DNA of 64,000 nucleotides, from positions 186,001 through 250,000 of the IMG/VR virus record IMGVR_UViG_3300028840_001395; one strand, given 5' to 3'. The notes under the pieces are model-generated. The model was not told where the DNA came from. It saw only the letters and a list, made by a program, of their open reading frames with translations, and searched no databases. This document shows, piece by piece, positions 1 to 64,000 of this stretch; position 1 is the first letter of the stretch, and every line of letters starts with the position of its first letter. The translations under genes were made by a program, and so were the position numbers.

Positions 1-48
1 GATCAGAGCGGCCACGCGCTTCATCGTCTTGAGCAGTGATTCGTCCAT
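1..48 (-). CDS. Hypothetical protein, 5' end only (MDESLLKTMKRVAALI...), runs off the window
   Basis: ATG at 48 and open frame to the window edge. Confidence 0.45.
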   Translation of the reverse strand, partial: MDESLLKTMKRVAALI

Positions 49-95
49 GATCTTCCTCGACGTAGTGGTTCTACAAGGCCATCCCTATAGGGCAA

Positions 96-890
96 TCAAG
101 GGGCAATCGCCCTGGGACTCACCTTGACCGGATCCTCACTGAGCCGAAGATGGTCAAAGATCGCCTTGATGTAGAGCCGCTTGAGCAACTTCTGGGCTCG
201 CTCGATGAAGGTGTCGTCCGACCCCCGGAACGTGATCTCGCCCTTCCGAGACAAGGTGTCCGTCCCGACCATAATCCTGTAGGCCCACTGGAAAGGCTGT
301 TCACCCATGAAGCGGTTGTGAATCCGGCCCACGACGTTACCTTCGACGGCTCCGTTGACCTTGAACAGCATCGAGACGGGCTTGGTCGTGTCGTCGGTGT
401 GGTTGAACATCCACTTGACGGTCATGTCGTCAGCCACGTAGCGGATGATCTCCTGCGGGGCCTTCCCGCACTGGCGGAGGACTTCCAACGCCCCTCGAAT
501 CATGGCGTCGTTGTGGTGTCCCTGGTAGCCGTCCGGGAACAGGTCTGCCGGATCCATCATGCCGATCAACGTCTGCTGGGCCAGTTGGGCGATGCTCTCC
601 CAGATGTAGGACAGCCAACCGATGAGGTCGGCCTCGGTACGGGGCCTGTACGCGTCGAGACGCTTCGCAGCCTCGACGTTCCAGCGCCAGCGACCACCCG
701 CCTTCCACTCGACGCGGGCGACGTGGCTGGTCAGGTCGGTGTGCAGCAGGATGAAGTGCTTGCCGACGCGGAACGCCTCCGCGCCCTCCTTGTATTGATT
801 CTTGTCGAACAGGGCGGTGCCGTCGTCTTTCTCGGCTCCAGGGAAGATGCTCCGGATGATACGACCACCCTCGTCCATTCGGATGGTCAT
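96..890 (-). CDS. Hypothetical protein (~264 aa)
   Basis: Long ORF with GC3-rich codons; start MTIRMDEGG overlaps the stop of the upstream gene. Confidence 0.75.
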   Translation of the reverse strand: MTIRMDEGGRIIRSIFPGAEKDDGTALFDKNQYKEGAEAFRVGKHFILLHTDLTSHVARVEWKAGGRWRWNVEAAKRLDAYRPRTEADLIGWLSYIWESIAQLAQQTLIGMMDPADLFPDGYQGHHNDAMIRGALEVLRQCGKAPQEIIRYVADDMTVKWMFNHTDDTTKPVSMLFKVNGAVEGNVVGRIHNRFMGEQPFQWAYRIMVGTDTLSRKGEITFRGSDDTFIERAQKLLKRLYIKAIFDHLRLSEDPVKVSPRAIAP

Positions 891-1603
891 TGCTCCGCCC
901 TCCACAGGCTGTCGAGGCGCTCGATCTCCGGCTTGGTGATCTGGCCCGTCAGGCGGCTGTTCTCCCGCTGGTCCTTGTACATATCCGCCCACTGGGGGTC
1001 GGACTCCGCCTTCTCCTCCGGGTCTGCCAGACCCTCATCTACCGCCGCCTCCATCGGGGACTGGGGACAACGCCAGCCGTTCTCATCCGTGAGCATCCAC
1101 AGGAGCTTCTGGCGCTCCTCGGGATCCTTGACGTGCTTGATGTCGGCTTCCATCAGGATTGGCCATGCTTCGCCGCAGTCGTAGCACATGTAGGGCACTG
1201 GCTTGGTGACGTGCCCGTTGGTGATGCTCCGGCACGTCCGGCGGCGTCCGCCCCGCAGCGCGAGCCAGTTGAGGATGACCCGCTCCCACTCCCACTCGGG
1301 GCCACTCACGCTGTAGTTGAAGCCGATCTTGGTCGTGCCCTTGCCGTCGTGGTAGAAGATCTCCTTCGGCCCGACACAGAGGATGCTGGACGTATCCCCC
1401 CGCTGGATGGACGCACGGACATCATCCAGGGTGCCCCCGTTGTCGAGGATATGGCCATACATGAAGTTGGTTTCGGCCCACCTCTGGAAGTGCTCGCTCT
1501 CGGCCAGGATCTCCGTCCAGGGGCGCATGTGTTCGCGCAGGAAGGCGGCGAACAGGTCGCGGGCCTTCTTCGACTTCATGGTCACAGAGATCGAGTAGCC
1601 CAT
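887..1603 (-). CDS. Hypothetical protein (238 aa)
   Basis: ORF directly downstream of a motif promoter and a GGAGG RBS. Confidence 0.8.
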   Translation of the reverse strand: MGYSISVTMKSKKARDLFAAFLREHMRPWTEILAESEHFQRWAETNFMYGHILDNGGTLDDVRASIQRGDTSSILCVGPKEIFYHDGKGTTKIGFNYSVSGPEWEWERVILNWLALRGGRRRTCRSITNGHVTKPVPYMCYDCGEAWPILMEADIKHVKDPEERQKLLWMLTDENGWRCPQSPMEAAVDEGLADPEEKAESDPQWADMYKDQRENSRLTGQITKPEIERLDSLWRAEQ

Positions 1604-1619
1604 GTGGACACCTCCACGT

Positions 1620-1648
1620 AGACTACTCCGAAGGCAGGTCCGATAAGC
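1620..1648 (-). promoter_or_regulatory. Phage motif promoter copy 1
   Basis: GCTTAT-N17-TAGTCT followed by GTGGAGG RBS and ATG. Confidence 0.8.
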
Positions 1649-1651
1649 CCC

Positions 1652-1930
1652 CTACTTGATGCCCTTGAGCGCCTCACGCGCCTGCTCCTGGCATCTCCGC
1701 AACGCCTGGATGGCGAAGGTCCCGTCACTGGCCTTGACCAGATCGTCCTCTCGGGCGATCTCCTGAAGGGCATCTCGCATCTTCTCGTACTGCCGGGCCT
1801 GAATCCAGCGGCCCATGCCCGGCTTGGCCCGTGCCTTCTGCTCCTCGGGAGTCAGCGCACCGAACTTCGCAGTCCCCCAGTTGCAGTCTGCGACCCAGTA
1901 GTTCCACAGGACTCGGAGCCAGTAGCGCAT
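1652..1930 (-). CDS. Hypothetical protein
   Basis: MRYWLRVLWNY...; coupled to the upstream gene by TGATG. Confidence 0.65.
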   Translation of the reverse strand: MRYWLRVLWNYWVADCNWGTAKFGALTPEEQKARAKPGMGRWIQARQYEKMRDALQEIAREDDLVKASDGTFAIQALRRCQEQAREALKGIK

Positions 1931-2118
1931 CACTTCACCCTGTTGGGGCCGAGCAGCTTGCCGATGAGCCTCTCGGTCTTCTCGTCCAGCGTCCCTGGCT
2001 CGTCCTCGTAGAGCAGCCCGGCCAGACCCCGGAGCAGATTCTGCTTCTCCTCGGGGGTCATCCACTTGACCCTGGCCCGGAGCCGGGCGGATGCCTTCTT
2101 CTTGGGCTTCTCGGCCAT
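1930..2118 (-). CDS. Small hypothetical protein
   Basis: MAEKPKKKASA...; TGATG coupling at both ends. Confidence 0.6.
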   Translation of the reverse strand: MAEKPKKKASARLRARVKWMTPEEKQNLLRGLAGLLYEDEPGTLDEKTERLIGKLLGPNRVK

Positions 2119-2618
2119 CAGACCTTGCCCTTCCCGGCCCGCTTGAGTTCCTCGAACTGCTCGACCGTTAGGTCGGTGTTGTCCCACCCTCTCTCCGCAC
2201 AGTAGTCCCGGATGAAGTCGGTGCGCTCCTGCTGGACTTCCTCGCGGGTCTTGAAGTGTCGGGCCTCGGGCGGGTGAGCAAGCTCCTCGTCAGTCGGGTC
2301 GGCCTCTCCACAGCCGAGCTTCATCACCTTGAGCTTCTCCGAGGTCGGCACCTCGTCCCGATGGTAGGCGAGGTAGTGGATGCAGAGGGAGTTGGTCTCC
2401 AGGCCGTTGGGGAGCACGTAGTCGCACGAGGAACTGGGGATGTCACAGCCGGTCTTGTCGCAGCCGGTGCAGCCGTGGAACCCGAGCCACTGGGTTCCCA
2501 TCTCGGCCTGGCGCAACGCTGCCGCCATCTTGCGGGTCAGGCCGTCGATCACAGGCATGTCGGACGGGGGTTGCTGGGGTTCGATGTACAGGACGTGCTG
2601 GTCGTCGGTGTTGATCAC
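2118..2618 (-). CDS. Cys/His-containing hypothetical protein
   Basis: GTG start INTDDQ...; HGCTGC and CIHYLAYHR motifs. Confidence 0.7.
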   Translation of the reverse strand: MINTDDQHVLYIEPQQPPSDMPVIDGLTRKMAAALRQAEMGTQWLGFHGCTGCDKTGCDIPSSSCDYVLPNGLETNSLCIHYLAYHRDEVPTSEKLKVMKLGCGEADPTDEELAHPPEARHFKTREEVQQERTDFIRDYCAERGWDNTDLTVEQFEELKRAGKGKV

Positions 2619-2974
2619 GGGCCACCCCCGATCCCGTCCTTCTGGCGCATCTCCTTGATGTCCACCCAGCGGACGTGCTGACCACACGCGATGCAGTTGT
2701 CGAACTCCAGCAACTGGTAGGGCGGATTCTGGTTGCGAGACACCAGGAACAGACCGTCCTCGCAGAACGGACACTCGACCTTCCAGTCCGACTCGTCCGA
2801 GATCCTCTCCTGGTTGGCGTGCCGGAGGTCGATCACGTTCTCCCCAGCCATGCGCTCCCGGACGGCCTCGTCGGACATATCCACCGGCTCCGGCCCCTGC
2901 TGGTTGGGTTCTGGCTCCACGTCGCTGTTCGCGGGCGCACCGAGGGGCCAGTCGTCGTATCCTCGACCGCTCAT
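2615..2974 (-). CDS. Zn-ribbon hypothetical protein
   Basis: CPFC...CIAC motif pair. Confidence 0.7.
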   Translation of the reverse strand: MSGRGYDDWPLGAPANSDVEPEPNQQGPEPVDMSDEAVRERMAGENVIDLRHANQERISDESDWKVECPFCEDGLFLVSRNQNPPYQLLEFDNCIACGQHVRWVDIKEMRQKDGIGGGP

Positions 2975-3342
2975 CTCCGCCTCCCCGCACCGTCCTTGCC
3001 ATAGTGCTCTACACAGAAGTCGCACTCGTTGGAGCCGCCGTAGTTCTCATCCTCCAACACCTGCTCCGTGAGCCGGTCGAACCACTTCCGAAGGGCGTGC
3101 TCGGGCTGTCGCCGGAACCGAGAGTGCTTGCCTCCCGTCATGTAGCCGTAGCCCGCGATAGACAGACCCCGCATCACGCCGAACGCTTCGGCGTAGTAGC
3201 CGTCCTGCACCCGGAAGGTGATCTTGGTCGTGTCGTCGCCCCGGTTGCGGAGACAGTCCCGGCTCGCGTGCAAGAGCATCTTGACCTCGGTCTCGACCTT
3301 CTTGACCAACCTGGGTGGAATGTCCTTGTACTTGAAGGCCAT
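2971..3342 (-). CDS. Hypothetical protein
   Basis: ORF with RBS, overlapping its neighbour; C-terminal CDFC. Confidence 0.7.
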   Translation of the reverse strand: MAFKYKDIPPRLVKKVETEVKMLLHASRDCLRNRGDDTTKITFRVQDGYYAEAFGVMRGLSIAGYGYMTGGKHSRFRRQPEHALRKWFDRLTEQVLEDENYGGSNECDFCVEHYGKDGAGRRR

Positions 3343-3345
3343 CGG

Positions 3346-3702
3346 CTACCTCCCGTGTTCCTTCTCGAAAGCATCCATCTCTTCGGGCGTCGGTGGCTTG
3401 TCCCGCCACTCGTTGAACAGCGTCGAGGGACAGCCCATCCCGATACCACCCATGTCCGCCTTGGCCTGCTCTTTCTCTCGCCCCTCGGGCATGGACTCCA
3501 GGATCTCGCACCACCACCGCTCATCGTGGTACACGAGGAACTTGCACCGACCGTAGGTAGCCCCGTGGCGGTAGCCCTCCATGCAGGGCTGCGTGTAGCA
3601 GCACCATCCGCAGCCCACACAGGGCTGGATGGGGATGCCGTCTATTGATCCAAGAGGCGCTTCGGGGGAAGGCCCTCGGAAGCCCGTGTCGTGGTCGTCC
3701 AC
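3346..3702 (-). CDS. Cys-rich protein (CxxCxxCC; YkgJ-like Fe-S/Zn candidate), start uncertain
   Basis: CVGCGWCC...C...C...C pattern; no clear ATG immediately before the Cys cluster. Confidence 0.5.
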   Translation of the reverse strand: MDDHDTGFRGPSPEAPLGSIDGIPIQPCVGCGWCCYTQPCMEGYRHGATYGRCKFLVYHDERWWCEILESMPEGREKEQAKADMGGIGMGCPSTLFNEWRDKPPTPEEMDAFEKEHGR

Positions 3703-3866
3703 AACAGGCGAGTCGGGTGCAGTGTCGGGAACCTCTCGCACAGGGCGAGCAGACGCCCCAACAGTTCCGGCTTCCAGTCCGAGGTATCCTCCGGGAATCG
3801 GTGGATGACGTTGCCCTTCTTGTTCAGGATGAGGATCTCGTCCTCGGGGAACAGCTTGTCGAGCAT
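3642..3866 (-). CDS. Small hypothetical protein
   Basis: ORF with RBS (GAGAGAAAG) and ATG. Confidence 0.5.
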   Translation of the reverse strand: MLDKLFPEDEILILNKKGNVIHRFPEDTSDWKPELLGRLLALCERFPTLHPTRLLWTTTTRASEGLPPKRLLDQ

Positions 3867-3935
3867 GGTCTTTCTCTCCCACAGCAGCCGCTCCCATAGC
3901 TGGCTGCTCTGATTCAGTTCTGCTTCAACTTCCAG

Positions 3936-4220
3936 TCAGCGTGCAGTACTAGAATCAGAGCTATCTAGAGTATCCTCCCGATCCCCGTGCCGGTCCTTGA
4001 GCACCATCTCCTGGCCTCCGATCCGCAGCGTGATGGCGTCTGCGGCCTGGAACAGGGCCATGCCGATCTTCTTGAAAGTCGCTGCGGTCGCGACATCCCT
4101 CAGATCCGTTCTCCCCTCCGGGTTCAAGTGAAGGGGGATCTCGATCACCAACATCGGCGGCTCGGGGGCGTTGGCCCCCCACTCCGCCAGCGCCTTGACG
4201 GCTTCCTCGACCTTGCTCAT
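3936..4220 (-). CDS. Hypothetical protein
   Basis: MSKVEEAVKAL...; ATGA overlap. Confidence 0.65.
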   Translation of the reverse strand: MSKVEEAVKALAEWGANAPEPPMLVIEIPLHLNPEGRTDLRDVATAATFKKIGMALFQAADAITLRIGGQEMVLKDRHGDREDTLDSSDSSTAR

Positions 4221-4681
4221 GACAACTCCCACGGCGATGCGAGAATGACCCGCTCCTCGGGGTCAAGTCCCGCTGCCAGTCCTGCGTTCCGAACCCACTC
4301 GGCCATCGCGTCGCAGCCGATGGGCGTCCCCCTTCCCCTCTCCAGGGGCTTGCAGAGGATCGTCTGGCTGTGGCGGCACAGCTCGGGCGGGATGACCACA
4401 AGCACCATCACGTCTATCGGGGGCTGTGTGTAGCCCCCACGCTCGTCCTCATGCCAGTGGGGGTCCTGGTAGCTCATCACGACGCCCTCGTACTCGGGAG
4501 TCATCGGCTTGTTCCGGTCTCGACCCTGCACCGCGCTCTCGATCAACTCCTTCTTGATCCCGAGACTCGCTATCTGGCTACGCTCAAAATCCTTCAGAGC
4601 CTCCTCGAAGCTCTTGATGAGCTTGAACTCTCCCCGCCCGTGGCTCTGGGGTCGCCCCAGGGGCCAGCCGTCAGTCTCCAT
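4217..4681 (-). CDS. Hypothetical protein
   Basis: METDGWPLG...; codon bias, operon context. Confidence 0.65.
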   Translation of the reverse strand: METDGWPLGRPQSHGRGEFKLIKSFEEALKDFERSQIASLGIKKELIESAVQGRDRNKPMTPEYEGVVMSYQDPHWHEDERGGYTQPPIDVMVLVVIPPELCRHSQTILCKPLERGRGTPIGCDAMAEWVRNAGLAAGLDPEERVILASPWELS

Positions 4682-5066
4682 CTTCCTCGTCTTCCATGCA
4701 CGGCAACCGCTGCTGCCCGACCTTCTCCAGCCCGGCGTAGTCGATGGCGTCCGGGTTGCGAACTCGCGGGTCACTCGACGGCTCGACCTTGTTGCCCTCG
4801 TCATCCGTCAAGTCCGAGACGTGAATCCAGCCCCGGTTCTTGGTCACGGCCTGGTCGTCCATCTTGTCGTCGGCGCACTTGGTGAAGCTGGCGTGAACGC
4901 TGATCTCGGCATCTTCGAGGAGGGTTCTGGAATCCTCCTTGATCGCCTCTTCGGCCAGCTTGAGTGTCGCCTTGTCGTTGCCTTGATCCTCGACCCATAC
5001 GTGCATCATCTGGATGTCCACGTCCGGGGTCACGCACACCTTCCGCATGAACTTCTTCTCGGCCAT
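4671..5066 (-). CDS. Acidic hypothetical protein
   Basis: MAEKKFMRK...; GGAGG RBS. Confidence 0.7.
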   Translation of the reverse strand: MAEKKFMRKVCVTPDVDIQMMHVWVEDQGNDKATLKLAEEAIKEDSRTLLEDAEISVHASFTKCADDKMDDQAVTKNRGWIHVSDLTDDEGNKVEPSSDPRVRNPDAIDYAGLEKVGQQRLPCMEDEEDGD

Positions 5067-5071
5067 CGCCC

Positions 5072-5305
5072 TTACCTCCGCAGGTTGGCTGCCTGGGCGA
5101 CGAGCCTGTCCGTAGCATCCTGCTTGGACTCGAACGGAAAAGAGTCCGAATGCGTCGGGATCATGTTCCACGTCGCCGCCCACTTCTTCGTCCTGGGGTG
5201 ACGGGACACGATACCGATGAACTCGCTCCCCCGGAACACGTCATGGGCCTCGACGCCCTGGGCGTCCACCTCGATGCGGAGCTTGAACGTCAACTTGCCG
5301 GGCAT
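5072..5305 (-). CDS. Small hypothetical protein
   Basis: MPGKLTFKLR...; coupled to the upstream gene. Confidence 0.6.
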   Translation of the reverse strand: MPGKLTFKLRIEVDAQGVEAHDVFRGSEFIGIVSRHPRTKKWAATWNMIPTHSDSFPFESKQDATDRLVAQAANLRR

Positions 5306-5799
5306 CACGATCTCCGAACCTCGGAGCCATCGGGCAGGATGACGATCACCTTGCGTGCCCCGCCCGGCGGCTTCTTCCCCAGCTCGCCCGCCGAATACCG
5401 CACCGTGGCCCACGTCCCACCGCCCCGCTTCTGCTTGGGTTCCTCCATCTCCTTCGGACAGGCGATGACCCACACCGACTCGTCCGCGATGTCGTGGTCA
5501 CGGGCCAGGAACTTCTTCGGAGGACGTTCCTCGACCGCGTGGCGGCACTCGGCCCGGAGGTCACGAACGAGCGGCGGGTGGAGAACCACGTCACCGCCGA
5601 AGGCCAGGACGAGCGTGTGGAACTCGGCGTCCGCACCCTCGCAGTCGCCGTGGTGACCCCGGATCGTCCGGTGGTTGAAAGGCTCGACGGAGCCGTCCGG
5701 GGAGCCGCCCGCCGCCATGCGCTGGAAGATCGCTCCCAGCGTGCGAAGCTGGGCCGCAGTGCAGCCCTGGCGAGTCCCGGTGAAACCAATGTCGATCAC
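5305..5799 (-). CDS. SLOG-superfamily (YspA/DprA-like Rossmann fold) protein
   Basis: IGFTGTRQG, HHGDCEGADAEFH, RDHDIADES and GTWATVRY segments typical of SLOG proteins. Confidence 0.7.
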   Translation of the reverse strand: MIDIGFTGTRQGCTAAQLRTLGAIFQRMAAGGSPDGSVEPFNHRTIRGHHGDCEGADAEFHTLVLAFGGDVVLHPPLVRDLRAECRHAVEERPPKKFLARDHDIADESVWVIACPKEMEEPKQKRGGGTWATVRYSAGELGKKPPGGARKVIVILPDGSEVRRS

Positions 5800-5814
5800 G
5801 CATCACCTCCACCT

Positions 5815-5843
5815 AGACTACTCTGTCGGAAGGAGAAATAAGC
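5815..5843 (-). promoter_or_regulatory. Phage motif promoter copy 2
   Basis: GCTTAT-N17-TAGTCT then AGGTGGAGG RBS. Confidence 0.8.
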
Positions 5844-5849
5844 CCCAAG

Positions 5850-6147
5850 AAATGACGAAGCCCGCGCCTGGCGAGTCTTCCGGGGGTCGGAAGAGAGCCT
5901 GCTTGCGCGGGTCTCCGTAGCACCGGCATATCCAGAGAAGTCCAGATATGCCCGGCAGTGCCCTACCGGAGGGCAGTTTGTCTCATCCGGACTGCCCTCG
6001 CACCGACCCCCAGGCGTGTACGACCTCTCGCTCTAGCCTGGGGGCCTAGAACCGTGGGCCGGGACTTGCTAGAACCAGCGACCTCCGTGCAAAAGTAAGG
6101 CACCCTTCGATGAGGTGGGGGTTGGCAGCCCTTCACCTCGTGTGCTT
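5850..6147 (-). ncRNA. Putative structured ncRNA B (~300 nt), class unknown
   Basis: No credible ORF; own TAGTAT-type promoter without RBS; chain of stems (GAGGTG/CACCTC, CCCCCAGGC/GCCTGGGGG, GAGGGCAGT/ACTGCCCTC, CATATC/GATATG, TCTTCCG/CGGAAGA, CCCGCGC/GCGCGGG) ending in TTTCTT. Confidence 0.55.
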
Positions 6148-6154
6148 GACGCCT

Positions 6155-6184
6155 ATACTACTCTGTCCTGACAGAAAAGTAAGC
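6155..6184 (-). promoter_or_regulatory. Phage motif promoter copy 3 (TAGTAT variant, no RBS)
   Basis: GCTTAC-N18-TAGTAT. Confidence 0.75.
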
Positions 6185-6186
6185 CC

Positions 6187-6461
6187 AAGAAAACGCGATG
6201 CCCGCCGTGGTGGGCCTTCACTCAGGAGGGGTTGACGACAGGGAACCGACCACGCTCACGTCGGGAGCCTGCCGCCAGGAAGCCTCCGGCGAGGGAACCT
6301 GGGCGGGCACCGAGGGATGGTTTTGTTTAGGGGGTCATCCACCCCCTCATCAAACGTCGCGCCTCATGGCGCTTTTGAGAATACAATCTTCGGCCTAGAC
6401 CCCCACCTCCATGTCCTGCGGCACCCCGCAAGGCCCCACAGGCGGTCAACCTGGTGGGGCT
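6187..6461 (-). ncRNA. Putative structured ncRNA A (~270 nt), class unknown
   Basis: No credible ORF; own TAGTAT-type promoter; stems GCCCCAC/GTGGGGC, GCGCC/GGCGC, AGGGGGT/ACCCCCT, long-range TGCCCGCC/GGCGGGCA; loop GGTTGAC complementary to distal GTCAACC. Confidence 0.55.
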
Positions 6462-6467
6462 ACACCT

Positions 6468-6497
6468 ATACTACTCTGAAACCGCTGCGATGTAAGC
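6468..6497 (-). promoter_or_regulatory. Phage motif promoter copy 4 (TAGTAT variant, no RBS)
   Basis: GCTTAC-N18-TAGTAT. Confidence 0.75.
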
Positions 6498-6609
6498 CTC
6501 TAAAGATTCTGCGACCCTCGACCGTCACAGTTGGGGCGACAATTTAGAGGCGGGTGGTTTTACTTCTATCGGCGTAGGTATTGTGACAGTGCTATGAAGG
6601 GAGCAGAAT

Positions 6610-7050
6610 ATGAATGACTACAGCATCATCGAGACGAAGCCGGTCAACGTGGCCGTCATCGTCATCTTGTTCATCTTGCTGTTGTGCTTCGCGGGAGCGT
6701 CAGCGGTCTACTACACCAAGAGCCACCTGCTCGAAGTCGAGCTGGCTCACGAGCGCAGTGAGCACTTCAAGATGACCGACAAGGTGGAATACCTGGAACG
6801 CAAGGCCGAAGCCCTCCAGCACAACTACGTTGACCTGATTCTGACTGGCTACGTCCGGGTCGGCCCGAGTGACATGCGAGACCTGGTACAGCAGGCGCAG
6901 CATCTCCGGCAGGCTTCTCGGGAGAACTACCCGACCCATGAGGGTATCGGCGGCGGCGAGGATGAACTGGTCGCGGATCAGCCCAAGAAGGTCAAGCGGA
7001 AGGGGAAGAAGTCCCGCAAGTCCAAGCGCAAGGCCTCCCGCCGCCAGTAG
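6610..7050 (+). CDS. Membrane-anchored coiled-coil protein with basic C-terminal tail
   Basis: N-terminal hydrophobic helix VAVIVILFILLLCFAGA; K/R-rich tail; lone plus-strand gene in a minus-strand block. Confidence 0.7.
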   Translation: MNDYSIIETKPVNVAVIVILFILLLCFAGASAVYYTKSHLLEVELAHERSEHFKMTDKVEYLERKAEALQHNYVDLILTGYVRVGPSDMRDLVQQAQHLRQASRENYPTHEGIGGGEDELVADQPKKVKRKGKKSRKSKRKASRRQ

Positions 7051-8039
7051 AACCCGAACTCACCTTTCCCCACCCGCAGGGTGACGCGCCCGTCAGGCCC
7101 TCTGACGACGATAGCGTGGTCGGTGACCTTCTCCCGCACTCCGGCATAGGCCAGGAGGAGTTTTCGCACTACGGGGGACATGGGGGCGATTCTCGGCGTC
7201 CTGTGGATGGAGTGGAAGTTGAACTTGAGGAACGTCCCTTGGCGCGGGTCGAGGGGCCACGCCTTGACGGGGCCAGCGCCGGACAGCTTCTCGACCAGGA
7301 TGAGCGTGGGCTTCTCGCCCTCGGCCTGGATGATCAGGTCGCCCGGCTCGGCCCGCTGAAGGGCAGCGTTGATGGAGTCCTTGCGCTTGTGGTAGGCATC
7401 GTTCTCGGCCTTGCGCTTGGCCTCCTCCTCCGCATACTTGTACTGGGCGTTGATGCGCTCGAACTCCCGACGCATCTGGAACGCAGCCAACGACACGTTC
7501 TCGCCGTCCCCCTTCGCCTGGTCGCCCCTCTTGGGGTTGTCGTACTTGACGGGCGTGAGCGAGAGCCGGACCCTCCTGAACCTGTCCTCGTAGTGGGTCT
7601 TGCTCGGCGTGCGGTAGCGGATGATGACGGTGCTGCCCTTGGGCATGTTCAGCGCAGCCGCCTCCGACGTGTTGTAGGTCGCGGCGTCGAGGTCAGCGAG
7701 AAGGCGGCGCACCTTCTTGTTGAGCGACCCGCTGGGCTTCCGCTTCCACTTGCACAGCGGGATATCCTCGATGACGTGCTTCCACGCCCCGTGGATAGTG
7801 TCCGCATCCTCACGGGCCTTCTTCCCGTACATGTAGGGATACTGCTTGCCCAGCGCCTTCCCCTTGTGGCTGTTGCGGGGCCACGCCTCGATGCGGAAGG
7901 CCTCCTTCACGTCACCCCGCGCGTCCTTCTGGATGATGCAGATCAGGTCGAGCCGACCCTCGGGCCAGAGCGCCTGGAGCGCCTCGATGACCCGGTAGTC
8001 ATCGTTGATCTTGGCGAGAGCTTCAACCAGCTTGTTCAT
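6978..8039 (-). CDS. Hypothetical protein (353 aa)
   Basis: Long ORF, codon bias, ATGA overlap upstream. Confidence 0.75.
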   Translation of the reverse strand: MNKLVEALAKINDDYRVIEALQALWPEGRLDLICIIQKDARGDVKEAFRIEAWPRNSHKGKALGKQYPYMYGKKAREDADTIHGAWKHVIEDIPLCKWKRKPSGSLNKKVRRLLADLDAATYNTSEAAALNMPKGSTVIIRYRTPSKTHYEDRFRRVRLSLTPVKYDNPKRGDQAKGDGENVSLAAFQMRREFERINAQYKYAEEEAKRKAENDAYHKRKDSINAALQRAEPGDLIIQAEGEKPTLILVEKLSGAGPVKAWPLDPRQGTFLKFNFHSIHRTPRIAPMSPVVRKLLLAYAGVREKVTDHAIVVRGPDGRVTLRVGKGEFGFYWRREALRLDLRDFFPFRLTFLG

Positions 8040-8218
8040 AGCTCCACGTCCTTCGGCTCGAAGTGCGAGCAGACCGGCTCACGGTCGTAGAAGCACTTGG
8101 CGTTGGCGCAGTCCCCGCAGCGGGCCTTCAGGAGTTCTTGAAGCTGGTTGGAGCATTCGCCCAGGACACGCCTCGCCTCGGCGGAATCGAGGCGTTCGAT
8201 CATCTCCTCGCGGGTCAT
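8036..8218 (-). CDS. Small Cys-rich hypothetical protein
   Basis: MTREEMIERL...CGDCANAKC. Confidence 0.6.
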   Translation of the reverse strand: MTREEMIERLDSAEARRVLGECSNQLQELLKARCGDCANAKCFYDREPVCSHFEPKDVEL

Positions 8219-8712
8219 CACGTCCCCTCCCAGCCTTCCCACTCCTTCGGGTCGAGGGTGGCCGGATTCGTGTTCACGACCTTCTCGGCGGGCCAGTACT
8301 CCGGCAGTTCCTCCCACTTCTTGACCCACTCCTTGACCTTCTCCAGGGGGACGCCGTGCTTGTTGCGGGCGGCGGCGACCTCGGGAGCGCACTGGATGTG
8401 GATGACCTCGGCCTGGTAGCCATAGGCCTTTGCCGCCTGGTGGTAGGGCGCAAGCTCGGACATCCGGACGTTGGTGTTGTCCACCACGACGAACTTGTCG
8501 TTGCGGTCGCCGTTGAAGTTGGCCTGGATGACCTCGATGAACTTGCGGCAGCACTTGCCGTGGGCCAGGTCGGGATCCCTGAACTCGTACTCACCGGCCT
8601 CGTTGATGAAGTAGTGATCGGCGGAGCACACCACAGCGTCCGGGAAGTGCTGCTTGCGGTAGTGACTCTTGCCAGCACCGCTGAACCCACGCATGACGAT
8701 GACTCGGAGCAT
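8218..8712 (-). CDS. P-loop kinase, AAA_33/polynucleotide-kinase-like (N4BP2/CNPase N-terminal type)
   Basis: Walker A GFSGAGKS, CSADHYF, VVVDNTN, AARNKHGVP. Confidence 0.8.
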   Translation of the reverse strand: MLRVIVMRGFSGAGKSHYRKQHFPDAVVCSADHYFINEAGEYEFRDPDLAHGKCCRKFIEVIQANFNGDRNDKFVVVDNTNVRMSELAPYHQAAKAYGYQAEVIHIQCAPEVAAARNKHGVPLEKVKEWVKKWEELPEYWPAEKVVNTNPATLDPKEWEGWEGT

Positions 8713-8731
8713 TCGGTTCCTCCGCTCTGCG

Positions 8732-9334
8732 CTACGCTGCCCGCTTCGCTTCGCGGGCCTTGCGCTCGGCCTCCATCTTGGCGATCCGCTGGGCCTTGGT
8801 CATGCCGCCCTGGGTCACGTCGATGTGATCCTCGATGGCCTGCCAGTTGGGCTCCTCGCCACGCAAGTCCACGATGTTGAACAGGGTGACCACCCCGTCG
8901 AGCCACGCGCTGATGTGCATCTGACCCTTGCGGTCGATGGCGTACACGTACTCGATGTCACCCTCGATGTTGTCCTGGGTGATACGCCAGTCGTCCCGCT
9001 CGTTGCGGTCGCCGTGGCAGAAGCACTGCGGGGAACGTGCCCACAGGCGATGGGCCTCGGGGTCGTCCTTCTCGCTGACGAAGTTCCGGTAGCCGATCTC
9101 CAGGTTGAAGTCGGCCACGGGCTCGTCCGGGAGCGAGCTGAGGATGCTGCTCCACCCTCCCTTGTGCTCATTGATCAGCAGCCGGAGCATCGCCATGTGG
9201 TCGCCCTTGAAGTGACCGTGACAGAGGTGCCAGAGCGCCTTGCCCAGCCCCGTGGGGTAGGCGTCGTAGTGGTGGTAGCGCCCGGAGAAGCCCCCCTTCG
9301 GGGTCACGCGAGCAATGCAGCCTCTCGTACTCAT
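8732..9334 (-). CDS. Phage hypothetical protein (MSTR...YHHYDAYPTGLG type)
   Basis: ORF downstream of a motif promoter and RBS; N-terminal pattern recurs in phage proteins. Confidence 0.75.
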   Translation of the reverse strand: MSTRGCIARVTPKGGFSGRYHHYDAYPTGLGKALWHLCHGHFKGDHMAMLRLLINEHKGGWSSILSSLPDEPVADFNLEIGYRNFVSEKDDPEAHRLWARSPQCFCHGDRNERDDWRITQDNIEGDIEYVYAIDRKGQMHISAWLDGVVTLFNIVDLRGEEPNWQAIEDHIDVTQGGMTKAQRIAKMEAERKAREAKRAA

Positions 9335-9350
9335 GTCATTACCTCCACCT

Positions 9351-9379
9351 AGACTACTCTGTGGTCACCACAAGTAAGA
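9351..9379 (-). promoter_or_regulatory. Phage motif promoter copy 5
   Basis: TCTTAC-N17-TAGTCT then AGGTGGAGG. Confidence 0.8.
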
Positions 9380-9556
9380 CCACTCCCGAGGGACACCGAG
9401 ACCGAACACGTCGGGCTTGACCTCGATGGTTCCCCGGCCAGGTCGGGTCATGTGCAGCCACTTGCCCGCCGGGCGCATCTTGGTCACACGCAACGTCTGC
9501 GCGGGCTTGTCGCGCTTGTACTCGTACTCGATCTCGATGGCCTCGCCAGCTCTCAT
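9365..9556 (-). CDS. Small SH3/KOW-like hypothetical protein
   Basis: ATGA overlap; beta-rich sequence. Confidence 0.55.
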   Translation of the reverse strand: MRAGEAIEIEYEYKRDKPAQTLRVTKMRPAGKWLHMTRPGRGTIEVKPDVFGLGVPREWSYLW

Positions 9557-9771
9557 CGGTCAACCTCCGCTGTCCGGCAGACGGCGAGCCGCTGGAGCGA
9601 TCCACCCGGCCTGTCCTCCCGCAGGTCGGTCGAGGCCCGATCCTCGGAGGGGAACAGCAGGCAGACGTAGACGGTGCCCATCTTCCGAGTCCCCACGAAC
9701 GGACAGAACACCCCCGGAGACTCAGCACAGGTGTTCTCGCCACAGCGTACCTTGACCGTCAGAGTCTTCAT
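9553..9771 (-). CDS. Small Cys-rich hypothetical protein
   Basis: MKTLTVKVRCGENTC...CPF...CLL...C. Confidence 0.6.
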   Translation of the reverse strand: MKTLTVKVRCGENTCAESPGVFCPFVGTRKMGTVYVCLLFPSEDRASTDLREDRPGGSLQRLAVCRTAEVDR

Positions 9772-10265
9772 GTCAGATCCTCCCGGAAGGCGTCGATCCA
9801 CCCCGCGACCTTGTTCTTGAACCTCTGACACCGCTTGGAGTAGTGGCGCGGGAAGCGGAAGTAGGCAAGCTGCTGAGCTAGCTCATCCCAGTACGAAGCC
9901 GGGGGAAGTCGCTCGTCGTGCCAGACATTCTTCTCCCGCAGCCGGATGGCGATGCCGATGCGACGCTCCGAGATGTAGTTGACACCGACGCCTCCACCGG
10001 GATGCGGGCGGCGCTTGTGCTCGATGACCTTGACGGGCAGGTCGAAGAACTCGGCAGCGGCGAGCCCCGCTTCCTGTAGCTCCATCAGGATGCCCACGTC
10101 GGCGGGATGGGCCTCACCGATCTTGCCGTCGCCGGTCTTCCAGTCGCCTTCCTTCATCCTGCGGAGCAGGTCGTGACAGGGCTTGCACCAGCCTTTCGTC
10201 CCCGATGCGGAGAGGCGGGCCAGCTTCTTGATGCCGCTGCTACCGCAGTTCTCGCAGTAGGCCAT
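9768..10265 (-). CDS. Hypothetical protein with N-terminal Zn finger
   Basis: MAYCENC...WCKPC; TGATG coupling. Confidence 0.7.
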   Translation of the reverse strand: MAYCENCGSSGIKKLARLSASGTKGWCKPCHDLLRRMKEGDWKTGDGKIGEAHPADVGILMELQEAGLAAAEFFDLPVKVIEHKRRPHPGGGVGVNYISERRIGIAIRLREKNVWHDERLPPASYWDELAQQLAYFRFPRHYSKRCQRFKNKVAGWIDAFREDLT

Positions 10266-11005
10266 CAGTACCAGCCCCCCGCAGTCCCGAAGGAGCGGTA
10301 GCCCTGGCGGCGCAGGGAGCGGTCGAGGCGGCGACGCGCCTTGGTCGCGGCGGCGCTGAACTCCATCGTGACGTAGGAGCCGCCACCGCCCTCGTAGTGC
10401 TTGCACTCGTCGCGGTTGTACTCGTCGTTGCCGACGATCTGGCCCCCGCTGCCCCGCGTCCACTCGATCCGGCGCAGGGCGGCGAACAGCTTCTTGGCGA
10501 ACCAGTGGTCGCGGGCGTTCTCGACCGCGTGGTTGTTCTCGGGCACGTCCCACTCGACCGTGCGCCCCTTGTTGCGGAAGTGGACGCTGGCGTCGGGCAG
10601 GTGGATGTCCGCGTCCTTGGACACGGGCTTGAGATCGAGGGCCAACTTCTTCGGCGTCACCAGCTTGGTCCGGTCGTAGGCCCCCGGCCCGAGCTTGGGG
10701 TCGAAGACGAACAGCAAGCGGCGCATCGTGTCGAACCGCTCGCGGACCTCGTCGCTGGGGCACTCCCAACCCCACGACCGCAGAGTGAAGCCGCAGTGCC
10801 GGTAGAGCGCGGCCTTCTGCTCCTGGAAGCGCTTGTCCCCGCGCTTGCCCTTGGCGGCGGCGCGGAGCTTCGGCACGAGCGCCTTGGCCTCCGCGAGGAT
10901 CCCCTCCTGCTTGGCGTTCCACGCCGCGAGCAGACCCTTGCGGAACGTCGCCCACTCCTTCGCGGGAATCGTGATCGTCCCGCTCTCCCAGCAGTACTTG
11001 GACAT
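10265..11005 (-). CDS. Hypothetical protein (246 aa)
   Basis: Downstream of a motif promoter and AGGAGG RBS. Confidence 0.8.
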   Translation of the reverse strand: MSKYCWESGTITIPAKEWATFRKGLLAAWNAKQEGILAEAKALVPKLRAAAKGKRGDKRFQEQKAALYRHCGFTLRSWGWECPSDEVRERFDTMRRLLFVFDPKLGPGAYDRTKLVTPKKLALDLKPVSKDADIHLPDASVHFRNKGRTVEWDVPENNHAVENARDHWFAKKLFAALRRIEWTRGSGGQIVGNDEYNRDECKHYEGGGGSYVTMEFSAAATKARRRLDRSLRRQGYRSFGTAGGWY

Positions 11006-11023
11006 CGCATCACCTCCTGCCGC

Positions 11024-11052
11024 AGACTACTCTGTCAGCGACGGAAATAAGC
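11024..11052 (-). promoter_or_regulatory. Phage motif promoter copy 6
   Basis: GCTTAT-N17-TAGTCT. Confidence 0.8.
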
Positions 11053-11060
11053 CCCTGCTG

Positions 11061-11225
11061 TCAGCGACCGATGAAGTCGCGGAAGCAGCGGCGGTCGGCG
11101 GCGGAGAGGGCGGCGCGGGCACGGCGACGGGAGACCCGGCGCAAGCGGCCCCGGATCGACACCCAGACGAGCTGACCATCGGGGCGCTGGCACTCGGTCA
11201 CGGTCCCGGTCTTGAAGGCGTCCAT
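11061..11225 (-). CDS. Small basic hypothetical protein (54 aa)
   Basis: MDAFKTGTVTECQRPDG...; AG-rich RBS; translated by hand, not in the ORF track. Confidence 0.5.
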   Translation of the reverse strand: MDAFKTGTVTECQRPDGQLVWVSIRGRLRRVSRRRARAALSAADRRCFRDFIGR

Positions 11226-11264
11226 CTCCCTCTCCCCTCCCCGGTCGCTCCCGTGAGCGACCGG

Positions 11265-11438
11265 CTAGCGGTTCTCGCAGCCGCACTCGTCGCAGTAGCC
11301 GAGGGTGTCGAGCGCGTTGAGGTGCGCTCCGCACTCCTCGCACACGATGATCGTGTGGGCCAGCTCGTCCTCGGTCAGGTCGGCCATCTCCTTGTCCACG
11401 GTCGCGGCCATCTGCTCCCGAGTCATTCCGTTCGCCAT
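11265..11438 (-). CDS. Small Zn-finger protein (57 aa)
   Basis: MANGMTREQ...CEECG...CDECGC; follows a motif promoter and GGAGG. Confidence 0.65.
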   Translation of the reverse strand: MANGMTREQMAATVDKEMADLTEDELAHTIIVCEECGAHLNALDTLGYCDECGCENR

Positions 11439-11460
11439 CGTGTCCTCCCTCCGTTCACCT

Positions 11461-11489
11461 AGACTACTCTGGGCCGGGGCGAAATAAGA
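11461..11489 (-). promoter_or_regulatory. Phage motif promoter copy 7 (left arm of divergent pair)
   Basis: TCTTAT-N17-TAGTCT. Confidence 0.8.
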
Positions 11490-11557
11490 CCCCTATCAAA
11501 AGAAAACGCGCCCGCCCTCGCGCGTAGGGGTATGCCAAAATGGTATAGGCACGGGGG

Positions 11558-11586
11558 TCTTATCTTGAGTCCCGACAGAGTAGTCT
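11558..11586 (+). promoter_or_regulatory. Phage motif promoter copy 8 (right arm of divergent pair)
   Basis: TCTTAT-N17-TAGTCT then AGGTGAGGAG. Confidence 0.8.
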
Positions 11587-11607
11587 AGGTGAGGAGAGGA
11601 GCACGCG

Positions 11608-12114
11608 ATGAACACTCACGAAGCCTACGCCGAGGAAATCCGCCGAGGTGTCTGGGCCGACCCGAACCCCGACCGCTGCGGCTGCAAAGGAACCGGCCTG
11701 TGGGTGTCGGACTTCGACAGCTACCACGAGTGCCCGTTCCACGGCGACCCCGACATCCCCGACCCCGAGTGGGATGACGAGACCCACGGTCCCTGCACCT
11801 TCGACTGGGACGCCCACGAGCGCCGCATCTGCGTGGATGCCTACCGGCACTTCCGCGATCAGGCCGTCGAACTGGGCCTCTCCGCCGAGGTCTTCGAGGC
11901 CATCTGCCGCCGCGACCTGGGAGCGGGCGAGCACACCCCCCGCGAGTGGGTGAACGCCGCCAACGCCGCCGCCGAGGAGCTGGCCCACACCCTGGAGGAA
12001 GCCAACGCCCGCGCCGAGGGCTTCTCCTGCGCCCTGGAGCGCCGCCTCGAAGAGGAGTACGAGATCGAGATGCAGGAGTACGAGGAAGAAGTCCGAGCCA
12101 CGGGTATCCGATAG
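11608..12114 (+). CDS. Acidic Cys/His hypothetical protein
   Basis: ORF after promoter and RBS; CGC...CPFH. Confidence 0.75.
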   Translation: MNTHEAYAEEIRRGVWADPNPDRCGCKGTGLWVSDFDSYHECPFHGDPDIPDPEWDDETHGPCTFDWDAHERRICVDAYRHFRDQAVELGLSAEVFEAICRRDLGAGEHTPREWVNAANAAAEELAHTLEEANARAEGFSCALERRLEEEYEIEMQEYEEEVRATGIR

Positions 12115-12117
12115 GGG

Positions 12118-12146
12118 GCTTACTTCCGGCCCGGTGAGAGTAGTCT
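12118..12146 (+). promoter_or_regulatory. Phage motif promoter copy 9 (ligase N-half)
   Basis: GCTTAC-N17-TAGTCT then GGAGG. Confidence 0.8.
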
Positions 12147-12162
12147 GGTCACGGAGGTTTCG

Positions 12163-13302
12163 ATGGCCAAGTCCAAGATCGAGAAGCTCGCGGCCCTGAT
12201 CGCCAAGGCCAAGGACGCGTACTACAACGGGAAACCCATCATGGGTGACCCCGAGTATGACGCGCTCGAAGACGAGCTGCGGAAGCTCGACCCGAGCAAC
12301 CCCGTCCTGGCGATGGTCGGTGCAGACCCGACCGGGAGCGGCTGGCCCAAGGTCAAGCACGAGATCCCGATGGGGTCGCTCCGCAAGGCCCAGGACTCCG
12401 ACGACATGGACAAGTGGTTCTCGACGCAGAGCGTCAACACGCCGGTCTGTGTCTCCGACAAGCTCGACGGCATCAGCATCGGCCTGCGCTACGAGAAAGG
12501 CAAGCTCGTCCAGGGCTTGACGCGGGGCGACGGCGACACGGGTGAGGACATCACCAGGAACGTCATGCTGATGCAGGGCGCGGTCAAGGTGCTCCCCAAG
12601 ACGGTCAAGGGCAAGCCCCTCCCCGACGTGGTGTACGTGCGGGGCGAGGTGGTGGTCAAGAAGTCCGACTTCGCCGCCAACTTCAAGGGCGACTCCAACC
12701 CGAGGAACACCGCGAGCGGGACGGCCAAGCGCCAGAGTGACCCGAGCAAGTGCAAGCACCTGACCATCCTCGCGTACCAGTGGCTCCCGGACGGCATGGC
12801 CCCGGAGTTCAAGTGCGACGAGTTCCACGCGCTGGTCGAGGCCGGGTTCCAAACCGCCAACTTCAAGGTCTGCAAGAACGCGGCCCAGGTACAGGCCTTC
12901 TACCAGGAGTACGTGGACAAGACCCGCGACTCCCTGGACTACCTGATCGACGGGCTCGTGGTGGACATCGATGACCGGGACGTGCGCGAGGGCAAGGGCA
13001 CCACGGACGGTCGGCCCAAGGGCGCGGTGGCCTACAAGTTCCCGCACGAGAAGAAGCCGACCACGCTCCGGAACATCCGCTGGCAGGTGGGCAACTCGGG
13101 GCGCATCACCCCGGTCGCAGAGTTCGACACCGTGAACCTGGCGGGCGCGAACGTGAGCCAGGCCAGCCTCCACACGGTCGAGCGTGTCAAGAAGTTGAAA
13201 TTGTTCAAGGGATGCCGTATCCTGGTGTCGCGGCGAAATGATGTGATTCCAATGGTGGAGGCAAACCTGGATGAAAACATCAACATCAGCGACTTCGAGT
13301 AG
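12163..13302 (+). CDS. ligA: NAD-dependent DNA ligase, N-terminal half (Ia, adenylation and OB domains)
   Basis: YYNG...DPEYD, KLDG adenylation motif, LTRGDGDTGEDIT, RGEV, DGLVV, AVAYKF, WQVGNSGRITPVA, RNDVIP; stops before the Zn finger. Confidence 0.93.
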   Translation: MAKSKIEKLAALIAKAKDAYYNGKPIMGDPEYDALEDELRKLDPSNPVLAMVGADPTGSGWPKVKHEIPMGSLRKAQDSDDMDKWFSTQSVNTPVCVSDKLDGISIGLRYEKGKLVQGLTRGDGDTGEDITRNVMLMQGAVKVLPKTVKGKPLPDVVYVRGEVVVKKSDFAANFKGDSNPRNTASGTAKRQSDPSKCKHLTILAYQWLPDGMAPEFKCDEFHALVEAGFQTANFKVCKNAAQVQAFYQEYVDKTRDSLDYLIDGLVVDIDDRDVREGKGTTDGRPKGAVAYKFPHEKKPTTLRNIRWQVGNSGRITPVAEFDTVNLAGANVSQASLHTVERVKKLKLFKGCRILVSRRNDVIPMVEANLDENINISDFE

Positions 13303-14098
13303 CTATCTGGTATGCCCCGTCTGCCAGCGTAAGATGCGGTCTATCACCACACAGCACATCAAGAAGCATGGCTTTGAGGATGCGAAGTCATTCAAGAGAC
13401 ACTTCGGACTAGATTCTCTCAAGTGTGATGAGATGCGAGGACGCCAGTCCAAGTTCATGTCGTCACACAACCCCACCGCAGGGAATGGACACACCCCAAC
13501 GTCCATCAAGAAGATGAGGGAACGACGCAAGGGGAAAGGACTCGGTGTGGCCGGGAAGTACGAGAGGACTCCCGAGATACGCCTCAAGATATCGAAGGGT
13601 GTCACCCGAGCATGGGAAAAGGGGAAGAGAGGAAGAGGATGGTACGTTTACGGTCGCAAGGCTGAAAAGAAGGTATGGGTTCGGTCTTCCTGGGAAGAAC
13701 GGGTGGTGAGAGTCTTGGACTCCCATCCCTGTGTCCTTCGGTATGAGGTAGAACCCTTCCAGATTCCTTACTGGCATAACGGAAATCCGCATCGATACAC
13801 CCCTGACTTCTTGGTGATGTTGGAGGGTAACATCAAGGAACTGTGGGAGGTGAAACCACAGGAACTCCTGAATTTGCACCGTAATCCTTCCAAGATTGCT
13901 GCCTTGAATGAGTTTGCGGTAGATCACGGCATCAACACCAGGGTGGTTACTCTTGAGCACATAGAGGGGATGGAGAGACAGGTGGGAATCCAGCCGTGGA
14001 CGGGGGCTGGAGGGCCGTGGGTGAAACCGGATGACCCTGACTTCCGACCCCGAAGCCCCCGAGAACAAAAGGGCTTATCTGACGACTCAGTGGAGTAG
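13271..14098 (+). mobile_element. Free-standing homing-endonuclease-like gene (Zn finger + NUMOD3-like repeats + TnsA-N-like PD-(D/E)XK nuclease) inserted in ligA
   Basis: CPVC...H..HG; HTPTSIKKMRE and RTPEIRLKISK; RSSWE...YEVEPFQIPY...YTPDFLV...EVKP; visibly A/T-richer than flanks; GGAGG RBS inside the ligase 3' end. Confidence 0.8.
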
Positions 14099-14101
14099 TC
14101 T
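14073..14101 (+). promoter_or_regulatory. Phage motif promoter copy 10 (drives ligase C-half; overlaps endonuclease stop)
   Basis: GCTTAT-N17-TAGTCT then GAAGGAG and ATG; the TAG of the -10 box is the endonuclease stop codon. Confidence 0.8.
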
Positions 14102-14115
14102 AGGTGAAGGAGAAG

Positions 14116-14946
14116 ATGATGACCGTGTCAGCAGCGAGAGAGTATTTTGAAGCACCGACCCTCTGCCCCTCCTGCGGGGGCCAGCTCAAGCGGGACGGCG
14201 AGTACCTCATCTGCCCGAACACCGATGGCTGCGAGGCCCAGGCGACCGGCGCTATCAAGCGCTGGTGCAAGAAGATCGACGTGAAGCACGTCGGGGAGAG
14301 CCTCATCGTGGTGCTGGTCGAGGAGGGGCTGGTCAAGGACATCGCAGACCTGTACACGCTCGACCCCGCCGAGGTCGAGAACCTGACGATGGGCGACCGC
14401 CGGGTGGGCGGTACGGGTCGCAAGGCCGTGACCAACCTGCGGAACAAGATGGCCCTCCCGCTGCACGTCTTCGTCGGGAGTCTCGGCATCCCGCTCATCG
14501 GGCGCAGCATGGCCAAGACCATCGTGGACGGCGGTTTCGACAGCCTCTCGAAGATGCTCAAGGCCAAGATCTCCGAGGTCGCCGCCATCCCCGGCGTCGG
14601 CCAGAGCAAGGCCGACAGCTTCGTCAAGGGCTTCACCGCCAAGGCCGGGCTGGTCGCCAAGCTCATCTCGGTCGGCATCGTGGTGCAGAGCGCCACCGGG
14701 CCGCTCAAGGGCAAGGTCTTTTGCCTCACGGGCTTCCGCGACAGCGACCTGACCGAGGCCATCGAGCGGGCGGGTGGCACGGTCAAGTCCAGCGTGAGCA
14801 AGAAGCTGACGCACCTGGTGCTCAAGGATCCGTCCTCGACTTCGGGCAAGGCGAAGAAGGCCCGCGACTACAACAAGCAGGGCGTGGCCGACATCGAACT
14901 GATAGACCCGGACGAGGCGTGGGATCTCGCGGGAGGTCGTCCGTGA
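14116..14946 (+). CDS. ligA: NAD-dependent DNA ligase, C-terminal half (Zn finger, HhH repeats, BRCT)
   Basis: PTLCPSCG...CPNTDGC, IDVKHVGES, SLGIPLIG, IPGVG, LKGKVFCLTG...GGTVKSSVSKKLTHLV. Confidence 0.92.
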   Translation: MMTVSAAREYFEAPTLCPSCGGQLKRDGEYLICPNTDGCEAQATGAIKRWCKKIDVKHVGESLIVVLVEEGLVKDIADLYTLDPAEVENLTMGDRRVGGTGRKAVTNLRNKMALPLHVFVGSLGIPLIGRSMAKTIVDGGFDSLSKMLKAKISEVAAIPGVGQSKADSFVKGFTAKAGLVAKLISVGIVVQSATGPLKGKVFCLTGFRDSDLTEAIERAGGTVKSSVSKKLTHLVLKDPSSTSGKAKKARDYNKQGVADIELIDPDEAWDLAGGRP

Positions 14947-15185
14947 AAGCCGTCCACCGATACATCATCCTGGGCGGGAGCTACGCCGACATGGCCCACC
15001 TCCACACGCTCGCACAGAGCAGCGCGGAGGCCCTCCAGAAGTGGCGCGACCATTTCGGAGACAAGGTAGAGGGCTGGCCCGATCCCCCCGTGGACAACAT
15101 CGACACCGACCGGCCCGACCTGGCCAAACACTGGAAGGGGAACGGATACGATTACTACTACCGGGACAGGGGAGTGTCAGTGTGA
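14943..15185 (+). CDS. Small hypothetical protein
   Basis: GTGA overlap with the ligase stop. Confidence 0.55.
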   Translation: MKAVHRYIILGGSYADMAHLHTLAQSSAEALQKWRDHFGDKVEGWPDPPVDNIDTDRPDLAKHWKGNGYDYYYRDRGVSV

Positions 15186-15433
15186 GCAGCGCACGCACCA
15201 AGGTCAAGCGACTCCCGTGCGGTCTCCTGCTCGTCTACGGGCGTGACCGTCACGGTTGCCCCCACGTCGAGGTCTGCCGGGAAGACAAGAAGTACTCCCG
15301 ACCGGCATACCCCGTCGCCATAGGGCCGAGCCTCACCCTGACCTGGGGCGGCTGGTCGGCCACGGGAATCGACTACGACTCCCCGACCCGATGGGGTTTC
15401 GGGGTCGGTCGCCTGTGGGTCGAGGTGGTGTGA
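15182..15433 (+). CDS. Small hypothetical protein
   Basis: GTGA overlap. Confidence 0.5.
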   Translation: MSSARTKVKRLPCGLLLVYGRDRHGCPHVEVCREDKKYSRPAYPVAIGPSLTLTWGGWSATGIDYDSPTRWGFGVGRLWVEVV

Positions 15434-15744
15434 TGGGCCTCTACCTGCACCCGCCGGGCTTCCTCCCCGAATGGCTCAAGGAGAACGCCATCGAGATCAC
15501 CCGACAGGATGTTCTCGACGCCGACCTGACGGACGAAGATACGCTCCCCGTCTGTCTCGTCCCCAATCCCTACGCCGAGGGTGTGTGGGCCGCAGGGGTC
15601 ATCTACGACGACATCGAGCGCGCGGAGTTCACACGGGAGGATGACCCGCGACCGAAGACCTGGTGGTTGCTCGAAGTGGAGAAGATCAAGGAGTTCGCGG
15701 GGGAAGTCCACCGGCTTACCAGGCGGGGTCCCCGAGTAGTCTAG
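15433..15744 (+). CDS. Hypothetical protein
   Basis: MGLYLHPPG...; TGATG coupling. Confidence 0.65.
   Translation: MGLYLHPPGFLPEWLKENAIEITRQDVLDADLTDEDTLPVCLVPNPYAEGVWAAGVIYDDIERAEFTREDDPRPKTWWLLEVEKIKEFAGEVHRLTRRGPRVV
15714..15742 (+). promoter_or_regulatory. Phage motif promoter copy 11
   Basis: GCTTAC-N17-TAGTCT then GAGGAGG. Confidence 0.8.
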
Positions 15745-15758
15745 GCGAGGAGGAAGAG

Positions 15759-16382
15759 ATGCCAACCCTGAAACGCGAGTGGATCAAGGTAGCCGACCTG
15801 CCGGGCGCTCCGTTCCGGGGAGCCTTCCCGGACTACAAGGCGAAGCTCCTGCCCGTGCAGGCCGGGCAGACCATCCGTGTGCCGAAGGACACCAAGCTGT
15901 TCCGCATGAAGACCGGCGCGTTCCTGTCCAAGCGCACCTACCGGGTCAAGGTCGATCACGTCCTGACCGGATCCGACATGACCCACCTGGGCCACAAGAA
16001 CCGCGTGACCAATCCGCAGCCCCGCTGGCCCGGCTCCGGTGGCTACTGGACCGAGGCCGACATCAATGACGTGGAGGTCGAGGGCGCGTGGGTCTGGTGC
16101 CAGCCCTGGATCGAGCGTGAGCGTGGGTGGGGGGTTCGCCCGGACGGGTACACGCTCCACACGGACAAGGACGGGGCCAAGCGGATGCTCGCCAAGATGC
16201 GGAAGCGTGAGGCCAGCGAAGGCTACAGCGCCGCGAACGTACCGGACGAGTACTCCGAGCCTTCGGGCAAGCCCTACCGCTGCTTCATCACCGACCCCGC
16301 CGAGCTGGCTGCCATCGAGAAGGCCAAGGACGGCGTGTGGGGCAAGAACGGCAACACGACCCCGCCGGAGTGGAGGGACTAG
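15759..16382 (+). CDS. Hypothetical protein
   Basis: MPTLKREW...; promoter and RBS. Confidence 0.75.
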   Translation: MPTLKREWIKVADLPGAPFRGAFPDYKAKLLPVQAGQTIRVPKDTKLFRMKTGAFLSKRTYRVKVDHVLTGSDMTHLGHKNRVTNPQPRWPGSGGYWTEADINDVEVEGAWVWCQPWIERERGWGVRPDGYTLHTDKDGAKRMLAKMRKREASEGYSAANVPDEYSEPSGKPYRCFITDPAELAAIEKAKDGVWGKNGNTTPPEWRD

Positions 16383-16384
16383 CG

Positions 16385-16759
16385 ATGGAACGCCTGCCCC
16401 ACGCGGTCTACCCCGGACACCCACTCGTGGTCGCGCTCTACGCGATGCGTGAGTACCCGAGCGCACGCGAGGCTCTCGCCAGGACGGAACACGGCTGGCC
16501 CGAGATGGTCGGCAACTCGGCCATCCCTGGAGCGGGTGACGGGGCGCACGCGGGAGCGAGACTCCTGCGAGGCATTTGGGAGAACCGGGTTCCCATCCAG
16601 ACGGCCCACCAGGTCGCCCACGGGATATGGGCGGCGATGGTCGGGCCGGGCAGCGGGAACCACGAGGCCAAGTATGAGCCGGGCCTCAAACAGGCCGAGG
16701 AACTCCGCGAACTGTTCGAGGAAACCGCCCGCGAGTGGGACTGGAATCTTCCCGACTAG
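16385..16759 (+). CDS. Hypothetical protein
   Basis: MERLPHAVYPG...; GGAGG RBS. Confidence 0.65.
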   Translation: MERLPHAVYPGHPLVVALYAMREYPSAREALARTEHGWPEMVGNSAIPGAGDGAHAGARLLRGIWENRVPIQTAHQVAHGIWAAMVGPGSGNHEAKYEPGLKQAEELRELFEETAREWDWNLPD

Positions 16760-16762
16760 GGG

Positions 16763-16791
16763 GCTTATTTCTCCCCGCGACAGAGTAGTCT
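16763..16791 (+). promoter_or_regulatory. Phage motif promoter copy 12 (PARP gene)
   Basis: GCTTAT-N17-TAGTCT. Confidence 0.8.
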
Positions 16792-16812
16792 AGGGGAAGG
16801 GAGAACAGGACG

Positions 16813-18489
16813 ATGGCAGAGAAGCTCAAGAGACGCGAGTTCCCGTCCGGCTACAACCCGGACGACTTCGAGTACAAGGGTCGCCCGGCCAACGACCAGG
16901 GCGACTTCGGCGGCGACGTGGGCATCGCGGACATGGCCTGCGTCGATCAGTTCGGAGAGAAGAACGCCAGCAAGTTCTACCACGGCGGCGTCGTCCAGGC
17001 GAACGACGGCACCTGGTTCCTCTACACGGAGTGGGGCCGCTGCAAGCCCGGCAACTCCTGGTCGGGTTCGTCCTGGACGGGCAACGCCCAGGACTTCCAG
17101 TTCGTCCGCTGCGGCTCCGAGGATGAGACCCGCGCCGAGTTCGCCAAGAAGATGGCGAGCAAGAACACCAAGCGCCTGACGCAGATCGACGTGGGCGGCA
17201 AGAAGGTGTGGGCGGGCAAGAAGGGCAAGGACGGCTACATCGTCCAGCAGCTTGCCACCCGCGAGAAGGGCCTCCCCGACGCCCTCCGCATCAAGGACAA
17301 CTCGGGCGTCGGCTCCGCCGCCAACGGTGGCAACGGCAAGACGGCGAAGCCGAAGGCCAAGGGCAAGAAGGCCAAGGCCGCGAAGCCGACCCGCAAGTTC
17401 GACCAGCAGGTCGTGTCCCTCGCTTCGTCGCTGGTCGGCGGCACGCAGACCTACACCCGGTCGCTCTCGGCGGCGTCCGGCGTCACGCCGACGATGAACG
17501 CCATCGAGGAGGTCAGGAACGACCTGATCCCCGCCGCGATGGAGCGCATCAAGACGGTCGGTGACGACGTGAGCGCCCAGGTGCGGGACAACAAGCTCGT
17601 CGCCATCTCCAAGATGGTCGCCGCGATGGTTCCGCGCCCCATCCCGCGCAAGGGCCAGAGCGAGGAGGACGCGATCCTCTCCGGCGGCAACATCCTGGTC
17701 TTGCAGCAGGACTTGGACGCCTTCGAGGCCGCGCTCCTGAACGAGGACTTCGAGCAGGAGGCCCCCGACACCACGGTCAACCCGGACACGCTGCTCAACG
17801 CCCGGCTGTCCTACCTCGACCCCAAGGGTGACGGCAAGTGGGTCGCCCAGGCCTTCGCCAAGATGACCGCCAACCGGCACGGCTACATCCGGGGCCGGAT
17901 GAACGTGCGGCACATCTTCGCCGTCGAGCGCCCCGACCGCGACGCCCGGTTCATGAAGTGCGTCAAGCAGATCGCGGCCAAGCGCAAGGGCCGGTTCAGC
18001 CTGACGGCGAACCTCCAGCCCCGCTCGCGGAACGACCTGAACGGCATCGGGGACGACTATGGCCTGGCGAACGTGGTGCTGGCCATCCACGGCACCCGGC
18101 CCGTCAACATCGCCCCCATCATGGGGACGAACTTCCGACTGCCGCGCAGTCTGCCCGGCGCGCAGATCACCGGGGCCAACTTCGGTCACGGGGTGTACTT
18201 CGCCACGGACTGGAAGAAGTCCTACGGCTACACGGGGCGCGGGTACTGGGGGCACTCGGGCGGCGACATCCGCAACCGAGGGTGCTTCATGTTCCTCTGC
18301 GACATGGCGATGGGCGACCCCTACCGCGCCCCCTCGACCGGCTCATGGAGCCAGCCCCCGCAGGGCAAGGACTCCGTGTTCGGCGTCGGCGGCGACCGAG
18401 GCCACCGGCTGGAGAACGACGAACACGTCATCTTCAACCCGGACTACCAGCGCATCCGCTACCTGGTCGAGTTCGACTGGCTGACCTAG
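16813..18489 (+). CDS. PARP-like ADP-ribosyltransferase: WGR domain + helical regulatory domain + PARP catalytic domain
   Basis: SKFY...LYTEWGR (WGR); IHGT, NFGHGVYFATDWKKSYGY, MFLCDMAMG, DSVFG, NDEHVIFNPDYQRIRYLVEF (H-Y-E triad). Confidence 0.88.
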   Translation: MAEKLKRREFPSGYNPDDFEYKGRPANDQGDFGGDVGIADMACVDQFGEKNASKFYHGGVVQANDGTWFLYTEWGRCKPGNSWSGSSWTGNAQDFQFVRCGSEDETRAEFAKKMASKNTKRLTQIDVGGKKVWAGKKGKDGYIVQQLATREKGLPDALRIKDNSGVGSAANGGNGKTAKPKAKGKKAKAAKPTRKFDQQVVSLASSLVGGTQTYTRSLSAASGVTPTMNAIEEVRNDLIPAAMERIKTVGDDVSAQVRDNKLVAISKMVAAMVPRPIPRKGQSEEDAILSGGNILVLQQDLDAFEAALLNEDFEQEAPDTTVNPDTLLNARLSYLDPKGDGKWVAQAFAKMTANRHGYIRGRMNVRHIFAVERPDRDARFMKCVKQIAAKRKGRFSLTANLQPRSRNDLNGIGDDYGLANVVLAIHGTRPVNIAPIMGTNFRLPRSLPGAQITGANFGHGVYFATDWKKSYGYTGRGYWGHSGGDIRNRGCFMFLCDMAMGDPYRAPSTGSWSQPPQGKDSVFGVGGDRGHRLENDEHVIFNPDYQRIRYLVEFDWLT

Positions 18490-18515
18490 CCCGACAGGGC
18501 TAGGGGGAGGAAGAG

Positions 18516-18692
18516 ATGACCCTGCTCGACGGCTTCTGGTGGCTCTCGACTCCGCGTGCGACGTTCGGTGCCGAGGTCAAGGGCGGCATCGTGACCGAGT
18601 GCCCGATGGACGCCTACCAGGGACAGCCCTTCACCAAGGTACTCACCGAGTTGGTCGCTGGCCCCGGCGAGTTCCGCTGCGCGAGGATCTGA
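18516..18692 (+). CDS. Small hypothetical protein (58 aa)
   Basis: GGAGG RBS; translated by hand. Confidence 0.55.
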   Translation: MTLLDGFWWLSTPRATFGAEVKGGIVTECPMDAYQGQPFTKVLTELVAGPGEFRCARI

Positions 18693-18817
18693 TGGACGCA
18701 AGCTGGACAACCTGGGTGAGCCACTTCGGCGTCGTGATGCTGTTCTTCGTCGGCGTGAGCGTCGGCTACAAGTGGCGCGGGAACGTGGAGCGCAAGCGCC
18801 AGAGGGACGGCAACTGA
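18692..18817 (+). CDS. Small membrane protein
   Basis: Single hydrophobic helix; TGATG coupling. Confidence 0.55.
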   Translation: MDASWTTWVSHFGVVMLFFVGVSVGYKWRGNVERKRQRDGN

Positions 18818-19116
18818 TGGCTGTCATCGCATCTACTCTCACGATCTGCGGGATCGCCATTCTCCTCTGGCTCTCCGGCTATTGGCTCGGTCAGAAGAGC
18901 ACAAAGGACAAGTATCGCCACCCGAAGAAGGTCACCGAGGAGGAGATGCCCATCCTCCACCCGAACAGCGGTCGCTTCTGCCACGTCTGCGGCTGCGACA
19001 CGCACAAGTCCACCGTGTTCCACGACCAAAAGCAGCACGAGATCCCCAAAGCCCGCTACTGCCACATCTGCGGGGCCGGGCCAGGAGAGAACTGCGATGC
19101 AGGACTTCACGGATAG
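18817..19116 (+). CDS. Membrane-anchored double Zn-ribbon protein
   Basis: N-terminal TM helix; CHVCGC and CHICG. Confidence 0.7.
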   Translation: MAVIASTLTICGIAILLWLSGYWLGQKSTKDKYRHPKKVTEEEMPILHPNSGRFCHVCGCDTHKSTVFHDQKQHEIPKARYCHICGAGPGENCDAGLHG

Positions 19117-19408
19117 CCCTGGCTGGCACAACATCCCCAGGCCGCAGAAGATGATCGCGGTCGGTCTGGTGCTCATCGGGCTGTCCCTCGTCTGGTTCGG
19201 CCACCTCACCCCCCTTGGAGACAAGGGACAGAGCCTCGGTACCGACCTGATGCTGTTCGCGGGCATCTACGGGCTAGTGCATGAGCTGGCTGCCACGAAG
19301 AAGCGGCTCCGCAACATCCAACAGGTCATCAAGACCGAGAACGTGAACGTCGCCTGCCAGACGGTCAACATGATAGAGGGGGGCTTGTCGGAGCCTCCAA
19401 AGGAGTAG
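19097..19408 (+). CDS. Two-helix membrane protein
   Basis: Two hydrophobic segments. Confidence 0.6.
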   Translation: MQDFTDSPGWHNIPRPQKMIAVGLVLIGLSLVWFGHLTPLGDKGQSLGTDLMLFAGIYGLVHELAATKKRLRNIQQVIKTENVNVACQTVNMIEGGLSEPPKE

Positions 19409-19411
19409 TCT
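19383..19411 (+). promoter_or_regulatory. Phage motif promoter copy 13 (variant -35)
   Basis: GCTTGT-N17-TAGTCT; the -10 TAG is the upstream stop codon. Confidence 0.7.
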
Positions 19412-19453
19412 AGGAGAACAGGGTGCCAACCCACAGAGGGAGAGGAGATACCT

Positions 19454-20251
19454 ATGGCACAAATGACACCGGATCAGCTCGACCCACACAAGACCTACGG
19501 GCTTTACGAGGTGACCCGCCTGTGCGGGCTGTCGCAGAACCCGTTCTACTACCGAGCGGTTGTGCAAGGAGTAGCCTCGGAGAACTCCAAAGGTCGGATG
19601 GAGATCAAGGGCAAGGACGCGATTCCCCTCCTTCAGGAGTGCCTGAACTCCCCGAAGCGGGCCACGAAGAAGTCGGCGCTGGATGCCCCGATCAACGTGG
19701 ACAAGACCCTCGTGAAGCCGATCTCTTCGGATTCCAAGGTCAAGCACAAGCGACGCATGGTGGCTCCCCTTCCTCCGGGATTCAAGTGCTGGGAGGATGT
19801 GATCAAGGCGGTCCGGGCCACCTTGAACTCCGACCGCTACTACCAGATGAGAGGGCTCAGCAAGAAGTTCGGCATCATGCAAAACGGCATCTTCCTACGT
19901 CCCGAGAACCGGCGTCACGTCCGGGAGAGCGACGGGGAGAAGGTCGTTCGTGGCGATCACGCGAAGCGCATCCTCATCAAGGCGCTCCGTGGCCGGAGCT
20001 ACTTGGGTGCCCAGATGAAGGCGATGAAGGCCCAGAAGAAGGCCCAGAAGTACCAGAAGGACGTGGCCACTCCGCCCGCCGCCCCGAGCCAGCCCTCGAC
20101 CCCGGCCACGCCGAAGGACTCATCGCCCGAGAAGCAGCTCGCCCGGATCACATCCCTCGTCAACGATGTCAGGGAGTATCTCAGCACGGAGCCTCGTGAA
20201 GATGCCCTGATGATCGCCTGTATCCTCAAGAACTACTACGAGAAAGAGTAG
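19454..20251 (+). CDS. Basic hypothetical protein, possible N-terminal HTH
   Basis: YGLYEVTRLCGLSQNPFYYR resembles an HTH; Lys-rich. Confidence 0.65.
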   Translation: MAQMTPDQLDPHKTYGLYEVTRLCGLSQNPFYYRAVVQGVASENSKGRMEIKGKDAIPLLQECLNSPKRATKKSALDAPINVDKTLVKPISSDSKVKHKRRMVAPLPPGFKCWEDVIKAVRATLNSDRYYQMRGLSKKFGIMQNGIFLRPENRRHVRESDGEKVVRGDHAKRILIKALRGRSYLGAQMKAMKAQKKAQKYQKDVATPPAAPSQPSTPATPKDSSPEKQLARITSLVNDVREYLSTEPREDALMIACILKNYYEKE

Positions 20252-20259
20252 GTAGCACA

Positions 20260-21039
20260 ATGAAGATCGAAGACCCCCGCAACGCCCAGGCCATCGCCCA
20301 GTCCCCCGACTGGCGCACCGCCGTCACCGACCTGCTGACCCTGTGGGCCAACGAGAACCGGCCCTTCTCTTCGGGCGAGGTCGCCTCCGCCCTGCGGACG
20401 CACCGGCCCGACCTGCGGTTCAGCGTCCTGTCGGTGGGCGAGCACCTCCGCGACATGTTCTACTCGCAGACGATGCCGCCCTACGCCGGGGGCCAGCCGT
20501 TCCAGGTGCCCCGGCTCACCGAGGGCCTGTACCCGACCCGCACGACCGCCGGAACCGAGGTGTTCGTCTACGCCCCGCAGCCCGACGAGGGCGACTCGCA
20601 CGACTTCGAGGTCTACATCCCCGAGCCGGGCGAGACCATCGCGGACGCCCCGGCCCAGGCCATCCCGCAGACGCAGCAGGCGCAGCAGACCGGCGGGCCG
20701 ACCCCCGTGACCATCTTCGGGGCCAAGGTCGCCAACGCGGACATCAAGGCCAAGGTCCACGACGACAAGCGCCTCTGCGTCCCGCGCTCCGCCTTCGAGC
20801 TGTCCGTCCACCTGGGGGCGCAGCCCATGCGGGGCGGCGAGCCCGTGTACGTCACGATGGAGCCGGACAAGGTGACCGTCAGCCTGTCCGACCCCGGCAA
20901 CGGGGCCAAGCCCTACGACCTGTCGCAGACCAGGGGGCGCGTGCTGTTCCCCTCCCCCGACCCGGCCAAGCCCTTCTCGCCGGGCGCGGTGTTCCAGGTC
21001 AAGGTCGAGAAGGGCGTCCTGACCATCGACCTGCCCTAG
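20260..21039 (+). CDS. Putative DNA-binding protein with C-terminal AbrB/MraZ-like repeats
   Basis: KVHDDKRLCVP...PVYVTMEPDKVTV and TRGRVLFP...FQVKVEKGVLTI swapped-hairpin-like repeats. Confidence 0.55.
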   Translation: MKIEDPRNAQAIAQSPDWRTAVTDLLTLWANENRPFSSGEVASALRTHRPDLRFSVLSVGEHLRDMFYSQTMPPYAGGQPFQVPRLTEGLYPTRTTAGTEVFVYAPQPDEGDSHDFEVYIPEPGETIADAPAQAIPQTQQAQQTGGPTPVTIFGAKVANADIKAKVHDDKRLCVPRSAFELSVHLGAQPMRGGEPVYVTMEPDKVTVSLSDPGNGAKPYDLSQTRGRVLFPSPDPAKPFSPGAVFQVKVEKGVLTIDLP

Positions 21040-21064
21040 CCCACCGCTTCGCGAGGGGGCCACC

Positions 21065-22430
21065 ATGCCCGAGTACGTCCTCAAGATCCTCTTTCGGTTC
21101 GAGGAGATCGATGACGCCGAGGCTCGCGCCGACATGCGCGACATCCTGGCCCGACTCGACCCCGACAGTCATCCCTGCGAGTACACCCTCCGGGCTCTTG
21201 CCCGGAGGCACGGGGGCAAGACCGGGAAGGTCATCGATTCTGGTGTGTTCCCCGAGGAGAAGTGATGAGCTGGTTCCTCGCCATCATCTTCGGAGGGCTG
21301 GTTCTTGGCGTCGTCCTGATCTGCCTGTTCGTGCAGTTGTTCCTCGTCTGGATCCCGCGCTGGCTCCAGCACCGCGACGACAAGAGAGTCATGCAAGTCC
21401 GGCATGAGCGTGAACAGGCCATCCTACAGCGCATTCAGGAGGGCGAATGACCCCCGCCGAAGAGATGCGCCTCCAGTACGCCGAGCGCCGGGCCGAGCGC
21501 CAGAAGCTCAAGCTGATCGACATCCGTGACCGCCTTCGGGCCGCGACCGACCCACACTCCCTCACCAGTGTCCTCATGCTCATCCCCGATGAGATCGACG
21601 CCTTCCTGGCCGAGGAAGTCTGTCCGGGCGAAGGTCCGGTGGACAAGTGCCCGGACTGTGGCGAGCCGTGGTGGACGGTGCAGAAACGGTGCAAGTGCTG
21701 GCCAAAGCATGAGCAGGGTAGAGTGGACGCGGAGGTCAGTGATGAGTGACGGACGCCGGCGATTACTGATTCTGGACGCGATGGCCCGGATGGATGTCAA
21801 GGACAAGCAGACGTTCTCCCAGACCGTGACTGGCCTGGTCAAGATCGTGCCCGAGCTTCTCGCAGGGCGCATCCGGGAGAACGGGCGAGCCCACTTCGTC
21901 TTCGAGGGCGGCGAGGAAGTGTTCCTGACCATGAAGGAACTGATGGGCACCGATGAGCCGGTCGAGCCCACCATCACGGCCCAGGTGATCGAGCTAGGTG
22001 AATGCCACGGCTGCGGGAAGCCCGTGGTGGACGACAAGGGTGCAGCGGAGCCGGACGCCAAGCCCCCGGAAGGAAAGGTCTTTCTGGGGATGCAATACGC
22101 TGTTCGAGGTGACAGAAAGGCGCTGCTCTGTGAGGATTGCTTCGCCAATGGCCTCGTGTGGGCGGCGAAGGGTGCCTTGGGAAAGGTAGAGGTGGGTGAC
22201 TGATGAGGGACTTTCTGACTTCACTATCCGTCAACCAGAAGGTTGCCCTCTACCTGGGTCTGCTGCTGACCACCATCGCCGTCCTGTGGTCTCTCGACTT
22301 CGTGAGCATCACCTACACGTTCAATCCAACGTCCTTCCATTTCCAGATGGGAGGGGTCGGTTCAACGGTGGTAGCCCTTGTGACAGTGATCTTCTGGATT
22401 GGGGGGCATACGCCCAAGGGAGACAAGTGA
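21065..22430 (+). other. Run of five small coupled hypothetical CDSs (21065-21265, 21262-21450 TM, 21447-21749 Zn ribbon, 21742-22203 Zn ribbon, 22203-22430 TM)
   Basis: Contiguous ORFs with ATGA/TGATG overlaps. Confidence 0.6.
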
Positions 22431-23275
22431 TGGGTTGGCTCAGAGACAAGCTCGACGCCTGGTGCCGGAGTCGGCAATTCAACAAGGCGACGGGCAAGAA
22501 GAAGCGGATGCTGTTCTCCAGAATGCGGATGCAGGACTCCACCCTGTTCATCTCCAACAGCAACCTGGGCAGCATCACGGTGGACACCAACAGCAGCACG
22601 GGCTCGACCAACGTGATGATGACCGACCCCGACCGCCCCCGTCCCGAACCGCCCAAGGATGAGCGCATCGAGGTCAACCCCACCGAGGTCGTCGCCTTGC
22701 TGGAGACCGACGTGGATATCCCGCTCGATGACATGGAGGAGAAGCTCGACAAGCTGCGGGAGCGGGCGCTGTTCTACTCGACCACCCTGCACCAGTCCGT
22801 CCCCGCCGAGATCGGTCATGCCATCACCCTGCTTGAAGCCCGCAAGCAGTACACGAAGCTCCAGGCCCACATCCCCTGGCGGACCACGACCAAGGAGAAG
22901 ATCGACGCCCTGTGCAAGAAGTACCGCCTGGAGCATCACGACATCGACCGCTACATCCCCGAGCTTCCCGAGTACGTGGTCGAGGAGGTCGAGCGGTTCA
23001 AGGGTGTCTTCGAGAAGGCCGTCAAGAAGGTCCGGCACACCGACCCGGAGATGAAGCTCTCCCTGATAGCCAAGCCCGAACTGTTCACCAAGCGACCCAA
23101 GGGCGACCCGATTCTTCTCGCCCGGTCGCCCTTCGGCCCGTTCTTCTACGTCCTGTGCGCCTGGGACGAGGAGGTCAACTTCGTGGGCGACCTGCTGGGA
23201 GGCGGCATGACCCACGACATCGTGGACCTCGCGGACGACGAGCACACGGGCGACAACGAGAGTTCCGATGGCTAA
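22430..23275 (+). CDS. Hypothetical protein (~281 aa)
   Basis: MGWLRDKL...; strong codon bias; C-terminal DPILLARSPFG..FYVLCAWD. Confidence 0.75.
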   Translation: MGWLRDKLDAWCRSRQFNKATGKKKRMLFSRMRMQDSTLFISNSNLGSITVDTNSSTGSTNVMMTDPDRPRPEPPKDERIEVNPTEVVALLETDVDIPLDDMEEKLDKLRERALFYSTTLHQSVPAEIGHAITLLEARKQYTKLQAHIPWRTTTKEKIDALCKKYRLEHHDIDRYIPELPEYVVEEVERFKGVFEKAVKKVRHTDPEMKLSLIAKPELFTKRPKGDPILLARSPFGPFFYVLCAWDEEVNFVGDLLGGGMTHDIVDLADDEHTGDNESSDG

Positions 23276-24221
23276 GAAGCGCATCTTCGGGGCCGTCAAC
23301 GAGCACTGCCGGAAGCGGCTGAAGTCCTTCGTGGATGCCTTCGACCCCGAACGGCTCGACTACACCGACTACGGGGAGTCCGAGTCCATCGTCTTGACCC
23401 TGAAGAACGGCAAGCGCGTCAAGCTCAACGCCAACTCCAACACCGTGGACGGGGCCTGGATCACCGTGGACATCCTTGACCCCGTTACGCCGAAGTCGTA
23501 ACGGCGGAGACGTAATGGCCAAGGACAAGGTGCTGGACGTGAAGAAGGGCGGCTTCTCCATCGGTGACGCGGTGATGTTCGAGGACAACCGCTGCAAGGT
23601 CGTCGGCTTCGGCACCCAGACAGAATCCGCCATCGTCCGGGTCACAGTGCCCGGCAACAAGACCGGACGCCGCCTCGCGGTAGCGGTGGTGCCCATCGAC
23701 CAACTGAAGAAGGTCAAGAAGTGAGCAGCGACGCCTACAACAAGTACCTCCAACTGGAAGCCAAGCGGCACGTCATCCTCAAGACCCACAAGGGCACCCA
23801 GGACGAACTCGACGCCCTCGAAGACCCCATCCTCGAAGCAATGGACCCGCTCTGGTGGGAGATGACCGAGGAGGAACGGGCCAGCATCAACGAGGCCACG
23901 AGGAAACGAGCCACCACCCCTCGCACGGATGTCCCGAAGAAGTACACCTGTGCCTGGTGCCGGAAGAAGTTCGTCTCCGAGATCCGACCCCCTCTCCGAC
24001 TCCCGGATGGGGCCAAGCATGGTCGGGTGGGGGTGTCCAACAAGGTCGAGAAGCTGGGCGAGCCCATTGTCATCCAAGGCCATGCCGTGAGCCCCCCTGG
24101 AGGCGCTCTGTTCGAGGGTTCCGAGTTCGCCTGCTCGGTAGAGTGCTACGAGAACCTGACGGGCCAGGAGCCACCGGATGGCGCGACCCATAGCCAAGGT
24201 GCAAGTTCAGACCAGTCTTGA
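23268..24221 (+). other. Three small hypothetical CDSs (23268-23501, 23515-23724 SH3/KOW-like, 23721-24221 with CAWC...CSVEC Zn finger)
   Basis: Contiguous ORFs with overlaps. Confidence 0.6.
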
Positions 24222-25143
24222 CCGCTGGGCCTGGAAACGCCTTCAACGCATCCTGAAACACCGCGAGACCACGAAGAGATACGGCGAGGAATGGCCCAAT
24301 CAATCACTGATTCTGCGCGAGATCGTGCAGGCTTACATGGAGGAACACCCCGAAATGGATCCACACAGCGAAGCCCGGAGTCGTCTGATCGTCGCCCTCG
24401 ACATGCCCCACCGGGACGCCCTGGAGGCTGCCCGGAGGCTCAAAGGTCGTGTCGGAGCCTTCAAGCTCAACTCCGCCTTCGTGGGTGGCGGACCGGAGAT
24501 CCTCGCGGATTTCTTCCAAAACGCCGGACCAGTGTTTCTGGACATGAAGTTCCACGACATCCCCAACACCGTGGCCAACCACGTCACGGCGGTCACGGAG
24601 ATGGGCAGGCACTACCTGGCCGGAAAGCCTGGAGACCCCTATGTCTCGATGATGACCATCCACACGGCGGCAGGCGAAGCGGCGATGAAGGCGGCAATGG
24701 AAGCTGCCCGGAAGGCCGCGACTCACGCGAACCGCCCCCGGCCCAAGATTCTGGGTATCACCGTCCTGACCTCGCTCTCCGCCGAGGACTGCGAGGCGGT
24801 CGGGATGTCCGTCCACGGTGAGACTGATGCCGCTGCCGTCACCGATGTCGTCCTGAAGCGAGCCAAGCTGGCCCGTGACTGTGGCCTGGACGGACTGGTC
24901 TGCTCCGGCAAGGAGGTCGAGGCCGTCCGCGAGGTGGTCGGGGAAGAGATGAAGCTCGTGGTGCCGGGTATCCGTCCGGCTGGGGGGTCGGAAGATGACC
25001 AGGCGAGGGTAGTAACCCCTGAGAAGGCCATCAAGGCCGGGGCAGACTACCTCGTCGTGGGGCGCTCCATCTACGGGGCCAATGACCCCGGCCAAGCCGC
25101 CGATGAGATCGTGGCCCAGATCGCGGAGGCTCTGACCGGATGA
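24178..25143 (+). CDS. pyrF: Orotidine-5'-phosphate decarboxylase with ~60-aa N-terminal ribbon-helix-helix-like extension
   Basis: LIVALD, FKLN, FLDMKFHDIPNTV, ITVLTS, VVPGIRP, DDQARVVTP, GADYLVVGR; alternative internal ATG near 24355. Confidence 0.92.
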   Translation: MARPIAKVQVQTSLDRWAWKRLQRILKHRETTKRYGEEWPNQSLILREIVQAYMEEHPEMDPHSEARSRLIVALDMPHRDALEAARRLKGRVGAFKLNSAFVGGGPEILADFFQNAGPVFLDMKFHDIPNTVANHVTAVTEMGRHYLAGKPGDPYVSMMTIHTAAGEAAMKAAMEAARKAATHANRPRPKILGITVLTSLSAEDCEAVGMSVHGETDAAAVTDVVLKRAKLARDCGLDGLVCSGKEVEAVREVVGEEMKLVVPGIRPAGGSEDDQARVVTPEKAIKAGADYLVVGRSIYGANDPGQAADEIVAQIAEALTG

Positions 25144-25700
25144 GGATCTACATCGACTGTGACGACACCCTGTTCCCGTTCACCAAGGGCATCTTGGAGG
25201 CCTGCAACCGGGAGCATGGGACGAATCTGACAGTGGATGACGTGACCCAGTGGGCGGTCAACCCCGTGCTGCCTCCCGGAGTCCAGTGGTGGGAGTTCAC
25301 GGACAGAGAGGGCTTCTACAGGGACTTGGAGCCGTTGCCCGGTGCCCGAAGCCTGGTGAACGCCGTTCGTGCGTCAGGGAGGCCCTGGGGCTTCCTGACG
25401 AGCCTTCCTGTCAAGCACACCAGCAGCAATCTCATTGAGGAGCGCCGGATCTGCCTCGACAATAGCTTCGCAGTGGACGGACGGGATATCCCGAGCCGCA
25501 GGCTCATCGTGGCCAAGCGCAAGGATCTGGTCGTCCATGAGGGCGACGTGCTGATCGATGACTACATCGAGAACATCAAGGCGGTCGAGGCGGTAGGTGC
25601 AAAGGGCATCCTCGTGAAACAGCCCTCGAATCGTAATACCGCTAGACCGAGATGGACTCTCCCGGAAGTGACAGAGTGGGTGAAACAACTCCCGAGGTGA
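25140..25700 (+). CDS. 5'(3')-deoxyribonucleotidase (HAD, NT5C type)
   Basis: YIDCDDTL, FYRDLEPLPGA, GDVLIDDYIENI. Confidence 0.85.
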   Translation: MRIYIDCDDTLFPFTKGILEACNREHGTNLTVDDVTQWAVNPVLPPGVQWWEFTDREGFYRDLEPLPGARSLVNAVRASGRPWGFLTSLPVKHTSSNLIEERRICLDNSFAVDGRDIPSRRLIVAKRKDLVVHEGDVLIDDYIENIKAVEAVGAKGILVKQPSNRNTARPRWTLPEVTEWVKQLPR

Positions 25701-25704
25701 CCGA

Positions 25705-26361
25705 ATGGGTGGAGAAGCTGCCGAGTCTCCCCTGAAGCCCCTCGCAGACCTCGAAGAGATGACCCAGAATCGGGTCAACGAGGCGCTGCTGGACCTGCTA
25801 CCGGGGAGCCTGATCTCCGAGATAGTGGAGCAGAGAGTCCGGGACTTCATCGGACAGTCCCTCGATGCGATGGTCGAGAAGGCCGTCACCGAGCGTTTCG
25901 AGGAAGCGATGTCCGAGTGGCTGCGGGACGCCGGTTTCACCGACCGCATCGGTGAGATCGGCCAGCAGTTCATCGACAACAACATCCCCAAGGATCGCAT
26001 CGAGCGGGAAACCGAGAAGCGGGTCGCCACCCTCATGGGCGGCAAGGTCGATAAGATGATCTACGCTGCCGTGGAGAAGCGGTTCCAAGAGTGCATTGAC
26101 AACTGGGTGACCAAGAACCTCACCGAGCTTGAGTTCGGAGACAAGTACGAGGATATCGTCGCGGAAGCTGCCCATGAGTATGCCCGTGGGATGGGCCAGA
26201 ATCTCTTGACCAACGTGATGAAGGCATTGCAGATGGTCGGCTCGGGGGTCATCGCCACGGCCAATGCGGCTATGCACGATGACTTAGCCGTTTGCCCGAC
26301 GTGCAAGATCCTGGTCAAGAGCAACGAGCAGTGCCCGATGTGCAAGCAGTATGTCTACTGA
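25705..26361 (+). CDS. Helical hypothetical protein with C-terminal Zn ribbon
   Basis: CPTC...CPMC at the C-terminus. Confidence 0.7.
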   Translation: MGGEAAESPLKPLADLEEMTQNRVNEALLDLLPGSLISEIVEQRVRDFIGQSLDAMVEKAVTERFEEAMSEWLRDAGFTDRIGEIGQQFIDNNIPKDRIERETEKRVATLMGGKVDKMIYAAVEKRFQECIDNWVTKNLTELEFGDKYEDIVAEAAHEYARGMGQNLLTNVMKALQMVGSGVIATANAAMHDDLAVCPTCKILVKSNEQCPMCKQYVY

Positions 26362-26767
26362 CGACACCAGCAACGACGCCGAGATCCAGGGCCTCACGAT
26401 GACCCTGGTGAAGCAGGCATTCCGACACACCTTCCCCGGTGCCCGGTTCAAGCTCACCGACCGCCTGGGTGGCAAGGTGCTCACGTCCGTCATCTGGCAG
26501 TTCGAGGTCGAGCTGTCCGTGACCGAGAGGCCGATCTCCTACGCGGATACGGACGGCGAAGCCACGGTGACGATCACCTTCCGGCCTGCCGCCAAGAGGC
26601 CGACCATCGTGGTTCACCAGGAGAGCACAACGAGTCCGACGCGGGTATGGACTCTGGTGAAGGACACGCGGAAGTACCTGGAGGGCATCGCGGCAGCAAT
26701 CACGATGGCCTGCGAGGAACAGTACTACGACGACACGAATGATGTCCGTGACCTTTTCGGAGAGTGA
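26351..26767 (+). CDS. Hypothetical protein
   Basis: ORF overlapping both neighbours. Confidence 0.65.
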   Translation: MSTDDTSNDAEIQGLTMTLVKQAFRHTFPGARFKLTDRLGGKVLTSVIWQFEVELSVTERPISYADTDGEATVTITFRPAAKRPTIVVHQESTTSPTRVWTLVKDTRKYLEGIAAAITMACEEQYYDDTNDVRDLFGE

Positions 26768-26778
26768 GGGAGAAAGCG

Positions 26779-27609
26779 ATGCCCGATGTCCAGCAGATCC
26801 AGGTCGTATGCCGGTCAATCGACCAGGCCCACTTCAACTTCATCAGGGAGCTGTTCCAGCGGGGGCGCACCTACGTCAACCTGCGGGGCAGCTACGAGGG
26901 TCACCAGCGGCTGGAGTTCGGGTTCATCAACTTGCACCTGACCCATCCGGGCGAGGACACGGTGCCGATTCTGCCCCAGGGTGTCCCGGCGATGAGCACC
27001 CTGGAGGGCAACGAGAAGTACTTCCTCGACAAGCTCATGAATCCCGACCCCGAGCCGAACGAGCAGTACACCTATGGGCGCTTCATCGCCCCGCAGCTCC
27101 CGAAGATCGTCAAGATGCTGCGGGACACGCCGGACACCAACCAGGCCGTCATCTGCATCGGCAACGAGCACAGCGTCGATCAGGAGCATCCGCCCTGTCT
27201 CCGGCTGATCGACTTCCGTGTTCAGGGCGACCGGCTCCACATGTTCGTCTACTTCCGCTCCTGGGATCTCTGGGGTGGCCTCCCCGAGAACCTCGGTGGC
27301 CTGCGACACCTTCAGGAGTACGTCGCCACCGAGATCGACCGGGATGCGGGCGAGCTTCTCGCGGCCAGCAAGGGCCTGCACCTGTACGACATGGCGTGGC
27401 CCGTCGCCTTGATGCGCCTCGCGGACAACATGCCCGACAACTCGGTCATCACCCGGAAGCAGGCCGAACTGGGTGAGGGCTGGATGTCCGTCTGCGCTGC
27501 CTGTGGGGAGTCCATCGCGGAGGGTGAGGGCCACCGGGCGACGCGGCTCAACCCGGAGACGGGGCAGGACGAGTACGTGATGTACTGCAACGCCCACAAG
27601 GAGCCCTAG
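26779..27609 (+). CDS. thyA: Thymidylate synthase family protein (compact type) with C-terminal Zn-finger-like tail
   Basis: YTYG, HPPCLRLIDF (catalytic Cys), FRSWDLWGGLPENL (Asn = dUMP-type specificity), GLHLYD. Confidence 0.8.
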   Translation: MPDVQQIQVVCRSIDQAHFNFIRELFQRGRTYVNLRGSYEGHQRLEFGFINLHLTHPGEDTVPILPQGVPAMSTLEGNEKYFLDKLMNPDPEPNEQYTYGRFIAPQLPKIVKMLRDTPDTNQAVICIGNEHSVDQEHPPCLRLIDFRVQGDRLHMFVYFRSWDLWGGLPENLGGLRHLQEYVATEIDRDAGELLAASKGLHLYDMAWPVALMRLADNMPDNSVITRKQAELGEGWMSVCAACGESIAEGEGHRATRLNPETGQDEYVMYCNAHKEP

Positions 27610-27649
27610 AACCTCTCCGTATCGGGTAGATCTAGTCGGAGGTGAGAAG

Positions 27650-28728
27650 ATGGCACGATGCAACGGGTGTGGGAAGTGGATGGGCGCGTTCGAGACCGCC
27701 ACTTACTGCGATGATTGCCGGGAGGATTCGAGCAATCAATGCTGTTCGGTCTGCGGGAAGCGGGATGATGGTCACCGGAGCGAATGCACCTGCGAGACGA
27801 ACAACTATGACCCGGACTTCGACTGATGGCGACTACACAAGATATCGCAGACCGCATCACTTCGGGACGCCTCTACCCGCTAGGAATTGCTTTGGAGAGA
27901 TGGGGCCAAAGTCGTTGGCCGGATTTCCCAGAGGTTCTGAAATGGCACCCTGACCCAACCCTCAATCGACTTGGGCGGTTGCGTGACTATCTCGTGTTCC
28001 ACTCGATTCAGGCTCCGTTCAAACGTCGCTTCCATGCAACCGTCCTCAACCTCCTGTTGACGGCAGCCTACCGCTTGCAGTTGTTCGGTGTGGCTGATTC
28101 CTACCGACGCAAGTTCTTGCGGAGTGACCAGCCCATCGGCATCCGATAGGAGGGACAGATGGCGACCGAACACCTGCTCTATGAGGGCATCACCTACGAG
28201 GTCGAGGCCCGCTGGGAAGAGTTCAACGGCGGCATCGTCTATCAGGTCGGGGTCATCTTCAAACAGGCACGGAACATCGCTATGGCCCCTCTCCGAGTGA
28301 GCGACCGGGGCAATGACCCCCGTGAGGCGATGCACCATCTGGTGATGCTCATCAACGACCTGAAGCTGGCCGGGGTCTTGAAGAAGATCGAGGGTCGCCA
28401 GGGCCTCTACTTCGACCCCGAGGCTGAGGTGCCCATCGACCTGCAGAACCGAGTCTCTTCGTGAGGGACTGTCATGGGTGAGACCGCCTACCTCCTGTTC
28501 CTCTGTCAGATGACCGACAGACCCCCGTATATCAAGTTCCTCGAAGCGGACGTGTACTCCGAGCGCCACCCCACCACGATGTCCGGCTACGTGTATCTCT
28601 ACCTGTCAGAATCCACCGGCACCTCCTTCAAAGAGGCCAAGGCCAACGTCTTGAAGAAGGCCAAGGCCAGGTGGGGCGATGACTGGGTGCAGGGGGTCTT
28701 GAGCGCCGGGATTGGGGTAATCAGGTAG
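27650..28728 (+). other. Four small hypothetical CDSs (27650-27826 Cys-rich, 27826-28149, 28159-28464, 28474-28728)
   Basis: ORFs with RBSs; first translated by hand (MARCNGCGKW...). Confidence 0.6.
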
Positions 28729-29115
28729 ATGACCCTGAAGTGCCCAGAGTGCGGGGCTCCGATGGAGCTTCGACCCAGCCAGTTCGGCAAGAACCGGGTG
28801 TACTACGCCTGTATCGCGGACGACTGCCGAGGAGCGCACGGGGCACACCCGGACGGGACGCCGTTGGGCAAACCCGCTGACCAGGCGACCAAGCGGATGC
28901 GGATGGCGGCTCATGCGGAGTTCGACAAGCTCTGGAAGCGGGGCGACTTCACCCGCAAGCAGGCCTACGCCTGGATGCAAGAGACGCTGGGGCTGACCAA
29001 GGAGGAGGCGCACATCGCCAACTTCGATATCCCGACCTGCAAGCGGCTCATCGAGGCCGTCTGGGCGAAGCTCGAAGCCAATGATGATTCGATACTCCCC
29101 GACGAGTGGAGGTAG
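28729..29115 (+). CDS. DUF3268-like zinc-finger protein
   Basis: CPECG...YYAC...GAHPDGTPLGKPAD...RMAAHAEFDKLWK...AYAW...HIANFD...C. Confidence 0.75.
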   Translation: MTLKCPECGAPMELRPSQFGKNRVYYACIADDCRGAHGAHPDGTPLGKPADQATKRMRMAAHAEFDKLWKRGDFTRKQAYAWMQETLGLTKEEAHIANFDIPTCKRLIEAVWAKLEANDDSILPDEWR

Positions 29116-29120
29116 CGACG

Positions 29121-29345
29121 ATGGCAGACCTGGCAGACATGATGGATGAGAACTCTGTCCGGCTCGAAGTCGAGGTCATCAAGATGGATGACCAGTCCAT
29201 GCTGGTCGAGTATGAGGGCGAGCAGGAGTGGATTCCCTACAGCCTCATCGAGGAGGAATCCGAGATCACCGAATTTTCCGAGGACGGCGAGGAGGGGGCG
29301 CTGGTCATCCCTCGCTGGAAGGCCGAGGACGTGGGCTTCGTCTAG
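29121..29345 (+). CDS. Small acidic hypothetical protein
   Basis: GGAGG RBS; EWIPYSLI...LVIPRWKA. Confidence 0.65.
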   Translation: MADLADMMDENSVRLEVEVIKMDDQSMLVEYEGEQEWIPYSLIEEESEITEFSEDGEEGALVIPRWKAEDVGFV

Positions 29346-29854
29346 GCCCACCCACGTCCATAGAGCGCACTCATGATCTTTTTCACGCACTGGGACACCG
29401 TATCTTGCGGTGTCAGGCGGAGATCGTGTCCTTTGGGCTTCTCGAAGGGGTCGTCAACCCCGGTGAAGTGAGGGAGATCGCCCCGTCTGGCAGCCTCCCA
29501 CATCCCCTTCACATCACGTTCCTCGCAGACCTCGGTAGGGGCGTCCATCCAGACCAGAATCACCCGGTCGAGCACCCTCTGAATATCTTCGCGGTCCTTC
29601 TCATAGGGTGTGATGTTGGCGGCGACAACACAGATTCCCTGACGGTTGACGACCCCAGCCACCTCACGGACACGCCGGAGGTTCTCCCTGCGGTCAGGCA
29701 AACTGAAGCCCAGGTCAGAACACAACCCTGTCCGCACAGCGTCCCCGTCGAGGGACAAGCACGGGGAGGGAAGAGAGGGAACCAGAACGCGGGCAATCGT
29801 GGTTTTGCCTGAGCATGGAAGGCCCATCAACCAGACGGTGAATCCGTACTTCAC
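29342..29854 (-). CDS. cysC: Adenylyl-sulfate (APS) kinase
   Basis: [52 protein letters not shown]. Confidence 0.93.
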
Positions 29855-30888
29855 TCGGACTCTTTCCCCGCCAACTTCAGGTCGTGGGCCACCATGAGCC
29901 GCACGAGTTCCTCGAACTTGACGGAGGGTGTCCATCCGAGGCTGTCCGCTGCCTTGGAAGCGTCACCCAGTAGCTCCACGACATCCGTGGGCCGGAAGTA
30001 TCTCGGGTCAACCTGAACGCGGACTCGCCCACGTTCGTCAACCCCGTGACGATGAACCCCCTCACCCAAGAACTCCAGGGGCATCCCAGCACACGCGAAC
30101 GCCTCCCGGCAGAAGTCCTCGACCGAGTGGTCCTCACCCGTGGCCAGCACGTAGTCCTCGGGTGCGTCCTGCTGGAGCATCCGCCACATGCCCTCCACGA
30201 ACTCGGGAGCGTATCCCCAGTCCCGGCGGGCAGCCAGGTTACCCAGGTAGAGGCAATCCTGTAGGCCGTGCTTGATGCGACCCACGGCCCGAGTGATCTT
30301 CCGGGTGACGAAGGTCTCGCCTCGACGCTCCGACTCATGGTTGAACAGGATGCCGTTGCAGGCGTAGAGGCCGTAGGCTTCCCGGTAGTTCACCGTCACC
30401 CAGTAAGCGTACAGCTTGGCCGCAGCGTAGGGGCTGCAAGGACGGAAAGGTGTGCTCTCGCTCTGGGGTGACTCCTGCACCTTGCCATACAGCTCCGAGG
30501 TCGAAGCCTGGTAGAAGCGGGTCTTGATTCTGGCGTCCTTGATCGCGTCGAGCAGGCGAATGGTTCCCAGTCCCGTGACTTCAGCGGTGTACTCGGGCAC
30601 CTCGAAGCTGACCTTGACGTGACTCTGCGCCGCCAGGTTGTAAATCTCGTCCGGTTCCAGGCGCTCAATCAGGCGGGAGATGTTCGACCCATCCGTCAGG
30701 TCGCCGTAGTGCAGGAACAGCGTGCGGTCGTTGACGTGGGGGTCTTGATAGAGATGGTCGATGCGAGCCGTGTTGAAGGAGGACGAGCGACGGATGATGC
30801 CGTGAACCTCGTAGCCCTTGGCCAGCAGCAGTTCAGCCAGGTACGATCCGTCCTGGCCGGTGATTCCTGTGATGAGCGCCTTCCTCAT
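29851..30888 (-). CDS. gmd: GDP-mannose 4,6-dehydratase
   Basis: [61 protein letters not shown]. Confidence 0.97.
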
Positions 30889-31793
30889 GCGTGCCTCTTG
30901 AACCAGTCGTAGGTCTTGCGAATGCCGTCCTCCAGCGAGGTCTGTGCCTGCCAGCCCAGATCCCGTAGTCGGCTCACGTCGAGCAGCTTCCGGGGCGTCC
31001 CGTCCGGCATGTCGGTGTCCCAGAGGATGTCACCCTCGTATCCCACCACTTCCTTCAGCAGGGAGGCCAGTTCCGCAATCGTGAGATCTTCACCCACCCC
31101 GACGTTGACGAAGTTGTCCCGTCCGTCCGCATCGAAGTGCTCCATCAGGAACACCAGAGCGTCGGCCAGGTCATCCACGTAGAGGAACTCCCGGCGGGGT
31201 GCCCCCGTCCCCCACAGAGTCACCGAGGGCAATCCTGCGACTTTGGCATCGTGGAAGCGCCGCAGTAGGGCGGGCAGGACGTGGCTCCCGTGGGGGTCGA
31301 AGTTGTCGCCGGGGCCGTAGAGGTTCGTGGGCATCGCGGCGATGAAGTTGGTGCCGTGCTGCCGGTTGTAGCTCTGGCACATCAGGATGCCCGCGATCTT
31401 GGCGATGGCGTAGGCGTCGTTGGTCGGCTCCAGTGGCCCGGTCAGGAGGTGATCTTCTTGCATCGGTTGCGGCGCGAGCTTGGGATAGATGCAGGATGAC
31501 CCGAGGAACAGCAGCTTGCGGACACCGTGGCGATAAGCTGCATCGATCACGTTGGTCTGGATCTGGAGGTTGACCCGAAGGAAGTCCGCCGGGTAGGTGT
31601 CGTTGGCCAGAATCCCGCCCACCTTGGCTGCTGCGAGGAATACACCTTCGGGCTGCTCCTCGGAGAAGAACTCATCCACCGCCTGCGGGTCGGTGAGGTC
31701 GAGCTGGTCACGGTCGCGGACGAGGGGCGGTGTTGGGAGCCTCCGACACAAGGCGGACCCGACGAGGCCCTTATGACCGGCTACATACCACAT
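30885..31793 (-). CDS. fcl: GDP-L-fucose synthase
   Basis: [60 protein letters not shown]. Confidence 0.96.
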
Positions 31794-32482
31794 CACAGGT
31801 CTCGTGGAGCCTGCGGGGCGACCGGTTTCTCCCGGCCCTGTGCCCTCTCCACATCCTTTGCACTGCTCAGCATACACTGGTCACAGTGGAGCGGGAGATC
31901 GCCAATCTTCTCTTTCCAGTCGGGGTTGTCCTCCAGCTTGAGGCCCTTCCCGAGCGGAACACAGCAGGGATAAACGAACCCGTCCAGGCAAATGGTCGTG
32001 GTGTACTTGTTATTGCAGTCTCGTGGGTCTTGCCCAGGAGCCGACCAATGCACCGTCTTGGCCTCGGCTAGCTGGACACGCCCCTCGCAGTAGTGCCGGA
32101 GTTCCTGGATGGTGTGAGTGTTGCTCTTGCATCCTGGGTGGGTCTCGGAGGTGAGGACAGGGACTCGCACGGCATCGAAGTAGTCGAGGATGTCCAAGTG
32201 ATCAAGGATCAGATCCCCGTTGGTGGCCAAGAAGATCTTGTCGTAGGAATAGCCCTCACTGACGGCCTTGACCACCTCCTTCAGGCGAGGGTGAAGCAAA
32301 GGCTCCCCTCCCGTGATGCAGAGGTTGGGGATGTGGCCGATCAGGGGGGCCAGCTTCATGAGGAAATCCACATCCCAGTGCTGCGCCTTCCTGTGAGGGA
32401 TCCGAAAGCTACACGAGGGGCATTTCCTGTTACACGCGGTCGTGATCATCAGAGCCAGCAAGTGGAGGGGTGCTGTAGCCAC
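31793..32482 (-). CDS. Radical SAM protein with short SPASM/twitch-like C-terminal region
   Basis: CNRKCPSC (CxxxCxxC), [15 protein letters not shown]-terminal Cys cluster. Confidence 0.85.
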
Positions 32483-32483
32483 T

Positions 32484-33146
32484 TCAGCCCTCCTCGACAG
32501 GGGCATTGAGATCTTCCACGATGGCTACCACCTCTCGATACAAGAGATGGGCGGCTCCCTTTCCAAGGTGTATTCCATCCTCGGTAAATCCCTCCAAGAT
32601 GGCCCCCTCGGAGTCCACCACCTTGCTCCAGAGATCGCAGTAGCTCACTCCTCGGTTGCGGCATTCCTGCGCCAACAAGTCGTTGACCTTGATCGTCAGT
32701 TCCCGCCGTTCCTCCAAGCTGCCTTCACAGGGGAAATTGCGATTACGGCTGTTCATCGCCGGACTCACACTTAAAACGAATGACTGAGACTTGGTAAGCC
32801 TGGAAAATTCGGTGATGGTGTTCAGGTAAGGATGGACGAGCTTGGGCAGGGTTTCTGATCCCTGCTGTTCTGTGATACGGACGAGATGGCACCGCACATC
32901 AATCTCTCCGGACACCCATGCGATAACACTACCTGGGACAATCCTCGGGAGCCAGTTCCAAGAGTCCTCGCCAATACCTGCTTCCTTGATGGAAGCAAGA
33001 CCTTGAACCCCATCTCGGCCCACCCGGTGCATTGTCACAGGGCCAAGATGATGGACACACCCCTTATTGGCCAGGGGGAGGAACAACTGAGTATGACTAT
33101 CCCCGATAGCATGGAGATTCTGGATTCTGGTGTATTCCTGGCTCAA
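32484..33146 (-). CDS. SGNH/GDSL-like hydrolase (possible O-acyl modifying enzyme)
   Basis: IGDSH, GEIDVRCH, DGIHL; TTG start inferred. Confidence 0.7.
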   Translation of the reverse strand: MSQEYTRIQNLHAIGDSHTQLFLPLANKGCVHHLGPVTMHRVGRDGVQGLASIKEAGIGEDSWNWLPRIVPGSVIAWVSGEIDVRCHLVRITEQQGSETLPKLVHPYLNTITEFSRLTKSQSFVLSVSPAMNSRNRNFPCEGSLEERRELTIKVNDLLAQECRNRGVSYCDLWSKVVDSEGAILEGFTEDGIHLGKGAAHLLYREVVAIVEDLNAPVEEG

Positions 33147-33156
33147 GAGGTACCTC

Positions 33157-33765
33157 TTACTCGAACTTGTAACCGAACCGCTCCAAGTCCTCTGCGAAGA
33201 TCCTCTCCAAGAGCGCCCGTGATTCGTCGTCGTAGTAGTCCCGGTAGTCCTTCTTCCGTTGGGTGATGTTGACGTGGGGGAACTCGATCCTCGGGAGGCC
33301 CATCCGCTTCCGAAGATCGTGGACACAGGTGGGCAGCTCCTCGAACTTGAGCACCACATCCACGATCTGCTGACCATCCTCGTCCGTGACGAACTCGGTC
33401 AGCGTGGCATAGGAGTTGACCCCGTAGACCCGAGGCTCCTTGGTCTTCATCTCGTACCAGCGCAGGTACTCTGCGAGGCTCTTGCCCTGCATGAACTTGT
33501 GGAAGTTGTGGCCCGGCTTCTGGACGATGTAGAAGTAGGTGGAAAGCATCCAGTCGAAGGGATTGCGGACCATCAGGAACTTCAAAGCATCGTTCCACTC
33601 TTGAATCCGGCCCTTCGACTCGAACCACTTCTTCACGTCCCGAGGCAGAACGTGCCCACCCAGGATATCATCGCCACAACCCTCGAACACCTTCCGAAGG
33701 GACATCCCCCCTGTGCGGAAGATGTGGAAGAACAGGTAATTGTCGTCAGCATTGAAAAGAGCCAC
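33157..33765 (-). CDS. Sulfotransferase family 2 protein
   Basis: FFHIFRTGGMSL (PAPS loop), VRNPFDWMLSTY, KFEEL, DYRDYYD, DLERFGYKF. Confidence 0.85.
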   Translation of the reverse strand: MALFNADDNYLFFHIFRTGGMSLRKVFEGCGDDILGGHVLPRDVKKWFESKGRIQEWNDALKFLMVRNPFDWMLSTYFYIVQKPGHNFHKFMQGKSLAEYLRWYEMKTKEPRVYGVNSYATLTEFVTDEDGQQIVDVVLKFEELPTCVHDLRKRMGLPRIEFPHVNITQRKKDYRDYYDDESRALLERIFAEDLERFGYKFE

Positions 33766-33806
33766 GGGTATATCCTTTCGGGTTCTCGGTCAGTTTGTCG
33801 TCCACC

Positions 33807-34541
33807 TTACTTCCGAATGAGCACGAACCCTGCACTCAGATAGGGACGCCTCGCTGACGGAAGGCTGTTGGTCTGTATGTCATCGTAGAACTCCCGAGCC
33901 TGCTCCCGATACGCCTCGGTGTCCGGCAGATCGGTCGGCTCGGCTACCGTGGCCAAGTCCTCCACGGCTGCGAACAGATCACGGAAAGCGTCCGCATCGA
34001 AGTTGAACTGCTCGGGCCAACTTTGGTGGGGTTCCGGCCACTCCCCTTGCTGGTAGTAAGTGGCCACCTCAAAGGCCGGGACAGTCACCACGAGGGGAGC
34101 ACCGGGCTTCAGGAGTGACAGCAGGTTCCTGACGATTCGCAGAATCTTGTCCCAGTCGTTGTGCTCGATGGCACTGAGGCTCAGGATGCCATCGAAGGAG
34201 CCGGGGTCAAGCATGGGAGTATCTTCCAGATCCGATTGGATCAGGGTGGCCCGAGTGATGCAGTCCTGGTGGTGATGCCCTGGCTTGACATCGACGTTCA
34301 CAGCTTCGCCGTAGTTCTCAGCCAGGAAGTGCTGCATCGAACTCTGACCACCTCCAGCATCCATCACACGGGCCTTGTCGTGCGGCTGCTGGACGTAGGT
34401 AGCCAGCTTCTCACAAGCCCAGGAGTACTCTGCCGTGTAGGGCCAACGATCTGGCCACTTATACCCAGGACGCCGCTTCTCTCGAATCACAGCATGTTGC
34501 TGAAGAACGTCTTCCACACGGTAGTCGAGGGGGATAAGCAT
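33807..34541 (-). CDS. Class I SAM-dependent methyltransferase
   Basis: RVMDAGGG, FDGILSLSAIEH, LLKPGAPLVVTVP. Confidence 0.8.
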   Translation of the reverse strand: MLIPLDYRVEDVLQQHAVIREKRRPGYKWPDRWPYTAEYSWACEKLATYVQQPHDKARVMDAGGGQSSMQHFLAENYGEAVNVDVKPGHHHQDCITRATLIQSDLEDTPMLDPGSFDGILSLSAIEHNDWDKILRIVRNLLSLLKPGAPLVVTVPAFEVATYYQQGEWPEPHQSWPEQFNFDADAFRDLFAAVEDLATVAEPTDLPDTEAYREQAREFYDDIQTNSLPSARRPYLSAGFVLIRK

Positions 34542-34546
34542 GAGAT

Positions 34547-37500
34547 TTACCTCTTGATTCCGAGAAGATTCAGAGAGACGGTGTCGTAGGATGACCAGTC
34601 CCTCACCGCCTTGATCTCCGGTACTTCGTTACTCTTCCATTCCTTGATATCCTTGAACCCTGCTGCGATCAGCAGCTTGGTCAGGGACTCCTTCACGAAG
34701 GTCTGCTTGTGGCGGTCGGGTTCCTCCGCCGCCTTGCGGAAGTCTCCGAACAGGGGAGCGTTGGGGTCTTTTCCGAACTTGTGCGACTCGACGCAGTTGG
34801 CCACGATGAGTCGCAGATCAGGAACCGCGACCCGAAGGATACCTCCAGGACGTAGCGCCTGGTGCCAGTTCCGTAGGATGTCGAGGGTTTCCTCGGCGTA
34901 GAAGTGCTCAAGGACATGGCAGGCGTAGATCTCGGAATAGGCCGCGCTCGGGAGAGCTTCGTGGGCGTCGAGCACCTGATCGACTGCCGGGCCGGGCCTC
35001 AAGTCCGTGTTGATGTAGCCCTTGATGTGCTTGTCGCCACAGGCGATGTGGAGCTTCAGTTCTTTCTGGGGCGGGGTGGGTTCCACGATGTCTACCTCGG
35101 GAATCGAGACAGTTTCATGGTTTCCGGTTGGGAGCGCCAAGCCCCTCTGTCGGCGTTCCTCCCGGACGATGGCGAGAAGTTGTTCCATTGCAACGTCCCA
35201 CGTCCAGTGGTCACGGGCCAGTTCGTATCCGGCCTGCTGAATGACAGCCCTGTCCGCATCCCGTTCGGGTCTCAACCAGTCCCGGAGTAGCTCGACAAGC
35301 TCCTCGTTGTCCTTCCAGATGACGCAGTTGACCCCATCTTGCAGACCGTAGCCTTCCATGTCATCGAAGTACTGGACGGCACAGAAGCCCTTGGTGATGA
35401 GGGAGTCGGGAAGTCGGTCGGAAGTGTAGCGGCGGAGCTTCTGGAAGAGGGACTGCACGACCACGACGCGGGCGACGGAATGAAGCTCTGCACGCCGAGC
35501 CCGTGCGATAAACGGGTGTGATAGGATGGGCTGGCGGAGCTTGTTCCAGGAATGTCCGTAGCAGACATACATCCCCGGAAGGGCCTTCTCGATGTCCAGC
35601 GCCATCTGAACGCGAGGTGCCACCCCCGGCCCCTTGTGGAACCCAGTGTGAGGAGACCCTGTGAAGCAGGCCTTCCCAGCCGCTTTCCAGTCCTTCGGAT
35701 TCCCCTGACGAGGCCCGTTGACGGTGGTGTCCGTCCCGATAATATGGTGCCCAGTCTTGGCCCGGACACCCATCTCTCTGAGCTTCTCGGCGTAGGTACA
35801 CTCCGACGAGAGGAACAGGTCAAGTTCCTTGCACTGATCTGCCTGCCACGCCTCAACCGGCTCGTCAATGTCCGTCCGGACATCCCCCGTCCACGACACG
35901 ATGAGGCAGTTCGGAGGGGCGAGCTTCCGCATCTGACGGATGATGCCCGAGTTGAAAGCCCTGTTCCCCTGCACCTGCATCCAGATCAGAGTTGGCTGGT
36001 GCGTCCTGATCAGCTCATAGACCTCTTCATACATCCGATTGAGACCGACCTTCTGCCTTCGTTCGTTCCAACGGATCGTCTGATATGGCCCCATCCTTGC
36101 CAAAGCCAGACAGTGACCATGTTGGGCTTCATGCGACCCGGCAAGAGAGACGTGCAGGACTCTCTCGGGAGGCCCGGCTTCAATCGGTGACCGCCGGTGA
36201 GGCATCCCCCGCTTAGGGTTGTACACGTTGGGCCAACCCATCGGGTCTCGGGTGATAGGCCTCGCGTACTTCTTGTTGTATTTCTTATGCCACGCATCCC
36301 GGTGCTTATTGAGGCGCGTTGAGTTGGCTTCCCTGTTGGGATCGTCCAGAGTCTCATTCACCAGGTCGATGAGCGTCACATCAGGCTTACGCTCCATCTT
36401 CCAACCCAGCCGATGTCCTCGCAGCCCCCAGGCCGAGTCTCCCCCGTAGGTGTGATGTGTCCGGGTGTTTTCGTCGCCCCAGAAGGCCCCGAAGCCTTCC
36501 GCGATGATGTCCTCGCACATCTCCCGGCGAGCAACGACCTGGTTGGGGTGAGGAAGACCAGGGGCTTGAGGGAAGTCCATCTTCATGTAGGTCTTACCCC
36601 GGTCACGGCTCATGTGAAAAGCCACGGCCCCGAGAGTTGGGTCGGAGTCCAGGTGCCGTATCGCGTTCGCTATCGACTTCCCTTCGATGATGATGTCGTC
36701 GTTGATCTGACAGATGAACCTGCCCTTGGACGCTTCATACGCCCGGTTGAAAGCCGGAATCGCCCCCTCCATCCCTCCCAGGATGGGCCGGATATCAGAC
36801 TGCTCCTTCATCCACGTCATGGATGTGTCGGACTCATCGCCGTAGGCGATGACGATCTCGTAGGTGTAGTCGGAATCCTTGAGGCTCTCGCGGACAGATG
36901 CCACGCATTCCTTGAGCATCTCCGGTCGGTTGACTGTTCCCAGAATCACCGAGCAGTCGATAGGAGCCGCCGTGACCATGCGAGAGATATCCCGCTGCAG
37001 ATCAGGATGGAGGGGGGGAGGGGCAGGCTCGGGGATAACCTCGGGAGGCTTCTGTGGATGCCTGTTCTTCCACTTTCGCACGGAGTCCCGCATCGGCTTC
37101 CGACCGATGCGGGAAGGAGCTTCCTCGACCGGAACCGGAGGCTGATCCCCCCGGAGAGACTTCAGGAGCTTCCTCATGTCCTCCGGAATGTCCTCTGCAT
37201 CATCGAGGCTACCCTGACCGATGATCTCGAAGGAGCCCTTGCGTGAACGACCTTCTCGCTCCAACACCGCCCGGTTCCAGATGTTGTCCGCGTGCTGCAA
37301 GCAGACGATGAGGTCGATCTCCTTGGTGATATCCTTGAACACCGGGCGGGTGTTCATCCCCTTGCGGAAAGCTGCGGCCATCGGGCCGTCTTTGCCCCGT
37401 GCCCGCTCCGGCCAACCCCCGACCTTGCGGAGATGCTCTCCTGCGAAGGAGATGCTCGTCCCGATGAGTCCCTGCTCGGCCCGGCCTGTCCACCGCATCA

Positions 37501-38524
37501 CCCGATCTTCGGCCAGCGCGTAGAACAAAACCTCCGCGACACCCGACCAGTGAGCACCCTCATCGTGAGCCCGACAGGCTGCAGCCAGGCGACCGATGGG
37601 CTGGATGTCGTCATCGTCAGCCAAGAGCACCAGGTCAACGGTCGGACCCGCCGCCTGAAGAATGGCGTTGAGCTTCGAGGTCACCGTCTGACTGGTCACC
37701 TCAACGTAGCGCACCCGCTCCATCTTCTGCACGAGGCCCTTGCCTGCATCGGTGGGCTCCCCACCGACCAGAATCTCGTAGTCCCAACCCGCAGGCACAG
37801 TCTGCTGCTGAAGTCGCTTCAGGCAGGCTTCGAGCAACTTGGGGCGATGGGTCGTGGCGACGAAGAACGCAGCCCTCTTGCTACGAGTGGGCTTGGTCTG
37901 TCTTGGACTGGGCTTGACGGTGGGTGTCACCTTGGGGGCAGTTTGGGGCTTCGGCTTGGGCTTCTTCTTGGGAGCAGGGACCGTCCGGTCAACAAGGCTT
38001 CGGGCCACTCGATAGGTGGCGAGGTTCTTGATATTGGGCCATTCCCGCAAGTACTGCTCGGAGACCATGTAGCAGTGGTCGAGCTTCCCCGCGTTCTCCA
38101 AGGCCACCACGGGCTGGGGGAGGATATCCTTCGCTTCCGCCTCCCCTACCAGATTCAGAGCACCCAGCTTGTCCGGGGAGAGCTTGCCCCACGTCTTGAT
38201 CGCGCTGGCGAAGAAGTGTTGCGGGAGCGTCAGGCCCGAATGCAAGAAGAAGTTGTAGTCGGCAGGGTGGTCAGCCCACTTCTGATGGCACCACTCCCGG
38301 TACACGGGGGCTGACAGCTTCCGCTTGGACAGGAAGTAGCCCCACCCCTGCTTCTGGATGATCTTCCAGGCCGCGCTGAAGTCGCTCTTGAGCGCATTGT
38401 TGCAGACGATGACGTGAACCTGATAGAGCCGGGTCAACGTCTCCAGGTGGGCCAGCAGATTCTTGAGCCCGTTGGCCCCACTCCCTGCCGACACGAGGAT
38501 GGAGATCGAAGGCTTCTTGGTCAT
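34547..38524 (-). CDS. Giant multidomain glycosyltransferase (about three GT2-like domains + GT-B/CgeB-like domain + C-terminal methyltransferase), ~1325 aa
   Basis: SILVS; VATTHRP...LADDDD; SVILGTVNRP...QINDD; TSDRLPDSL...WTWD; KLHIACG...YINTD...CHVLEHF...LRPGGILRVAVPD. Confidence 0.85.
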   Translation of the reverse strand: MTKKPSISILVSAGSGANGLKNLLAHLETLTRLYQVHVIVCNNALKSDFSAAWKIIQKQGWGYFLSKRKLSAPVYREWCHQKWADHPADYNFFLHSGLTLPQHFFASAIKTWGKLSPDKLGALNLVGEAEAKDILPQPVVALENAGKLDHCYMVSEQYLREWPNIKNLATYRVARSLVDRTVPAPKKKPKPKPQTAPKVTPTVKPSPRQTKPTRSKRAAFFVATTHRPKLLEACLKRLQQQTVPAGWDYEILVGGEPTDAGKGLVQKMERVRYVEVTSQTVTSKLNAILQAAGPTVDLVLLADDDDIQPIGRLAAACRAHDEGAHWSGVAEVLFYALAEDRVMRWTGRAEQGLIGTSISFAGEHLRKVGGWPERARGKDGPMAAAFRKGMNTRPVFKDITKEIDLIVCLQHADNIWNRAVLEREGRSRKGSFEIIGQGSLDDAEDIPEDMRKLLKSLRGDQPPVPVEEAPSRIGRKPMRDSVRKWKNRHPQKPPEVIPEPAPPPLHPDLQRDISRMVTAAPIDCSVILGTVNRPEMLKECVASVRESLKDSDYTYEIVIAYGDESDTSMTWMKEQSDIRPILGGMEGAIPAFNRAYEASKGRFICQINDDIIIEGKSIANAIRHLDSDPTLGAVAFHMSRDRGKTYMKMDFPQAPGLPHPNQVVARREMCEDIIAEGFGAFWGDENTRTHHTYGGDSAWGLRGHRLGWKMERKPDVTLIDLVNETLDDPNREANSTRLNKHRDAWHKKYNKKYARPITRDPMGWPNVYNPKRGMPHRRSPIEAGPPERVLHVSLAGSHEAQHGHCLALARMGPYQTIRWNERRQKVGLNRMYEEVYELIRTHQPTLIWMQVQGNRAFNSGIIRQMRKLAPPNCLIVSWTGDVRTDIDEPVEAWQADQCKELDLFLSSECTYAEKLREMGVRAKTGHHIIGTDTTVNGPRQGNPKDWKAAGKACFTGSPHTGFHKGPGVAPRVQMALDIEKALPGMYVCYGHSWNKLRQPILSHPFIARARRAELHSVARVVVVQSLFQKLRRYTSDRLPDSLITKGFCAVQYFDDMEGYGLQDGVNCVIWKDNEELVELLRDWLRPERDADRAVIQQAGYELARDHWTWDVAMEQLLAIVREERRQRGLALPTGNHETVSIPEVDIVEPTPPQKELKLHIACGDKHIKGYINTDLRPGPAVDQVLDAHEALPSAAYSEIYACHVLEHFYAEETLDILRNWHQALRPGGILRVAVPDLRLIVANCVESHKFGKDPNAPLFGDFRKAAEEPDRHKQTFVKESLTKLLIAAGFKDIKEWKSNEVPEIKAVRDWSSYDTVSLNLLGIKR

Positions 38525-39546
38525 CAGAACCAATCCAGGCCGAACACGGCGTTGCGGACTTCATCCCAGTAGGCGAACTCTCGACACTCATCCAAGGAGT
38601 ACGTCTTGCGAAGCTCCGACCCGAACGTCGTGATGCGGGCCAACAGCCCAAGCTCGTTCTGGAAGTGCCACCACTCGGCTCCGCCCGCGTTGCCCGAAGT
38701 GAAGAAGCTCCGCCGGGCGCGGATGCGGTTGAAGCCGTGCTTGAGGGCGACATCGGTGAAGCTGAAGAACACCCCCTGCACCCGCTTGGTTGTCGGGATG
38801 TGGACGGTATTGCCCCCCGAGTCCTTCTGCTCGATGACCTGCCATGCCTCGATGGTCATCTTACCACCGGCCACGGAGCCGCCGTAGAGCTTCTTGATGA
38901 GCGCATCCTTGTCCAACGAGGACCGGCACCAGACCTCCCAGTGTCGGTCGGAGTGCGGGTCGGCTTCGATGATGTAGGGGTCTGTCTCGGGATCGGCCAT
39001 CCCTGACAAGGGAGCGAGGTCGAAGGCCCGTCCGACATAGTGGAAGGACTTCTTCGAGCGGTTGGCGTTCGACCCCGCCGTGAGCAACCTCCGGCCACCC
39101 GCCGAGGTGACGATGCCACCGAGGTCGTGAACCTCGTCATAGAGGGCCTGGTAGAAGGGTGCGATGTCTGACCGGAGAACGGTGCCCTCGTTGCCCTGGC
39201 CGTTGAACTGGTCAGCCGGGCAGGCGGGCCAGTAGGGCTTGGTCAGGTTGAGCTGGCTGCCGTCATCGTCGCTCGGCTCGATCTCGGTATCGGGGGTCAC
39301 ATCTACGTTGTAGTCGATGTGGTAGGCTGCTCCCCCGTCGCCCAGAGCGAAGTTGTAGGCCGAAAGGGTGCTGTCCCCCACCTCACCATCCGAAAGGAGC
39401 CCAGAGGCCGTCTGGAAGGCGCTGACGGCTCTTTCTGTCCCCTCTCCGAACACCCCATCTGCGATGCCGGGATGATAGCCCAGGTAGGCGAGTCCTAGCT
39501 GGAGGTTGCGGACATCCTCTCCGCGTGATCCTATCCTCAGAATCAT
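38524..39546 (-). CDS. Peptidoglycan-binding + M15-like zinc peptidase (endolysin or virion lysin)
   Basis: PG_binding_1 pattern LRIGSRGEDVRNLQ...DGVFGEGTERAVSAFQ...DGEVG; SFHYVGRAFD and EWWHFQ. Confidence 0.85.
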   Translation of the reverse strand: MILRIGSRGEDVRNLQLGLAYLGYHPGIADGVFGEGTERAVSAFQTASGLLSDGEVGDSTLSAYNFALGDGGAAYHIDYNVDVTPDTEIEPSDDDGSQLNLTKPYWPACPADQFNGQGNEGTVLRSDIAPFYQALYDEVHDLGGIVTSAGGRRLLTAGSNANRSKKSFHYVGRAFDLAPLSGMADPETDPYIIEADPHSDRHWEVWCRSSLDKDALIKKLYGGSVAGGKMTIEAWQVIEQKDSGGNTVHIPTTKRVQGVFFSFTDVALKHGFNRIRARRSFFTSGNAGGAEWWHFQNELGLLARITTFGSELRKTYSLDECREFAYWDEVRNAVFGLDWF

Positions 39547-39621
39547 GGCCCCTCCACGGTCGATTCTATCTACCGATACGCGATAGACAAATCACCATAC
39601 CACCGAGGGGCTTGTGAGGGG

Positions 39622-39936
39622 TCAGTTGATGTGGAAATGAACCTCGACCCGTCGAGGCTCGGGACGGGTCTCTCGTTCGATCCAGTTGATGAGCGTCCCC
39701 CTGTACATGGACATCAGTTCGGCGGCGTCCTCCCAGGTGCCACCGGCCTGCTCCACGTCCCGCACGAAGTCCAGAGCTTGTTGGCGGGTCTTGTCGTGGT
39801 AACGGCATCGACGGCCCCGCGACCGGGCCTCCTTGGCGATGCGCTTCATCTTGACCAGGAACCGAAGGTGCTCCGTTGCGTCCATCCGAACCTCCTCTGT
39901 ATAGACTTCGGGGTGTTGCAGGTGGCGTGCCATCAC
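39622..39936 (-). CDS. Small hypothetical protein, possible HTH, probably leaderless
   Basis: TATAAT just upstream of GTG/ATG; WEDAAELMSMYRGTLINW resembles an HTH. Confidence 0.6.
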   Translation of the reverse strand: MMARHLQHPEVYTEEVRMDATEHLRFLVKMKRIAKEARSRGRRCRYHDKTRQQALDFVRDVEQAGGTWEDAAELMSMYRGTLINWIERETRPEPRRVEVHFHIN

Positions 39937-40152
39937 TATTATATGCTCCCCACCCCCGTATTGATTGCAGTTTTTTCAAGTCGCCCGCTTAGCCTCATGG
40001 CGTTTACCACAGAGTAAATGGCGATTGACTCCAGAGTAAACACCCGTCCCGAAGTCGGGTATGGCTGATACAAGCCCATCTTAGCTATAGTGCCGGGCCG
40101 TCTCAGGGTCACCCCCTTGGCACACCAGGGGAGCGTCTGAGCCAAAGAAAGT

Positions 40153-40731
40153 TCAGGTGAGGTCGCGGGCGTCCCGCAGCTTGTCGAGGGTGTCCTGCAT
40201 CAGATCTACGGCCTTCTGGCTCCGGCCCTGTCGCAGAATGTAGGACGGGTGGTAGGCCGCGAGGAGAGGAATATCTCCCGCGTCGAGGTAGGTCAGATCC
40301 GTCCGCCGGGCCAGTGACCCCATCGTCGTGAACTGAAGAGACAGACGGCAGCCGGAGAAGCGACCCAGGGTGATGATGGCAGCGGGCTTGATGACCTGGA
40401 TTTGTTGTTCCAGGTAGGGCAGGCAGGCGACAAGCTCGCCGGACTCAGGGTCTCGGTTGCCGGGCGGACGGCACTTGAGCATGTTGGCGATGAATACGTG
40501 GTTCCGGCTCATCCCGGCCTTCTTCAAGAGCTTGTCGAGCAGATGCCCCGACCGGCCCACGAAGGGGAGGCCCTGCTCATCCTCATCCTTGCCCGGAGCC
40601 TCGCCCACAATCATGATGCCTGCAGCGTCGTTGCCCGCTCCGAACACGGGGTTGGTTCGGGTCGCGTGGAGCGGGCAGCGGGTACAGACGGCTATCGCCG
40701 TGTCGATCTCCTTGAGTGACTCGGGCATCAC
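40153..40731 (-). CDS. Uracil-DNA glycosylase family 4 (4Fe-4S)
   Basis: [34 protein letters not shown]. Confidence 0.92.
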
Positions 40732-41546
40732 TTGGCCCCTTCCACTTCGAGCCAGTTGCCGTTCTCATCCATCATCTTCATCTTACCCACCACCGAATCG
40801 TAGTAGAGGTCGCCAGGCTTCGCCCCAGTCGGGTCGGAAAGGACATTGGCGGTCTTCGGGAACGGCTGAAGATTTACCGGGAATTTCTTGGGTTTCGGTG
40901 GCTCCCACCCCCTCGTCCGGATGTCCCCGTTGTTCTTGAGCAGGTCGAGCGCACCCTCCCTGGTCATCTCGAACAGAAACTCATCGTCCTCCGCGAAGGC
41001 GTGATACTTGGCCGGGGCTGCCGTTGATTCCCAGGAGCAGTCTATCAGCCGGATCTCCCGCACCATCGAGAACGGCCCCTCGGCCCGGCGGATAGCCCGT
41101 GTCTTCCAGAGAACATCCTCGTAGGCACGGGCCTGGATGCGACGGGTGCCCCCGACCATCCCAACCACCTGGCCCTGGCTGTTCTTGTTCGTGCTGAAGT
41201 AGGCGGAGTGCCCCTGCGAAGCGAGCACCGTCAGGCTGTTGCGGCGCTCCCAGGCCGTTGCGTGCCCGAGGTTCGCCAGAATGTCGTTCAGGAGGTCTTG
41301 GAGCTTGCGCTCTATCTGGTGGTCAGGGGCGACGATGAGGACATCCTCCTGCGCCATGCGGAGAGCAGCCGAGACAAGCATCCAGGTCGTGGCCCCGATC
41401 CCTCGGAACTGGTAGGCCATCGTCCCCCGGCGAGGGTCGGGATCCTTGGGGTCAATGATGCCTTCACGATTGAACGCGAGCCGATTCTGGATGAACGTGT
41501 CGAGGGGGGTGAGACCCAGGCTCTCATAGGCCTGGTCGAGGGTCAT
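40728..41546 (-). CDS. Hypothetical protein, paralogue of 41549-42124
   Basis: [16 protein letters not shown]...[14 protein letters not shown]. Confidence 0.75.
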
Positions 41547-41548
41547 GC

Positions 41549-42124
41549 TCAAGGTGCCTCCCACCCGACCGTCTGGATGTCCTCATTCATCCGAATGAGG
41601 TCGAGGGCACCACTTCCAGTCAGCTCGAAGAGAAACCCACCGTCCCCACCGAAGGCGAGGAACTGGTCACGGCCTGGCTCATCCCACGGGGCGCTCTTTC
41701 GCCGGATCTCGTGGATTCTCCCGAACGGCCCCCGTTCGGCCTTCAGGGTGGCCTTGGCCTTCCAGTCGTAGTCGTGGAACTTCGGGCCGAAGAAAGGCCG
41801 CTCTCCTCGACCGTTGCTACAGAAGGCCCGGCTGTTGTTTACCGACTTGAGGCACCTGACATCCATCCCCTTGTCCCAGGAAGCGAAGTAACCCAACCCC
41901 TTGAGAATGCGGCGCAACGGGTTCAAGAGGTCTTCTCCATTGGGGTCAATCAGGAGCACACTGCCCCTTCTCATCTTCAAGGCGGCGGACACCAGCATCC
42001 AGGTCGTGGCCCCGATGCCCTGGTGGAACGGTCGCCCGTCTCTTCGGTTCCAGGAGGCCCTCTGCTCGATGAAGTCATCGAGGGGTGTCAGACCGAGCTT
42101 GCGGTAGGCCTCGTGGAGAGTCAT
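41549..42124 (-). CDS. Hypothetical protein, paralogue of 40728-41546
   Basis: MTLHEAYRKLGLTPLD...[14 protein letters not shown]. Confidence 0.75.
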   Translation of the reverse strand: MTLHEAYRKLGLTPLDDFIEQRASWNRRDGRPFHQGIGATTWMLVSAALKMRRGSVLLIDPNGEDLLNPLRRILKGLGYFASWDKGMDVRCLKSVNNSRAFCSNGRGERPFFGPKFHDYDWKAKATLKAERGPFGRIHEIRRKSAPWDEPGRDQFLAFGGDGGFLFELTGSGALDLIRMNEDIQTVGWEAP

Positions 42125-42136
42125 GCCCCTACTACC

Positions 42137-42715
42137 CTATCCAAGCAGATCCTTTACCGGGTGAATCCGCTCTTGCTTGAATAGAGGATACCCGGCCTTC
42201 CAGTCTTCGAGGAAGGACGCAGACATCTCGGTGTCGATCAGACGCTCGATGACCGTCCGGCGAGGGACATCGAAGCCGAAGTAGACCCAGCCTTCGGGGA
42301 TGACCCCGATGATGCGGTCCGGCAGGCGACCTCGGTGATTCGGCTCCTCGGTGCGCCAGGTCAAGTCCACCACCTTGCCGTTGATGGCCAGCCAAGCGTG
42401 CAACACGGGCATTCCTGCCGGGCCACAGGCATAGCCCTCGCAGTAGGTCAGGGTCTCGGCCTGGTCGTAGAACAGGAGCACCTGAGCGTTGTAGAAGCAC
42501 TCCCCCAGCTTGAACCGCTTGCCCCAGTTGTCCACAGCGGCGAAGACCTGCTTGCGCTCCTCGGCGGTCAGGGGCGCGGACAGATACTCGTGACCACGGT
42601 CGAGGAGGTAATCCTCGGCACCGAGATAGTTGTATCCCTTCGGGGGATTCATGATATACCGCTTCATCTCAAGGATGGCCCGGAGGAAGTCACGGAGCCG
42701 GTCAGCCTGGGTCAC
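42137..42715 (-). CDS. Hypothetical protein (CFYNA...YCEG...HAW, transglutaminase-like triad candidate)
   Basis: GECFYNA, EGYA, LHAWL, VVDLT; AGGAGG RBS and GTG start. Confidence 0.65.
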   Translation of the reverse strand: MTQADRLRDFLRAILEMKRYIMNPPKGYNYLGAEDYLLDRGHEYLSAPLTAEERKQVFAAVDNWGKRFKLGECFYNAQVLLFYDQAETLTYCEGYACGPAGMPVLHAWLAINGKVVDLTWRTEEPNHRGRLPDRIIGVIPEGWVYFGFDVPRRTVIERLIDTEMSASFLEDWKAGYPLFKQERIHPVKDLLG

Positions 42716-44050
42716 CTTGAGTCCTCCTTGCGACGCTCCCAGCCTCAATCATCTGACGGGCGCGAGCAAGTTCGTCGCAAGGCCCCAGGCGCTCGTCCTC
42801 GGTCACGGCGGATTCCATGTCATCGAAGTACAGCTTCTCGTCACAGTTGATGAGAGTCATCCATCCCTCCAACGGACGGAACTGCCAGATGGGGCTACAA
42901 AAAACCCTCCCATCCTTCATCTTGACGAGGGTGTCGTGCATGTATCCTCCCGATCAGTGCAAGCCCTGCTCCCGTCGCTTCTGGAGTTCGACGTTGATCT
43001 CGGCCAAGAGGTAGTCGGTGTCGGGGATCTTGACGGTGGCCCGCTGGAGCCTGCGCCGCCATCGCCGCAGCTCGTCGCTGGAGTGCCTGATCACGACGCG
43101 ACACACCACGTCGCGGGTGTAGCCGCAGGCCTCGTTGAACACGCGCTCATGCCTGTCCGCAAGGCCGTCCGTGTCGGTGACCCAACACCGGAGGACGCGC
43201 TCCAGCACGTCCTTGGCGCTCTGAAGCTCGATGCCCTTGATCAGGACAGCATCCCGGACGAGTCTCTCGACCTCGGCCTGGGTGTAGGTGCGTTCGTCAG
43301 CCATCGCCGTCCATCTCCTTCTGGGCCTCTGCGACGCCCTTCGCATAAGCCCGGATGTAGGTCAGGATGGCGTTGAGCTTGTCGTTGATACCCACGAGCA
43401 GCAGGATGGTGACGGTCCAGGCGAACCCGACCAGGAAGCCCCGGAGGCCCACGTCGAGAACCCACCAGCCCACCGCGAGTCCCACGGCCAGGGCAACGAT
43501 GGTACCGAGGACCATCAGGATGCCGTTCTTGATGCGCTCACGCAGGTACATCTTGGCTCCCCCTCTCAATCCCGGCCCCCTTGAGCCAGCCGTTCTCCCA
43601 CTGCCGGTGCTTGCGGGTGCCGGGCTTGTGGGGGTTGATGTCCTCCATCATCACGAGGCAGATGTCGCGGCTCCGACCCTCGAACAGCCCGAACTTGGCC
43701 AGCTCGTGGTAGGCCGCTTCGCCCTTCTTGGTTGCCCGGTTGGACAGTCGGTCGAGCATGGTCATCCCTCACTCCCCCCGTCGCGGGTTGCCGGGGCAAC
43801 CGCTGCAGTAGCCCTCGCAGCCACCCTCACCGCCGCAGATGCCAGCCGCCCAGAACAGACCACGCGGGGCGCGGGCGGGCTCGCGGGCCATCGCGGCATC
43901 CACGGCCATCTCGGCGGCGGTGTCCGCGTCCACGCCGTTCGCCACCAGCTCGGCGGCGACCTCATCCCACGGGCGGCTGTCCTGTGCCATCCTCGCGCTC
44001 CTTTCCGGGGTGGTGACGGCCCTTGCCCGCTCAGGCTCGGTAACTGTCAC
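42702..44050 (-). other. Five small hypothetical CDSs (42702-42941, 42954-43304, 43297-43551 two-TM, 43538-43765, 43769-44050)
   Basis: Contiguous ORFs downstream of promoter copy 14. Confidence 0.6.
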
Positions 44051-44065
44051 TCTCCCCCGTTGTCT

Positions 44066-44094
44066 AGACTACTCTGTCACCGACCGGGATAAGC
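44066..44094 (-). promoter_or_regulatory. Phage motif promoter copy 14
   Basis: GCTTAT-N17-TAGTCT. Confidence 0.8.
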
Positions 44095-44325
44095 CGTTCC
44101 CTCGGCCCACTCGCGGTAGCGGTCGAGCTGCGCCTCGGCCTCCGCGATGGCCTGCTCCAGGGTCAGCCAGGGAGGCACCCCGGTGTCGTCGCCGTCGCGG
44201 AGCAGCCGCAGGTCGTGCTCGGTCTCGGCCACGCACTCCCAGGGGGTCGGCGCGTCGAAGTTGAGCGGCTCCCGCCGCATGTCCTCACGCGCATCTGCGA
44301 TCTCGGCTCCGAACACGTTCATCAT
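44077..44325 (-). CDS. Small acidic hypothetical protein
   Basis: Promoter and GAGGAGG RBS. Confidence 0.65.
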   Translation of the reverse strand: MMNVFGAEIADAREDMRREPLNFDAPTPWECVAETEHDLRLLRDGDDTGVPPWLTLEQAIAEAEAQLDRYREWAEGTAYPGR

Positions 44326-44340
44326 CTTTCCTCCTCACCT

Positions 44341-44369
44341 AGACTACTCTGGGCCAGAGAGAAATAAGA
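44341..44369 (-). promoter_or_regulatory. Phage motif promoter copy 15 (left arm of divergent pair)
   Basis: TCTTAT-N17-TAGTCT. Confidence 0.8.
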
Positions 44370-44411
44370 CCCTTCTTTTCAAAAGAAATCGCGCATATTC
44401 GCGCGTGAGGG

Positions 44412-44440
44412 TCTTATCTCGGGCTGCAGGGGAGTAGTCT
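44412..44440 (+). promoter_or_regulatory. Phage motif promoter copy 16 (right arm of divergent pair)
   Basis: TCTTAT-N17-TAGTCT. Confidence 0.8.
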
Positions 44441-44458
44441 AGGTGAGGCAAGAGGAGG

Positions 44459-44968
44459 ATGACGATGAGCTGGGATGACGACTGGGATGAGTGGGACGAG
44501 GCCGGTGACTTTCACTGGGTCAAGTGCTCCCACTGCGGGTGGTCGGGCAAGACGGATGGCGACCCCGAGTGTGGCTGCTACGACCGTCACGGCGAGTCCG
44601 AGCCCCGTGAGCCGGACGAGTCCTGCGAGTGCGGGGCGTGCCGGTGGGAGGACATCGAGTACAACCCGACCTGCACCGAGTGCGGGACGGGGCCGCTCAC
44701 CGAGGGCATCTACCGCACCTCGACCCACACGGCCCGCAAGCACTTCTACGCGGGTTCCCCCAACATCGAGATCCGCCCCGGCGACCGCTACCGCAAGACG
44801 GTCAGCCGGGACTTCTACCCCGGTGGGGCGTGGGGTCCCTGGCACCTCCACCGGAAACGCATCTCCAAGGGCTGGGGCTGGGCCGACCAGCACACGGTCG
44901 AGCCGAAGCCCTCGGGCTGGGACGAGCAACGGGCGTGGGACGGACACCCGCTCGGAGATTCCGCATGA
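44459..44968 (+). CDS. Cys-rich hypothetical protein
   Basis: CSHC, CGC, CECGAC, CTEC; GAGGAGG RBS. Confidence 0.7.
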   Translation: MTMSWDDDWDEWDEAGDFHWVKCSHCGWSGKTDGDPECGCYDRHGESEPREPDESCECGACRWEDIEYNPTCTECGTGPLTEGIYRTSTHTARKHFYAGSPNIEIRPGDRYRKTVSRDFYPGGAWGPWHLHRKRISKGWGWADQHTVEPKPSGWDEQRAWDGHPLGDSA

Positions 44969-46231
44969 CCGACCTCCCCCGAACTCGTGACGCCATTGCG
45001 GCCTACGACCGCGAGTGGGCCAAACCCACCAAGAGCTATGCGAAGCTCGAAGAACTGGGCGAGGCGGTCGGCATCGCCTTCGGTGAGGACACCAAGGAGT
45101 TCAACAACCCGGCCAACTGCCGGGCGCTCGTGCGACCCGGCCCGCCGATTCCAGGGCCAGGGTTCGAGCTGTCCTTCGTCCGGAGGATGGTCAAGAGATG
45201 GGTGGAGGGCCGATGACCCGCAAAGGAAATCCCGGAGATACCTGCCCCGTCTGTCGGGGTGGAGGCCACTACCTGCACATCGAGCGCTGGGAGTCCGGCG
45301 AGATCATGTGGGACGGCTTCATCGAATGCGAGAACTGCGACGGCATCGGGGTCGTCCCTGATGACGAGGAGGAGATCGAATGAGCGACGGAGCATCTATC
45401 CCCCGCTGGCCCTACGACTGCGACAACTGCAAGTTCAACTGGAACTGCGGCCCTCGCGCCCGCTGCAACTACACCTACCACATCGATGACAAGGAAGCGG
45501 GCCAGCTCAACCGCTTCGGGCAGGCCCACAAGATGAAACCCACGCCCCCGGCCCGACTGCGGGCTGTTCGGCGTATTGTAAAGAAGATGCGGGAGGAGCG
45601 GGGATACGCATGACCATCGAGGAAGCTCTCCAGTGGTGCATGGACAACGGAGTCGAACTCGGCTTCGGGACGCACCCGCACGACGGGTCACCCACGGTCT
45701 CGATGCGACACGGCATCATCACACGGGACTGGGAGCCAGGCACCTCGGCGGAGAAGATCATCCGGCTCGTGAAGCGAGCAACGAGGGACGATTGACCACG
45801 ATGGCGAAGAGATGGAGTGACGGGGACTGGATCGACTTCTTCGTCCTGCGGTTCCTGCCCGTTGTGGGCATCCTGCTCGGGGGCATCACCCTCTGGGCAC
45901 TCGGGGTAACCATCAAGACGGTCTTCTGGGCACTCGGAGGGTGACGCTGATGCACAGATTCCTGATGGAAAGCAAGTACGGCGGTGTGATCATCGCCTCC
46001 TTCGGGGCCATTCTGATCGCGGGCTTCCTCACTCTCGTCACCTACCTGCATGAGGCCCGCCAGGAGAGACAGGCTCGTCGGATGGAGATGCTGAATCTGT
46101 CCCTTGACATCCTGCTGGACTCCGCGAAGCATGAGCAGGAGCGCAAGGAGAAGCTCAAGGAGATCAAGGCCAACCAGCACCCCTTCCAGGAGTTCTGGGA
46201 CGCACCCTATCAGAAGGGCGGAGGCGACTGA
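44965..46231 (+). other. Six small hypothetical CDSs (44965-45216, 45213-45383 Zn finger, 45380-45613, 45610-45795, 45801-45944 TM, 45941-46231 TM)
   Basis: Contiguous ORFs with ATGA/GTGA overlaps. Confidence 0.6.
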
Positions 46232-47052
46232 TGGGCATCCGGGTCAACAAGGTCATCGGCTACGGGGTGAAGAACCTCAAGCCCGATGACCCCCGCGTCG
46301 ATTGGAAGGAGCTTCACCATCCCGAGCGCCGTGAGAAGCGATACGACACGGACATGTCCCAGTTCATCCGCTGGCTCCAACGCAAGAAGGTTCAGGAGCG
46401 CCTGATGGCACTGAACCTGCGGGAGTATCCTGGCATCGATGACGGGATGCGACGCTTCATCGAGACTGACATCAAGTTCCTCATCCAGAACATCAAGACC
46501 CAGATGAAGAACAGCCCAACCGCGTGGCTCTACCTGCGAGGTGGCCCTTCAGCGTGTCTTGTCCACGAGGGCGAAGGCAGCAAGCAGAACGTGATGGTGT
46601 TCCTCCAGCCCGATTGCCCGGACTGGCACCGGCACGACGACATCATGGACTACTACGAGGAGACCAGGAGCGACGGCCCAAGTAGCCGCGTGGTGGACTT
46701 GACGAACCGAGGGGGCATCCACCCCTACAACAGCGCCATGATTCGCTTCAGGAAGCCCTCCAAGGGCGTCTACGAGGGTCAGAAGAAGCCCTTCGAGAGC
46801 AAGCACGACCTCCGGGTGGATGAACACGGTCTCGTCTCGATGGGTGTCGGCACCTACAACCAGTTGGTCGGTCGCTGGGACCCCAAGATGAAACCGTGGG
46901 CCAAGGGGAAGTTCCTGGCCCACCTCCGGCGGTCGTGGAGACCGAAGGTGCCTCTCGGTGTGCTCGCTGTGATGCTCTGGCACGACTGCTTTCCGAACCT
47001 GGAGAAGTTCATCGATGACCTCCGACCCATGATCTACGTCTGGTGGGGTTGA
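46231..47052 (+). CDS. Hypothetical protein (273 aa)
   Basis: MGIRVNKVIGYG...RPMIYVWWG; TGATG coupling. Confidence 0.75.
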   Translation: MGIRVNKVIGYGVKNLKPDDPRVDWKELHHPERREKRYDTDMSQFIRWLQRKKVQERLMALNLREYPGIDDGMRRFIETDIKFLIQNIKTQMKNSPTAWLYLRGGPSACLVHEGEGSKQNVMVFLQPDCPDWHRHDDIMDYYEETRSDGPSSRVVDLTNRGGIHPYNSAMIRFRKPSKGVYEGQKKPFESKHDLRVDEHGLVSMGVGTYNQLVGRWDPKMKPWAKGKFLAHLRRSWRPKVPLGVLAVMLWHDCFPNLEKFIDDLRPMIYVWWG

Positions 47053-47054
47053 CC

Positions 47055-47231
47055 ATGTGGGAGGGACTACGGCGCTGGGTGGTCGTGTTGATGGGCATCT
47101 TCTGGATGCTAGCTGCTGCTGTCTATCTGACGACGGAGAAGGCTCACGTTGTCTCGGGCGTCACGCTCTTGGTTGCGGGAGCCTTGACTGTGGGCATCGG
47201 GTTCCTGATGGCGGAGTGGGAGTCTAGGTGA
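47055..47231 (+). CDS. Small two-TM membrane protein
   Basis: Two hydrophobic helices. Confidence 0.6.
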   Translation: MWEGLRRWVVVLMGIFWMLAAAVYLTTEKAHVVSGVTLLVAGALTVGIGFLMAEWESR

Positions 47232-48124
47232 ACATCAAGAATCTCCGACCGGGTGTCCGCGTCCGGGTGCAGCACGGCCTCGATCATCGAAAGGCACCCC
47301 CGACCGGACAGTCCTACATCGACGCACGAGAGCCGCACGAGGGGTGCATCGGACTCATTGTCAGCACCTACGATGAAGAGGGCCGTGCTGCCTGGGTGCG
47401 CTTCGATGACGGGGTGGACGCGCCATTCTGGTTTTACGAGCTTGACCATGCCCCTCATTCAGCGCAAGTGTCCGAAGATACTGGATGGGAAGGAAATCCA
47501 CCGGGGAGCTGTCAGAATGACGACCTCCCGAGCGTCACAGAGGGCATGGAGGAAGAAACCATGCCTGAGATTCACATTCACGACTTCGTTCGCCGCCAGA
47601 CCCCCGACAGCCGGTTCTCCCACTGGCTCCTGTCCGACGAGGAGCTTCTCGACCGCATCTACCAGGGCTGGGACAAGCGCCAGCAGGGCTACCGGGATGG
47701 TGTCATCCTCGTGCCTGTGGACCCCGAGGGCTTCTTCACGGGCGTCGTGACGCTCCAGGAGGGTGACAAGCTGCGGGGCTCGTTCGTCCCCCGCCAGAAG
47801 GGTGAAGACCCCCGCAAGCAGACCTCGCTCGACTCCGGCAAGTCCGACGTGGCCAGTCGGAAGCCTCCCGCCGTGGCGGTCGATATCGTGCTCTACCGGG
47901 ACGACGTGCTGGCCGAGGACGGCGACGACACGGGCCACGAGTGGAACATCATCTCGGTCAACGCCAATCCCGTGGAAGGGACTGTGCCCATGTCTCCGGG
48001 CACCCTGATGGCCAACCACTTCCACGACTCGGGCGGCACTCAGACGGACATGAGCGACGAGGAGTTCGTCAAGGCCCTCCGCGAGGCGTACTTCTTCTGG
48101 AAGGACAAGGCCTTCATCGGCTGA
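47228..48124 (+). CDS. DUF3228-like protein (domain from 47561) with in-frame N-terminal SH3/KOW-like domain
   Basis: FVRRQ...SRFSH, GYRDGVILVPV, GEDPRK, VLAED, NHFHDSGGT, FWKDKA; internal GGAGG + ATG at 47561. Confidence 0.65.
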   Translation: MNIKNLRPGVRVRVQHGLDHRKAPPTGQSYIDAREPHEGCIGLIVSTYDEEGRAAWVRFDDGVDAPFWFYELDHAPHSAQVSEDTGWEGNPPGSCQNDDLPSVTEGMEEETMPEIHIHDFVRRQTPDSRFSHWLLSDEELLDRIYQGWDKRQQGYRDGVILVPVDPEGFFTGVVTLQEGDKLRGSFVPRQKGEDPRKQTSLDSGKSDVASRKPPAVAVDIVLYRDDVLAEDGDDTGHEWNIISVNANPVEGTVPMSPGTLMANHFHDSGGTQTDMSDEEFVKALREAYFFWKDKAFIG

Positions 48125-48160
48125 TCATGGGGTATCATAGGTGAACCGAGGAGGTTCACC

Positions 48161-48796
48161 ATGTACGCCGTGTTCGATGGGATCGATGGTTCGGGCAAGG
48201 ACACCCAGCGCGACCTGCTCCGCATCAAGCTCCGCACCCACAAAGACCAGACTTCGCTCTGCCTCAACGAGCCTGACGAGGCCAACCCCATCGGAAGGCT
48301 CATCCGGCAACTCTTGAAGTCCGGAGAACTTCCCGAGAGTCACGCCCCTCTCTTCGTGGCCGACCGCATCGCGCTCCAGACACTGACTATTGGCCCGGCG
48401 CTCAAGGCCGGGGATTCTGTCCTCTGTTCCCGCAGCTTCCTCTCGACCCTGGTGTATCAGCAGGAGAACTGGCCACTCGACTGGCTGTTCGACCTGCACC
48501 GGGAGTTGCCGATCAAGCCCGACTTCGTGTTCATCCTCGACATCGACCCCAAGGAGAGCCTGGAACGCGCCCAGAAGCGTCCGGGTCACATGGAGTACTA
48601 CGAGAAGCTCCCCATCCAAGAGCGGAACCGGGAGAGATACAAGGCTCTGGTGGACGACTCTCGCTTGCAAGACCTCCTGGCACCGGGCGGCAAGGCTGTT
48701 CTCCTTGACGCCAGTGGGTCGAAGTGGCAAGTCCACAAGCGCGTGCTCGAAGCGATGGGGTGGCACGAAGCCGCAGCGGAGATCATCGATGGGTAA
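48161..48796 (+). CDS. tmk: Thymidylate (dTMP) kinase
   Basis: FDGIDGSGKDTQ, LFVADR, SRSFLSTLVYQ, PDFVFILDIDP. Confidence 0.9.
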   Translation: MYAVFDGIDGSGKDTQRDLLRIKLRTHKDQTSLCLNEPDEANPIGRLIRQLLKSGELPESHAPLFVADRIALQTLTIGPALKAGDSVLCSRSFLSTLVYQQENWPLDWLFDLHRELPIKPDFVFILDIDPKESLERAQKRPGHMEYYEKLPIQERNRERYKALVDDSRLQDLLAPGGKAVLLDASGSKWQVHKRVLEAMGWHEAAAEIIDG

Positions 48797-49319
48797 GAAG
48801 AACAAGGCCCGGAACGCCCAGAAGAAACGCCAGAAATCGGCACTCAAGGATGCTCGCCGCCGGGCTGCCCAGAAACCCAAGCCCCAAGGGTCCAAGAAGC
48901 CCACCGTCACCGAAGAGATGTTCCCCGAAGAGGATCTGGTGTTCTGGCTGGCTCACGGTGTCAACTACCTCGTATCCGACTACGAAAACGCGACCTGGAC
49001 GCCGATGTTCGAGGAGATCTACGAGGGGGCCAAGCTCACGCCGGAGGACATCGCCAAGGCCATCGTGGACAAGTTCGGGGAGTCCTACGAGAAGTGGCCT
49101 CCGGAGGGCGAGGCTGCTCTGGCTTGGTCGGTTCAGCCGAGGGAGACCGTCTACATCTACTTCCTGGAGATCCTGCGTCGGCTGCGGGAGAAGAAGTACT
49201 CTCGGGAGCAGTCCGGGAAGCTGGCTGTGAGTCCGCACAACGGCGTCGTCTGGGGGGTGTTCCGCATGGTCGAGAAGGAGATGTCGGAACGCCGGAAGAA
49301 GAGAGAGGGCAAGGCATGA
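48789..49319 (+). CDS. Hypothetical protein with basic N-terminus
   Basis: MGKKNKARNAQKK... Confidence 0.7.
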   Translation: MGKKNKARNAQKKRQKSALKDARRRAAQKPKPQGSKKPTVTEEMFPEEDLVFWLAHGVNYLVSDYENATWTPMFEEIYEGAKLTPEDIAKAIVDKFGESYEKWPPEGEAALAWSVQPRETVYIYFLEILRRLREKKYSREQSGKLAVSPHNGVVWGVFRMVEKEMSERRKKREGKA

Positions 49320-49576
49320 CCGACCGGGACGGTGTGTTGGAGGTGCTGGCCGAGGCGGATGCGCTACTGGTGGATGGCTTCGAGGGTGCCCTCATCGGCT
49401 ACTGCCAGCAGTTCAACAAGACGGTGGCGCTCTACGACTATGACAAGTGCATCAAGATTCTGATGCAGCGGGATGGCATGGACTGGGATAGTGCCGTCGA
49501 GTTCTTCGAGTTCAACACGCTGGGGGCCTACGTGGGGGAGAAGACTCCCGCTTTTGCTACGCTGATCACGGTCTAG
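49316..49576 (+). CDS. Phage hypothetical protein (DGFEGALIG...FNTLGAYVGEKTP type)
   Basis: Pattern recurs in many phage genomes. Confidence 0.75.
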   Translation: MTDRDGVLEVLAEADALLVDGFEGALIGYCQQFNKTVALYDYDKCIKILMQRDGMDWDSAVEFFEFNTLGAYVGEKTPAFATLITV

Positions 49577-49619
49577 CTCGGTTCTCTCCCTATCCGGCTC
49601 CCCCTGTGAGGAGGCTGTG

Positions 49620-49796
49620 ATGGCCAAGCGACGTTGCTGGCTGTGGCATCGATGGCAGGTCGTGGGAGAACGCGGGCCTGACCGCTACGAAGAGTGCAAG
49701 GACTGTGGCCTTCGACGGGTTCGGAAGTTCAAGATGGTCGAGTCACCTATCGACAAGGACTGGCTCTCTGGAAGAAAGGAAACCCTCGATGACTGA
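49620..49796 (+). CDS. Small Zn-binding protein (58 aa)
   Basis: CWLWH...CKDC; GAGGAGG RBS; translated by hand. Confidence 0.6.
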   Translation: MAKRRCWLWHRWQVVGERGPDRYEECKDCGLRRVRKFKMVESPIDKDWLSGRKETLDD

Positions 49797-50352
49797 CAAG
49801 GAAAAGCTCCTCAGCCTCCTGAAGACCCTCTCCTACAAGGAAGGCACCTTCACCCTGAAGTCCGGGCGGGAGTCCGACTTCTACATCGACTGTCGCCTGA
49901 CCTCGTTCCATCCCGAAGGCAGCTTCCTCTGTGGCGTCGAGATGCACGAGATCATCCAGACACACTTCCCCGACGCGGTGGCCGTCGCGGGGGTGCCCAC
50001 CGGGGCCATCCCCCTGGCCACCTCGGTCACCAATCGCAGCTACCAGATCGGCAAGCGTCCGCTGCCCCAGATCGGTATCCGCAAGGATGCCAAGGCCCAC
50101 GGCAATGACCCCGGCTCCCTGCTGATCAACCACAAGCAGTTCGATGAAGGGGCCGAGGTCGTCCTTCTGGAAGACGTGACCACCACGGGCGGTAGCGTCC
50201 TCAAGGCGGCGGCGATTCTGGAAGCGGCAGGCTTCGAGGTCATCGGCATCATCGTCCTGGTAGACCGCCAGGAGGGGTCGCGGGAGACCATCGAGCACGC
50301 GGGCTACGACATGGAGGCCGTGTTCACCCGGAAGGACGTGAAGGGCGAGTGA
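49789..50352 (+). CDS. pyrE: Orotate phosphoribosyltransferase
   Basis: FTLKSGRESDFYIDCR, GVPTGAIP, IRKDAKAHG, VLLEDVTTTGGS (PRPP motif), LVDRQEG. Confidence 0.93.
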   Translation: MTDKEKLLSLLKTLSYKEGTFTLKSGRESDFYIDCRLTSFHPEGSFLCGVEMHEIIQTHFPDAVAVAGVPTGAIPLATSVTNRSYQIGKRPLPQIGIRKDAKAHGNDPGSLLINHKQFDEGAEVVLLEDVTTTGGSVLKAAAILEAAGFEVIGIIVLVDRQEGSRETIEHAGYDMEAVFTRKDVKGE

Positions 50353-51119
50353 CCCTCGTTGAGGCCATCAAGCACGCCGAAGAGATTGGGGCGGGAGACT
50401 GCGCCTGTGCAGCCGAGCACGTCCAACTCGCGGGGTGGCTCCGAGAGCTACGGACGGCACGGGTCAAGCTCGACCTGGCCGATGAGCTGATCGGGGACTT
50501 CTGTGACTACCAGTGCGACCGGGCCGAAGAGAACGGTGGCGACCCGTGCCCCGAGATTCTGGACGACGACGGCGAGCCTATGTTCGAGGATCCAGACGAC
50601 TGGTGCCCCTTCTGCCGGGCGCGGGACTGGGTAGGGACAGAGTGACATGGCACCGCTGATCGAGATCTGGGCGGATTTCAACGCCAAGCTGGAAGATGAG
50701 CGCATCAGCCTGATGACCCGAGGCTCCCAGGCAGCGATCAACGACTACTGGCGTGAGGGGAACGCGGTCGGCAACAAGGTGTTCCTCTGCGACGGCGAGA
50801 TCGGTTGCGTGGCCATCATCGAGGAAGCCGAACCCGGTTACCTGGTGGGTCGGCCCATCACCCCCTACATGGACGTGAACGACTGATGGCACTCGTAGAA
50901 CCCCGCATCATCAAGCTCACAGAGGACGTGCCCGATGCCTTTCGGGGCGAGATCATCCCCATCGACACGGTGGGCGAGATTCTGGTTCGGGAGTGGGTGG
51001 CTGGTCGGCAGGTCTGGTTCGTGGAGTTCGTGGTGGTCACTTCGGTAGGCAGCGAGGTCACGATGCACGCGGACGTGTTCCCCGATCAGGCTGTCTTGTT
51101 CGACCCAGGGGATGATTAG
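50349..51119 (+). other. Three small hypothetical CDSs (50349-50645 Cys-rich, 50647-50886, 50886-51119)
   Basis: Contiguous coupled ORFs. Confidence 0.6.
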
Positions 51120-51274
51120 AGGGTGAAGTCGATCACGGCGATGCCCCGCTCCGGCTCCTCGTCCTCCAGCGCCTCCGGCGGCGGCTCGGGAAGCGGGAGC
51201 TGCAGGGTGGGCTGATTCTCCGCCGGGCGATCCTCCCGGCGGAGCTTGTCCAGTCGGTCTTTCCACCAGGTCAT
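51116..51274 (-). CDS. 52-aa Pro/acidic protein (PTLQLPLP...EEPERGIAVIDF)
   Basis: Own motif promoter and GAGGAGG RBS; resembles small proteins I associate with myxobacteria. Confidence 0.7.
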   Translation of the reverse strand: MTWWKDRLDKLRREDRPAENQPTLQLPLPEPPPEALEDEEPERGIAVIDFTL

Positions 51275-51293
51275 CGAGCACCTCCTCTCATCT

Positions 51294-51322
51294 AGACTAC
51301 TCTGTCGAACCCCGAAGTAAGA
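51294..51322 (-). promoter_or_regulatory. Phage motif promoter copy 17 (back-to-back pair)
   Basis: TCTTAC-N17-TAGTCT. Confidence 0.8.
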
Positions 51323-51327
51323 CGGGG

Positions 51328-51356
51328 GCTTACTCGCGTGCGGAATGGAGTAGTCT
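51328..51356 (+). promoter_or_regulatory. Phage motif promoter copy 18 (back-to-back pair)
   Basis: GCTTAC-N17-TAGTCT. Confidence 0.8.
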
Positions 51357-51373
51357 GGGTGTGGAGGTGCCAC

Positions 51374-52240
51374 ATGCCCAAGTATGGCAACATCCCGACC
51401 CGGCTCAAGGTGTTCCTGCGGGCGGCTATCCAGTTCAAGCGGCCCCACGGGGACGCAGTGCAGTGCTGTCCGGCCTTCGTGACCGACCTGGACAGGCCCA
51501 AGACCCACGACACCGCCCGCCGATGGGCGGGTCGTGCCCAGTACAACCCCTCCTACGCGGTGGTCTACCCGAACACCAAGGTCGAGGGATTGGGGCAGGA
51601 CAACAAGCCCATCCCCAGCGTCACGTTGGTCGGTACGGACGCCCGGCAAGAGGGTGGCTTCGCCTTCAAGGTGGTGACCCCGGAGGGCTGGCTCGTGGAC
51701 CTCCGCAAGGAGGAGTTCTACGAGGTGCTGTTCAAGAAGGGCATCCCCAAGTCCGGCAAGATGGTGGGGCCGTTCCAGTGGGTCGTCAACGGCAGCCAGA
51801 TGCGGCTCACGCTGGTCGGGTCGAGGCTCTACAAGGAGATCGAGGAACTGTCCAAGATCCGCAAGAAGCCTCGGAAGGGCAAGCTCGGGATTCGTGACCT
51901 CGAAGTCGGGGGAGTCTACACGAGCCAGGGTGGCAACAACTACGGATGCGATGCCGTCTTCCTGGGCCGTGCCCGCTTCGACGGCAAGCTCAAGTGCGCC
52001 TGGGTCTACGTCGCCGGGCACTACAGCTCGGTAGCCGGGTATCAGACGGCCTACCAGCGGGCGCTCAAGGAGGGGTGGAATCGGCCCGTTGTGGTCCTGA
52101 CCAGCGGTTGCTCCTACACGGAGTGCGTTGGTAAGGTGGATCTGAAGCCGAACCCGCGTGAGTCTCCGATGACGGAGCACGTCGAGTTCCAGGACGGCTA
52201 CGGGACGAAGCTGTATCGCCCCCGAGTGACGGAGTGGTAG
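51374..52240 (+). CDS. Hypothetical protein (~288 aa)
   Basis: Promoter and GGAGG RBS; FKVVTPEGWLVDLR...F.WV..GSQMRL. Confidence 0.75.
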   Translation: MPKYGNIPTRLKVFLRAAIQFKRPHGDAVQCCPAFVTDLDRPKTHDTARRWAGRAQYNPSYAVVYPNTKVEGLGQDNKPIPSVTLVGTDARQEGGFAFKVVTPEGWLVDLRKEEFYEVLFKKGIPKSGKMVGPFQWVVNGSQMRLTLVGSRLYKEIEELSKIRKKPRKGKLGIRDLEVGGVYTSQGGNNYGCDAVFLGRARFDGKLKCAWVYVAGHYSSVAGYQTAYQRALKEGWNRPVVVLTSGCSYTECVGKVDLKPNPRESPMTEHVEFQDGYGTKLYRPRVTEW

Positions 52241-52242
52241 AG

Positions 52243-52713
52243 ATGGACATCAAATCCAAGGGCAAGTACCCGTCGAACGCACTGTCGAACTTCGCCCCGC
52301 ATCCGTTCTACCTGGACGGCATCCTGTGCAACTCGATGGAGGGGTTCCTCCAGTCGCTCAAGTTCGACAAGCCGCACATCCAGGCTGAAGTCTGCAAGCT
52401 GACGGGTCTGGCGGCGAAGAAGCGTGGGTCGAAGCGCACCAAGACCTGGCAGAAGGTACAGAGGCTCTGGTGGCAGGGACAGATCTACGACCGGCACGGA
52501 GAGAGCTACCAGCGGCTGCTCGACCGGGCCTACGCTGCTTTGGCCAAGAACGAGAAGTTCAAGAAGGCCCTCCTCGCCACGGGTGACGCCGTGCTGACCC
52601 ACAGCATCGGGCACTCCAACGCCCGTCAGACTATCCTGACCGAGCGGGAGTTCGTCCGGCGGCTCATGGCAATGCGGAAGGTTCTCCAGTGGAAGGAGGA
52701 GGCCGAGGGATGA
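52243..52713 (+). CDS. NADAR-family protein (T4 gp30.3/YbiA-like ADP-ribosylhydrolase fold)
   Basis: ALSNFAPHPFYLDG...SMEGFLQSLK, LWWQG, NEKFKKALLATG, ILTEREF. Confidence 0.82.
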   Translation: MDIKSKGKYPSNALSNFAPHPFYLDGILCNSMEGFLQSLKFDKPHIQAEVCKLTGLAAKKRGSKRTKTWQKVQRLWWQGQIYDRHGESYQRLLDRAYAALAKNEKFKKALLATGDAVLTHSIGHSNARQTILTEREFVRRLMAMRKVLQWKEEAEG

Positions 52714-53003
52714 AGCCCGCACGCATCAAGTTCCTGACCGCCGAGGAGGGTGGCCGGAAGGCTCCCCCACAACACGACAGGCCCTTCAACTACCGGACTC
52801 ACGCGGGGCCGACAACCGACCACAACGACGCCTCGTGGACGCTCGTAGTCGAGTTCGAGAAGAATCCAGGGGCCGGGCAGTGGGAGGACTGCACGGTCAA
52901 CTACCTGGCCTACAACCATCCCAAGTGCCCGCCGCTGACGCCGGGCACCGAGCTTTTCTTGTTCGAGGGCTACAGGATCGTGGCGCTCGTCAAGGTGGCC
53001 TGA
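52710..53003 (+). CDS. Stand-alone EF-Tu domain III-like protein
   Basis: FLTAEEGGRKAP...YR...LTPGTELFLFEGYRIVA matches the EF-Tu C-terminal pattern LSKDEGGRHTP...FAIREGGRTVG. Confidence 0.6.
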   Translation: MKPARIKFLTAEEGGRKAPPQHDRPFNYRTHAGPTTDHNDASWTLVVEFEKNPGAGQWEDCTVNYLAYNHPKCPPLTPGTELFLFEGYRIVALVKVA

Positions 53004-53485
53004 TGCGCCAGAAGCTCATCTTCCTCGACATCGACGGGGTGCTGAACAACTCCGGCTGGTGGGAGAAGCTCTACGCCGATCAGTCACAGAGTCCCTATCT
53101 GTTCGACCCCCAGAACGTCACGTCCCTCAACATGATCCTCGACCAGACCGGAGCGAACATCGTGATCTCGTCGGCCTGGCGGCACGGCAAGAAGCTCAAC
53201 TGGCTCAAGAAACACCTGCGGAAGCAAGGCGTCCGAGGTCACGTCCTCGGTGTCACACCCGATGGCTGGAACATCAAGAGCTTCCCCGAAAACTGGGTTC
53301 GGGGTCACGAGATCGAACTCTGGCTCAAGAGGCATACGGACGGGAAGGCCGTGTTCGTCATTCTGGATGACGACGATGACATGGGGCCGCTGATGGACCG
53401 GCTCGTCCAGACGGATATGAAGTACGGGCTGACGCCGGAACTGGCGGCGAAAGCGACCCGGATGCTCAAGGGGGTGACCTGGTGA
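53003..53485 (+). CDS. HAD phosphatase, Swiss-Army-Knife RNA-repair type (HAD_SAK_2)
   Basis: IFLDIDGVL, IVISSAWR, RGHEIELWL, FVILDD, VQTD..YGLT. Confidence 0.85.
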   Translation: MRQKLIFLDIDGVLNNSGWWEKLYADQSQSPYLFDPQNVTSLNMILDQTGANIVISSAWRHGKKLNWLKKHLRKQGVRGHVLGVTPDGWNIKSFPENWVRGHEIELWLKRHTDGKAVFVILDDDDDMGPLMDRLVQTDMKYGLTPELAAKATRMLKGVTW

Positions 53486-53922
53486 GCGAACCCACGACCT
53501 CGGAAGAGATGCGGGTCAAGCTGGTCGAGCTATATCAGGCGATGTACAGCTTGACGGAGCCGGAGTGTGCCTGCGAGTGCAAGATTCCCCGCTCCTGCTG
53601 CTCTCCCGAGTACTGCGAGATGACCATCTCCCATGCGAAGGAGAGGTGGGGTGTCGAGTTGGTGAGGACGGCCCACGCCCGGCTGCCCTTGATGGGGGAC
53701 AAGGGTTGCGTGGCTGCCCCGCACTTGCGACCGATGTGTACCTTGCACACTTGCACGATCAACTCCCTCGGTTTCAAGCCCAACGACCCCGAGTGGAACG
53801 ACAAGTACTTCGACCTGCGGGGTCAGATCGATGCCCTGGAGTACAATCTGACGTGCGAACTGGAGCGCGTCAAGTCCGAAGATTCTGGGCCTCGTCCGGA
53901 TACTTCTTCAGCAGCGCCCTGA
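53482..53922 (+). CDS. Cys-rich hypothetical protein
   Basis: CACECK..SCCSPEYC...C..APHLRPMCTLHTC. Confidence 0.7.
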   Translation: MSEPTTSEEMRVKLVELYQAMYSLTEPECACECKIPRSCCSPEYCEMTISHAKERWGVELVRTAHARLPLMGDKGCVAAPHLRPMCTLHTCTINSLGFKPNDPEWNDKYFDLRGQIDALEYNLTCELERVKSEDSGPRPDTSSAAP

Positions 53923-54340
53923 GCTGTTCCCGCTCCCGCCGCTCCCGCTGCTCCGCCAGTCGCTTCGCCACCCGCTGACGCTCCCGCTCTTCCCGCTCCT
54001 TCTTCTCCTTGGCTTCGGCACGGGCCTTGGTCTCCCACTCGTCGCTCCACAGATCCTCGATGTCGAAGGTCTCGGTGTAGTAGTCATAGTCACCGCAGCG
54101 CCCGTACTCCTTCCACTCGATGGTGATCCAGCCATCCTCGTCGTGGAAGTCGAGGCTGCCGTCCTCATCATCGTCGGCCAGGTTCGAGATGTTGATGTAG
54201 CCGTGGTCGTAGTCCGGGTCGAACTCGCTCCGCAGGTCCACGTAGTCCTGGATCATGTCGGTCAGTTCCCAGGTCGCCTCGTCCTTCTCGCGGGACTCCT
54301 TGAGGGCCTGGAGCACTTCCTGCTTGGTTGCGATAGCCAT
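53870..54340 (-). CDS. Acidic coiled-coil hypothetical protein
   Basis: MAIATKQEV...; TGATG coupling. Confidence 0.7.
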   Translation of the reverse strand: MAIATKQEVLQALKESREKDEATWELTDMIQDYVDLRSEFDPDYDHGYINISNLADDDEDGSLDFHDEDGWITIEWKEYGRCGDYDYYTETFDIEDLWSDEWETKARAEAKEKKEREERERQRVAKRLAEQRERREREQLRALLKKYPDEAQNLRT

Positions 54341-54570
54341 CACTTCACCCCCGCCTTCTGCATGTTGCCCTCGGAGGTGATCACGAGCATCTTCTTCGGA
54401 ATCAAGGCCTCGAACACCCCGCGCTTGCTTTTGAAGCTCAGGCAGTGGGAGGCCCGTTCCTCGGTGATCGGCTGGCCCCCCTTGTCCTTCTCGCAGTAGC
54501 AGAGGGAGCCTTCCTTCCACCAGCACTTCCAGCAGCACACCGGGAGGCCCTTGTAGGTCGAGATAGCCAT
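54340..54570 (-). CDS. Small Cys-rich hypothetical protein
   Basis: MAISTYKG..CCWKC...CYC...C. Confidence 0.65.
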   Translation of the reverse strand: MAISTYKGLPVCCWKCWWKEGSLCYCEKDKGGQPITEERASHCLSFKSKRGVFEALIPKKMLVITSEGNMQKAGVK

Positions 54571-55256
54571 CACGCCACCTCCGACTTCAGCTTCGTCTCG
54601 GCCTCGCGGAGCGCGACCTCCGCAGCCTTGACCTCGGCCTCGGCCCGCTCCAGGGCGGACTCGCACCGCTGGAGGTTGTCCTGCTCCCGCTTGACGGCGG
54701 ACTCCTTGTACTGCAGCGTGCTCTTGGCGTTCAACGCCCGGCGGCGAGCGGTCATCAACTCGTTCTTGGCCTTGGTCAGCCGGGCTGCCTCCTCGAAGGC
54801 AGCCCCCACCTTGGTCGCGGACACGTCCCCGGCGTCGAACCAGAGCTTGATGGCGGACAGCACCATGTCCTTGCTCGGGCCACCGTAGTAGAAGGCGTAC
54901 TCCGCGATCAGCTTCGGGTCGGGCTTGTTGTCCTCGCGGCACTTGCTCTCCATCTGCTTGTAGGTGCGGCCCCGCAGGTAGCCGTAGGCCAGCAGCCGGT
55001 GGCGGCGCTGACGGCCTCCCTGCTGCCCGTGGTCGCGCCAGACGCTCTCCTGCTTCCACAGCTCGTTGAGCTTCCGCTTGTGGTTGCCCTTGTCCTTGAA
55101 GCCCTTGTCACCCCGCTCCCACAGGTCGTGGTACTGCTGCTTGGCCTTGGCGGAGCCACGGCGGGCCAGGGTGGTCACAGCGGCACTGTACTTGATCTGG
55201 GCCTTGAGGCGGGCCACCCAGTTCCAGTATGCGGTCTTGTCGGTCTTGGTATCCAT
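54570..55256 (-). CDS. Hypothetical protein (RHRLLAYGYLRGRTY motif, C-terminal coiled coil)
   Basis: CAGGAGG RBS; motif recurs in phage proteins. Confidence 0.75.
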   Translation of the reverse strand: MDTKTDKTAYWNWVARLKAQIKYSAAVTTLARRGSAKAKQQYHDLWERGDKGFKDKGNHKRKLNELWKQESVWRDHGQQGGRQRRHRLLAYGYLRGRTYKQMESKCREDNKPDPKLIAEYAFYYGGPSKDMVLSAIKLWFDAGDVSATKVGAAFEEAARLTKAKNELMTARRRALNAKSTLQYKESAVKREQDNLQRCESALERAEAEVKAAEVALREAETKLKSEVA

Positions 55257-55385
55257 CTCACGTTCCTCCTGAAACACGAATAGCGTTAGTCCTTCGAGGG
55301 AACCAACGCTACTAGGAGGACCGCGAGCCTATGGCGGGTGTCGGCCCTACGTGAAGCTGGTGTAGTAGTTCTTCATCACGCCCCC

Positions 55386-55414
55386 ATAGTAGGGGCCTTC
55401 TGGCCCCGTGTCAA
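55386..55414 (-). promoter_or_regulatory. Host sigma70-type promoter
   Basis: TTGACA-N17-TACTAT, near-consensus. Confidence 0.75.
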
Positions 55415-55929
55415 GATCCTTCTCCGCCTTCCATGACCGCCAGCATCGACCGGAACGTCGCCCCATCGTCCGTGGGGCCAGGAACGAGAACCTCTTTCCA
55501 GTTCGAGCCTATCTGCTTGATGACCCCCAACCGGAACTTGATGATGGCCTTGGCCTCGACCTGGCGGATGCGCTCACGGGTCAGGTTGAACAGCTCACCC
55601 ACCTTCTCCAAGGTGAGGCCATCTGGATTCCTCTCGGCCACGTCGAGGACACAGCTCTCCCCTCCGATGTGCTCTCCCGCTTCGACCTCGGGGAAGTTCG
55701 GCATGATGGAGCCAGCGTGGCTCACGTCGAGGTAGAGGTTGTACTTGCAGGTGACGTAGGGACAGGGCCGAACCCCGTGCCTGCAATGCGCCCGGAGACG
55801 GGGGAGATGACGGGGTGTCCTCGGCCCCTGGAGAGGTTCTTCGTTGTTGACCGGGATGGTCTTCTTGAACTTGCGTTTCGGGTTCATCTCGGGATCGATC
55901 TGAAGTGCTGTGGCTCCTTCTTCCATCAC
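55411..55929 (-). CDS. Stand-alone sigma-70 region 4 HTH protein with Cys-containing N-terminal domain
   Basis: LTLEKVGELFNLTRERIRQVEAKAI (sigma region 4.2); RPCPYVTCKYNLYLDV...CVLDVAE; no sigma region 2. Confidence 0.85.
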   Translation of the reverse strand: MMEEGATALQIDPEMNPKRKFKKTIPVNNEEPLQGPRTPRHLPRLRAHCRHGVRPCPYVTCKYNLYLDVSHAGSIMPNFPEVEAGEHIGGESCVLDVAERNPDGLTLEKVGELFNLTRERIRQVEAKAIIKFRLGVIKQIGSNWKEVLVPGPTDDGATFRSMLAVMEGGEGS

Positions 55930-55942
55930 TTCCTCACGTTCA

Positions 55943-56033
55943 TGGTCGCTCCGACAGGAATCGAACCTGCGATGCGGGTGTCACCCCGAGCGGATTTAGA
56001 GTCCGCCTCCTTCGACCACTCGGACACGGAGCG
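55943..56033 (-). tRNA. Amber-suppressor tRNA (anticodon CUA), class II, encoded CCA
   Basis: CGCTCCG/CGGAGCG acceptor + A73 + CCA; D arm TCC-GAGTGGTCGAA-GGA; GCGGA-CTCTAAA-TCCGC; 19-nt variable arm; GCAGG-TTCGATT-CCTGT. Confidence 0.9.
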
Positions 56034-56043
56034 ATTGAAGTGT

Positions 56044-56258
56044 GGCGCGTGACAGGAGTCGAACCTGCATAACCCTCCCCACAAGGGGGAAGGCAAAGAA
56101 GAGGCCAGGCCTGGTCAAGAGAGGGGCCTGCGACATCCACGCCGAGCGGGCCTAGCAGGCCCGTGTCCCGACTCATCCCATCTGCATGGCGATCCACCAT
56201 GCGTGCCCTTCTTCTCCCCCGGTTAAAGCGGGGGGCCTCACCGTTGGGCTACACGCGC
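56044..56258 (-). tRNA. Ochre-anticodon (UUA) tRNA-Gln-like RNA with 148-nt insertion in the variable region
   Basis: GCGCGTG/CACGCGC acceptor; GCC-CAACGGTGA-GGC D arm; CCCCG-CTTTAAC-CGGGG anticodon arm; GCAGG-TTCGACT-CCTGT T arm; no canonical encoded CCA (C73-ACA). Confidence 0.65.
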
Positions 56259-56268
56259 ACTGTCCTCT

Positions 56269-56297
56269 ATACTACTCTCTAAGGCGGGAGGATAAGC
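56269..56297 (-). promoter_or_regulatory. Phage motif promoter copy 19 (TAGTAT variant, tRNA operon)
   Basis: GCTTAT-N17-TAGTAT, 10 nt upstream of the first tRNA base. Confidence 0.8.
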
Positions 56298-56779
56298 CCA
56301 GGAGCATCGAAGTGGGCCATCCCCCCATCCCACCAGCCTACCCGAGCCTTGAACGCAGGATAGCCCTTTCTTATGTCCATGTCACCCGATTTCTTGCGGA
56401 TCAGGTCATTCGCGTAGGCCGGAACCACCCCCGTGGCCGTCGAGACTGTGACGTGGGGAGTCCGGCCCGCTACAGTCCGGAACTTCGTGGGAGGTTTCAC
56501 AATGAGCACCTGGGCCTTCTCATCCGAGACCTCCCCGACCACCTTGACCGCGACCGACTTGCCCCACGGGAGACTGTGGGGCCTTGTCTCTTCGCCGTCC
56601 TTGAAGTGCCAGATGGTCATGTGGTGAGCGAGTCTGACAGGGAAGCTCGGGGGAAAGGCCCGAAGGAGTCGTTGGCGGTCTTGGGAGGCGATGAACAGGG
56701 CGATGTAGATCACGCCATCGTCGGGGTGTCCAGCAACACGTCGCAGCCACCTGGCCGCGACTCGGTTGGCTGCTATCAC
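56279..56779 (-). CDS. 2H phosphoesterase (cyclic phosphodiesterase, tRNA-ligase CPD-like)
   Basis: Two Hx(T/S) motifs: AHHMTI and PHVTVST. Confidence 0.75.
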   Translation of the reverse strand: MIAANRVAARWLRRVAGHPDDGVIYIALFIASQDRQRLLRAFPPSFPVRLAHHMTIWHFKDGEETRPHSLPWGKSVAVKVVGEVSDEKAQVLIVKPPTKFRTVAGRTPHVTVSTATGVVPAYANDLIRKKSGDMDIRKGYPAFKARVGWWDGGMAHFDAPGLILPP

Positions 56780-57198
56780 GTAGTACCCGGCGGAGTGGGG
56801 ATCACCGAGGTTTCAAGCCAGTATCTCTTGACATCCTTCAGAAGGTTCTCCAGGTCACCATAGTTGATCGGCTTGACCACGTAGGAGTTCGCCCCATCGT
56901 AGAAAGACTGGAAGATGTCCGCCTCCAGCTTCGAGGTCGTCATCACGATCACCGGGATGTGGCGCAAGCTCGGATCATTCCGGATTTCCCGGAGGGCTTC
57001 CTGGCCGTCCATCAAGGGCATCTGCAAGTCGAGCATGACCACATCGGGTAACTTGCCCGACCGGAGACGCTCCAAGAGCTTCTGACCGTTCTCGACCCGC
57101 TCGACTTGAAGCGAGCAGTCGCAGTCCTTCATCGCTTCCTGAATGAGAACCCAGTCCTCACGATCATCTTCGGCAAAAAGAACCAGCGGGTCACTCAT
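56776..57198 (-). CDS. Single-domain response regulator (Rcp1/CheY-like)
   Basis: LFAEDD, PDVVMLDLQMPLMDG, IPVIVMTTS, GANSYVVKP. Confidence 0.93.
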   Translation of the reverse strand: MSDPLVLFAEDDREDWVLIQEAMKDCDCSLQVERVENGQKLLERLRSGKLPDVVMLDLQMPLMDGQEALREIRNDPSLRHIPVIVMTTSKLEADIFQSFYDGANSYVVKPINYGDLENLLKDVKRYWLETSVIPTPPGTT

Positions 57199-58288
57199 TG
57201 TGGGACTCCGGGGTCAAAGGGATTCTGATAATGAACGCAGCGCCGACGCCAGGTTCACCGCGAGCTTCGATGGTCGCCCCATACTGCTCAAGCAGACGAC
57301 GACAGAGGGCCAAACCAATACCCGTACCGGGATAGTCAAAGCGGGTGTGCAGCCTCGTGAACACCTCGAAGATCTTGTCCGCGTGCCCCTGGTCGAAACC
57401 AATGCCATTGTCCTGAACCACCACCACCGCGTCGTCTCCCTCGACGGTGCCGTGAATCTTGATCACCAAGGGGCGTTCGGGGTGGCGGAACTTGAGTGCA
57501 TTGGACAGGAGATTGGCGAACACCTGCCGAATCTGCATCGTATGGGCATGGACGGTCGGAAGTTCCCCCACCACGACCTCGGCGTTCGCCTCCTGCACCC
57601 TCAACTCAAGGTCTTGCAGGGCTTCCCGCAGCACACGACCCAGATCGACCACCATGAGAGGTACGTCGGTGTATCCAGCCCGTGCGTAGCTCAGCAGGTT
57701 ATCGATGAGATGGGACATCCGTTCTGTGGCCGAGAGCATCACCTGGAGATATTCGGCCCCGCGTTGGTCTATCTGGTCACTATACTTCTCTGTGAGGATC
57801 TTCCCGAACCCCTTGATCTTGTTCAAAGGTTCCCGGAGGTCGTGAGAGGCAGCATAGGCGAAGCTCTGGAGGGCTCGGTTGGAGGACTCAAGTTGCTTGG
57901 TGCGCTCCTGAACAGCATCTTCGAGCTTCTTCTGGGCCTTCTTCTGCTCGGACACATCCCTGATCACAACGATCACCTCGTTGTCTCCCGAGGCAGAGAA
58001 GCGGGCCTCGAACACACAGTCGGGGAACTCGTCCAGGGTGTATTCCCAGAGCAGGACTTCGCCGGTCTCCAAAGCTCCGAGGATGTAGTGCATCGCCTGT
58101 TCAGTGAACTCGGCGTCAAAGATCTCACCGACGGTCCGACCCACATACTCACTCGGAGAGACAAGCGACGGAACCTTCCCGACATGGGTGTCGAGGAATC
58201 GACCTTCTCGATTGAGCAGGTGGAGCATGTCCGGAGTTGCCCGAACGAATGCTCGGTAACGAGCCTCAATCGTGGTCAAGTGATCCAT
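57191..58288 (-). CDS. PAS-domain sensor histidine kinase (HisKA + HATPase_c)
   Basis: N-terminal PAS; ASHDLREPL (H box); NLLSNALKF; DNGIG; GTGIGLALC. Confidence 0.93.
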   Translation of the reverse strand: MDHLTTIEARYRAFVRATPDMLHLLNREGRFLDTHVGKVPSLVSPSEYVGRTVGEIFDAEFTEQAMHYILGALETGEVLLWEYTLDEFPDCVFEARFSASGDNEVIVVIRDVSEQKKAQKKLEDAVQERTKQLESSNRALQSFAYAASHDLREPLNKIKGFGKILTEKYSDQIDQRGAEYLQVMLSATERMSHLIDNLLSYARAGYTDVPLMVVDLGRVLREALQDLELRVQEANAEVVVGELPTVHAHTMQIRQVFANLLSNALKFRHPERPLVIKIHGTVEGDDAVVVVQDNGIGFDQGHADKIFEVFTRLHTRFDYPGTGIGLALCRRLLEQYGATIEARGEPGVGAAFIIRIPLTPESHNE

Positions 58289-59073
58289 CCCGACCCCGAC
58301 GCACTCACCATGCTCTTGAGGTCTTTCAAGTCCTTGAGCTTGTCCACGTTGAGTGCATCGAGCAGGAGTACGAACAGAACAGCGACGAGCACCAAGCACA
58401 GGAACATGACGATGGCGGCGACGGGATGGGCACCAATCCACTCAAGTGCCCACTTCCAGGCAGACTTGTTGGCGTTCTTGACCTCCTCCAGAATCGCATC
58501 GTGCTGGGTCTTGTCCTCCTCGGCCCGACGCTTCATCCCCTGGGAGAAGTCACGTCGAAGCTCTGACATCTCCTGAGAGGTCTTGGTCTGGGCCTGGACG
58601 GACTCTCGGGTCAACCCCACAAGCTGCTCGATGAGAACTCCGACACCGGGCGCACCGTCACCATTCTGGCGGCGCTTCTCCTGCACCCCGATGGCATAGA
58701 GGCAAGTGCGCTCCAGCAGGTCGCCCCCAAAGGTGCCCTTCTCCAGATACTCGACAGCCCCGATGTCCATTGCCTGAAGCTGAAGGTTCCGGTCTCCATG
58801 ACTGGTCACGATGATGACAGGAGTATGGAAGTGCAGCTCGTGGAGCTTGCGGAGAAACGTGATGCCGTCACTGTCCGGCAGCTTGTAGTCGAGGAGGACT
58901 ACATCGTAGCGGTGATGCGTCTGCTGGAGTTGGTAGAAGCCTTCCTGTGCCGTGTGCGCGTCGTCAACGACGAACTTCGCTCGGCTGGCGTCCTCTAGCA
59001 GATCCCGGATGAGACGGCAATCGTCCTGATCGTCATCAATCACCAAGACCCGGACGGTCAAAGGAGAAGGCAT
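58276..59073 (-). CDS. Response regulator receiver fused to a coiled coil and C-terminal TM helix
   Basis: LVIDDDQDD, VLLDYKLPDSDG, IIVTSHG, YLEKG; then coiled coil and VAAIVMFLCLVLVAVLFVLLL. Confidence 0.85.
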   Translation of the reverse strand: MPSPLTVRVLVIDDDQDDCRLIRDLLEDASRAKFVVDDAHTAQEGFYQLQQTHHRYDVVLLDYKLPDSDGITFLRKLHELHFHTPVIIVTSHGDRNLQLQAMDIGAVEYLEKGTFGGDLLERTCLYAIGVQEKRRQNGDGAPGVGVLIEQLVGLTRESVQAQTKTSQEMSELRRDFSQGMKRRAEEDKTQHDAILEEVKNANKSAWKWALEWIGAHPVAAIVMFLCLVLVAVLFVLLLDALNVDKLKDLKDLKSMVSASGSGWIT

Positions 59074-59095
59074 CTAAGTCCACCCCGCACCCCTG

Positions 59096-60133
59096 TCAGG
59101 AGCAGTAGGAAAGCTGCTTGGTCAGGTAGCGGTTGAGGTTCGTGAGCGCCCGGAACAGCGTGCGACTGTCGTCCACCGTCGCATGAATGGCCTTTTCGAG
59201 ATAGTTGTCGATCTTCCGGGCCATCGTGCTGTCCTGGCGAGCGACCTTGGCAAGCAAGACCGAAGCCCGGTCAAGGGCAGTCTGGATGGCCTCCGCATCC
59301 GGCTCATAGCCGCCCTTGATGAGATCCATCGCCGTGCTGATCTCGACCTGAAGCTGCTTCAGGCCAGGGATGCACACGGTCACGCTCTGGGTGCCCCAGC
59401 CGAAGCCCACGTCGCGGGCCAGACCCACCGGGTACTCGCCCTGGGGCAGCTTCTTGCCGTCCACCGGGGAGACATGGTTGCGACCGAAGGCGTCCACGTA
59501 GCCGTGGCTCACGCGCTTGGCGTAGTGCTTCTGAAGCTCACGCTTGGCCATGTTGAGGTCAGGGAACCAGAATCGCTGGTCGGTATCGAACTTGGCCCCG
59601 TCGATGCGACCCGTTGCGCCGGAGTCCGTCATCGCGCCCCAGCGCCGGATGACCTTGAAGCCACCCTCGTCCGGGACGACCATGCCCTCGTAGAACTTCG
59701 ACTTGTTCTTCGCGGCATCGATCAGGTAGACCATGAAAGCCTCACCCGCCTTGACCTTGTTCCGGTTCAGGCCCTCCCGTTGCAGGATCGGCTTGTGGGC
59801 CACCTTGCGGAGCAGGGCATACTTCTCCATGCAGGTCAGGCCCGCCCACTTCTGGACGGTCATGCCCTGCTTCTGGTAGCAGAAGCACGCGATCTTCGCG
59901 GCCTCGACGGCTTCGAGGCGCATCTCATGGGCCTGCTTGAGCAGTGGGATGAGGTGCTGCCGGGTCTCCGGGTTATCGGAGGCGCACTTCTGCATCTCAG
60001 CCAGCAGACCCGACTCCTGGGCCTCGCTCAGCTCCACGAACTCATCCTGGTCGAACACGTCCAGGTAGGGCTGATCGGGGGTCATCGTCTGGTGCTTCTT
60101 CTTGGCACCGATTTCCTGGGGGTCAAAGTCCAT
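59096..60133 (-). CDS. WGR-domain protein (non-catalytic)
   Basis: KNKSKFYEGMVV...KVIRRWGA...KRVSHGY in the centre; helical flanks. Confidence 0.65.
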   Translation of the reverse strand: MDFDPQEIGAKKKHQTMTPDQPYLDVFDQDEFVELSEAQESGLLAEMQKCASDNPETRQHLIPLLKQAHEMRLEAVEAAKIACFCYQKQGMTVQKWAGLTCMEKYALLRKVAHKPILQREGLNRNKVKAGEAFMVYLIDAAKNKSKFYEGMVVPDEGGFKVIRRWGAMTDSGATGRIDGAKFDTDQRFWFPDLNMAKRELQKHYAKRVSHGYVDAFGRNHVSPVDGKKLPQGEYPVGLARDVGFGWGTQSVTVCIPGLKQLQVEISTAMDLIKGGYEPDAEAIQTALDRASVLLAKVARQDSTMARKIDNYLEKAIHATVDDSRTLFRALTNLNRYLTKQLSYCS

Positions 60134-60195
60134 CACATCCTCCCGCAAGGGTATTCGTCTCCACCCCTACGGAAATATCAAAGCCCTACCGAGAA

Positions 60196-60699
60196 TCAGA
60201 TGGTGAGGAAGTCGAAATCGTCCTCGTCTTCGTCGTCTTCCCCGAGGAGGTTCTCCACGGTCTCCTTGGACTTCGGCGGCAGCTTGTCATTGAGATACGC
60301 CTCAAGCTCGGCCAGGTCGAACTCGTCATCCTCTGTCTCTTCCGGCAGACCGGGTGTGGATACGGTCGAGAAGCCGCACATCTGGGTGATGGCGGCGGAG
60401 ATGCCGAGGAGGTGCTTCTTGAGTTCTTGCAGCACCACCCGGAGAGCAATGGGGTCGCAGAAGTCCTCCTTGTGCATCCACAGAAGGCAGTTCCCGTGTG
60501 TGTCCGTCTTGGCCTTCATGTAGGCGGCAATGCCCTTGCCACGAGCACTCCCTCGCTGGACATTGGTTAAGACCGCGATTTCAATGATAATCTCACCGAT
60601 CTCGATGGTGTCTATCCAGCCGGTCTTGAACTCCTCACGGGATACCACGGCTCCGGGGAAGAACTCCTGCATCTCGGTATCGAAGGTTCGTCTATCCAT
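60196..60699 (-). CDS. Hypothetical protein with acidic tail
   Basis: MDRRTFDTE...; AGGAG RBS. Confidence 0.7.
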   Translation of the reverse strand: MDRRTFDTEMQEFFPGAVVSREEFKTGWIDTIEIGEIIIEIAVLTNVQRGSARGKGIAAYMKAKTDTHGNCLLWMHKEDFCDPIALRVVLQELKKHLLGISAAITQMCGFSTVSTPGLPEETEDDEFDLAELEAYLNDKLPPKSKETVENLLGEDDEDEDDFDFLTI

Positions 60700-60775
60700 G
60701 CTCCTACTACCCTTTTTCTGGCAAGGGGGCTCCCCCTCCGTCCGATAGGGTATCAGAGGGGAAGGAGGTGCAAGC

Positions 60776-61564
60776 ATGAGCACCGCAGCAGTCGATACGA
60801 ACACTGGCGACGTGAAGATGGCCTCCGTTCTCTCCGAGATCGGTGACCTCGATCAGGGCACCCTCGTATCCGCCCGGCTCAAGAAGAAGGGCGTGCAGCG
60901 GGGCCAGGCAGGCTCCAAGGTCGTGTACGATGACGACTTCGTTCACGTCCTGATCTGGAGTGGCTTCCACTACCAGGCGCTGGTCGAGCGTTCCTTCAAG
61001 AAACTCCACCAGTTGTGGGGCAAGGGCGACCTGGCCACCAAGCTCATCGAGGCGACCCGCAACAAGGGTCAGCTCGGGGTCACCGTGGGCGACGTGACCA
61101 CGGCCATCCAGGAGGTCGAGGACGCCCTCCTCAAGGTCATCCGGTCCGGCCAGAAAACCGAGTCCATCTACGCCGAAGAGATTGAGCAGCCCATCTCGGT
61201 CTGGACCCCGCTGGAGGTGGGCGGCAAGCGCATCCGGGGAGCCAAGGTCTATGACGGGGCGGGTGACCCGAACAACCCGCGTGCGCCCAAGCCGGGCACC
61301 GTGTACATCGACGGCGTGAAGCTCGGGGAGAAGATTCTGACCCCCGCGCCGAACGGTTCCTGGAAGCCCAAGCAGAAGGCCAAGACGGTCGCCAAGGACA
61401 TCCTGCGGTCGTGGCTGCCCATCGGGCTGTACGTCCGCTACGCGCTGGAGAAGGAGCGGCTGCTCGACGTGAAGGTCGGGGATGAGGCCGGTCAGTTCGC
61501 CAAGTCCGAAGGCGTGCCGGTGGATCCGATGGCGGTCAAGTCGCTGTTCAAGATCGCCCCCTAG
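60776..61564 (+). CDS. Hypothetical protein (262 aa)
   Basis: AAGGAGG RBS; strong codon bias. Confidence 0.8.
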   Translation: MSTAAVDTNTGDVKMASVLSEIGDLDQGTLVSARLKKKGVQRGQAGSKVVYDDDFVHVLIWSGFHYQALVERSFKKLHQLWGKGDLATKLIEATRNKGQLGVTVGDVTTAIQEVEDALLKVIRSGQKTESIYAEEIEQPISVWTPLEVGGKRIRGAKVYDGAGDPNNPRAPKPGTVYIDGVKLGEKILTPAPNGSWKPKQKAKTVAKDILRSWLPIGLYVRYALEKERLLDVKVGDEAGQFAKSEGVPVDPMAVKSLFKIAP

Positions 61565-62334
61565 CTGTCGGGGTCGTCGGGATCTTCGACCTCGATGAAC
61601 GTGCCCCCGTCGTAGGCGTCGTTCAGCGTCACCTCATCGACAATCTTGTCCATGTCGATCTCCGACACCAGACGCTCGCTCTCCTCGCGCCAGAGCTTCT
61701 CCTTGGCGTCAGCGTGACAGGGAGGACTCACGGCCAGCCACACGTCATCCTGCTCGCAGATGTGCTTGGCCTCCTTGAGTGACTCGGCGGGAGCCAGGGG
61801 CAGGTTGTTGTTGCAGTCGTCATCGAACACGCGCCAGCAGAGGATCGCTTCCTCCCCCTCGACCACGAGATGCGTGATGATGGTCTCGAAGTCCTTATCC
61901 TCTCCGGGAACGATGTAGATCATCCGGTGGTAGTGCAGGTTGGCGTCGATGCCTTCCAGCACCCCCGGAGGGATGGTCATCCAGCCCCGGTCGAGAGGGA
62001 TCTGTCCGTTCATGCAGCCCTCGATCTCTTCCAGCGCCTTTGCCCGCTTGGCTTCCTGGCGCTCGACGCCTTCGGCCACATACTCCAGTAGCGTCTTGCC
62101 CCGTAGACGGGCGACGATGAACATGACCACGAACAAGGGCCAGCGAATGAACGCTCCGAGAGCCTTCATCAAGGGGATACCCCCCTCGGACTCGCCCAAG
62201 ACCTTACGGAGCCAGTCACGGAAGCTCGCGCCCCTCGATTGGACGAGGGCGACCTCGAACAAGATCACTGTGGGCAGCGCGAAGGTGCCCACGAAGAGAT
62301 ACCCGAGTGAGATATTGAGGAAGGTGTCCATCAT
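61561..62334 (-). CDS. Membrane protein with soluble C-terminal domain
   Basis: Two N-terminal hydrophobic helices. Confidence 0.7.
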   Translation of the reverse strand: MMDTFLNISLGYLFVGTFALPTVILFEVALVQSRGASFRDWLRKVLGESEGGIPLMKALGAFIRWPLFVVMFIVARLRGKTLLEYVAEGVERQEAKRAKALEEIEGCMNGQIPLDRGWMTIPPGVLEGIDANLHYHRMIYIVPGEDKDFETIITHLVVEGEEAILCWRVFDDDCNNNLPLAPAESLKEAKHICEQDDVWLAVSPPCHADAKEKLWREESERLVSEIDMDKIVDEVTLNDAYDGGTFIEVEDPDDPDS

Positions 62335-62762
62335 TCCTCCGCACTTTGGCGGCGGCGCATCACCAGGAGGGCGTCACGCTTCTTGTTGATGCTCTCGATG
62401 GCCTGTTGCATCTTCGTCCAGACCGAGGCGTTGTCCGAGTGAATCCGGATCTCGTCCGGTATCACGTCCAGGTTCTCGTGGACGGCGATCTGCTCCTCCA
62501 ACCACGTCAACACGTCGTAGCCCGTGCGGCCTTCGGGGTCTGGTGTCCCGAACCCGTAGCAGCCACCCAGGTCGTGATCGAGCGAGAGGATGCCGACCTC
62601 GCCGGTCTCCAGCATGGCGATGGTGTCGGCCACAGACCGAACCACGAGCCAGGTCGTCGGTGAATCCTTGATGTACTCGGGCGGATGCTCGACCCACACG
62701 CCCTTGTCGTCCGGCACACCCCGGATGTCGTCCAGGTAGACGTTGACCTTGTTGTCACCCAT
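62331..62762 (-). CDS. Cyclic-phosphate-processing receiver domain protein (RNA-repair associated)
   Basis: VYLDDIR, W.VVRS, LSLDHDLG, TGYDVLTW, IRIHSDN. Confidence 0.8.
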   Translation of the reverse strand: MGDNKVNVYLDDIRGVPDDKGVWVEHPPEYIKDSPTTWLVVRSVADTIAMLETGEVGILSLDHDLGGCYGFGTPDPEGRTGYDVLTWLEEQIAVHENLDVIPDEIRIHSDNASVWTKMQQAIESINKKRDALLVMRRRQSAEE

Positions 62763-62788
62763 AACGCTCAACCCTCCCTGGCTCTATT

Positions 62789-63250
62789 CTACACGGCAAC
62801 CTTGCGACGTTCCAGTTCCGCCAAGATCGCCTCCAGGGGCACCTCCCGCAGCCCGTAGGGGTCGAGAGGCTCGTCGGGGTCGGTGAGGCACGCCTGGAAG
62901 CTCTCGGCCTCCTTCACGGCGGTCTTCGGTCCCTTGGAGGGCATCAGGACGAGCTTGTCCGCGTGAACCTCGGTGATGACCCCCCACATCCGGTCGCGGC
63001 TGCGTCGGCCCCCGCCCGAGATGTAGTCCCCGGCGAACTCGACCGGGACTCCGGGTTTGGCCCACTCGGGAATCAGGTAGTAGAAGTCGTCCCCCCGCGC
63101 CTTGTCTGCGAAGTGGCGCTTGAGGCCACCGGGGGCGGTCGGGTCGATGGCGATCTTGGCCCACCAGTTCTTGCCCCGCTTGTGGTTCTCCCACTTGGGA
63201 ACCTCGGTCAGTGCGCCGTGCTCGATGGCCAGGGTGATGGTGTCGCTCAT
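62789..63250 (-). CDS. Hypothetical protein
   Basis: MSDTITLAIE...GKNWWAKI. Confidence 0.7.
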   Translation of the reverse strand: MSDTITLAIEHGALTEVPKWENHKRGKNWWAKIAIDPTAPGGLKRHFADKARGDDFYYLIPEWAKPGVPVEFAGDYISGGGRRSRDRMWGVITEVHADKLVLMPSKGPKTAVKEAESFQACLTDPDEPLDPYGLREVPLEAILAELERRKVAV

Positions 63251-63429
63251 CGCCCGATCCCCTTGAAGTTGTAGTTGCCCGCCCGGATTGCCGCCTCGTC
63301 GGCCCTCCGTGCCTCCTCGAAGCGCGGATCCTCCCGCTCCTTGTCGGAGCAGTCGAGGCAGATCTCCTGGGTGTTGAACATCGACATGATGTGGCAGCTT
63401 GTCTCTTTCCCGCATCGCTGGCAGCGCAT
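63247..63429 (-). CDS. Small Zn-finger protein
   Basis: CQRC...SMFNTQEICLDC...E..HP-like pattern. Confidence 0.7.
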   Translation of the reverse strand: MRCQRCGKETSCHIMSMFNTQEICLDCSDKEREDPRFEEARRADEAAIRAGNYNFKGIGR

Positions 63430-63442
63430 CGTGACCTCCCGG

Positions 63443-64000
63443 CTAGCTCGCGTTGGCCTTGCGGAAGCGGTCGTAGCACTCGGACTCGGTGACCTCGCGG
63501 CCCAGCTCCTTGAACAGCGCCCGGAGCGCCCGGTTGTAGGCGGTGGACCGGCGCTGGACCTCGGAGCGGCTGCACTCGCCGTCGCAGGTCAGGTTCTCGG
63601 GCGACAGGTTCCCGTACACCCGGTCGATGTCATCGAGGATGTCATCCTCGTCGCGCTTGCCGGTGAGCGGGGTCACGTCGCTGCGCTTGGGGGTCCGGGT
63701 CTCGCCCGTGGTGAGCAGGAGCCGGACGCGCCCGTCGCCCAGGAAGCCCTCGACCGTGCCGGTCTCGGTGCCGTTGAAGGGGTTGGTGTAGGTCACCCGG
63801 TCGCCCACCTTGAAGTCGTGGTTCGCGCCGCCGTCCGCGTCGGGCAGGTTCGGAACCACCTGGGAGACCATCATCTTGTAGCGGCCCCCGCGAGCCCCCT
63901 CCACCAGGATGGGGTACTTGCGGTTGCGGGGCTTGAGCCCCGTGATGGTGAACTCGCGCCCCTCGCACTGGAACTTCGCGCCGAAGTGCTCGGGCTTGAG
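63443..64000 (-). CDS. Hypothetical protein, 5' end outside window; SH3-like module + NLSPENLTCDGE motif domain
   Basis: Open frame to the window edge; FKVGDRVT SH3-like segment. Confidence 0.7.
   Translation of the reverse strand, partial: LKPEHFGAKFQCEGREFTITGLKPRNRKYPILVEGARGGRYKMMVSQVVPNLPDADGGANHDFKVGDRVTYTNPFNGTETGTVEGFLGDGRVRLLLTTGETRTPKRSDVTPLTGKRDEDDILDDIDRVYGNLSPENLTCDGECSRSEVQRRSTAYNRALRALFKELGREVTESECYDRFRKANAS

What the first reader, a model, noticed from the sequence alone, without database searches (positions are those of the whole stretch)
1620..56297. Nineteen-copy bipartite promoter motif with a non-canonical -35 (G/T)CTTAY and GAG-TAGT(C/A)T -10, and a candidate cognate sigma4-only protein
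Seen: 19 copies on both strands, spacer 17 (18 in two), always oriented toward a downstream RBS/gene or RNA, including three divergent pairs; often embedded in the 3' end of the upstream gene. The -10 fits TANNNT but the -35 is not TTGACA. The window encodes a protein with only sigma region 4 (55411-55929), itself downstream of copy 19. Known: region 4 reads -35 elements; T4 AsiA/MotA remodel sigma70 region 4. Inference: host sigma region 2 plus a phage-supplied region 4, or a phage sigma/RNAP encoded outside this window, defines this regulon.
Basis: partly seen in the sequence, partly recalled or inferred. Interest (0 to 1): 0.72.

Follow-up and report, generated by a model that had tools for sequence, protein, structure and literature searches.

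The report
Huge-phage promoter family, probably phage-sigma driven

Summary
The window holds 18 exact copies of (G/T)CTTAY-N17/18-TAGT(C/A)T plus one variant (GCTTGT), against 0.01 expected. The complete 435,804-bp phage genome holds 56 exact and 3-4 degenerate copies. 56 of 62 AGTAGTNT sites carry CTTAY at the right spacing, and 38 of the 56 copies have an RBS, start codon and ORF within 45 nt. Others precede tRNA arrays, a tmRNA and two suppressor tRNAs. The genome has no RNA polymerase, AsiA or MotA.

It also has a few canonical TTGACA/TAnnnT promoters, one of them before a 382-aa gene (genome 63762-64910). That protein's predicted fold matches sigma regions 2 to 4.

A 536-kb relative has 121 copies of a sister motif, CTTAC-N17-TAGATR, and a 40%-identical copy of that gene. 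That protein's DNA-reading helix (TRERIRQ) is the one primary sigmas use to read TTGACA, and its gene lies downstream of copy 19.

Best reading: a phage-specific promoter class served by host core polymerase and a phage sigma. This is a new member of a known kind. No transcript data exist, so the promoter function and the sigma assignment are inferred.

The parts
1620..1648 (-). promoter copy 1 (GCTTAT-N17-TAGTCT); start codon 16 nt after the -10 (gene 887-1603)
5815..5843 (-). promoter copy 2; gene 5305-5799
6155..6184 (-). promoter copy 3 (18-bp spacer, TAGTAT); faces about 300 nt with no RBS-led ORF and no Rfam match
6468..6497 (-). promoter copy 4 (18-bp spacer, TAGTAT); faces about 270 nt with no RBS-led ORF and no Rfam match
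9351..9379 (-). promoter copy 5; gene 8732-9334
11024..11052 (-). promoter copy 6; gene 10265-11005
11461..11489 (-). promoter copy 7 (divergent pair with copy 8); 57-aa gene
11558..11586 (+). promoter copy 8; gene 11608-12114
12118..12146 (+). promoter copy 9; NAD-dependent DNA ligase adenylation and OB domains (12163-13302)
14073..14101 (+). promoter copy 10; its TAG is the stop codon of the upstream gene; drives the HhH+BRCT gene 14104-14946
15714..15742 (+). promoter copy 11; overlaps the end of the upstream gene; gene 15759-16382
16763..16791 (+). promoter copy 12; PARP-catalytic-domain protein 16813-18489
19383..19411 (+). promoter copy 13, variant -35 (GCTTGT); ATG at 19454
44066..44094 (-). 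promoter copy 14
44341..44369 (-). promoter copy 15 (divergent pair with copy 16)
44412..44440 (+). promoter copy 16; gene 44465-44968
51294..51322 (-). promoter copy 17 (back-to-back divergent pair with copy 18; conserved in relative L032)
51328..51356 (+). promoter copy 18; gene 51374-52240
56269..56297 (-). promoter copy 19 (TAGTAT); drives two suppressor-type tRNAs and then the sigma-4-only gene; syntenic copy in L032, and a copy before the homologous gene in L030
56044..56258 (-). tRNA-like gene with anticodon loop CUUUAAC (anticodon UUA, ochre type by my reading of the alignment) and an insert of about 145 nt after the anticodon arm; 28.2 bits, just under Rfam's 29-bit cut-off
55946..56033 (-). 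class-II tRNA with anticodon CUA (amber-suppressor type)
A product of the regulon, not its likely reader

Best explanation
The motif is a phage-specific promoter class of a complete 436-kb phage that encodes no RNA polymerase of its own. Host core RNA polymerase is redirected to about 60 sites, 19 of them in this window, by a phage-encoded sigma-70-family protein. The best candidate is the 382-aa protein at genome 63762-64910 (+), outside the window. It has an N-terminal winged-helix domain followed by sigma region 2 to region 4.

That gene sits behind a canonical host-type promoter (TTGACT, a 16-bp spacer ending in TGG, then TATTGT). The proposed order of events is this. Host primary sigma transcribes a few early genes, including the phage sigma. 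The phage sigma then turns on the GG(G/T)CTTAY-N14-GAGTAGTCT promoters. These drive short operons of small genes, the DNA ligase, a PARP-like protein, tRNA arrays, the tmRNA and the suppressor tRNAs.

Shown: the motif, its statistics, its position and orientation, its conservation in relatives, the absence of a phage RNA polymerase, and the sigma-like fold.
Inferred: promoter activity, timing, and which protein reads the motif.
For: Motif statistics and placement. It precedes the tmRNA by 23 nt and a tRNA by 18 nt.

No phage RNA polymerase: no DFDGD-type motif in six frames, and no PF00940, PF00623 or PF00562.

Canonical TTGACA-N16-18-TAnnnT sites are present in intergenic DNA: 9 against 2.5 expected, with a maximum of 6 in 50 shuffles. 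One lies before the 382-aa gene, and others sit in tandem with motif copies before tRNA arrays. The host primary sigma therefore appears to read the usual consensus, and the motif is a second class.

The 382-aa protein:
- AF2 model with pLDDT 83.
- All top-50 Foldseek hits are sigma factors.
- Residues 136-382 align collinearly with sigma70 370-608 and SigA, at Z 8-9.5. The C-terminal domain matches the SigL sigma-4 domain, 79 of 80 residues at 4.2 A.
- TIGR02937 spans residues 180-371, though at E 0.006, below the cut-off.
- Language-model neighbours are phage and ECF sigmas.

Comparative evidence:
- Relative G001 (536 kb, 52% GC) has 121 copies of RGRCTTACTTY-N9-WGCG-TAGATR. The -35 block and spacing are the same and the -10 differs. 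It has a 40%-identical homologue behind a conserved TTGACT-N16(TGG)-TAAAGT promoter.
- Relative LR745208.1 has a quite different dominant motif (CTAAAAAKT-N9-CGTGCCGATAGGG) and only a very divergent homologue, 62 bits over the sigma-2 part. This protein therefore co-varies with the promoter.
- The other sigma-like core gene, the tandem-sigma-4 protein, has identical recognition helices in all three genomes.
- The G001 -10 block lacks the T at the last hexamer position in 110 of 121 copies, which argues against host primary sigma region 2 as the common reader.
- The motif core also occurs in a 45%-GC relative (L030) and a 60%-GC one (L032). That spread is hard to reconcile with a single host sigma.
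Against: There are no transcript data. No RNA run holds this sequence, so no start site is mapped.

The sigma assignment rests on three genomes and on a predicted fold with middling Z-scores for a helical protein. Sequence matches to sigma families are below the curated cut-offs.

The region-4 recognition helix of the 382-aa protein differs between G000 (VSRNRAAT) and G001 (VSPFRAAA), yet both promoters share CTTAY.

The protein-DNA complex prediction was not run by the tool.

The host is unknown, so a host alternative sigma cannot be excluded.
Confidence: 0.55

Rival explanations
1. Sigma appropriation. Host primary sigma region 2 reads TAGTCT as a TAnnnT -10. A phage DNA-binding activator occupies (G/T)CTTAY in place of sigma region 4, as T4 MotA and AsiA do. 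The tandem-sigma-4 protein (genome 31416-31949) would be the obvious activator candidate.
For: TAGTCT fits TAnnnT in this genome. The phage encodes a strongly conserved protein with two sigma-4-type HTH domains, behind a near-perfect host-type promoter, GTGACA-N17-TATAAT. The -35 block CTTAY is conserved between G000 and G001, as are that protein's recognition helices.
Against: No AsiA or MotA homologue is detected. The box sits at the canonical 17-bp spacing, not 12-13 bp as for MotA boxes (established knowledge of T4 middle promoters). The sister motif in G001 ends in TAGATR and lacks the final T that primary sigma needs. LR745208.1 has the same tandem-sigma-4 recognition helices but a different -35 block. 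The tandem-sigma-4 gene is paired with a NusG-like gene in all three genomes, which points more toward elongation or late control.
Confidence: 0.15
2. A host alternative sigma factor (group 3 or ECF type) recognises the motif, and the phage simply exploits it.
For: The geometry CTTAY-N14-G(A/C)GTAG resembles the SigB/SigF/FliA-type layout (GTTTAA-N12-15-GGGTAT; TAAA-N15-GCCGATAA; from my knowledge of those consensus sequences). The relative LR745208.1 uses a near-textbook FliA-type motif. The host is unknown.
Against: The motif core persists in relatives of 45%, 52%, 60% and 62% GC, which probably infect different hosts. The -10 half changes between phages along with a phage gene. All these phages carry their own sigma-like genes behind host-type promoters. 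Copy-to-copy conservation is far tighter than is usual for host promoters.
Confidence: 0.12
3. One reading: the protein at 55411-55929 supplies a region 4 that reads (G/T)CTTAY.
For: It has a genuine region-4.2-type HTH (Pfam PF04545, 28.5 bits). Its close homologues in L030 and L032 also lie next to a motif copy.
Against: Its recognition helix TRERIRQ is identical to that of TTGACA-reading primary sigmas and is invariant across phage and bacterial homologues. It is absent from G001, which has 121 sister promoters, and from LR745208.1. It is transcribed from copy 19 itself, behind two tRNAs.
Confidence: 0.05
4. The repeat is not a promoter. It would be another cis element, such as a recombination or shuffling cassette, a replication or packaging signal, or an RNA processing site.
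For: Near-identical 45-bp cassettes at gene boundaries could promote modular exchange, as proposed for the promoter-stem-loop cassettes of T4-type phages (from my knowledge). No transcript data exist.
Against: It has strict orientation toward the downstream gene, a fixed distance to RBS and start codon, a two-block layout with a 17-bp spacer, and placement before the tmRNA and tRNA genes. A shuffling role would not exclude promoter function.
Confidence: 0.03

Closest known systems
Bacillus phage SPO1 middle promoters read by phage sigma gp28 (and similar phage-sigma systems)
   Same: The phage has no polymerase of its own. Host sigma transcribes early genes, including a phage sigma. That sigma then redirects host core to many highly conserved promoters whose -35 and -10 blocks differ from the host consensus.
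   Different: There is no detectable sequence relationship. The consensus is different (GGKCTTAY / GAGTAGTCT). The candidate sigma carries an extra N-terminal winged-helix domain, whose homologues match Pfam Mrr_N. Nothing here has been tested experimentally.
T4 middle promoters (MotA box plus AsiA-remodelled sigma70)
   Same: A -10 block that fits TAnnnT, combined with a non-TTGACA upstream box that contains GCTT.
   Different: The box lies 17 bp from the -10, not 12-13 bp. No AsiA or MotA homologue is found. The sister motif in G001 does not keep a sigma70-type -10.
FliA/sigma-28 and SigB/SigF-type (group 3) promoters
   Same: A short upstream block, about 14-15 bp of spacer, then a G-rich -10 beginning GnG or GCC. 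The relative LR745208.1 has CTAAAAAKT-N9-CGTGCCGATA, essentially the FliA consensus.
   Different: The sequence in this genome (CTTAY ... GAGTAGTCT) matches no described host consensus that I know of. No FliA-family gene reaches a Pfam cut-off in the phage.
'Minimal' single-HTH sigma factors of jumbo phages without RNA polymerase (Iyer et al. 2021, PMC7824862)
   Same: The protein at 55411-55929 is a small phage protein whose only recognisable domain is a sigma region-4 HTH.
   Different: It has a conserved four-Cys module ahead of the HTH. It belongs to a family of over 3000 members that is also common in bacteria. It keeps the primary-sigma recognition helix, so it does not fit the role of reader of this motif.

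Membership tests
Bacterial sigma-70-type bipartite promoter | Two conserved blocks separated by 17 +/- 1 bp, oriented toward a gene | tested here: met
   52 of 56 copies have a 17-bp spacer and 4 have 18 bp. All point at a downstream gene, tRNA or tmRNA.
Bacterial sigma-70-type bipartite promoter | -10 hexamer of the form TAnnnT | tested here: inconclusive
   Met in this genome (TAGTCT or TAGTAT). The homologous motif in G001 is TAGATR, with T at the last position in only 11 of 121 copies.
Bacterial sigma-70-type bipartite promoter | -35 hexamer resembling TTGACA | tested here: not met
   (G/T)CTTAY shares at most 1-2 positions with TTGACA. True TTGACA promoters exist elsewhere in the genome.
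Bacterial sigma-70-type bipartite promoter | Transcription starts 6-9 nt downstream of the -10 | not testable with these tools
   No RNA run holds the sequence.
Phage-encoded sigma regulon (SPO1 gp28 type) | The phage lacks its own RNA polymerase | tested here: met
   The genome is complete, with terminal repeats. No DFDGD motif and no PF00940, PF00623 or PF00562.
Phage-encoded sigma regulon (SPO1 gp28 type) | The phage encodes a sigma-70-family protein with regions 2 and 4 | tested here: inconclusive
   Fold level: all top hits are sigma factors, collinear from sigma-2 to sigma-4, Z 8-9.5. Sequence level: below the cut-offs (PF08281 E 0.006; TIGR02937 E 0.006).
Phage-encoded sigma regulon (SPO1 gp28 type) | The sigma gene is expressed from a host-type promoter | tested here: met
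   TTGACT-N16(TGG)-TATTGT lies upstream in G000 and TTGACT-N16(TGG)-TAAAGT in G001. This is sequence evidence only.
Phage-encoded sigma regulon (SPO1 gp28 type) | The sigma binds host core polymerase and initiates at the motif | not testable with these tools
T4 MotA/AsiA sigma appropriation | AsiA-type anti-sigma and MotA-type activator are present | tested here: not met
   PF09010 and PF09158 find nothing at E <= 1.
T4 MotA/AsiA sigma appropriation | Activator box centred near -30, 12-13 bp from the -10 | tested here: not met
   The spacer is 17 or 18 bp in all copies.
   TRERIRQ is identical to RpoD/SigA region 4.2 and invariant in the family.
   Absent from G001 (121 sister promoters) and from LR745208.1, by tblastn and by family HMM. 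Present in L030 and L032.

The most novel reading that the evidence does not exclude
The 382-aa proteins would form a new sigma class specific to huge phages (winged helix, then sigma-2, then sigma-4). Its promoter specificity would have drifted from an FliA-like ancestor (CTAAA-N15-GCCGATA in LR745208.1) to CTTAY-N14-GnGTAG in this phage and in G001. That would yield naturally orthogonal sigma/promoter pairs. The Cys4 sigma-4-only protein, made from this regulon and keeping the TTGACA-reading helix, would then act as a decoy. It would occupy -35 elements or the polymerase flap to shut off host and early transcription.
Probability: 0.25. Interest if true: 0.65.

Novelty: new member of a known kind. 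Interest (0 to 1): 0.5.

Why it matters
Huge phages known only from metagenomes have almost no described regulatory logic. This work gives a complete promoter map for one of them: about 60 sites here, 121 in one relative and about 45 of a third type in another. It also gives a testable sigma candidate and a small comparative series in which the promoter and the sigma change together. If confirmed, the pairs would be ready-made orthogonal transcription parts. They would also show how a phage without its own polymerase schedules several hundred genes and about 70 tRNA and tmRNA genes. The work also corrects a plausible but wrong assignment of the sigma-4-only protein.

Tried and rejected
- Megablast of 10 kb of the window against GenBank phages found no match.
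- Two whole-IMG/VR scans for the motif found only single, chance-level hits in 14 and 21 contigs.
- Searches for RNA and DNA sequencing runs found only DNA runs (sediment, seawater, microbial mat). No RNA run holds the sequence.
- Complex prediction with three proteins plus promoter DNA was counted but not folded, so it is no evidence either way.
- The AF2 model of the sigma-4-only protein had pLDDT 53, too poor for a fold search.
- The ORF at genome 386814-387506, which has a sigma-4 match, has HNH-endonuclease motifs plus HTH repeats and is not a sigma (my reading of the sequence).
- The 491-aa ORF with a weak sigma-2 match is dominated by DUF2325, and its sigma match is E 0.11.
- The second hit to the 382-aa family (genome 99430-100290) shares only the N-terminal winged-helix part.
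- Fragments G002 and G003 carry both sigma-like genes but cover only a motif-poor region, so they were uninformative.
- A possible second motif, GGTAGA, before start codons is only weakly enriched: 31 of 191 sites, against 3-15% for control hexamers. I did not pursue it.
- The transcripts downstream of copies 3 and 4 have no Rfam match and no similarity to each other or to other promoter-proximal regions.

Full report
**Context.** The window is bases 186001-250000 of a single 435,804-bp virus record. The record has direct terminal repeats and is rated complete. It is 62% GC. The only runs that hold it are sediment, seawater, microbial-mat and estuary DNA metagenomes. A simple self-trained gene caller gave 495 genes covering 92% of the genome. 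ARAGORN finds 70 tRNA-like genes and one tmRNA.

**The observation.**
- The window holds 18 exact copies of (G/T)CTTAY-N17/18-TAGT(C/A)T. Two of them have the 18-bp spacer (6155-6184 and 6468-6497).
- One further copy has GCTTGT (19383-19411).
- Shuffles give 0.01 expected matches.
- Genome-wide there are 56 exact copies. AGAGTAGTCT is the most over-represented 10-mer in the genome.
- Of 62 AGTAGTNT sites, 56 carry CTTAY at the right distance, and most of the rest carry a one-base variant.
- Positions that were not part of the search are also fixed. GAG before TAGT is 52/52, 52/52 and 50/52. G two bases before CTTAY is 50/52. RGGTG follows the -10 block.
- All copies point at a downstream feature. 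38 of 56 have an SD, a start codon and an ORF of at least 40 codons within 45 nt, most often 13-22 nt away. Others precede the tmRNA (23 nt), a tRNA pair (18 nt), tRNA arrays, or are the upstream member of a tandem pair.

**What can read it.**
- The complete genome has no multisubunit or T7-type RNA polymerase. There is no DFDGD-like motif in six frames. PF00940, PF00623 and PF00562 find nothing, and the two multisubunit controls ring in all 14 control genomes. Host core polymerase must therefore be used.
- No AsiA or MotA is detected.
- Canonical TTGACA-N16-18-TAnnnT sites do occur in intergenic DNA: 9 against 2.5 expected, with a maximum of 6 in 50 shuffles. Several are near-perfect. Some sit directly downstream of a motif copy in front of tRNA arrays (84941+, 123871-).
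- The host's primary sigma therefore seems to read the usual consensus, and the motif is a separate class.

The protein at 55411-55929 is 171 aa counted from the ATG.
- It matches Pfam Sigma70_r4 only over residues 103-131.
- That stretch, LTLEKVGELFNLTRERIRQVEAKA, aligns with region 4.2 of RpoD/SigA. The recognition helix TRERIRQ is identical. By established structural knowledge, these are the residues that contact TTGACA.
- The family has more than 3000 members, including Myxococcota and candidate-phyla bacteria. Four Cys and LTRERIRQV are invariant across it.
- It has no homologue in G001 or LR745208.1, by tblastn or by a family HMM.
- Its gene lies downstream of copy 19, behind two tRNAs.
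Its AF2 model was too poor to use.

**Other sigma-like genes, all outside the window.**

(a) Genome 63762-64910 (+), 382 aa.
- Pfam and NCBIfam matches to sigma families are sub-threshold, though the NCBIfam match spans residues 180-371.
- Language-model neighbours are phage and ECF sigmas.
- With a 22-sequence alignment, the AF2 model has pLDDT 83.
- All top-50 Foldseek hits are sigma factors.
- A second-look alignment places residues 136-382 collinearly on sigma70 370-608 and on SigA, SigB and SigL, at Z 8-9.5. The last domain fits the SigL sigma-4 domain over 79 of 80 residues.
- The family has only about 45 members, several on contigs of 165-536 kb.
- Its upstream region carries TTGACT, a 16-bp spacer ending in TGG, then TATTGT.

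(b) Genome 31416-31949 (-), 177 aa.
- It has two sigma-4-type HTH domains in tandem.
- It lies behind GTGACA-N17-TATAAT and directly after a NusG-like gene.
- Its family is large and viral: 604 representatives.

**Relatives.**
- The Logan contigs L032 (60% GC) and L030 (45% GC) carry close homologues of the sigma-4-only gene. They also carry the motif core at syntenic places.
- The IMG/VR record G001 (536 kb, 52% GC) has 121 copies of RGRCTTACTTY-N9-WGCG-TAGATR. The -35 block and spacing are the same, the -10 differs, and only 11 of 121 copies have T in the last hexamer position.
- G001 has a 40%-identical homologue of the 382-aa protein behind TTGACT-N16(TGG)-TAAAGT, and a 71%-identical tandem-sigma-4 protein.
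- LR745208.1 (485 kb, 55% GC) lacks the motif core. Its dominant motif is GATTTCnCTAAAAAkT-N9-CGTGCCGATAGGGT before RBS and ATG, which is essentially the FliA/sigma-28 consensus.
- LR745208.1 has tandem-sigma-4 proteins with the same recognition helices as G000 and G001. It has only a very divergent homologue of the 382-aa protein.
- Across these three genomes, promoter type tracks the 382-aa family and not the tandem-sigma-4 protein.
- One point against: the region-4 helix of the 382-aa protein differs between G000 and G001 although both promoters share CTTAY.

**Distribution and timing.**
- Motif copies cluster between 84 and 320 kb, among small genes, tRNAs, the ligase and the PARP-like gene.
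- None lies between 320 and 391 kb, where a baseplate wedge gene sits.
- Only two lie in the first 84 kb, which holds the ribonucleotide reductase and a helicase.
- An early-to-middle class is a reasonable reading, but it is inferred.

**Comparison with known systems.** The logic matches phage sigma cascades such as SPO1 gp28. It differs from T4 MotA/AsiA in spacing and in lacking those proteins. The layout CTTAY-N14-GnGTAG is closer to group-3 sigma promoters than to sigma70 promoters. I found no paper describing this clade's promoters or these proteins. The only GenBank relative is an unannotated huge-phage assembly.

**Verdict.** This is a new member of a known kind, and interest is moderate.

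Noticed in passing
window 55946-56258 (-): Copy 19 drives two suppressor-type tRNAs. One has anticodon CUA. The other is a tRNA-like gene whose anticodon I read as UUA, with an insert of about 145 nt, scoring just under Rfam's cut-off. By my gene calls the genome's stop codons are TGA 287, TAG 176, TAA 32, and coding density under the standard code is 92%, so whole-genome recoding is unlikely.
   Followed up: partly
window 56776-59073 (-): The phage encodes a two-component set: a response regulator (265 aa), a PAS-HisKA-HATPase kinase (365 aa) and a single-domain response regulator (140 aa). It lies just upstream of copy 19 and of the sigma-4-only gene. The same order is kept in relatives L030 and L032.
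   Followed up: partly
window 12163-14946 (+): The NAD-dependent DNA ligase appears split. The adenylation and OB domains are in 12163-13302, and the HhH and BRCT domains are in 14104-14946. Another ORF (13271-14098) lies between them, and each part has its own motif promoter.
   Followed up: no
window 16813-18489 (+), 59096-60148 (-), 34547-38533 (-): A PARP catalytic-domain protein, a WGR-domain protein, and a 1328-aa protein with several glycosyltransferase domains and a methyltransferase domain.
   Followed up: no
window 5844-6461 (-): Copies 3 and 4 (the two with an 18-bp spacer and TAGTAT) face about 300 and 270 nt of GC-rich sequence. It has no RBS-led ORF, no Rfam match and no similarity to other promoter-proximal regions. 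These may be non-coding RNAs.
   Followed up: partly
whole genome; e.g. window 14096-14098 and 15742-15744: Upstream genes often end on a TAG that is part of the promoter, either inside TAGTCTAGG or in the TAGG just before the -35 block. This probably explains the high share of TAG stops (35%).
   Followed up: partly
genome 84.9-123 kb (outside the window): About 67 tRNA genes in arrays and a tmRNA (tag ANDEAVLQAA). Several arrays are preceded by a motif promoter in tandem with a canonical TTGACA promoter (84898/84941 plus strand; 123998/123871 minus strand).
   Followed up: partly
genome 31416-32644 (-); the same module in G001 and LR745208.1: A conserved pair of genes: a NusG-like protein (NGN and KOW domains, sub-threshold) followed by the tandem-sigma-4 protein. 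It may control elongation or late transcription of the long operons that have no motif copies.
   Followed up: partly
G001 (loci L062-L088): In the 536-kb relative, many of the 121 promoters are followed at about +10 to +35 by a G-run/C-run hairpin and then AGGAAC. This suggests a conserved 5'-leader stem-loop that this genome lacks.
   Followed up: no
genome-wide, e.g. 183251(-), 213625(+), 265885(-), 311438(-): GGTAGA, often as GGGTAGA, lies 1-60 nt before start codons more often than control hexamers do (31 of 191 sites). It has no evident -35 partner. It could be a weak second phage promoter class.
   Followed up: partly

What the first reader, a model, noticed from the sequence alone, without database searches (positions are those of the whole stretch)
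5850..6497. Two tandem, independently promoted, ORF-less structured RNAs (~270 and ~300 nt)
Seen: a ~650-nt gap in an otherwise gene-packed genome with two promoter copies, each followed by no RBS but by a dense series of 6-10 bp helices and ending in a GC stem plus TTTCTT. RNA A has a possible pseudoknot (loop GGTTGAC with GTCAACC) and an A-rich single strand (AAACAAAA). I do not recognise tmRNA, RNase P, SRP, 6S, intron or riboswitch cores. Inference: novel phage ncRNA classes.
Basis: partly seen in the sequence, partly recalled or inferred. Interest (0 to 1): 0.75.

Follow-up and report, generated by a model that had tools for sequence, protein, structure and literature searches.

The report
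Two conserved structured RNAs in huge phage
A 435-kb uncultivated phage carries two neighbouring genes of about 280 and 308 bases, each with its own promoter and terminator, that encode folded RNAs rather than proteins; related phages keep the folds while the sequences drift, they match no known RNA family, and their function is unknown.

Summary
Window 5800-6609 is an ORF-poor gap between divergent genes. On the minus strand it carries three tandem copies of a phage-wide promoter-like motif (47 copies in the 435,804-bp genome). The copy at 5812-5825 drives a gene. The copies at 6152-6165 and 6465-6478 have no ribosome-binding site or ORF after them. Each is followed by about 280-310 nt that ends in a long GC-rich hairpin plus UUUCUU.

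Seven or eight syntenic relatives from metagenomes (protein identity 57-77%) keep both units; one lower-GC lineage keeps only RNA A.
- **Base pairing:** RNA B has 88% of cells paired, against 40-49% with slid partners, and 31 pairs with compensatory changes against 5-11. This includes a pseudoknot. The RNA A 3' rod has 86-90% paired against 32-53%.
- **Strand and coding:** G·U pairs far outnumber A·C, so the structure belongs to the promoter-sense transcript. There is no codon periodicity, and indels are not multiples of three.
- **Known families:** Rfam 15 matches nothing in the window or the relatives. The phage's tmRNA lies elsewhere.

No RNA-seq run was listed, so expression is inferred. 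Function is unknown. My best guess is trans-acting, stable protein- or ribosome-binding RNAs. The RNA B 5' hairpin loop looks like a tRNA-Gly(GCC) anticodon loop.

The parts
6465..6498 (-). Promoter-like element of RNA A: GGCTTAC (6492-6498), spacer, then CAGAGTAGTATAGG (6465-6478). This is the TAGTAT variant of the phage-wide motif.
   Evidence: the TAGTATAGG variant is kept in the relatives that have RNA A (one base differs in three of them: L012, L021, L026)
6187..6466 (-). RNA A, about 280 nt. The 5' end is inferred to lie at or just after the GG of the motif. The 3' end is inferred at the U tract.
   Evidence: conserved in L018, L019, L022, L008, L012 and L026, plus the partial L021
6433..6460 (-). 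RNA A P1 hairpin: a covarying 6-7 bp stem, an invariant AGG/CCU top and a 7-nt loop UUGACYN.
   Evidence: 51 of 56 stem cells pair in 8 homologues, with 2-5 standard pair types per position
6404..6410 (-). Near-invariant GGAGGUG (Shine-Dalgarno-like) in RNA A, with no conserved start codon or ORF after it.
   Evidence: G57 G58 G60 G61 T62 invariant; my reading of the homologues
6315..6340 (-). RNA A hairpin hp2 (GGAUG/CAUCC stem; the loop varies and in the window holds the A-rich stretch).
   Evidence: GAUGC/GCAUC, GAUAC/GUAUC and GGGAUACA/UGUAUCCC in the relatives
6197..6311 (-). RNA A 3' rod: a ~115-nt irregular hairpin (base GGUGCCCGCC/GGCGGGCAUC; internal GGAGG/CCUCC) that also serves as the terminator stem.
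   Evidence: 86-90% of cells paired against 32-53% with slid partners; 10-13 pairs changed on both sides against 1-6
6187..6193 (-). U tract UUUUCUU after the RNA A rod.
   Evidence: T-rich run conserved in the relatives
6152..6185 (-). Promoter-like element of RNA B: GGCTTAC (6179-6185) and CAGAGTAGTATAGG (6152-6165).
5846..6153 (-). RNA B, about 308 nt.
   Evidence: conserved in L018, L019, L022, L008, L007 and L015, plus the partial L026
6112..6139 (-). RNA B P1 hairpin: a covarying lower stem, a GGG/CCC top and the loop CUGCCAA (6122-6128), which resembles an anticodon loop (U33, GCC, R37).
   Evidence: the loop is CUGCCAA in 6 homologues, UUGCCAU in one and CUGCCGA in one; the phage's own tRNA-Gly(GCC) loop is UUGCCAA
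6008..6061 (-). RNA B pseudoknot domain. Helix H3a pairs 6057-6061 with 6021-6025. Hairpin H3b spans 6030-6052. Its loop (6037-6043) pairs with 6008-6014.
   Evidence: helices 3-6: the pseudoknot stem is 97.9% paired and 3 of its 7 pairs changed on both sides; H3b is 91.8% paired with 3 such pairs
5965..6007 (-). RNA B helix GUCGG/CCGRU enclosing hairpin H4 (GAGGGCAG/CUGCCCUC in the window, GGUGUG/CACACC in the relatives; the loop holds a conserved CCGGA).
   Evidence: helices 7-8
5919..5962 (-). RNA B hairpin H5.
   Evidence: helix 9: 97.6% paired, 4 of 6 pairs changed on both sides
5847..5918 (-). RNA B 3' rod and terminator (ACGGAG.CCCGCGC ... GCGCGGGCUUCGU), then UUUCUU (5847-5852).
   Evidence: helices 11-13: 93% paired, 9 of 13 pairs changed on both sides in the base stem
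5812..5845 (-). Third tandem promoter copy (TAGTCTAGG form), followed by GGAGGTG and the GTG start of gene 5305-5799.

Best explanation
The gap holds two autonomous genes for stable, highly structured non-coding RNAs, both on the minus strand. RNA A is about 280 nt (6466 to 6187). RNA B is about 308 nt (6153 to 5846).

Shown:
- Each unit starts at its own copy of the promoter-like motif that also precedes many of the phage's protein genes and at least one tRNA gene.
- Each ends in a long GC-rich hairpin plus a U tract.
- A third promoter copy then drives the downstream operon.
- The units, their boundaries and their helices are conserved with compensatory changes in a small clade of related uncultivated phages.
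- RNA B contains a pseudoknot and a 5' hairpin whose 7-nt loop resembles a tRNA-Gly(GCC) anticodon loop.
- RNA A has a covarying 5' hairpin, a near-invariant GGAGGUG and a ~115-nt 3' rod.

Inferred:
- The motif is a promoter and the hairpins terminate transcription.
- The RNAs accumulate as discrete species. The 5'-proximal hairpin and the 3' rod would protect them from degradation.
- They act in trans as binding platforms or decoys for a protein or for the translation machinery. This would fit a phage that also carries 71 tRNA-like genes, a tmRNA and suppressor tRNAs.

I put about 0.85 on the claim that these are conserved structured RNA genes, and about 0.5 on the trans-acting binding role.
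For: - Promoter motif: 47 copies in the genome, oriented with the downstream gene; 29 have an SD, a start codon and an ORF within 50 nt, and one precedes a tRNA.
- Tandem layout: the order and the TAGTATAGG variant are kept in the relatives.
- RNA B on a structure-blind MAFFT alignment: 88.2% of cells paired against 40-49% with slid partners; 31 pairs changed on both sides against 5-11; 0 of 500 shuffles reach the observed values. The pseudoknot is 97.9% paired.
- RNA A rod: 86.0% paired on the MAFFT alignment and 89.5% on the model-fitted one, against 32-53% with slid partners.
- RNA A P1 hairpin covaries across 8 homologues.
- Strand: G·U against A·C is 51:14 in RNA B and 30:6 in the RNA A rod.
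- Coding: substitutions show no 3-nt periodicity and indels are not multiples of three, while the neighbouring gene shows the periodicity.
- Folding energy is below shuffled sequence.
- No match to any of 4,227 Rfam families.
- The downstream gene has its own promoter, and the L012 lineage keeps RNA A alone, so the units are separable.
- The DNA is identical in three independent runs.
Against: - There is no expression evidence of any kind. No RNA run was listed, so the promoter, the terminators and the RNA ends are all inferred from sequence.
- Only 7-8 homologues exist, all from metagenomes and related to each other, so part of the covariation count reflects shared ancestry. No R-scape-type test was possible.
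- The middle third of RNA A varies in sequence and in the number of hairpins.
- An alternative helix in RNA A (CCAGG/CCUGG) also covaries, so the 3' domain fold is not fully settled.
- No partner protein, target or phenotype is known. The neighbouring proteins have no Pfam or PHROG match.
Confidence: 0.7

Rival explanations
1. The two units act in cis as leaders that control transcription into the downstream operon. They could modify RNA polymerase as put-like processive antiterminators, or they could be attenuators that switch between terminator and anti-terminator folds.
For: - They sit directly upstream of the operon, on the same strand as it.
- Each ends in a terminator-like hairpin.
- RNA A shows a covarying alternative helix.
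- Both RNAs carry an upstream GGAGG that could compete for the CCUCC inside their 3' rod.
Against: - The operon has its own full promoter copy immediately after RNA B, and RNA B has its own after RNA A.
- The alternative helix leaves the base of the terminator stem and the U tract intact.
- The L012 lineage has lost RNA B without changing the rest of the layout.
- At 280-310 nt with 6-8 helices each, they are much larger than known put elements or attenuators (my knowledge).
Confidence: 0.12
2. They are very divergent members of a known RNA family, such as RNase P RNA, SRP RNA, 6S/Ms1, tmRNA, or GOLLD/ROOL/HEARO.
For: - The size range of 280-310 nt, the pseudoknot and the long rod are typical of such RNAs.
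- The phage invests heavily in translation-related RNAs.
Against: - Rfam 15 gives nothing relevant even at E <= 10 on 1 kb, and nothing at E <= 1 in seven homologous loci.
- ARAGORN places the phage's tmRNA at genome 90688-91048, not here.
- By my reading there is no RNase P CR-I/CR-V motif, no SRP domain IV motif, no T-arm or CCA end, and no large central bubble.
Confidence: 0.05
3. The region is only a stack of promoters and terminators, acting as an insulator between divergent operons. On this view the RNA products have no function of their own.
For: - Both the promoter copies and the terminator-like 3' rods are among the well-conserved parts.
Against: - Helices that are not part of any terminator are kept by compensatory changes. 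These are RNA A P1 and hp2, and RNA B P1, the pseudoknot domain, H4 and H5.
- The loop sequences UUGACYN and CUGCCAA are nearly invariant.
- Unit lengths are kept within about 20 nt across the relatives.
Confidence: 0.05
4. The region works at the DNA level, as a replication origin with primer transcripts or as a packaging or regulatory site.
For: - It is an intergenic region between divergent genes with tandem promoters, as at some phage origins (my knowledge).
- A unique conserved 60-nt element lies next to it.
Against: - G·U far exceeds A·C in the conserved helices, which only makes sense for one RNA strand.
- There is no GC-skew turning point near genome position 192 kb.
- There are no iterons or AT-rich unwinding stretches.
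Confidence: 0.03
5. The gap encodes small proteins.
For: - ORFs of 30-76 codons exist on both strands.
- RNA A has an SD-like GGAGGUG.
Against: - No ORF is conserved. The frames after GGAGGUG differ or are absent in the relatives (my reading).
- Substitutions are evenly spread over the three phases, and gaps are not multiples of three.
Confidence: 0.02

Closest known systems
Phage T4 stable RNAs C and D (species 1 and 2 RNAs)
   Same: They are phage-encoded, non-coding, stable small RNAs of unknown function, made alongside a phage tRNA set (my knowledge).
   Different: The T4 RNAs are about 120-140 nt and are processed from the tRNA cluster transcript. Here the RNAs are about 280-310 nt, lie roughly 70 kb from the main tRNA clusters, and each has its own promoter-like element and terminator. 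No sequence relation was tested or is expected.
GOLLD and ROOL large structured RNAs (Rfam RF01998, RF03087)
   Same: They are large, intricately folded RNAs of unknown function, often carried by phages or prophages that also carry tRNA genes (my knowledge).
   Different: They are 500-800 nt with different architectures. There is no Rfam match here.
6S RNA / mycobacterial Ms1
   Same: They are abundant rod-like RNAs that act by binding RNA polymerase. The RNA A 3' domain is a long irregular rod.
   Different: The rod here has no large central bubble. The 5' and 3' ends do not pair with each other. There is no Rfam match.
phi29 pRNA
   Same: It is a phage RNA with its own promoter whose sequence drifts while helices and loop-loop pairings covary (my knowledge).
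   Different: pRNA is about 120-174 nt and is restricted to phi29-like podoviruses with protein-primed DNA. There is no Rfam match and nothing here links these RNAs to packaging.
tRNA anticodon arm (tRNA-Gly GCC)
   Same: The RNA B P1 hairpin has a G-C stem top and a 7-nt loop YUGCCRN that keeps U33, the anticodon GCC and a purine at 37. The phage's own tRNA-Gly(GCC) loop is UUGCCAA.
   Different: The rest of RNA B has no D arm, T arm, acceptor stem or CCA end, and ARAGORN calls no tRNA or tmRNA here. The resemblance is 7 nt and could be chance.

Membership tests
tmRNA | A tRNA-like domain (acceptor stem with G3:U70, T arm, CCA end) plus a tag reading frame and pseudoknots. | tested here: not met
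   ARAGORN finds the phage's tmRNA at genome 90688-91048 and nothing in 5800-6609. No Rfam tmRNA family matches.
RNase P RNA | The conserved core (P4 pseudoknot with the CR-I and CR-V sequences), as modelled by Rfam RF00010, RF00011 and RF00373. | tested here: not met
   No match at E <= 10 on 5700-6700 or at E <= 1 in seven homologous loci.
6S RNA | A ~180-nt rod closed by the paired 5' and 3' ends, with a large central bubble. | tested here: not met
   No Rfam match. The predicted and covarying structure has separate 5' hairpins and a 3' rod with only small internal loops.
SRP RNA | Domain IV (helix 8) with a GNAR tetraloop and conserved symmetric and asymmetric loops. | tested here: not met
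   No Rfam SRP family matches.
GOLLD / ROOL / HEARO / OLE (large orphan bacterial and phage RNAs) | A match to the family covariance model. | tested here: not met
   cmscan against all 4,227 Rfam 15 models. At gathering threshold only a tRNA elsewhere in the window matched. The permissive hits in the region were three chance-level ones, E 1.6-2.9.
Riboswitch or cis-regulatory leader | It lies in the 5' UTR of the regulated gene, with no promoter between the element and the gene. | tested here: not met
   A full promoter-like motif separates RNA A from RNA B, and another separates RNA B from the gene.
Independent sRNA gene (promoter, structured non-coding body, intrinsic terminator) | Its own promoter. 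| tested here: inconclusive
   The motif is shared with 45 other sites in the genome, most of them in front of genes. Promoter activity was not measured, and no phage sigma factor or RNA polymerase was found.
Independent sRNA gene (promoter, structured non-coding body, intrinsic terminator) | No conserved reading frame. | tested here: met
Independent sRNA gene (promoter, structured non-coding body, intrinsic terminator) | Secondary structure kept by compensatory substitutions. | tested here: met
Independent sRNA gene (promoter, structured non-coding body, intrinsic terminator) | A discrete transcript is detected. | not testable with these tools
   No RNA sequencing run was listed for this DNA. 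Only DNA contigs were available.
Csr/Rsm-type protein-sponge RNA | Many A(N)GGA motifs displayed in hairpin loops. | tested here: inconclusive
   RNA B has four CGGA/GGGA sites (one in the H4 loop) and RNA A has three GGA sites, but most lie in stems or linkers (my reading). I did not look for a CsrA gene.

The most novel reading that the evidence does not exclude
RNA A and RNA B are the RNA parts of a phage system that reprograms host translation or counters tRNA-targeting defence. RNA B would present a tRNA-Gly(GCC) anticodon-arm mimic on a pseudoknotted scaffold, as a decoy for an anticodon nuclease, a modification enzyme or the ribosomal decoding site. RNA A would present an exposed Shine-Dalgarno-like GGAGGUG that engages 30S subunits. 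This would be a new class of translation-directed phage ribonucleoprotein, in a phage that also carries 71 tRNA-like genes, a tmRNA and two suppressor tRNAs.
Probability: 0.1. Interest if true: 0.85.

Novelty: new variant of a known kind. Interest (0 to 1): 0.6.

Why it matters
Large RNAs with many conserved helices and a pseudoknot are rare. When their functions have been solved, they have nearly always turned out to be ribozymes, RNP scaffolds or global regulators.

Huge phages are known for carrying tRNAs, tmRNAs and translation factors. Apart from those and CRISPR arrays, their non-coding RNA content is largely uncharted. Here there are two new candidate families with clear gene boundaries, a defined promoter class and comparative support. 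That makes them directly testable by metatranscriptomics, structure probing and pull-down.

If they act on translation or on tRNA-directed defence, they would add an RNA layer to how huge phages take over their hosts.

Tried and rejected
- **Phage genome collections:** BLAST of the gap and of a large window protein against 50,697 phage records gave no match.
- **IMG/VR:** a protein search, the promoter pattern, the flanking conserved element and two RNA-specific patterns found nothing beyond three chance promoter hits.
- **GTDB genomes:** the RNA B pattern gave one chance match inside a coding region of an Acidimicrobiaceae MAG.
- **Paralogues:** there are none within the genome, and RNA A and RNA B are not alignable to each other apart from the promoter and the 3' end.
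- **Covariance models:** R1 gives weak hits (E 0.002-0.4) on the RNA B terminator rods and on one insert in a tRNA-like gene. I read these as shared GC-rich rod features, not homology.
- **RNA A-RNA B pairing:** GAGGUGGGGGU in RNA A is complementary to ACCCCCACCUC in RNA B, but this is not kept in the relatives.
- **Long-range helices:** the RNAalifold helix joining RNA B P1 to the pseudoknot strand, and a GUGCCUUAC/GUAGGGCAC helix, are not supported outside the closest relatives.
- **Kissing contact:** a contact between the RNA B P1 loop and the H4 loop holds in only 3 of 7 homologues.
- **Neighbouring proteins:** they gave no functional clue.
- **Literature:** two full-text searches found no description of such RNAs.

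Full report
**Context.** The window is positions 186,001-250,000 of a single 435,804-bp, 62% G+C virus record with direct terminal repeats, rated complete. The same DNA, with no differences over 5300-7100, lies in contigs from three sequencing runs from sediment and seawater. It is therefore an uncultivated huge phage. ARAGORN finds 71 tRNA-like genes and a tmRNA elsewhere in the genome. No close relative exists in 50,697 deposited phage genomes or in IMG/VR.

**Checking the observation.** Positions 5800-6609 lie between gene 5305-5799 on the minus strand and gene 6610-7050 on the plus strand. CCTAKACTACTCTG occurs at 5812, 6152 and 6465. With up to two mismatches it occurs 18 times in the window against 0.29 expected, and the CCTAGACTACTCTG form occurs 47 times in the genome.

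Read in the direction of the downstream gene, the motif is bipartite: GGnCTTAYYT, twelve bases, then CAGAGTAGTCTAGG. In most copies a GGAGG-type ribosome-binding site and a start codon follow 8-25 nt later. By a strict automatic test, 29 of the 47 copies meet this. One copy precedes a tRNA gene. All three copies in the gap point leftward. Only the one at 5812 has an RBS and a gene after it. The copies at 6465 and 6152 carry TAGTATAGG instead of TAGTCTAGG. Each is followed by about 280-310 nt without a conserved ORF, ending in a long GC-rich hairpin and UUUUCUU or UUUCUU, with the next promoter copy immediately after.

**Relatives.** The two flanking proteins have homologues at 57-77% identity on short metagenomic contigs. 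Fetching these contigs, plus one DNA-pattern scan of JGI metagenomes, gave the homologue sets.
- **Both RNAs, syntenic gap of the same length (802-817 nt):** L008/L009/L023/L025, L018/L017, L019 and L022.
- **Partial copies:** L007, L015, L021 and L026.
- **RNA A only (470-nt gap):** L012/L013, a lower-G+C lineage.

Every locus that reaches far enough has the same order: promoter copy with TAGTATAGG, RNA A, T run, promoter copy with TAGTATAGG, RNA B, T run, promoter copy with TAGTCTAGG, RBS, gene. Sequence identity between the more distant homologues is about 60-68% mean column identity.

**RNA or protein.** Substitutions between close pairs are spread evenly over the three phases (for example 20/24/22 and 14/15/18). 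Gap lengths are mostly not multiples of three. The adjacent gene compared between the same genomes shows the usual third-position excess (30/14/45). The ORFs that exist in the window are not kept in the relatives. I conclude the region is non-coding.

**Structure of RNA B (window 6153 to 5846).** I counted a hand-derived structure on a structure-blind MAFFT alignment of seven homologues (A3). The result was 88.2% of 467 cells forming standard pairs, against 40-49% when every 3' partner is slid by 1-3 columns. There were 31 pairs with changes on both sides, against 5-11 for the slid controls. None of 500 column shuffles reached the observed values. The elements are:
- **P1 (6112-6139):** a 5' hairpin whose lower stem covaries (GAGGUG/CACCUC, GAG.GCG/CGC.CUC, GAAGUCGGGGG/CCCCCGACUUC, GUGGUG/CACCAC). 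Its 7-nt loop is CUGCCAA in six of eight homologues, UUGCCAU in one and CUGCCGA in one.
- **Pseudoknot domain (6008-6061):** the 9-nt loop of hairpin H3b pairs with a strand that lies 3' of the enclosing helix H3a. Both the hairpin stem (CUAG/CUAG against CCAG/CUGG) and the pseudoknot stem (CCCCCAGG/CCUGGGGG against CCACCAGG/CCUGGUGG, CCCACAGG/CCUGUGGG and CCUUCAGG/CCUGAAGG) change in a compensatory way.
- **H4:** enclosed by GUCGG/CCGRU.
- **H5.**
- **3' rod (about 65 nt):** 9 of the 13 base-stem pairs changed on both sides.

**Structure of RNA A (window 6466 to 6187).**
- **P1 (6433-6460):** forms in all eight homologues, with 51 of 56 stem cells paired and 2-5 standard pair types per position. 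It has an invariant AGG/CCU top and the loop UUGACYN.
- **Variable stretch:** it follows P1 and contains a near-invariant GGAGGUG (6404-6410) with no conserved start codon after it.
- **hp2:** a covarying hairpin (GGAUG/CAUCC).
- **3' rod (about 115 nt):** on the MAFFT alignment A4 it is 86.0% paired against 34-53% for the slid controls, with 10 pairs changed on both sides against 3-6. On an alignment fitted to a covariance model it is 89.5% paired, with 13 such pairs. The fitted figures lean towards the structure by construction.

**Unsettled points in RNA A.**
- A local helix CCAGG/CCUGG inside the rod also pairs in 94% of cells and has two compensatory positions. It excludes part of the rod. 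It may be a folding intermediate, a switch, or an effect of the few shared substitutions among related sequences.
It varies mostly by wobble pairs and competes with the lowest pairs of a rod helix. I rate it possible, not shown.
- The A-rich stretch is in the hp2 loop of the window only.

**Which strand, and RNA or DNA.** In the helices above, G·U cells outnumber A·C cells 51 to 14 in RNA B and 30 to 6 in the RNA A rod. That asymmetry is expected only if the selected structure forms in the transcript made from the promoter copies. The genome's cumulative GC skew shows no turning point near this position, and the gap has no iterons. I see no support for an origin or other DNA-level role.

**Comparison with known RNAs.**
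- **Rfam 15 on the window:** at gathering thresholds, the 4,227 models find only a tRNA elsewhere. With permissive settings on 5700-6700, only three chance-level hits appear, E 1.6-2.9.
- **Rfam 15 on the relatives:** seven homologous loci give nothing relevant at E <= 1.
- **tmRNA:** the phage's tmRNA is at genome 90688-91048.
- **Repeats in the genome:** the RNA A rod model does not recur elsewhere in the genome, apart from weak hits on the RNA B rod and one tRNA insert.
- **Other collections:** RNA-specific patterns find nothing in IMG/VR and one chance match in GTDB genomes.
- **Literature:** two full-text searches found no description.

The RNAs therefore fail the membership test for every family I considered. 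They are best described as two new candidate families, so far confined to one clade of uncultivated phages.

**How they probably work.** What is shown is the gene anatomy and the conserved folds. The rest is inference.
- Each unit has its own promoter copy and terminator, the operon downstream has its own promoter, and one lineage keeps RNA A without RNA B. A trans-acting product is therefore more likely than a cis leader.
- A 5'-proximal hairpin and a long 3' rod are what one expects of stable RNAs.
- The nearly invariant parts are loops and linkers: UUGACYN and GGAGGUG in RNA A, and CUGCCAA, CGGGAGG and the CCGGA loop in RNA B. This suggests recognition by a partner rather than catalysis.
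- The RNA B P1 loop obeys the anticodon-loop rules (U at position 2, GCC, then a purine) and matches the loop of the phage's own tRNA-Gly(GCC), which is UUGCCAA.
- With the Shine-Dalgarno-like motif in RNA A and the phage's large tRNA, tmRNA and suppressor set, this points loosely to the translation apparatus or to tRNA-directed enzymes as the partner. That step is a hypothesis, and I give it about 0.1.
- No phage sigma factor, T7-type polymerase or beta subunit was detected. The polymerase that reads the motif is unknown.

**Limits.**
- No RNA-seq run holding this DNA was listed, so expression, transcript ends and abundance are untested.
- The homologue set is small and phylogenetically related, so the counts of compensatory cells overstate the number of independent events.
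- The central part of RNA A could not be aligned structurally.

Noticed in passing
window 56043-56258 (-), next to 55946-56033 (-): When introns are allowed, ARAGORN calls a tRNA with anticodon UUA (reads the UAA stop) that carries a 140-nt insertion at position 38. It lies directly upstream of the tRNA with anticodon CUA (reads UAG). Both lie behind a TAGTATAG promoter variant at 56266-56279. Two suppressor tRNAs in tandem suggest stop-codon read-through or recoding in this phage. The insertion matched no Rfam intron model at gathering threshold.
   Followed up: partly
window 6536-6595 (+): A ~60-nt element (GCGACAATTTAGAGGCGGGTGGTTTTACTTCTATCGGCGTAGGTATTGTGACAG) lies upstream of gene 6610-7050. 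It is unique in the genome, yet it is the best-conserved stretch of the whole intergenic region in all relatives, and part of it survives in the low-GC lineage. It could be a different promoter class, an operator or a 5'-UTR element.
   Followed up: partly
whole genome; window copies at 1617, 5812, 6152, 6465, 9348, 11021, 11458, 11576, 14091, 15732, 16781, 19401, 44063, 44338, 44430, 51291, 56266, 57779: A bipartite promoter-like motif, GGnCTTAYYT-N12-CAGAGTAGTCTAGG, occurs 47 times and is often arranged as divergent pairs about 100 nt apart. No phage sigma70-type factor, T7-type polymerase or RNA polymerase beta subunit was detected, so what recognises the motif is open.
   Followed up: partly
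G000:C1:85246-122868, 90688-91048, 412787-412950: Outside the window there are two large tRNA clusters (about 67 genes), a tmRNA with tag ANDEAVLQAA, and two tRNA-like genes with 8-nt anticodon loops (GGGA) that could be frameshift suppressors.
   Followed up: no
window 6610-7050 (+): The 146-aa product has an N-terminal hydrophobic helix, a coiled-coil-like middle and a very basic Lys/Arg tail. It is always found divergent from RNA A in the relatives. It has no Pfam or PHROG match.
   Followed up: partly
window 29851-39546 (-), 16813-18489 (+), 12163-13302 (+): Three auxiliary gene sets were seen: a sugar-modification block (GDP-mannose 4,6-dehydratase, an epimerase, and a 1,328-aa protein with three glycosyltransferase domains and a methyltransferase domain), a PARP-like ADP-ribosyltransferase, and an NAD-dependent DNA ligase.
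   Followed up: no

What the first reader, a model, noticed from the sequence alone, without database searches (positions are those of the whole stretch)
12163..14946. NAD-dependent DNA ligase split into two genes by a homing-endonuclease insertion that supplies a promoter for the second half
Seen: the N-half (adenylation + OB) ends at RNDVIPMVEANLDENINISDFE-TAG; a TnsA-like nuclease gene follows in another frame; the C-half (Zn finger-HhH-BRCT) restarts with its own motif promoter and RBS. The -35 box lies in the last codons of the nuclease and the -10 TAG is its stop codon. The two halves are in the same frame (12163 and 14116 are both 1 mod 3). Known: phage Aeh1 nrdA is split by mobE and works as two polypeptides. 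Inference: a heterodimeric LigA, split at the OB/Zn-finger junction without splicing.
Basis: partly seen in the sequence, partly recalled or inferred. Interest (0 to 1): 0.8.

Follow-up and report, generated by a model that had tools for sequence, protein, structure and literature searches.

The report
DNA ligase split by mobile nuclease
The only DNA ligase gene of a 436-kb uncultivated phage is cut into two separately translated genes by a selfish TnsA-like nuclease gene; the same nuclease family sits at this exact spot in many related phages, which makes this a known "genes-in-pieces" arrangement produced by a nuclease type not reported in this role in the papers I could search.

Summary
ORF 12163-13302 encodes LigA domains Ia, adenylation and OB. 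ORF 13271-14098, in another frame, encodes a zinc-finger plus TnsA-fold PD-(D/E)xK nuclease. ORF 14116/14119-14946 encodes the zinc finger, HhH and BRCT domains.

No intron or intein is detectable, and the three ORFs overlap or abut, which leaves no room for a ribozyme.

Comparative data support a free-standing homing endonuclease:
- All eight relatives of this subfamily whose context I fetched follow a LigA N-half at this junction. Seven also have the C-half downstream.
- Split and intact ligA alleles are interleaved on the ligase tree, needing at least 29 changes of state, 18 of them forced by well-supported branches.
- Nuclease and ligase similarities disagree between loci.
- A low-GC3 tract (13183-14155) extends past the nuclease into both ligase ends, as a co-conversion tract would.
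- More distant family members split NrdD, or sit in a split-intein PolA.

A genome-wide promoter-like motif (51 exact copies) does overlap the nuclease's last codons and its TAG stop. It is this phage lineage's own motif, not a general part of the cassette.

Both halves are under purifying selection, keep their catalytic motifs, and are predicted to dock through the native OB/zinc-finger interface. Ligase activity is untested. T5-like phages already carry LigA split at the same linker.

The parts
12117..12146 (+). Promoter-like bipartite motif (GGCTTA-N15-GAGTAGTCT) upstream of the ligase N-half. RBS GGAGG at 12153-12157.
12163..13302 (+). LigA N-half (379 aa): Ia domain, adenylation domain (KLDG, K100), OB fold, a 12-residue tail after VEA, and a TAG stop.
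   Evidence: dN/dS 0.33 against L045.
13183..14155 (+). Compositionally foreign tract, inferred to be the mobile cassette plus its co-converted flanks. It covers the last 39 codons of the N-half, the nuclease gene and the first ~13 codons of the C-half. GC3 is about 0.6-0.7 here against 0.94-0.96 in the rest of the ligase.
   Evidence: Change-points at 13183 and 14155. GC profile. Flank signature shared by split alleles only.
13257..13261 (+). RBS (GGAGG) of the nuclease gene, embedded in the N-half codons for M-V-E-A, 9 nt before ATG 13271.
   Evidence: The tail VEANL(D/S)EGI is conserved in the split alleles that could be scored.
13271..14098 (+). Free-standing homing-endonuclease-like gene (275 aa). 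It has an N-terminal C2H2 (MucR/Ros-like) zinc finger, a NUMOD3-like linker and a TnsA-fold PD-(D/E)xK nuclease. E142, D179, E193 and K195 are invariant. It ends in a TAG stop.
14072..14101 (+). Second copy of the promoter-like motif. GGCTTA (14072-14077) lies in the nuclease's last codons. GAGTAGTCT (14093-14101) contains the nuclease stop TAG (14096-14098).
   Evidence: Conserved in L045, absent in L033, L034, L036 and L041.
14107..14112 (+). RBS (AAGGAG) of the ligase C-half.
14116..14946 (+). LigA C-half (276 aa from ATG 14116, or 275 aa from ATG 14119): Cys4 zinc finger, HhH domain and BRCT. Its TGA stop overlaps the GTG start of the next ORF.
   Evidence: dN/dS 0.27 against L045.

Best explanation
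A free-standing homing-endonuclease gene has been copied into the phage's single ligA gene, at the DNA that encodes the linker between the OB fold and the zinc finger. The endonuclease has a zinc finger, a NUMOD3-like linker and a TnsA-fold PD-(D/E)xK nuclease domain.

Inferred mobility. During co-infection the nuclease cuts ligA alleles that lack it. Repair from the nuclease-bearing genome then copies in the gene together with about 90 nt of upstream and about 60 nt of downstream ligase sequence.

Inferred role of the flanks. Those flanks carry what makes the break tolerable:
- a short new tail and stop codon for the N-half;
- the nuclease's own RBS and ATG, hidden in that tail;
- an RBS and ATG for the C-half.

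In this phage lineage the last 27 nt of the nuclease gene also form a copy of the phage's own promoter-like motif. Both ligase halves therefore sit behind the same kind of element.

Inferred product. No RNA or protein splicing occurs. The cell makes two polypeptides, Ia-NTase-OB (379 aa) and Zn-HhH-BRCT (about 275 aa). They reassemble non-covalently through the native OB/zinc-finger interface, and around DNA, to give a two-subunit NAD+-dependent ligase.

Shown here: gene anatomy, domain content, motif copies, presence/absence polymorphism, phylogenetic discordance, compositional tract, purifying selection.
Inferred: nuclease cleavage specificity, promoter activity, subunit association and ligase activity.
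For: Anatomy and domains.

No splicing element:
- No intron family in an E<=10 Rfam scan of 12000-15200.
- None at gathering score in 10 related loci.

Nuclease identity:
- The PD..ExK residues are invariant in 40 homologues.
- AF2 model with pLDDT 89; best PDB fold matches are TnsA 1t0f/1f1z, probability 1.0.
- Profile hits to CAST TnsA (8e-7) and T7 endonuclease I (1e-3).

Same site in relatives:
- All eight relatives of this nuclease subfamily whose context I fetched (36-72% identity) follow a LigA N-half at this junction, in otherwise different neighbourhoods. Seven also have the C-half downstream; L043 shows none in the 1.9 kb of contig that follows.

Gain and loss:
- The close syntenic relative L047 has an intact 652-aa ligA.
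- On a tree of 120 N-halves, built without the junction, the split/intact state needs at least 29 changes. At least 18 are forced by starred branches.

Discordance:
- W against L045: ligase 82% and 92% identical, nuclease 54-56%.
- W against L033: ligase 44-51%, nuclease 64%.

Co-conversion signature:
- GC3 is 0.93 / 0.62 / 0.91 for N-half, nuclease and C-half.
- Change-points fall at 13183 and 14155.
- In 11 split/intact pairs (two share one intact partner) the flank is less conserved than the body in all 11. The split alleles share a common flank type.

Wider family behaves like homing endonucleases:
- A member sits between two NrdD pieces.
- A member is fused behind an intein N-part in a fractured PolA.
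- Many members carry NUMOD3 or ROS_MUCR domains.

Ligase still needed and maintained:
- One NAD-ligase adenylation-domain match and no ATP-ligase (PF01068) match in the genome.
- dN/dS 0.33 and 0.27 for the halves, 0.14 for the nuclease.
- Docking score ipSAE 0.66 against 0.00 for the best of 3 controls. This mark was reached by 51 of 78 solved complexes and 2 of 108 mismatched pairs. The interface is OB residues 305-351 with C-half residues 7-48.

Precedent: about 600 T5-like phage records carry LigA subunits A and B split at the same linker.

Motif statistics.
Against: - No transcript data: no RNA run was listed. Promoter use and the absence of splicing are not shown directly.
- No biochemical evidence that the halves associate or ligate.
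- The docking score may simply reflect the model's memory of intact LigA structures.
- The nuclease's target and activity are untested.
- NUMOD3 is only weakly detectable in this particular protein (12 bits).
- The high-GC3 background depresses dS, so the dN/dS values are rough.
- Nuclease GC3 tracks the local genome in most other loci. Many insertions are therefore old, and part of the pattern is vertical inheritance plus loss.
- The promoter-like motif could be some other gene-start-associated element.
Confidence: 0.78

Rival explanations
1. The intervening sequence is a self-splicing intron or an intein carrying the nuclease, so a single-chain LigA is restored after splicing.
For: Homing endonucleases often live in group I introns or inteins. 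The two ligase halves are in the same frame. A relative of this nuclease is associated with a split intein in PolA.
Against: - No intron family in an E<=10 Rfam scan, and none at gathering score in 10 related loci.
- The N-half stop lies inside the nuclease ORF, and only 17-20 nt separate the nuclease stop from the C-half ATG. No non-coding sequence is left for a ribozyme core.
- No significant RNA structure at the 5' junction, z = -0.7.
- The nuclease is out of frame with the ligase, and no Intein_splicing or Hint domain was found in any of the three ORFs.
- The tails are only about 12 and 10 residues long.
- The C-half has its own RBS, ATG and promoter-like motif.
Confidence: 0.03
2. The ligase was inactivated by the insertion, and the two ORFs are decaying pseudogene fragments.
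For: A break inside an enzyme usually inactivates it. From memory, and not checked here, isolated LigA fragments lack nick-joining activity on their own.
Against: - All catalytic and structural motifs are intact.
- dN/dS is 0.27-0.33, like the comparison with an intact allele (0.27-0.39).
- 55 of the 120 nearest N-half homologues are of split length. The 41 whose junction could be scored end in the same conserved tail.
- It is the only ligase match in a 436-kb genome.
- T5-like lytic phages keep the same split.
- Expression signals are conserved before each half.
Confidence: 0.05
3. The nuclease is not selfish. It is a domesticated partner of the ligase, for example a T4 gp4-like head-completion or repair nuclease, kept in a three-gene operon and inherited vertically.
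For: - PHROG hits of the nuclease core to 'head closure' families (phrog_218, 1e-17), which match the T4 gp4-type TnsA-fold nuclease (PMC7824862).
- The nuclease is under purifying selection, dN/dS 0.14.
- Its association with ligA is strict within this subfamily.
Against: - Split and intact states are interleaved on the ligase tree.
- Nuclease and ligase similarities are discordant.
- Two nuclease subtypes occupy the same site in ligases that are 82-92% identical.
- The flanks show a co-conversion signature.
- Relatives split NrdD and a split-intein PolA.
- The sequence-specific DNA-binding modules are typical of homing endonucleases.
- The gene does not lie among head or neck genes.
Confidence: 0.07
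4. The element is part of a Tn7-like transposon, with TnsA acting as a transposase subunit.
For: The Pfam and fold matches are to TnsA.
Against: - No rve/TnsB-type transposase match anywhere in the genome.
- The insert holds one gene only.
- The TnsA C-terminal domain is replaced here by N-terminal zinc-finger and NUMOD3-like modules.
Confidence: 0.01

Closest known systems
Aeromonas phage Aeh1 nrdA split by mobE (Friedrich et al. 2007, PNAS 104:6176; cited in PMC3326045 and PMC2677866)
   Same: A free-standing homing-endonuclease gene inserted inside an essential DNA-metabolism gene of a phage. Two separately translated halves with no splicing. In Aeh1 the halves reassemble into an active enzyme.
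   Different: The host gene is a ribonucleotide reductase and the endonuclease is HNH-type. Here the host gene is LigA and the nuclease has a TnsA fold. Activity of the split enzyme is untested here.
'Fractured genes' of marine metagenomes (Dassa et al. 2009, PMC2677866)
   Same: - Phage DNA-synthesis and repair genes broken by free-standing endonuclease genes.
- Extra residues next to the break point in the intein-less SbcD-like case.
[quoted passage not shown]
- A relative of the present nuclease sits in just such a split-intein PolA locus (L050).
   Different: Most of those loci rely on split inteins for protein trans-splicing, and their endonucleases are GIY-YIG or Vsr-like. The LigA split here has no intein parts. 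The nuclease family is a different branch of the PD-(D/E)xK fold.
T5-like phages (Demerecviridae): 'NAD-dependent DNA ligase subunit A / subunit B'
   Same: LigA is divided at the same OB/zinc-finger linker into genes of about 320 and 250 aa. The split is conserved in about 600 records. PHROGs holds separate families for each half.
   Different: No nuclease gene lies between the halves, only a gap of about 200 bp. The tails differ and there is no VEANLDEGI tail. It is unknown whether that split began with a since-lost endonuclease gene.
Tn7 TnsA / T4 gp4 head-completion nuclease (TnsA-fold PD-(D/E)xK)
   Same: Catalytic fold and the E...PD...ExK residues.
   Different: No transposase partners. 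Not in a head gene cluster. Carries N-terminal zinc-finger and NUMOD3-like DNA-binding modules, and behaves as a mobile, site-specific insert.
PD-(D/E)xK-fold homing endonucleases I-Ssp6803I and I-Bth0305I (PMC3424549, PMC3239194)
   Same: A restriction-enzyme-like fold used for homing. I-Bth0305I relatives also carry NUMOD3 and occur free-standing, in introns and in fractured genes.
   Different: Different Pfam families (PF11645; Vsr-like EDxHD) and different active-site signatures. Neither appeared among the significant sequence or fold matches of this protein.

Membership tests
NAD+-dependent DNA ligase (LigA) | Ia domain, and adenylation domain with the KxDG lysine and motifs III-V | tested here: met
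   PF01653 at 2e-49. KLDG (K100), RGE, DGLV and YKF present. YY and EYD of domain Ia present. The Nlig-Ia Pfam family is recorded for the window's own N-half and its homologues.
NAD+-dependent DNA ligase (LigA) | OB fold, Cys4 zinc finger, HhH and BRCT domains on one polypeptide | tested here: not met
   All four domains are present, but on two polypeptides. OB is on the N-half. CPSC...CPNTDGC, HhH and BRCT are on the C-half. This is a two-gene version of LigA.
NAD+-dependent DNA ligase (LigA) | NAD+-dependent nick sealing | not testable with these tools
   Indirect support only: purifying selection, sole ligase in the genome, and predicted docking at ipSAE 0.66 against a best control of 0.00 (51 of 78 solved complexes and 2 of 108 mismatches reach the mark).
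Free-standing homing endonuclease | Intact nuclease active site plus separate DNA-binding modules | tested here: met
   E142, D179, E193 and K195 are invariant. The C2H2 finger is conserved. NUMOD3 is weak here but above the Pfam cut-off in relatives. ROS_MUCR is present in one relative.
Free-standing homing endonuclease | Presence/absence polymorphism at one site among close relatives of the host gene | tested here: met
   L047 is intact while W and L045 are split. At least 29 state changes on the 120-sequence tree, at least 18 of them forced.
Free-standing homing endonuclease | Endonuclease phylogeny discordant with the host gene | tested here: met
   Pairwise identity matrices. Nucleotide identity profile of W against L045. 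No formal tree-topology test was run.
Free-standing homing endonuclease | Co-conversion of flanking host-gene sequence | tested here: met
   GC3 change-points at 13183 and 14155 lie outside the nuclease ORF. The split alleles share a flank type, and the flank is less conserved than the body in 11 split/intact pairs.
Free-standing homing endonuclease | Site-specific cleavage of the endonuclease-free allele, and preferential inheritance in mixed infection | not testable with these tools
   Needs protein and phage experiments.
Group I or group II intron | Ribozyme core detectable, and non-coding sequence flanking the ORF | tested here: not met
   No hit at E<=10 in the window region. None at gathering score in 10 loci. 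The ORFs overlap or abut.
Intein or split intein | In-frame Hint/splicing blocks at the break point | tested here: not met
   No Intein_splicing or Hint match in any of the three ORFs. The tails are only about 10-12 residues. The relative P0321 does have these blocks, which shows the scan can find them.
Tn7-like transposon (TnsA as transposase subunit) | TnsB (rve) and TnsC partners, and transposon ends | tested here: not met
   No rve match in the whole genome. The insert has one gene. TnsC and transposon ends were not searched for.

The most novel reading that the evidence does not exclude
The TnsA-fold nuclease defines a homing-endonuclease lineage that I found described nowhere in the searchable literature. 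It travels as a 'ready-made fracture cassette'. The co-converted ligase flanks carry the new stop, the nuclease's RBS and start hidden in ligase codons, and the restart signals for the second half. Each invasion would therefore convert a one-chain LigA into a working two-subunit enzyme at once.

This would explain why 55 of the 120 nearest N-half homologues are of split length. It also raises the possibility that the long-annotated T5 split ligase is a relic of the same process. The wider family is large: about 4,300 cluster representatives at E<=1e-10. It would then be a major, overlooked agent of gene fracturing in phages, also acting on NrdD and PolA.
Probability: 0.45. Interest if true: 0.7.

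Novelty: new variant of a known kind. Interest (0 to 1): 0.6.

Why it matters
- It adds a well-documented natural case in which an essential multi-domain replication enzyme is broken at an interdomain linker by a selfish gene and apparently keeps working. The comparative record of repeated gain and loss is unusually rich.
- It points to a large TnsA-fold nuclease family with NUMOD3 or zinc-finger modules as homing endonucleases. I found no paper in the searchable library that describes it in this role. Such enzymes are of interest as long-target-site nucleases.
- It offers an origin hypothesis for the two-subunit ligase of T5-like phages.
- It gives a natural split point for engineering two-piece NAD+ ligases.
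- For annotation, 'LigA N-terminal fragment' and 'BRCT/HhH protein' calls in huge phages should be read as two subunits of one enzyme, not as pseudogenes.

Tried and rejected
- GenBank phage records. Megablast of the whole region and tblastn of the nuclease found nothing. The nuclease pattern scan of IMG/VR also found nothing. Relatives came only from the large metagenome protein collections.
- Introns. Rfam E-value scan of 12000-15200, and gathering scan of 10 loci: no intron or other meaningful RNA family.
- RNA structure. Folding of the N-half tail and nuclease start was no better than shuffles, z = -0.7.
- Transcripts. No RNA sequencing run was listed, so splicing and transcription starts could not be examined.
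- DNA runs. Laying them confirmed the arrangement but gave only weak, short-sided joints (side 28 or less) that might be intact alleles. I did not rely on them.
- Generic sigma-70 scan. It did not detect the phage motif. It found only a weak TTGAAA-17-TATCCT at 13195-13223.
- TAG recoding. Considered because a tRNA(CUA) is encoded in the window and both the N-half and the nuclease stop at TAG. There are only 16 in-frame TAGs flanked by coding-like GC3, against 8 for TGA and 2 for TAA. Read-through would add only 10 and 2 residues. Rejected as relevant to the split.
- Tn7-type transposon reading: rejected, no rve match.
- Literature. Searches for a described TnsA-like homing endonuclease, or for a described nuclease-split LigA, returned nothing specific.
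Full report
**Source.** The window is bases 186001-250000 of a 435,804-bp IMG/VR virus record. The record has direct terminal repeats, is rated 100% complete, and has 62% GC. It is an uncultivated huge phage. The same DNA is held in sediment and seawater metagenome runs.

**Observation.**
- Three consecutive + strand ORFs are present exactly as described.
- ORF 12163-13302 (379 aa) matches DNA_ligase_aden (2e-49) and DNA_ligase_OB (1e-20). It carries KLDG, RGE, DGLV, YKF and the Ia-domain YY/EYD residues.
- ORF 13271-14098 (275 aa) is in another frame and overlaps the first by 32 nt. It matches Tn7_TnsA-like_N (8e-13).
- The third ORF, ending at 14946, matches HhH and BRCT and has a Cys4 zinc finger.
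- Its likely start is ATG 14116 or 14119, behind AAGGAG at 14107-14112. The GTG at 14104 listed by the ORF finder lies inside the upstream motif and has no RBS.
- Two runs from different studies each hold a contig identical over 11900-15200, though either may be the source of this record.

**Not an intron or an intein.**
- An Rfam scan at E<=10 finds no intron family in 12000-15200. None reaches gathering score in ten related loci.
- There is no room for a ribozyme. The N-half stop lies inside the nuclease ORF, and 17-20 nt separate the nuclease stop from the C-half ATG.
- The 5' junction has no unusual RNA structure.
- The nuclease is out of frame with the ligase. No Hint or intein domain is found here, although the same scan finds one in a relative.

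**The nuclease.**
- Forty homologues share an invariant S..E, E, Y.PD and E.K pattern, the PD-(D/E)xK signature. They also share a conserved C-x2-C...H-x3-H finger and a basic RKGKG...GKYERTPEIR linker.
- An AlphaFold2 model (pLDDT 89) matches TnsA structures best, with probability 1.0. A profile search of PDB sequences finds CAST TnsA (8e-7), T7 endonuclease I (1e-3) and Tn7 TnsA (9e-3).
- NUMOD3 is weak in this protein. It is above the Pfam cut-off in distant members, and one member has a ROS/MucR finger.
- The genome has no rve-type transposase, so this is not a Tn7-like element.
- PHROG 'head closure' hits reflect the T4 gp4-type nuclease, which shares the TnsA fold (PMC7824862).

**Evidence that it is a mobile homing element.**
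1. *Same site in relatives.*
   - All eight relatives of this nuclease subfamily whose genomic context I fetched (36-72% identical) follow a LigA N-half ending at this junction. The gene neighbourhoods are otherwise different.
   - In seven of them the Zn-HhH-BRCT half lies downstream: directly after the nuclease in six, after two extra ORFs in L038.
   - L043 shows no C-half in the 1.9 kb of contig that follows.
2. *Intact relatives exist.*
   - The syntenic relative L047, 77-80% identical in ligase, has an uninterrupted 652-aa ligA.
   - Of the 120 best N-half homologues, 55 are of split length and 65 are full length.
   - The 41 short ones whose junction could be scored end in DVIP(M/R)VEANL(D/S)EGI....
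3. *Interleaved states.* On a maximum-likelihood tree of those 120 sequences, built without the junction region, the split/intact state needs at least 29 changes. At least 18 are forced by well-supported branches.
4. *Discordant similarities*.
   - The window's ligase is closest to L045 (82% and 92%), but their nucleases are only 54-56% identical and belong to different subtypes.
   - The window's nuclease is closest to those of L032 (73%) and L033 (64%), whose ligases are 61-70% and 44-51% identical.
5. *Foreign composition.*
   - GC3 is 0.93 in the N-half, 0.62 in the nuclease and 0.91 in the C-half.
   - Change-points at 13183 and 14155 show that the foreign tract includes the last 39 codons of the N-half and the first ~13 codons of the C-half.
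6. *Shared flank.*
   - In 11 split/intact pairs (two share one intact partner) the ligase body is 65-86% identical, but the flank before the break is only 33-67% identical.
   - The split alleles share one flank type: ASLH/A..V..L, a shorter loop, then KLFxGCRILVSRRNDVIP. This is what co-conversion during double-strand-break repair produces.
7. *Other targets.*
   - More distant family members sit between two NrdD pieces.
   - One is fused behind an intein N-part in a fractured PolA gene.
   - One lies between unrelated genes, near a GIY-YIG/NUMOD3 gene.
   - The family is large: 4,303 cluster representatives at E<=1e-10.

**Expression signals.**
- The nuclease RBS (GGAGG, 13257-13261) and its ATG (13271) are written inside the N-half codons for MVEANLDE. 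This explains why that tail is conserved in split alleles.
- The genome carries a bipartite motif, GGCTTA-N15-GAGTAGTCT, usually continuing AGGTG. There are 51 exact copies of the 9-mer.
  - 49 of 51 have the upstream box.
  - 42 of 51 are followed by an RBS, a start codon and an ORF within 70 nt, against 22% for random positions. The modal distance is 15-19 nt.
  - Orientation follows the downstream gene in the copies inspected, including divergent pairs in intergenic regions.
- One copy precedes the N-half (12117-12146). One overlaps the nuclease's last nine codons and its stop (14072-14101), 14-17 nt before the C-half ATG.
- The same motif precedes ligA in L047 and L045, and precedes the C-half in L045. 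L032 has a degenerate version at that place. L033, L034, L036 and L041 have none, and their nuclease and C-half ORFs overlap.
- The motif is therefore the promoter-like consensus of this phage lineage, placed inside the inserted tract. It is not a universal part of the cassette. That it is a promoter is inferred from its geometry and position.

**Is the split ligase functional?**
- It is the only NAD-ligase adenylation-domain match in the genome, and there is no ATP-dependent ligase match.
- dN/dS between the two closest split alleles is 0.33 (N-half) and 0.27 (C-half). That is similar to the comparison with the intact allele, 0.39 and 0.27. The nuclease gives 0.14.
- A two-chain structure prediction scored ipSAE 0.66 against 0.00 for the best of three controls.
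  - This mark was reached by 51 of 78 solved complexes and 2 of 108 mismatched pairs.
  - The contacts lie between OB residues 305-351 and C-half residues 7-48, that is, the zinc finger and the conserved REYF head.
  - This is the native intramolecular interface, so the score may come from the model's memory of intact LigA. It shows likeness, not binding.
- T5-like phages provide a natural precedent. About 600 records annotate LigA subunits A and B split at the same linker with a ~200-bp gap and no nuclease. PHROGs has separate families for the two halves (PMC3326045).

**Comparison with the literature.**
- The arrangement belongs with the 'genes-in-pieces' nrdA of phage Aeh1 (Friedrich et al. 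2007, as cited) and the 'fractured genes' of Dassa et al. 2009 (PMC2677866).
- The endonucleases described there are HNH, GIY-YIG or Vsr-like. The PD-(D/E)xK survey lists PF08722 as a transposase only (PMC3424549).
- My searches of the paper library found no description of a TnsA-like homing endonuclease or of a nuclease-split LigA. Absence from that library is not proof of absence.

**Verdict.**
- Two refinements apply. The promoter-like element is the resident lineage's own motif. The mobile unit is larger than the nuclease ORF, because it includes both ligase ends.
- Cleavage specificity, promoter activity and two-subunit ligase activity remain inferred.

Noticed in passing
window 55943-56033 (- strand): A 91-nt tRNA with anticodon CUA, which reads the amber codon TAG. 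It has a long variable arm and an encoded CCA end; ARAGORN labels it tRNA-Pyl. Both the ligase N-half and the nuclease stop at TAG. Read-through would add only 10 and 2 residues. I found no sign of genome-wide TAG recoding: 16 candidate in-frame TAGs, against 8 for TGA and 2 for TAA.
   Followed up: partly
whole genome; in the window e.g. 11461(-)/11578(+), 44341(-)/44432(+), 51294(-)/51348(+): A phage-specific promoter-like motif, GGCTTA-N15-GAGTAGTCT(AGGTG), with 51 exact copies. It is often found in back-to-back divergent pairs, and its upstream box often overlaps the TAG stop of the preceding gene. The first hexamer is not sigma-70-like, which might point to a phage-specified or alternative sigma factor.
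   Followed up: partly
L039 3681-4956 and L040 (metagenome contigs): A 314-aa family member, 34% identical and carrying NUMOD3, sits between two pieces of the anaerobic ribonucleotide reductase NrdD (509 and 157 aa). A 320-nt gap lies upstream of it. No Rfam intron reached gathering score.
   Followed up: partly
L050 1704-6456: A fractured DNA polymerase A. A 1227-aa ORF carries an intein N-terminal splicing domain followed by the TnsA-like nuclease. It overlaps a 360-aa ORF with a faint intein C-part plus DNA_pol_A. This resembles the split-intein 'fractured gene' arrangement, with this nuclease family inside it.
   Followed up: partly
L038 2988-5613; L043 4771-6605: Variants of the ligase locus. 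In L038 three extra ORFs (338, 145 and 122 aa) accompany the nuclease between the ligase halves. In L043 the N-half and nuclease are followed by an 83-aa ORF and an Imm_superinfect gene, with no C-half in the remaining 1.9 kb of contig.
   Followed up: no
L002 3928-4126 (Klebsiella phage KpGranit) and ~600 T5-like records: T5-like phages have LigA split at the same OB/zinc-finger linker, with a conserved ~200-bp gap and no nuclease gene. Their N-half shares the 'GC' (not 'GD') residue pair before the last OB strand with the cassette-type flank. This may be a relic of a lost endonuclease gene.
   Followed up: partly
window 13195-13223: A sigma-70-like hexamer pair, TTGAAA-17-TATCCT, lies inside the co-converted N-half flank about 50 nt upstream of the nuclease ATG. 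It might be the nuclease's own promoter. It is only a weak consensus match: 1 found against 0.6 expected.
   Followed up: no
L034 7692-8918: In the ~500-kb relatives that hold a split ligase (records of 527,654 and 497,091 bp), the nearby DNA polymerase A gene (1399 aa) carries a weak LAGLIDADG_3 hit between two DNA_pol_A matches. This suggests an intein and a second mobile element in the replication module.
   Followed up: no
run X5 (microbial mat metagenome), laid on window 11900-15200: A relative carrying the L045-type cassette is present at a word depth of about 716. It matches the ligase parts at roughly 88% identity but not the window's nuclease, and its loose ends match L045 sequence.
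   Followed up: no
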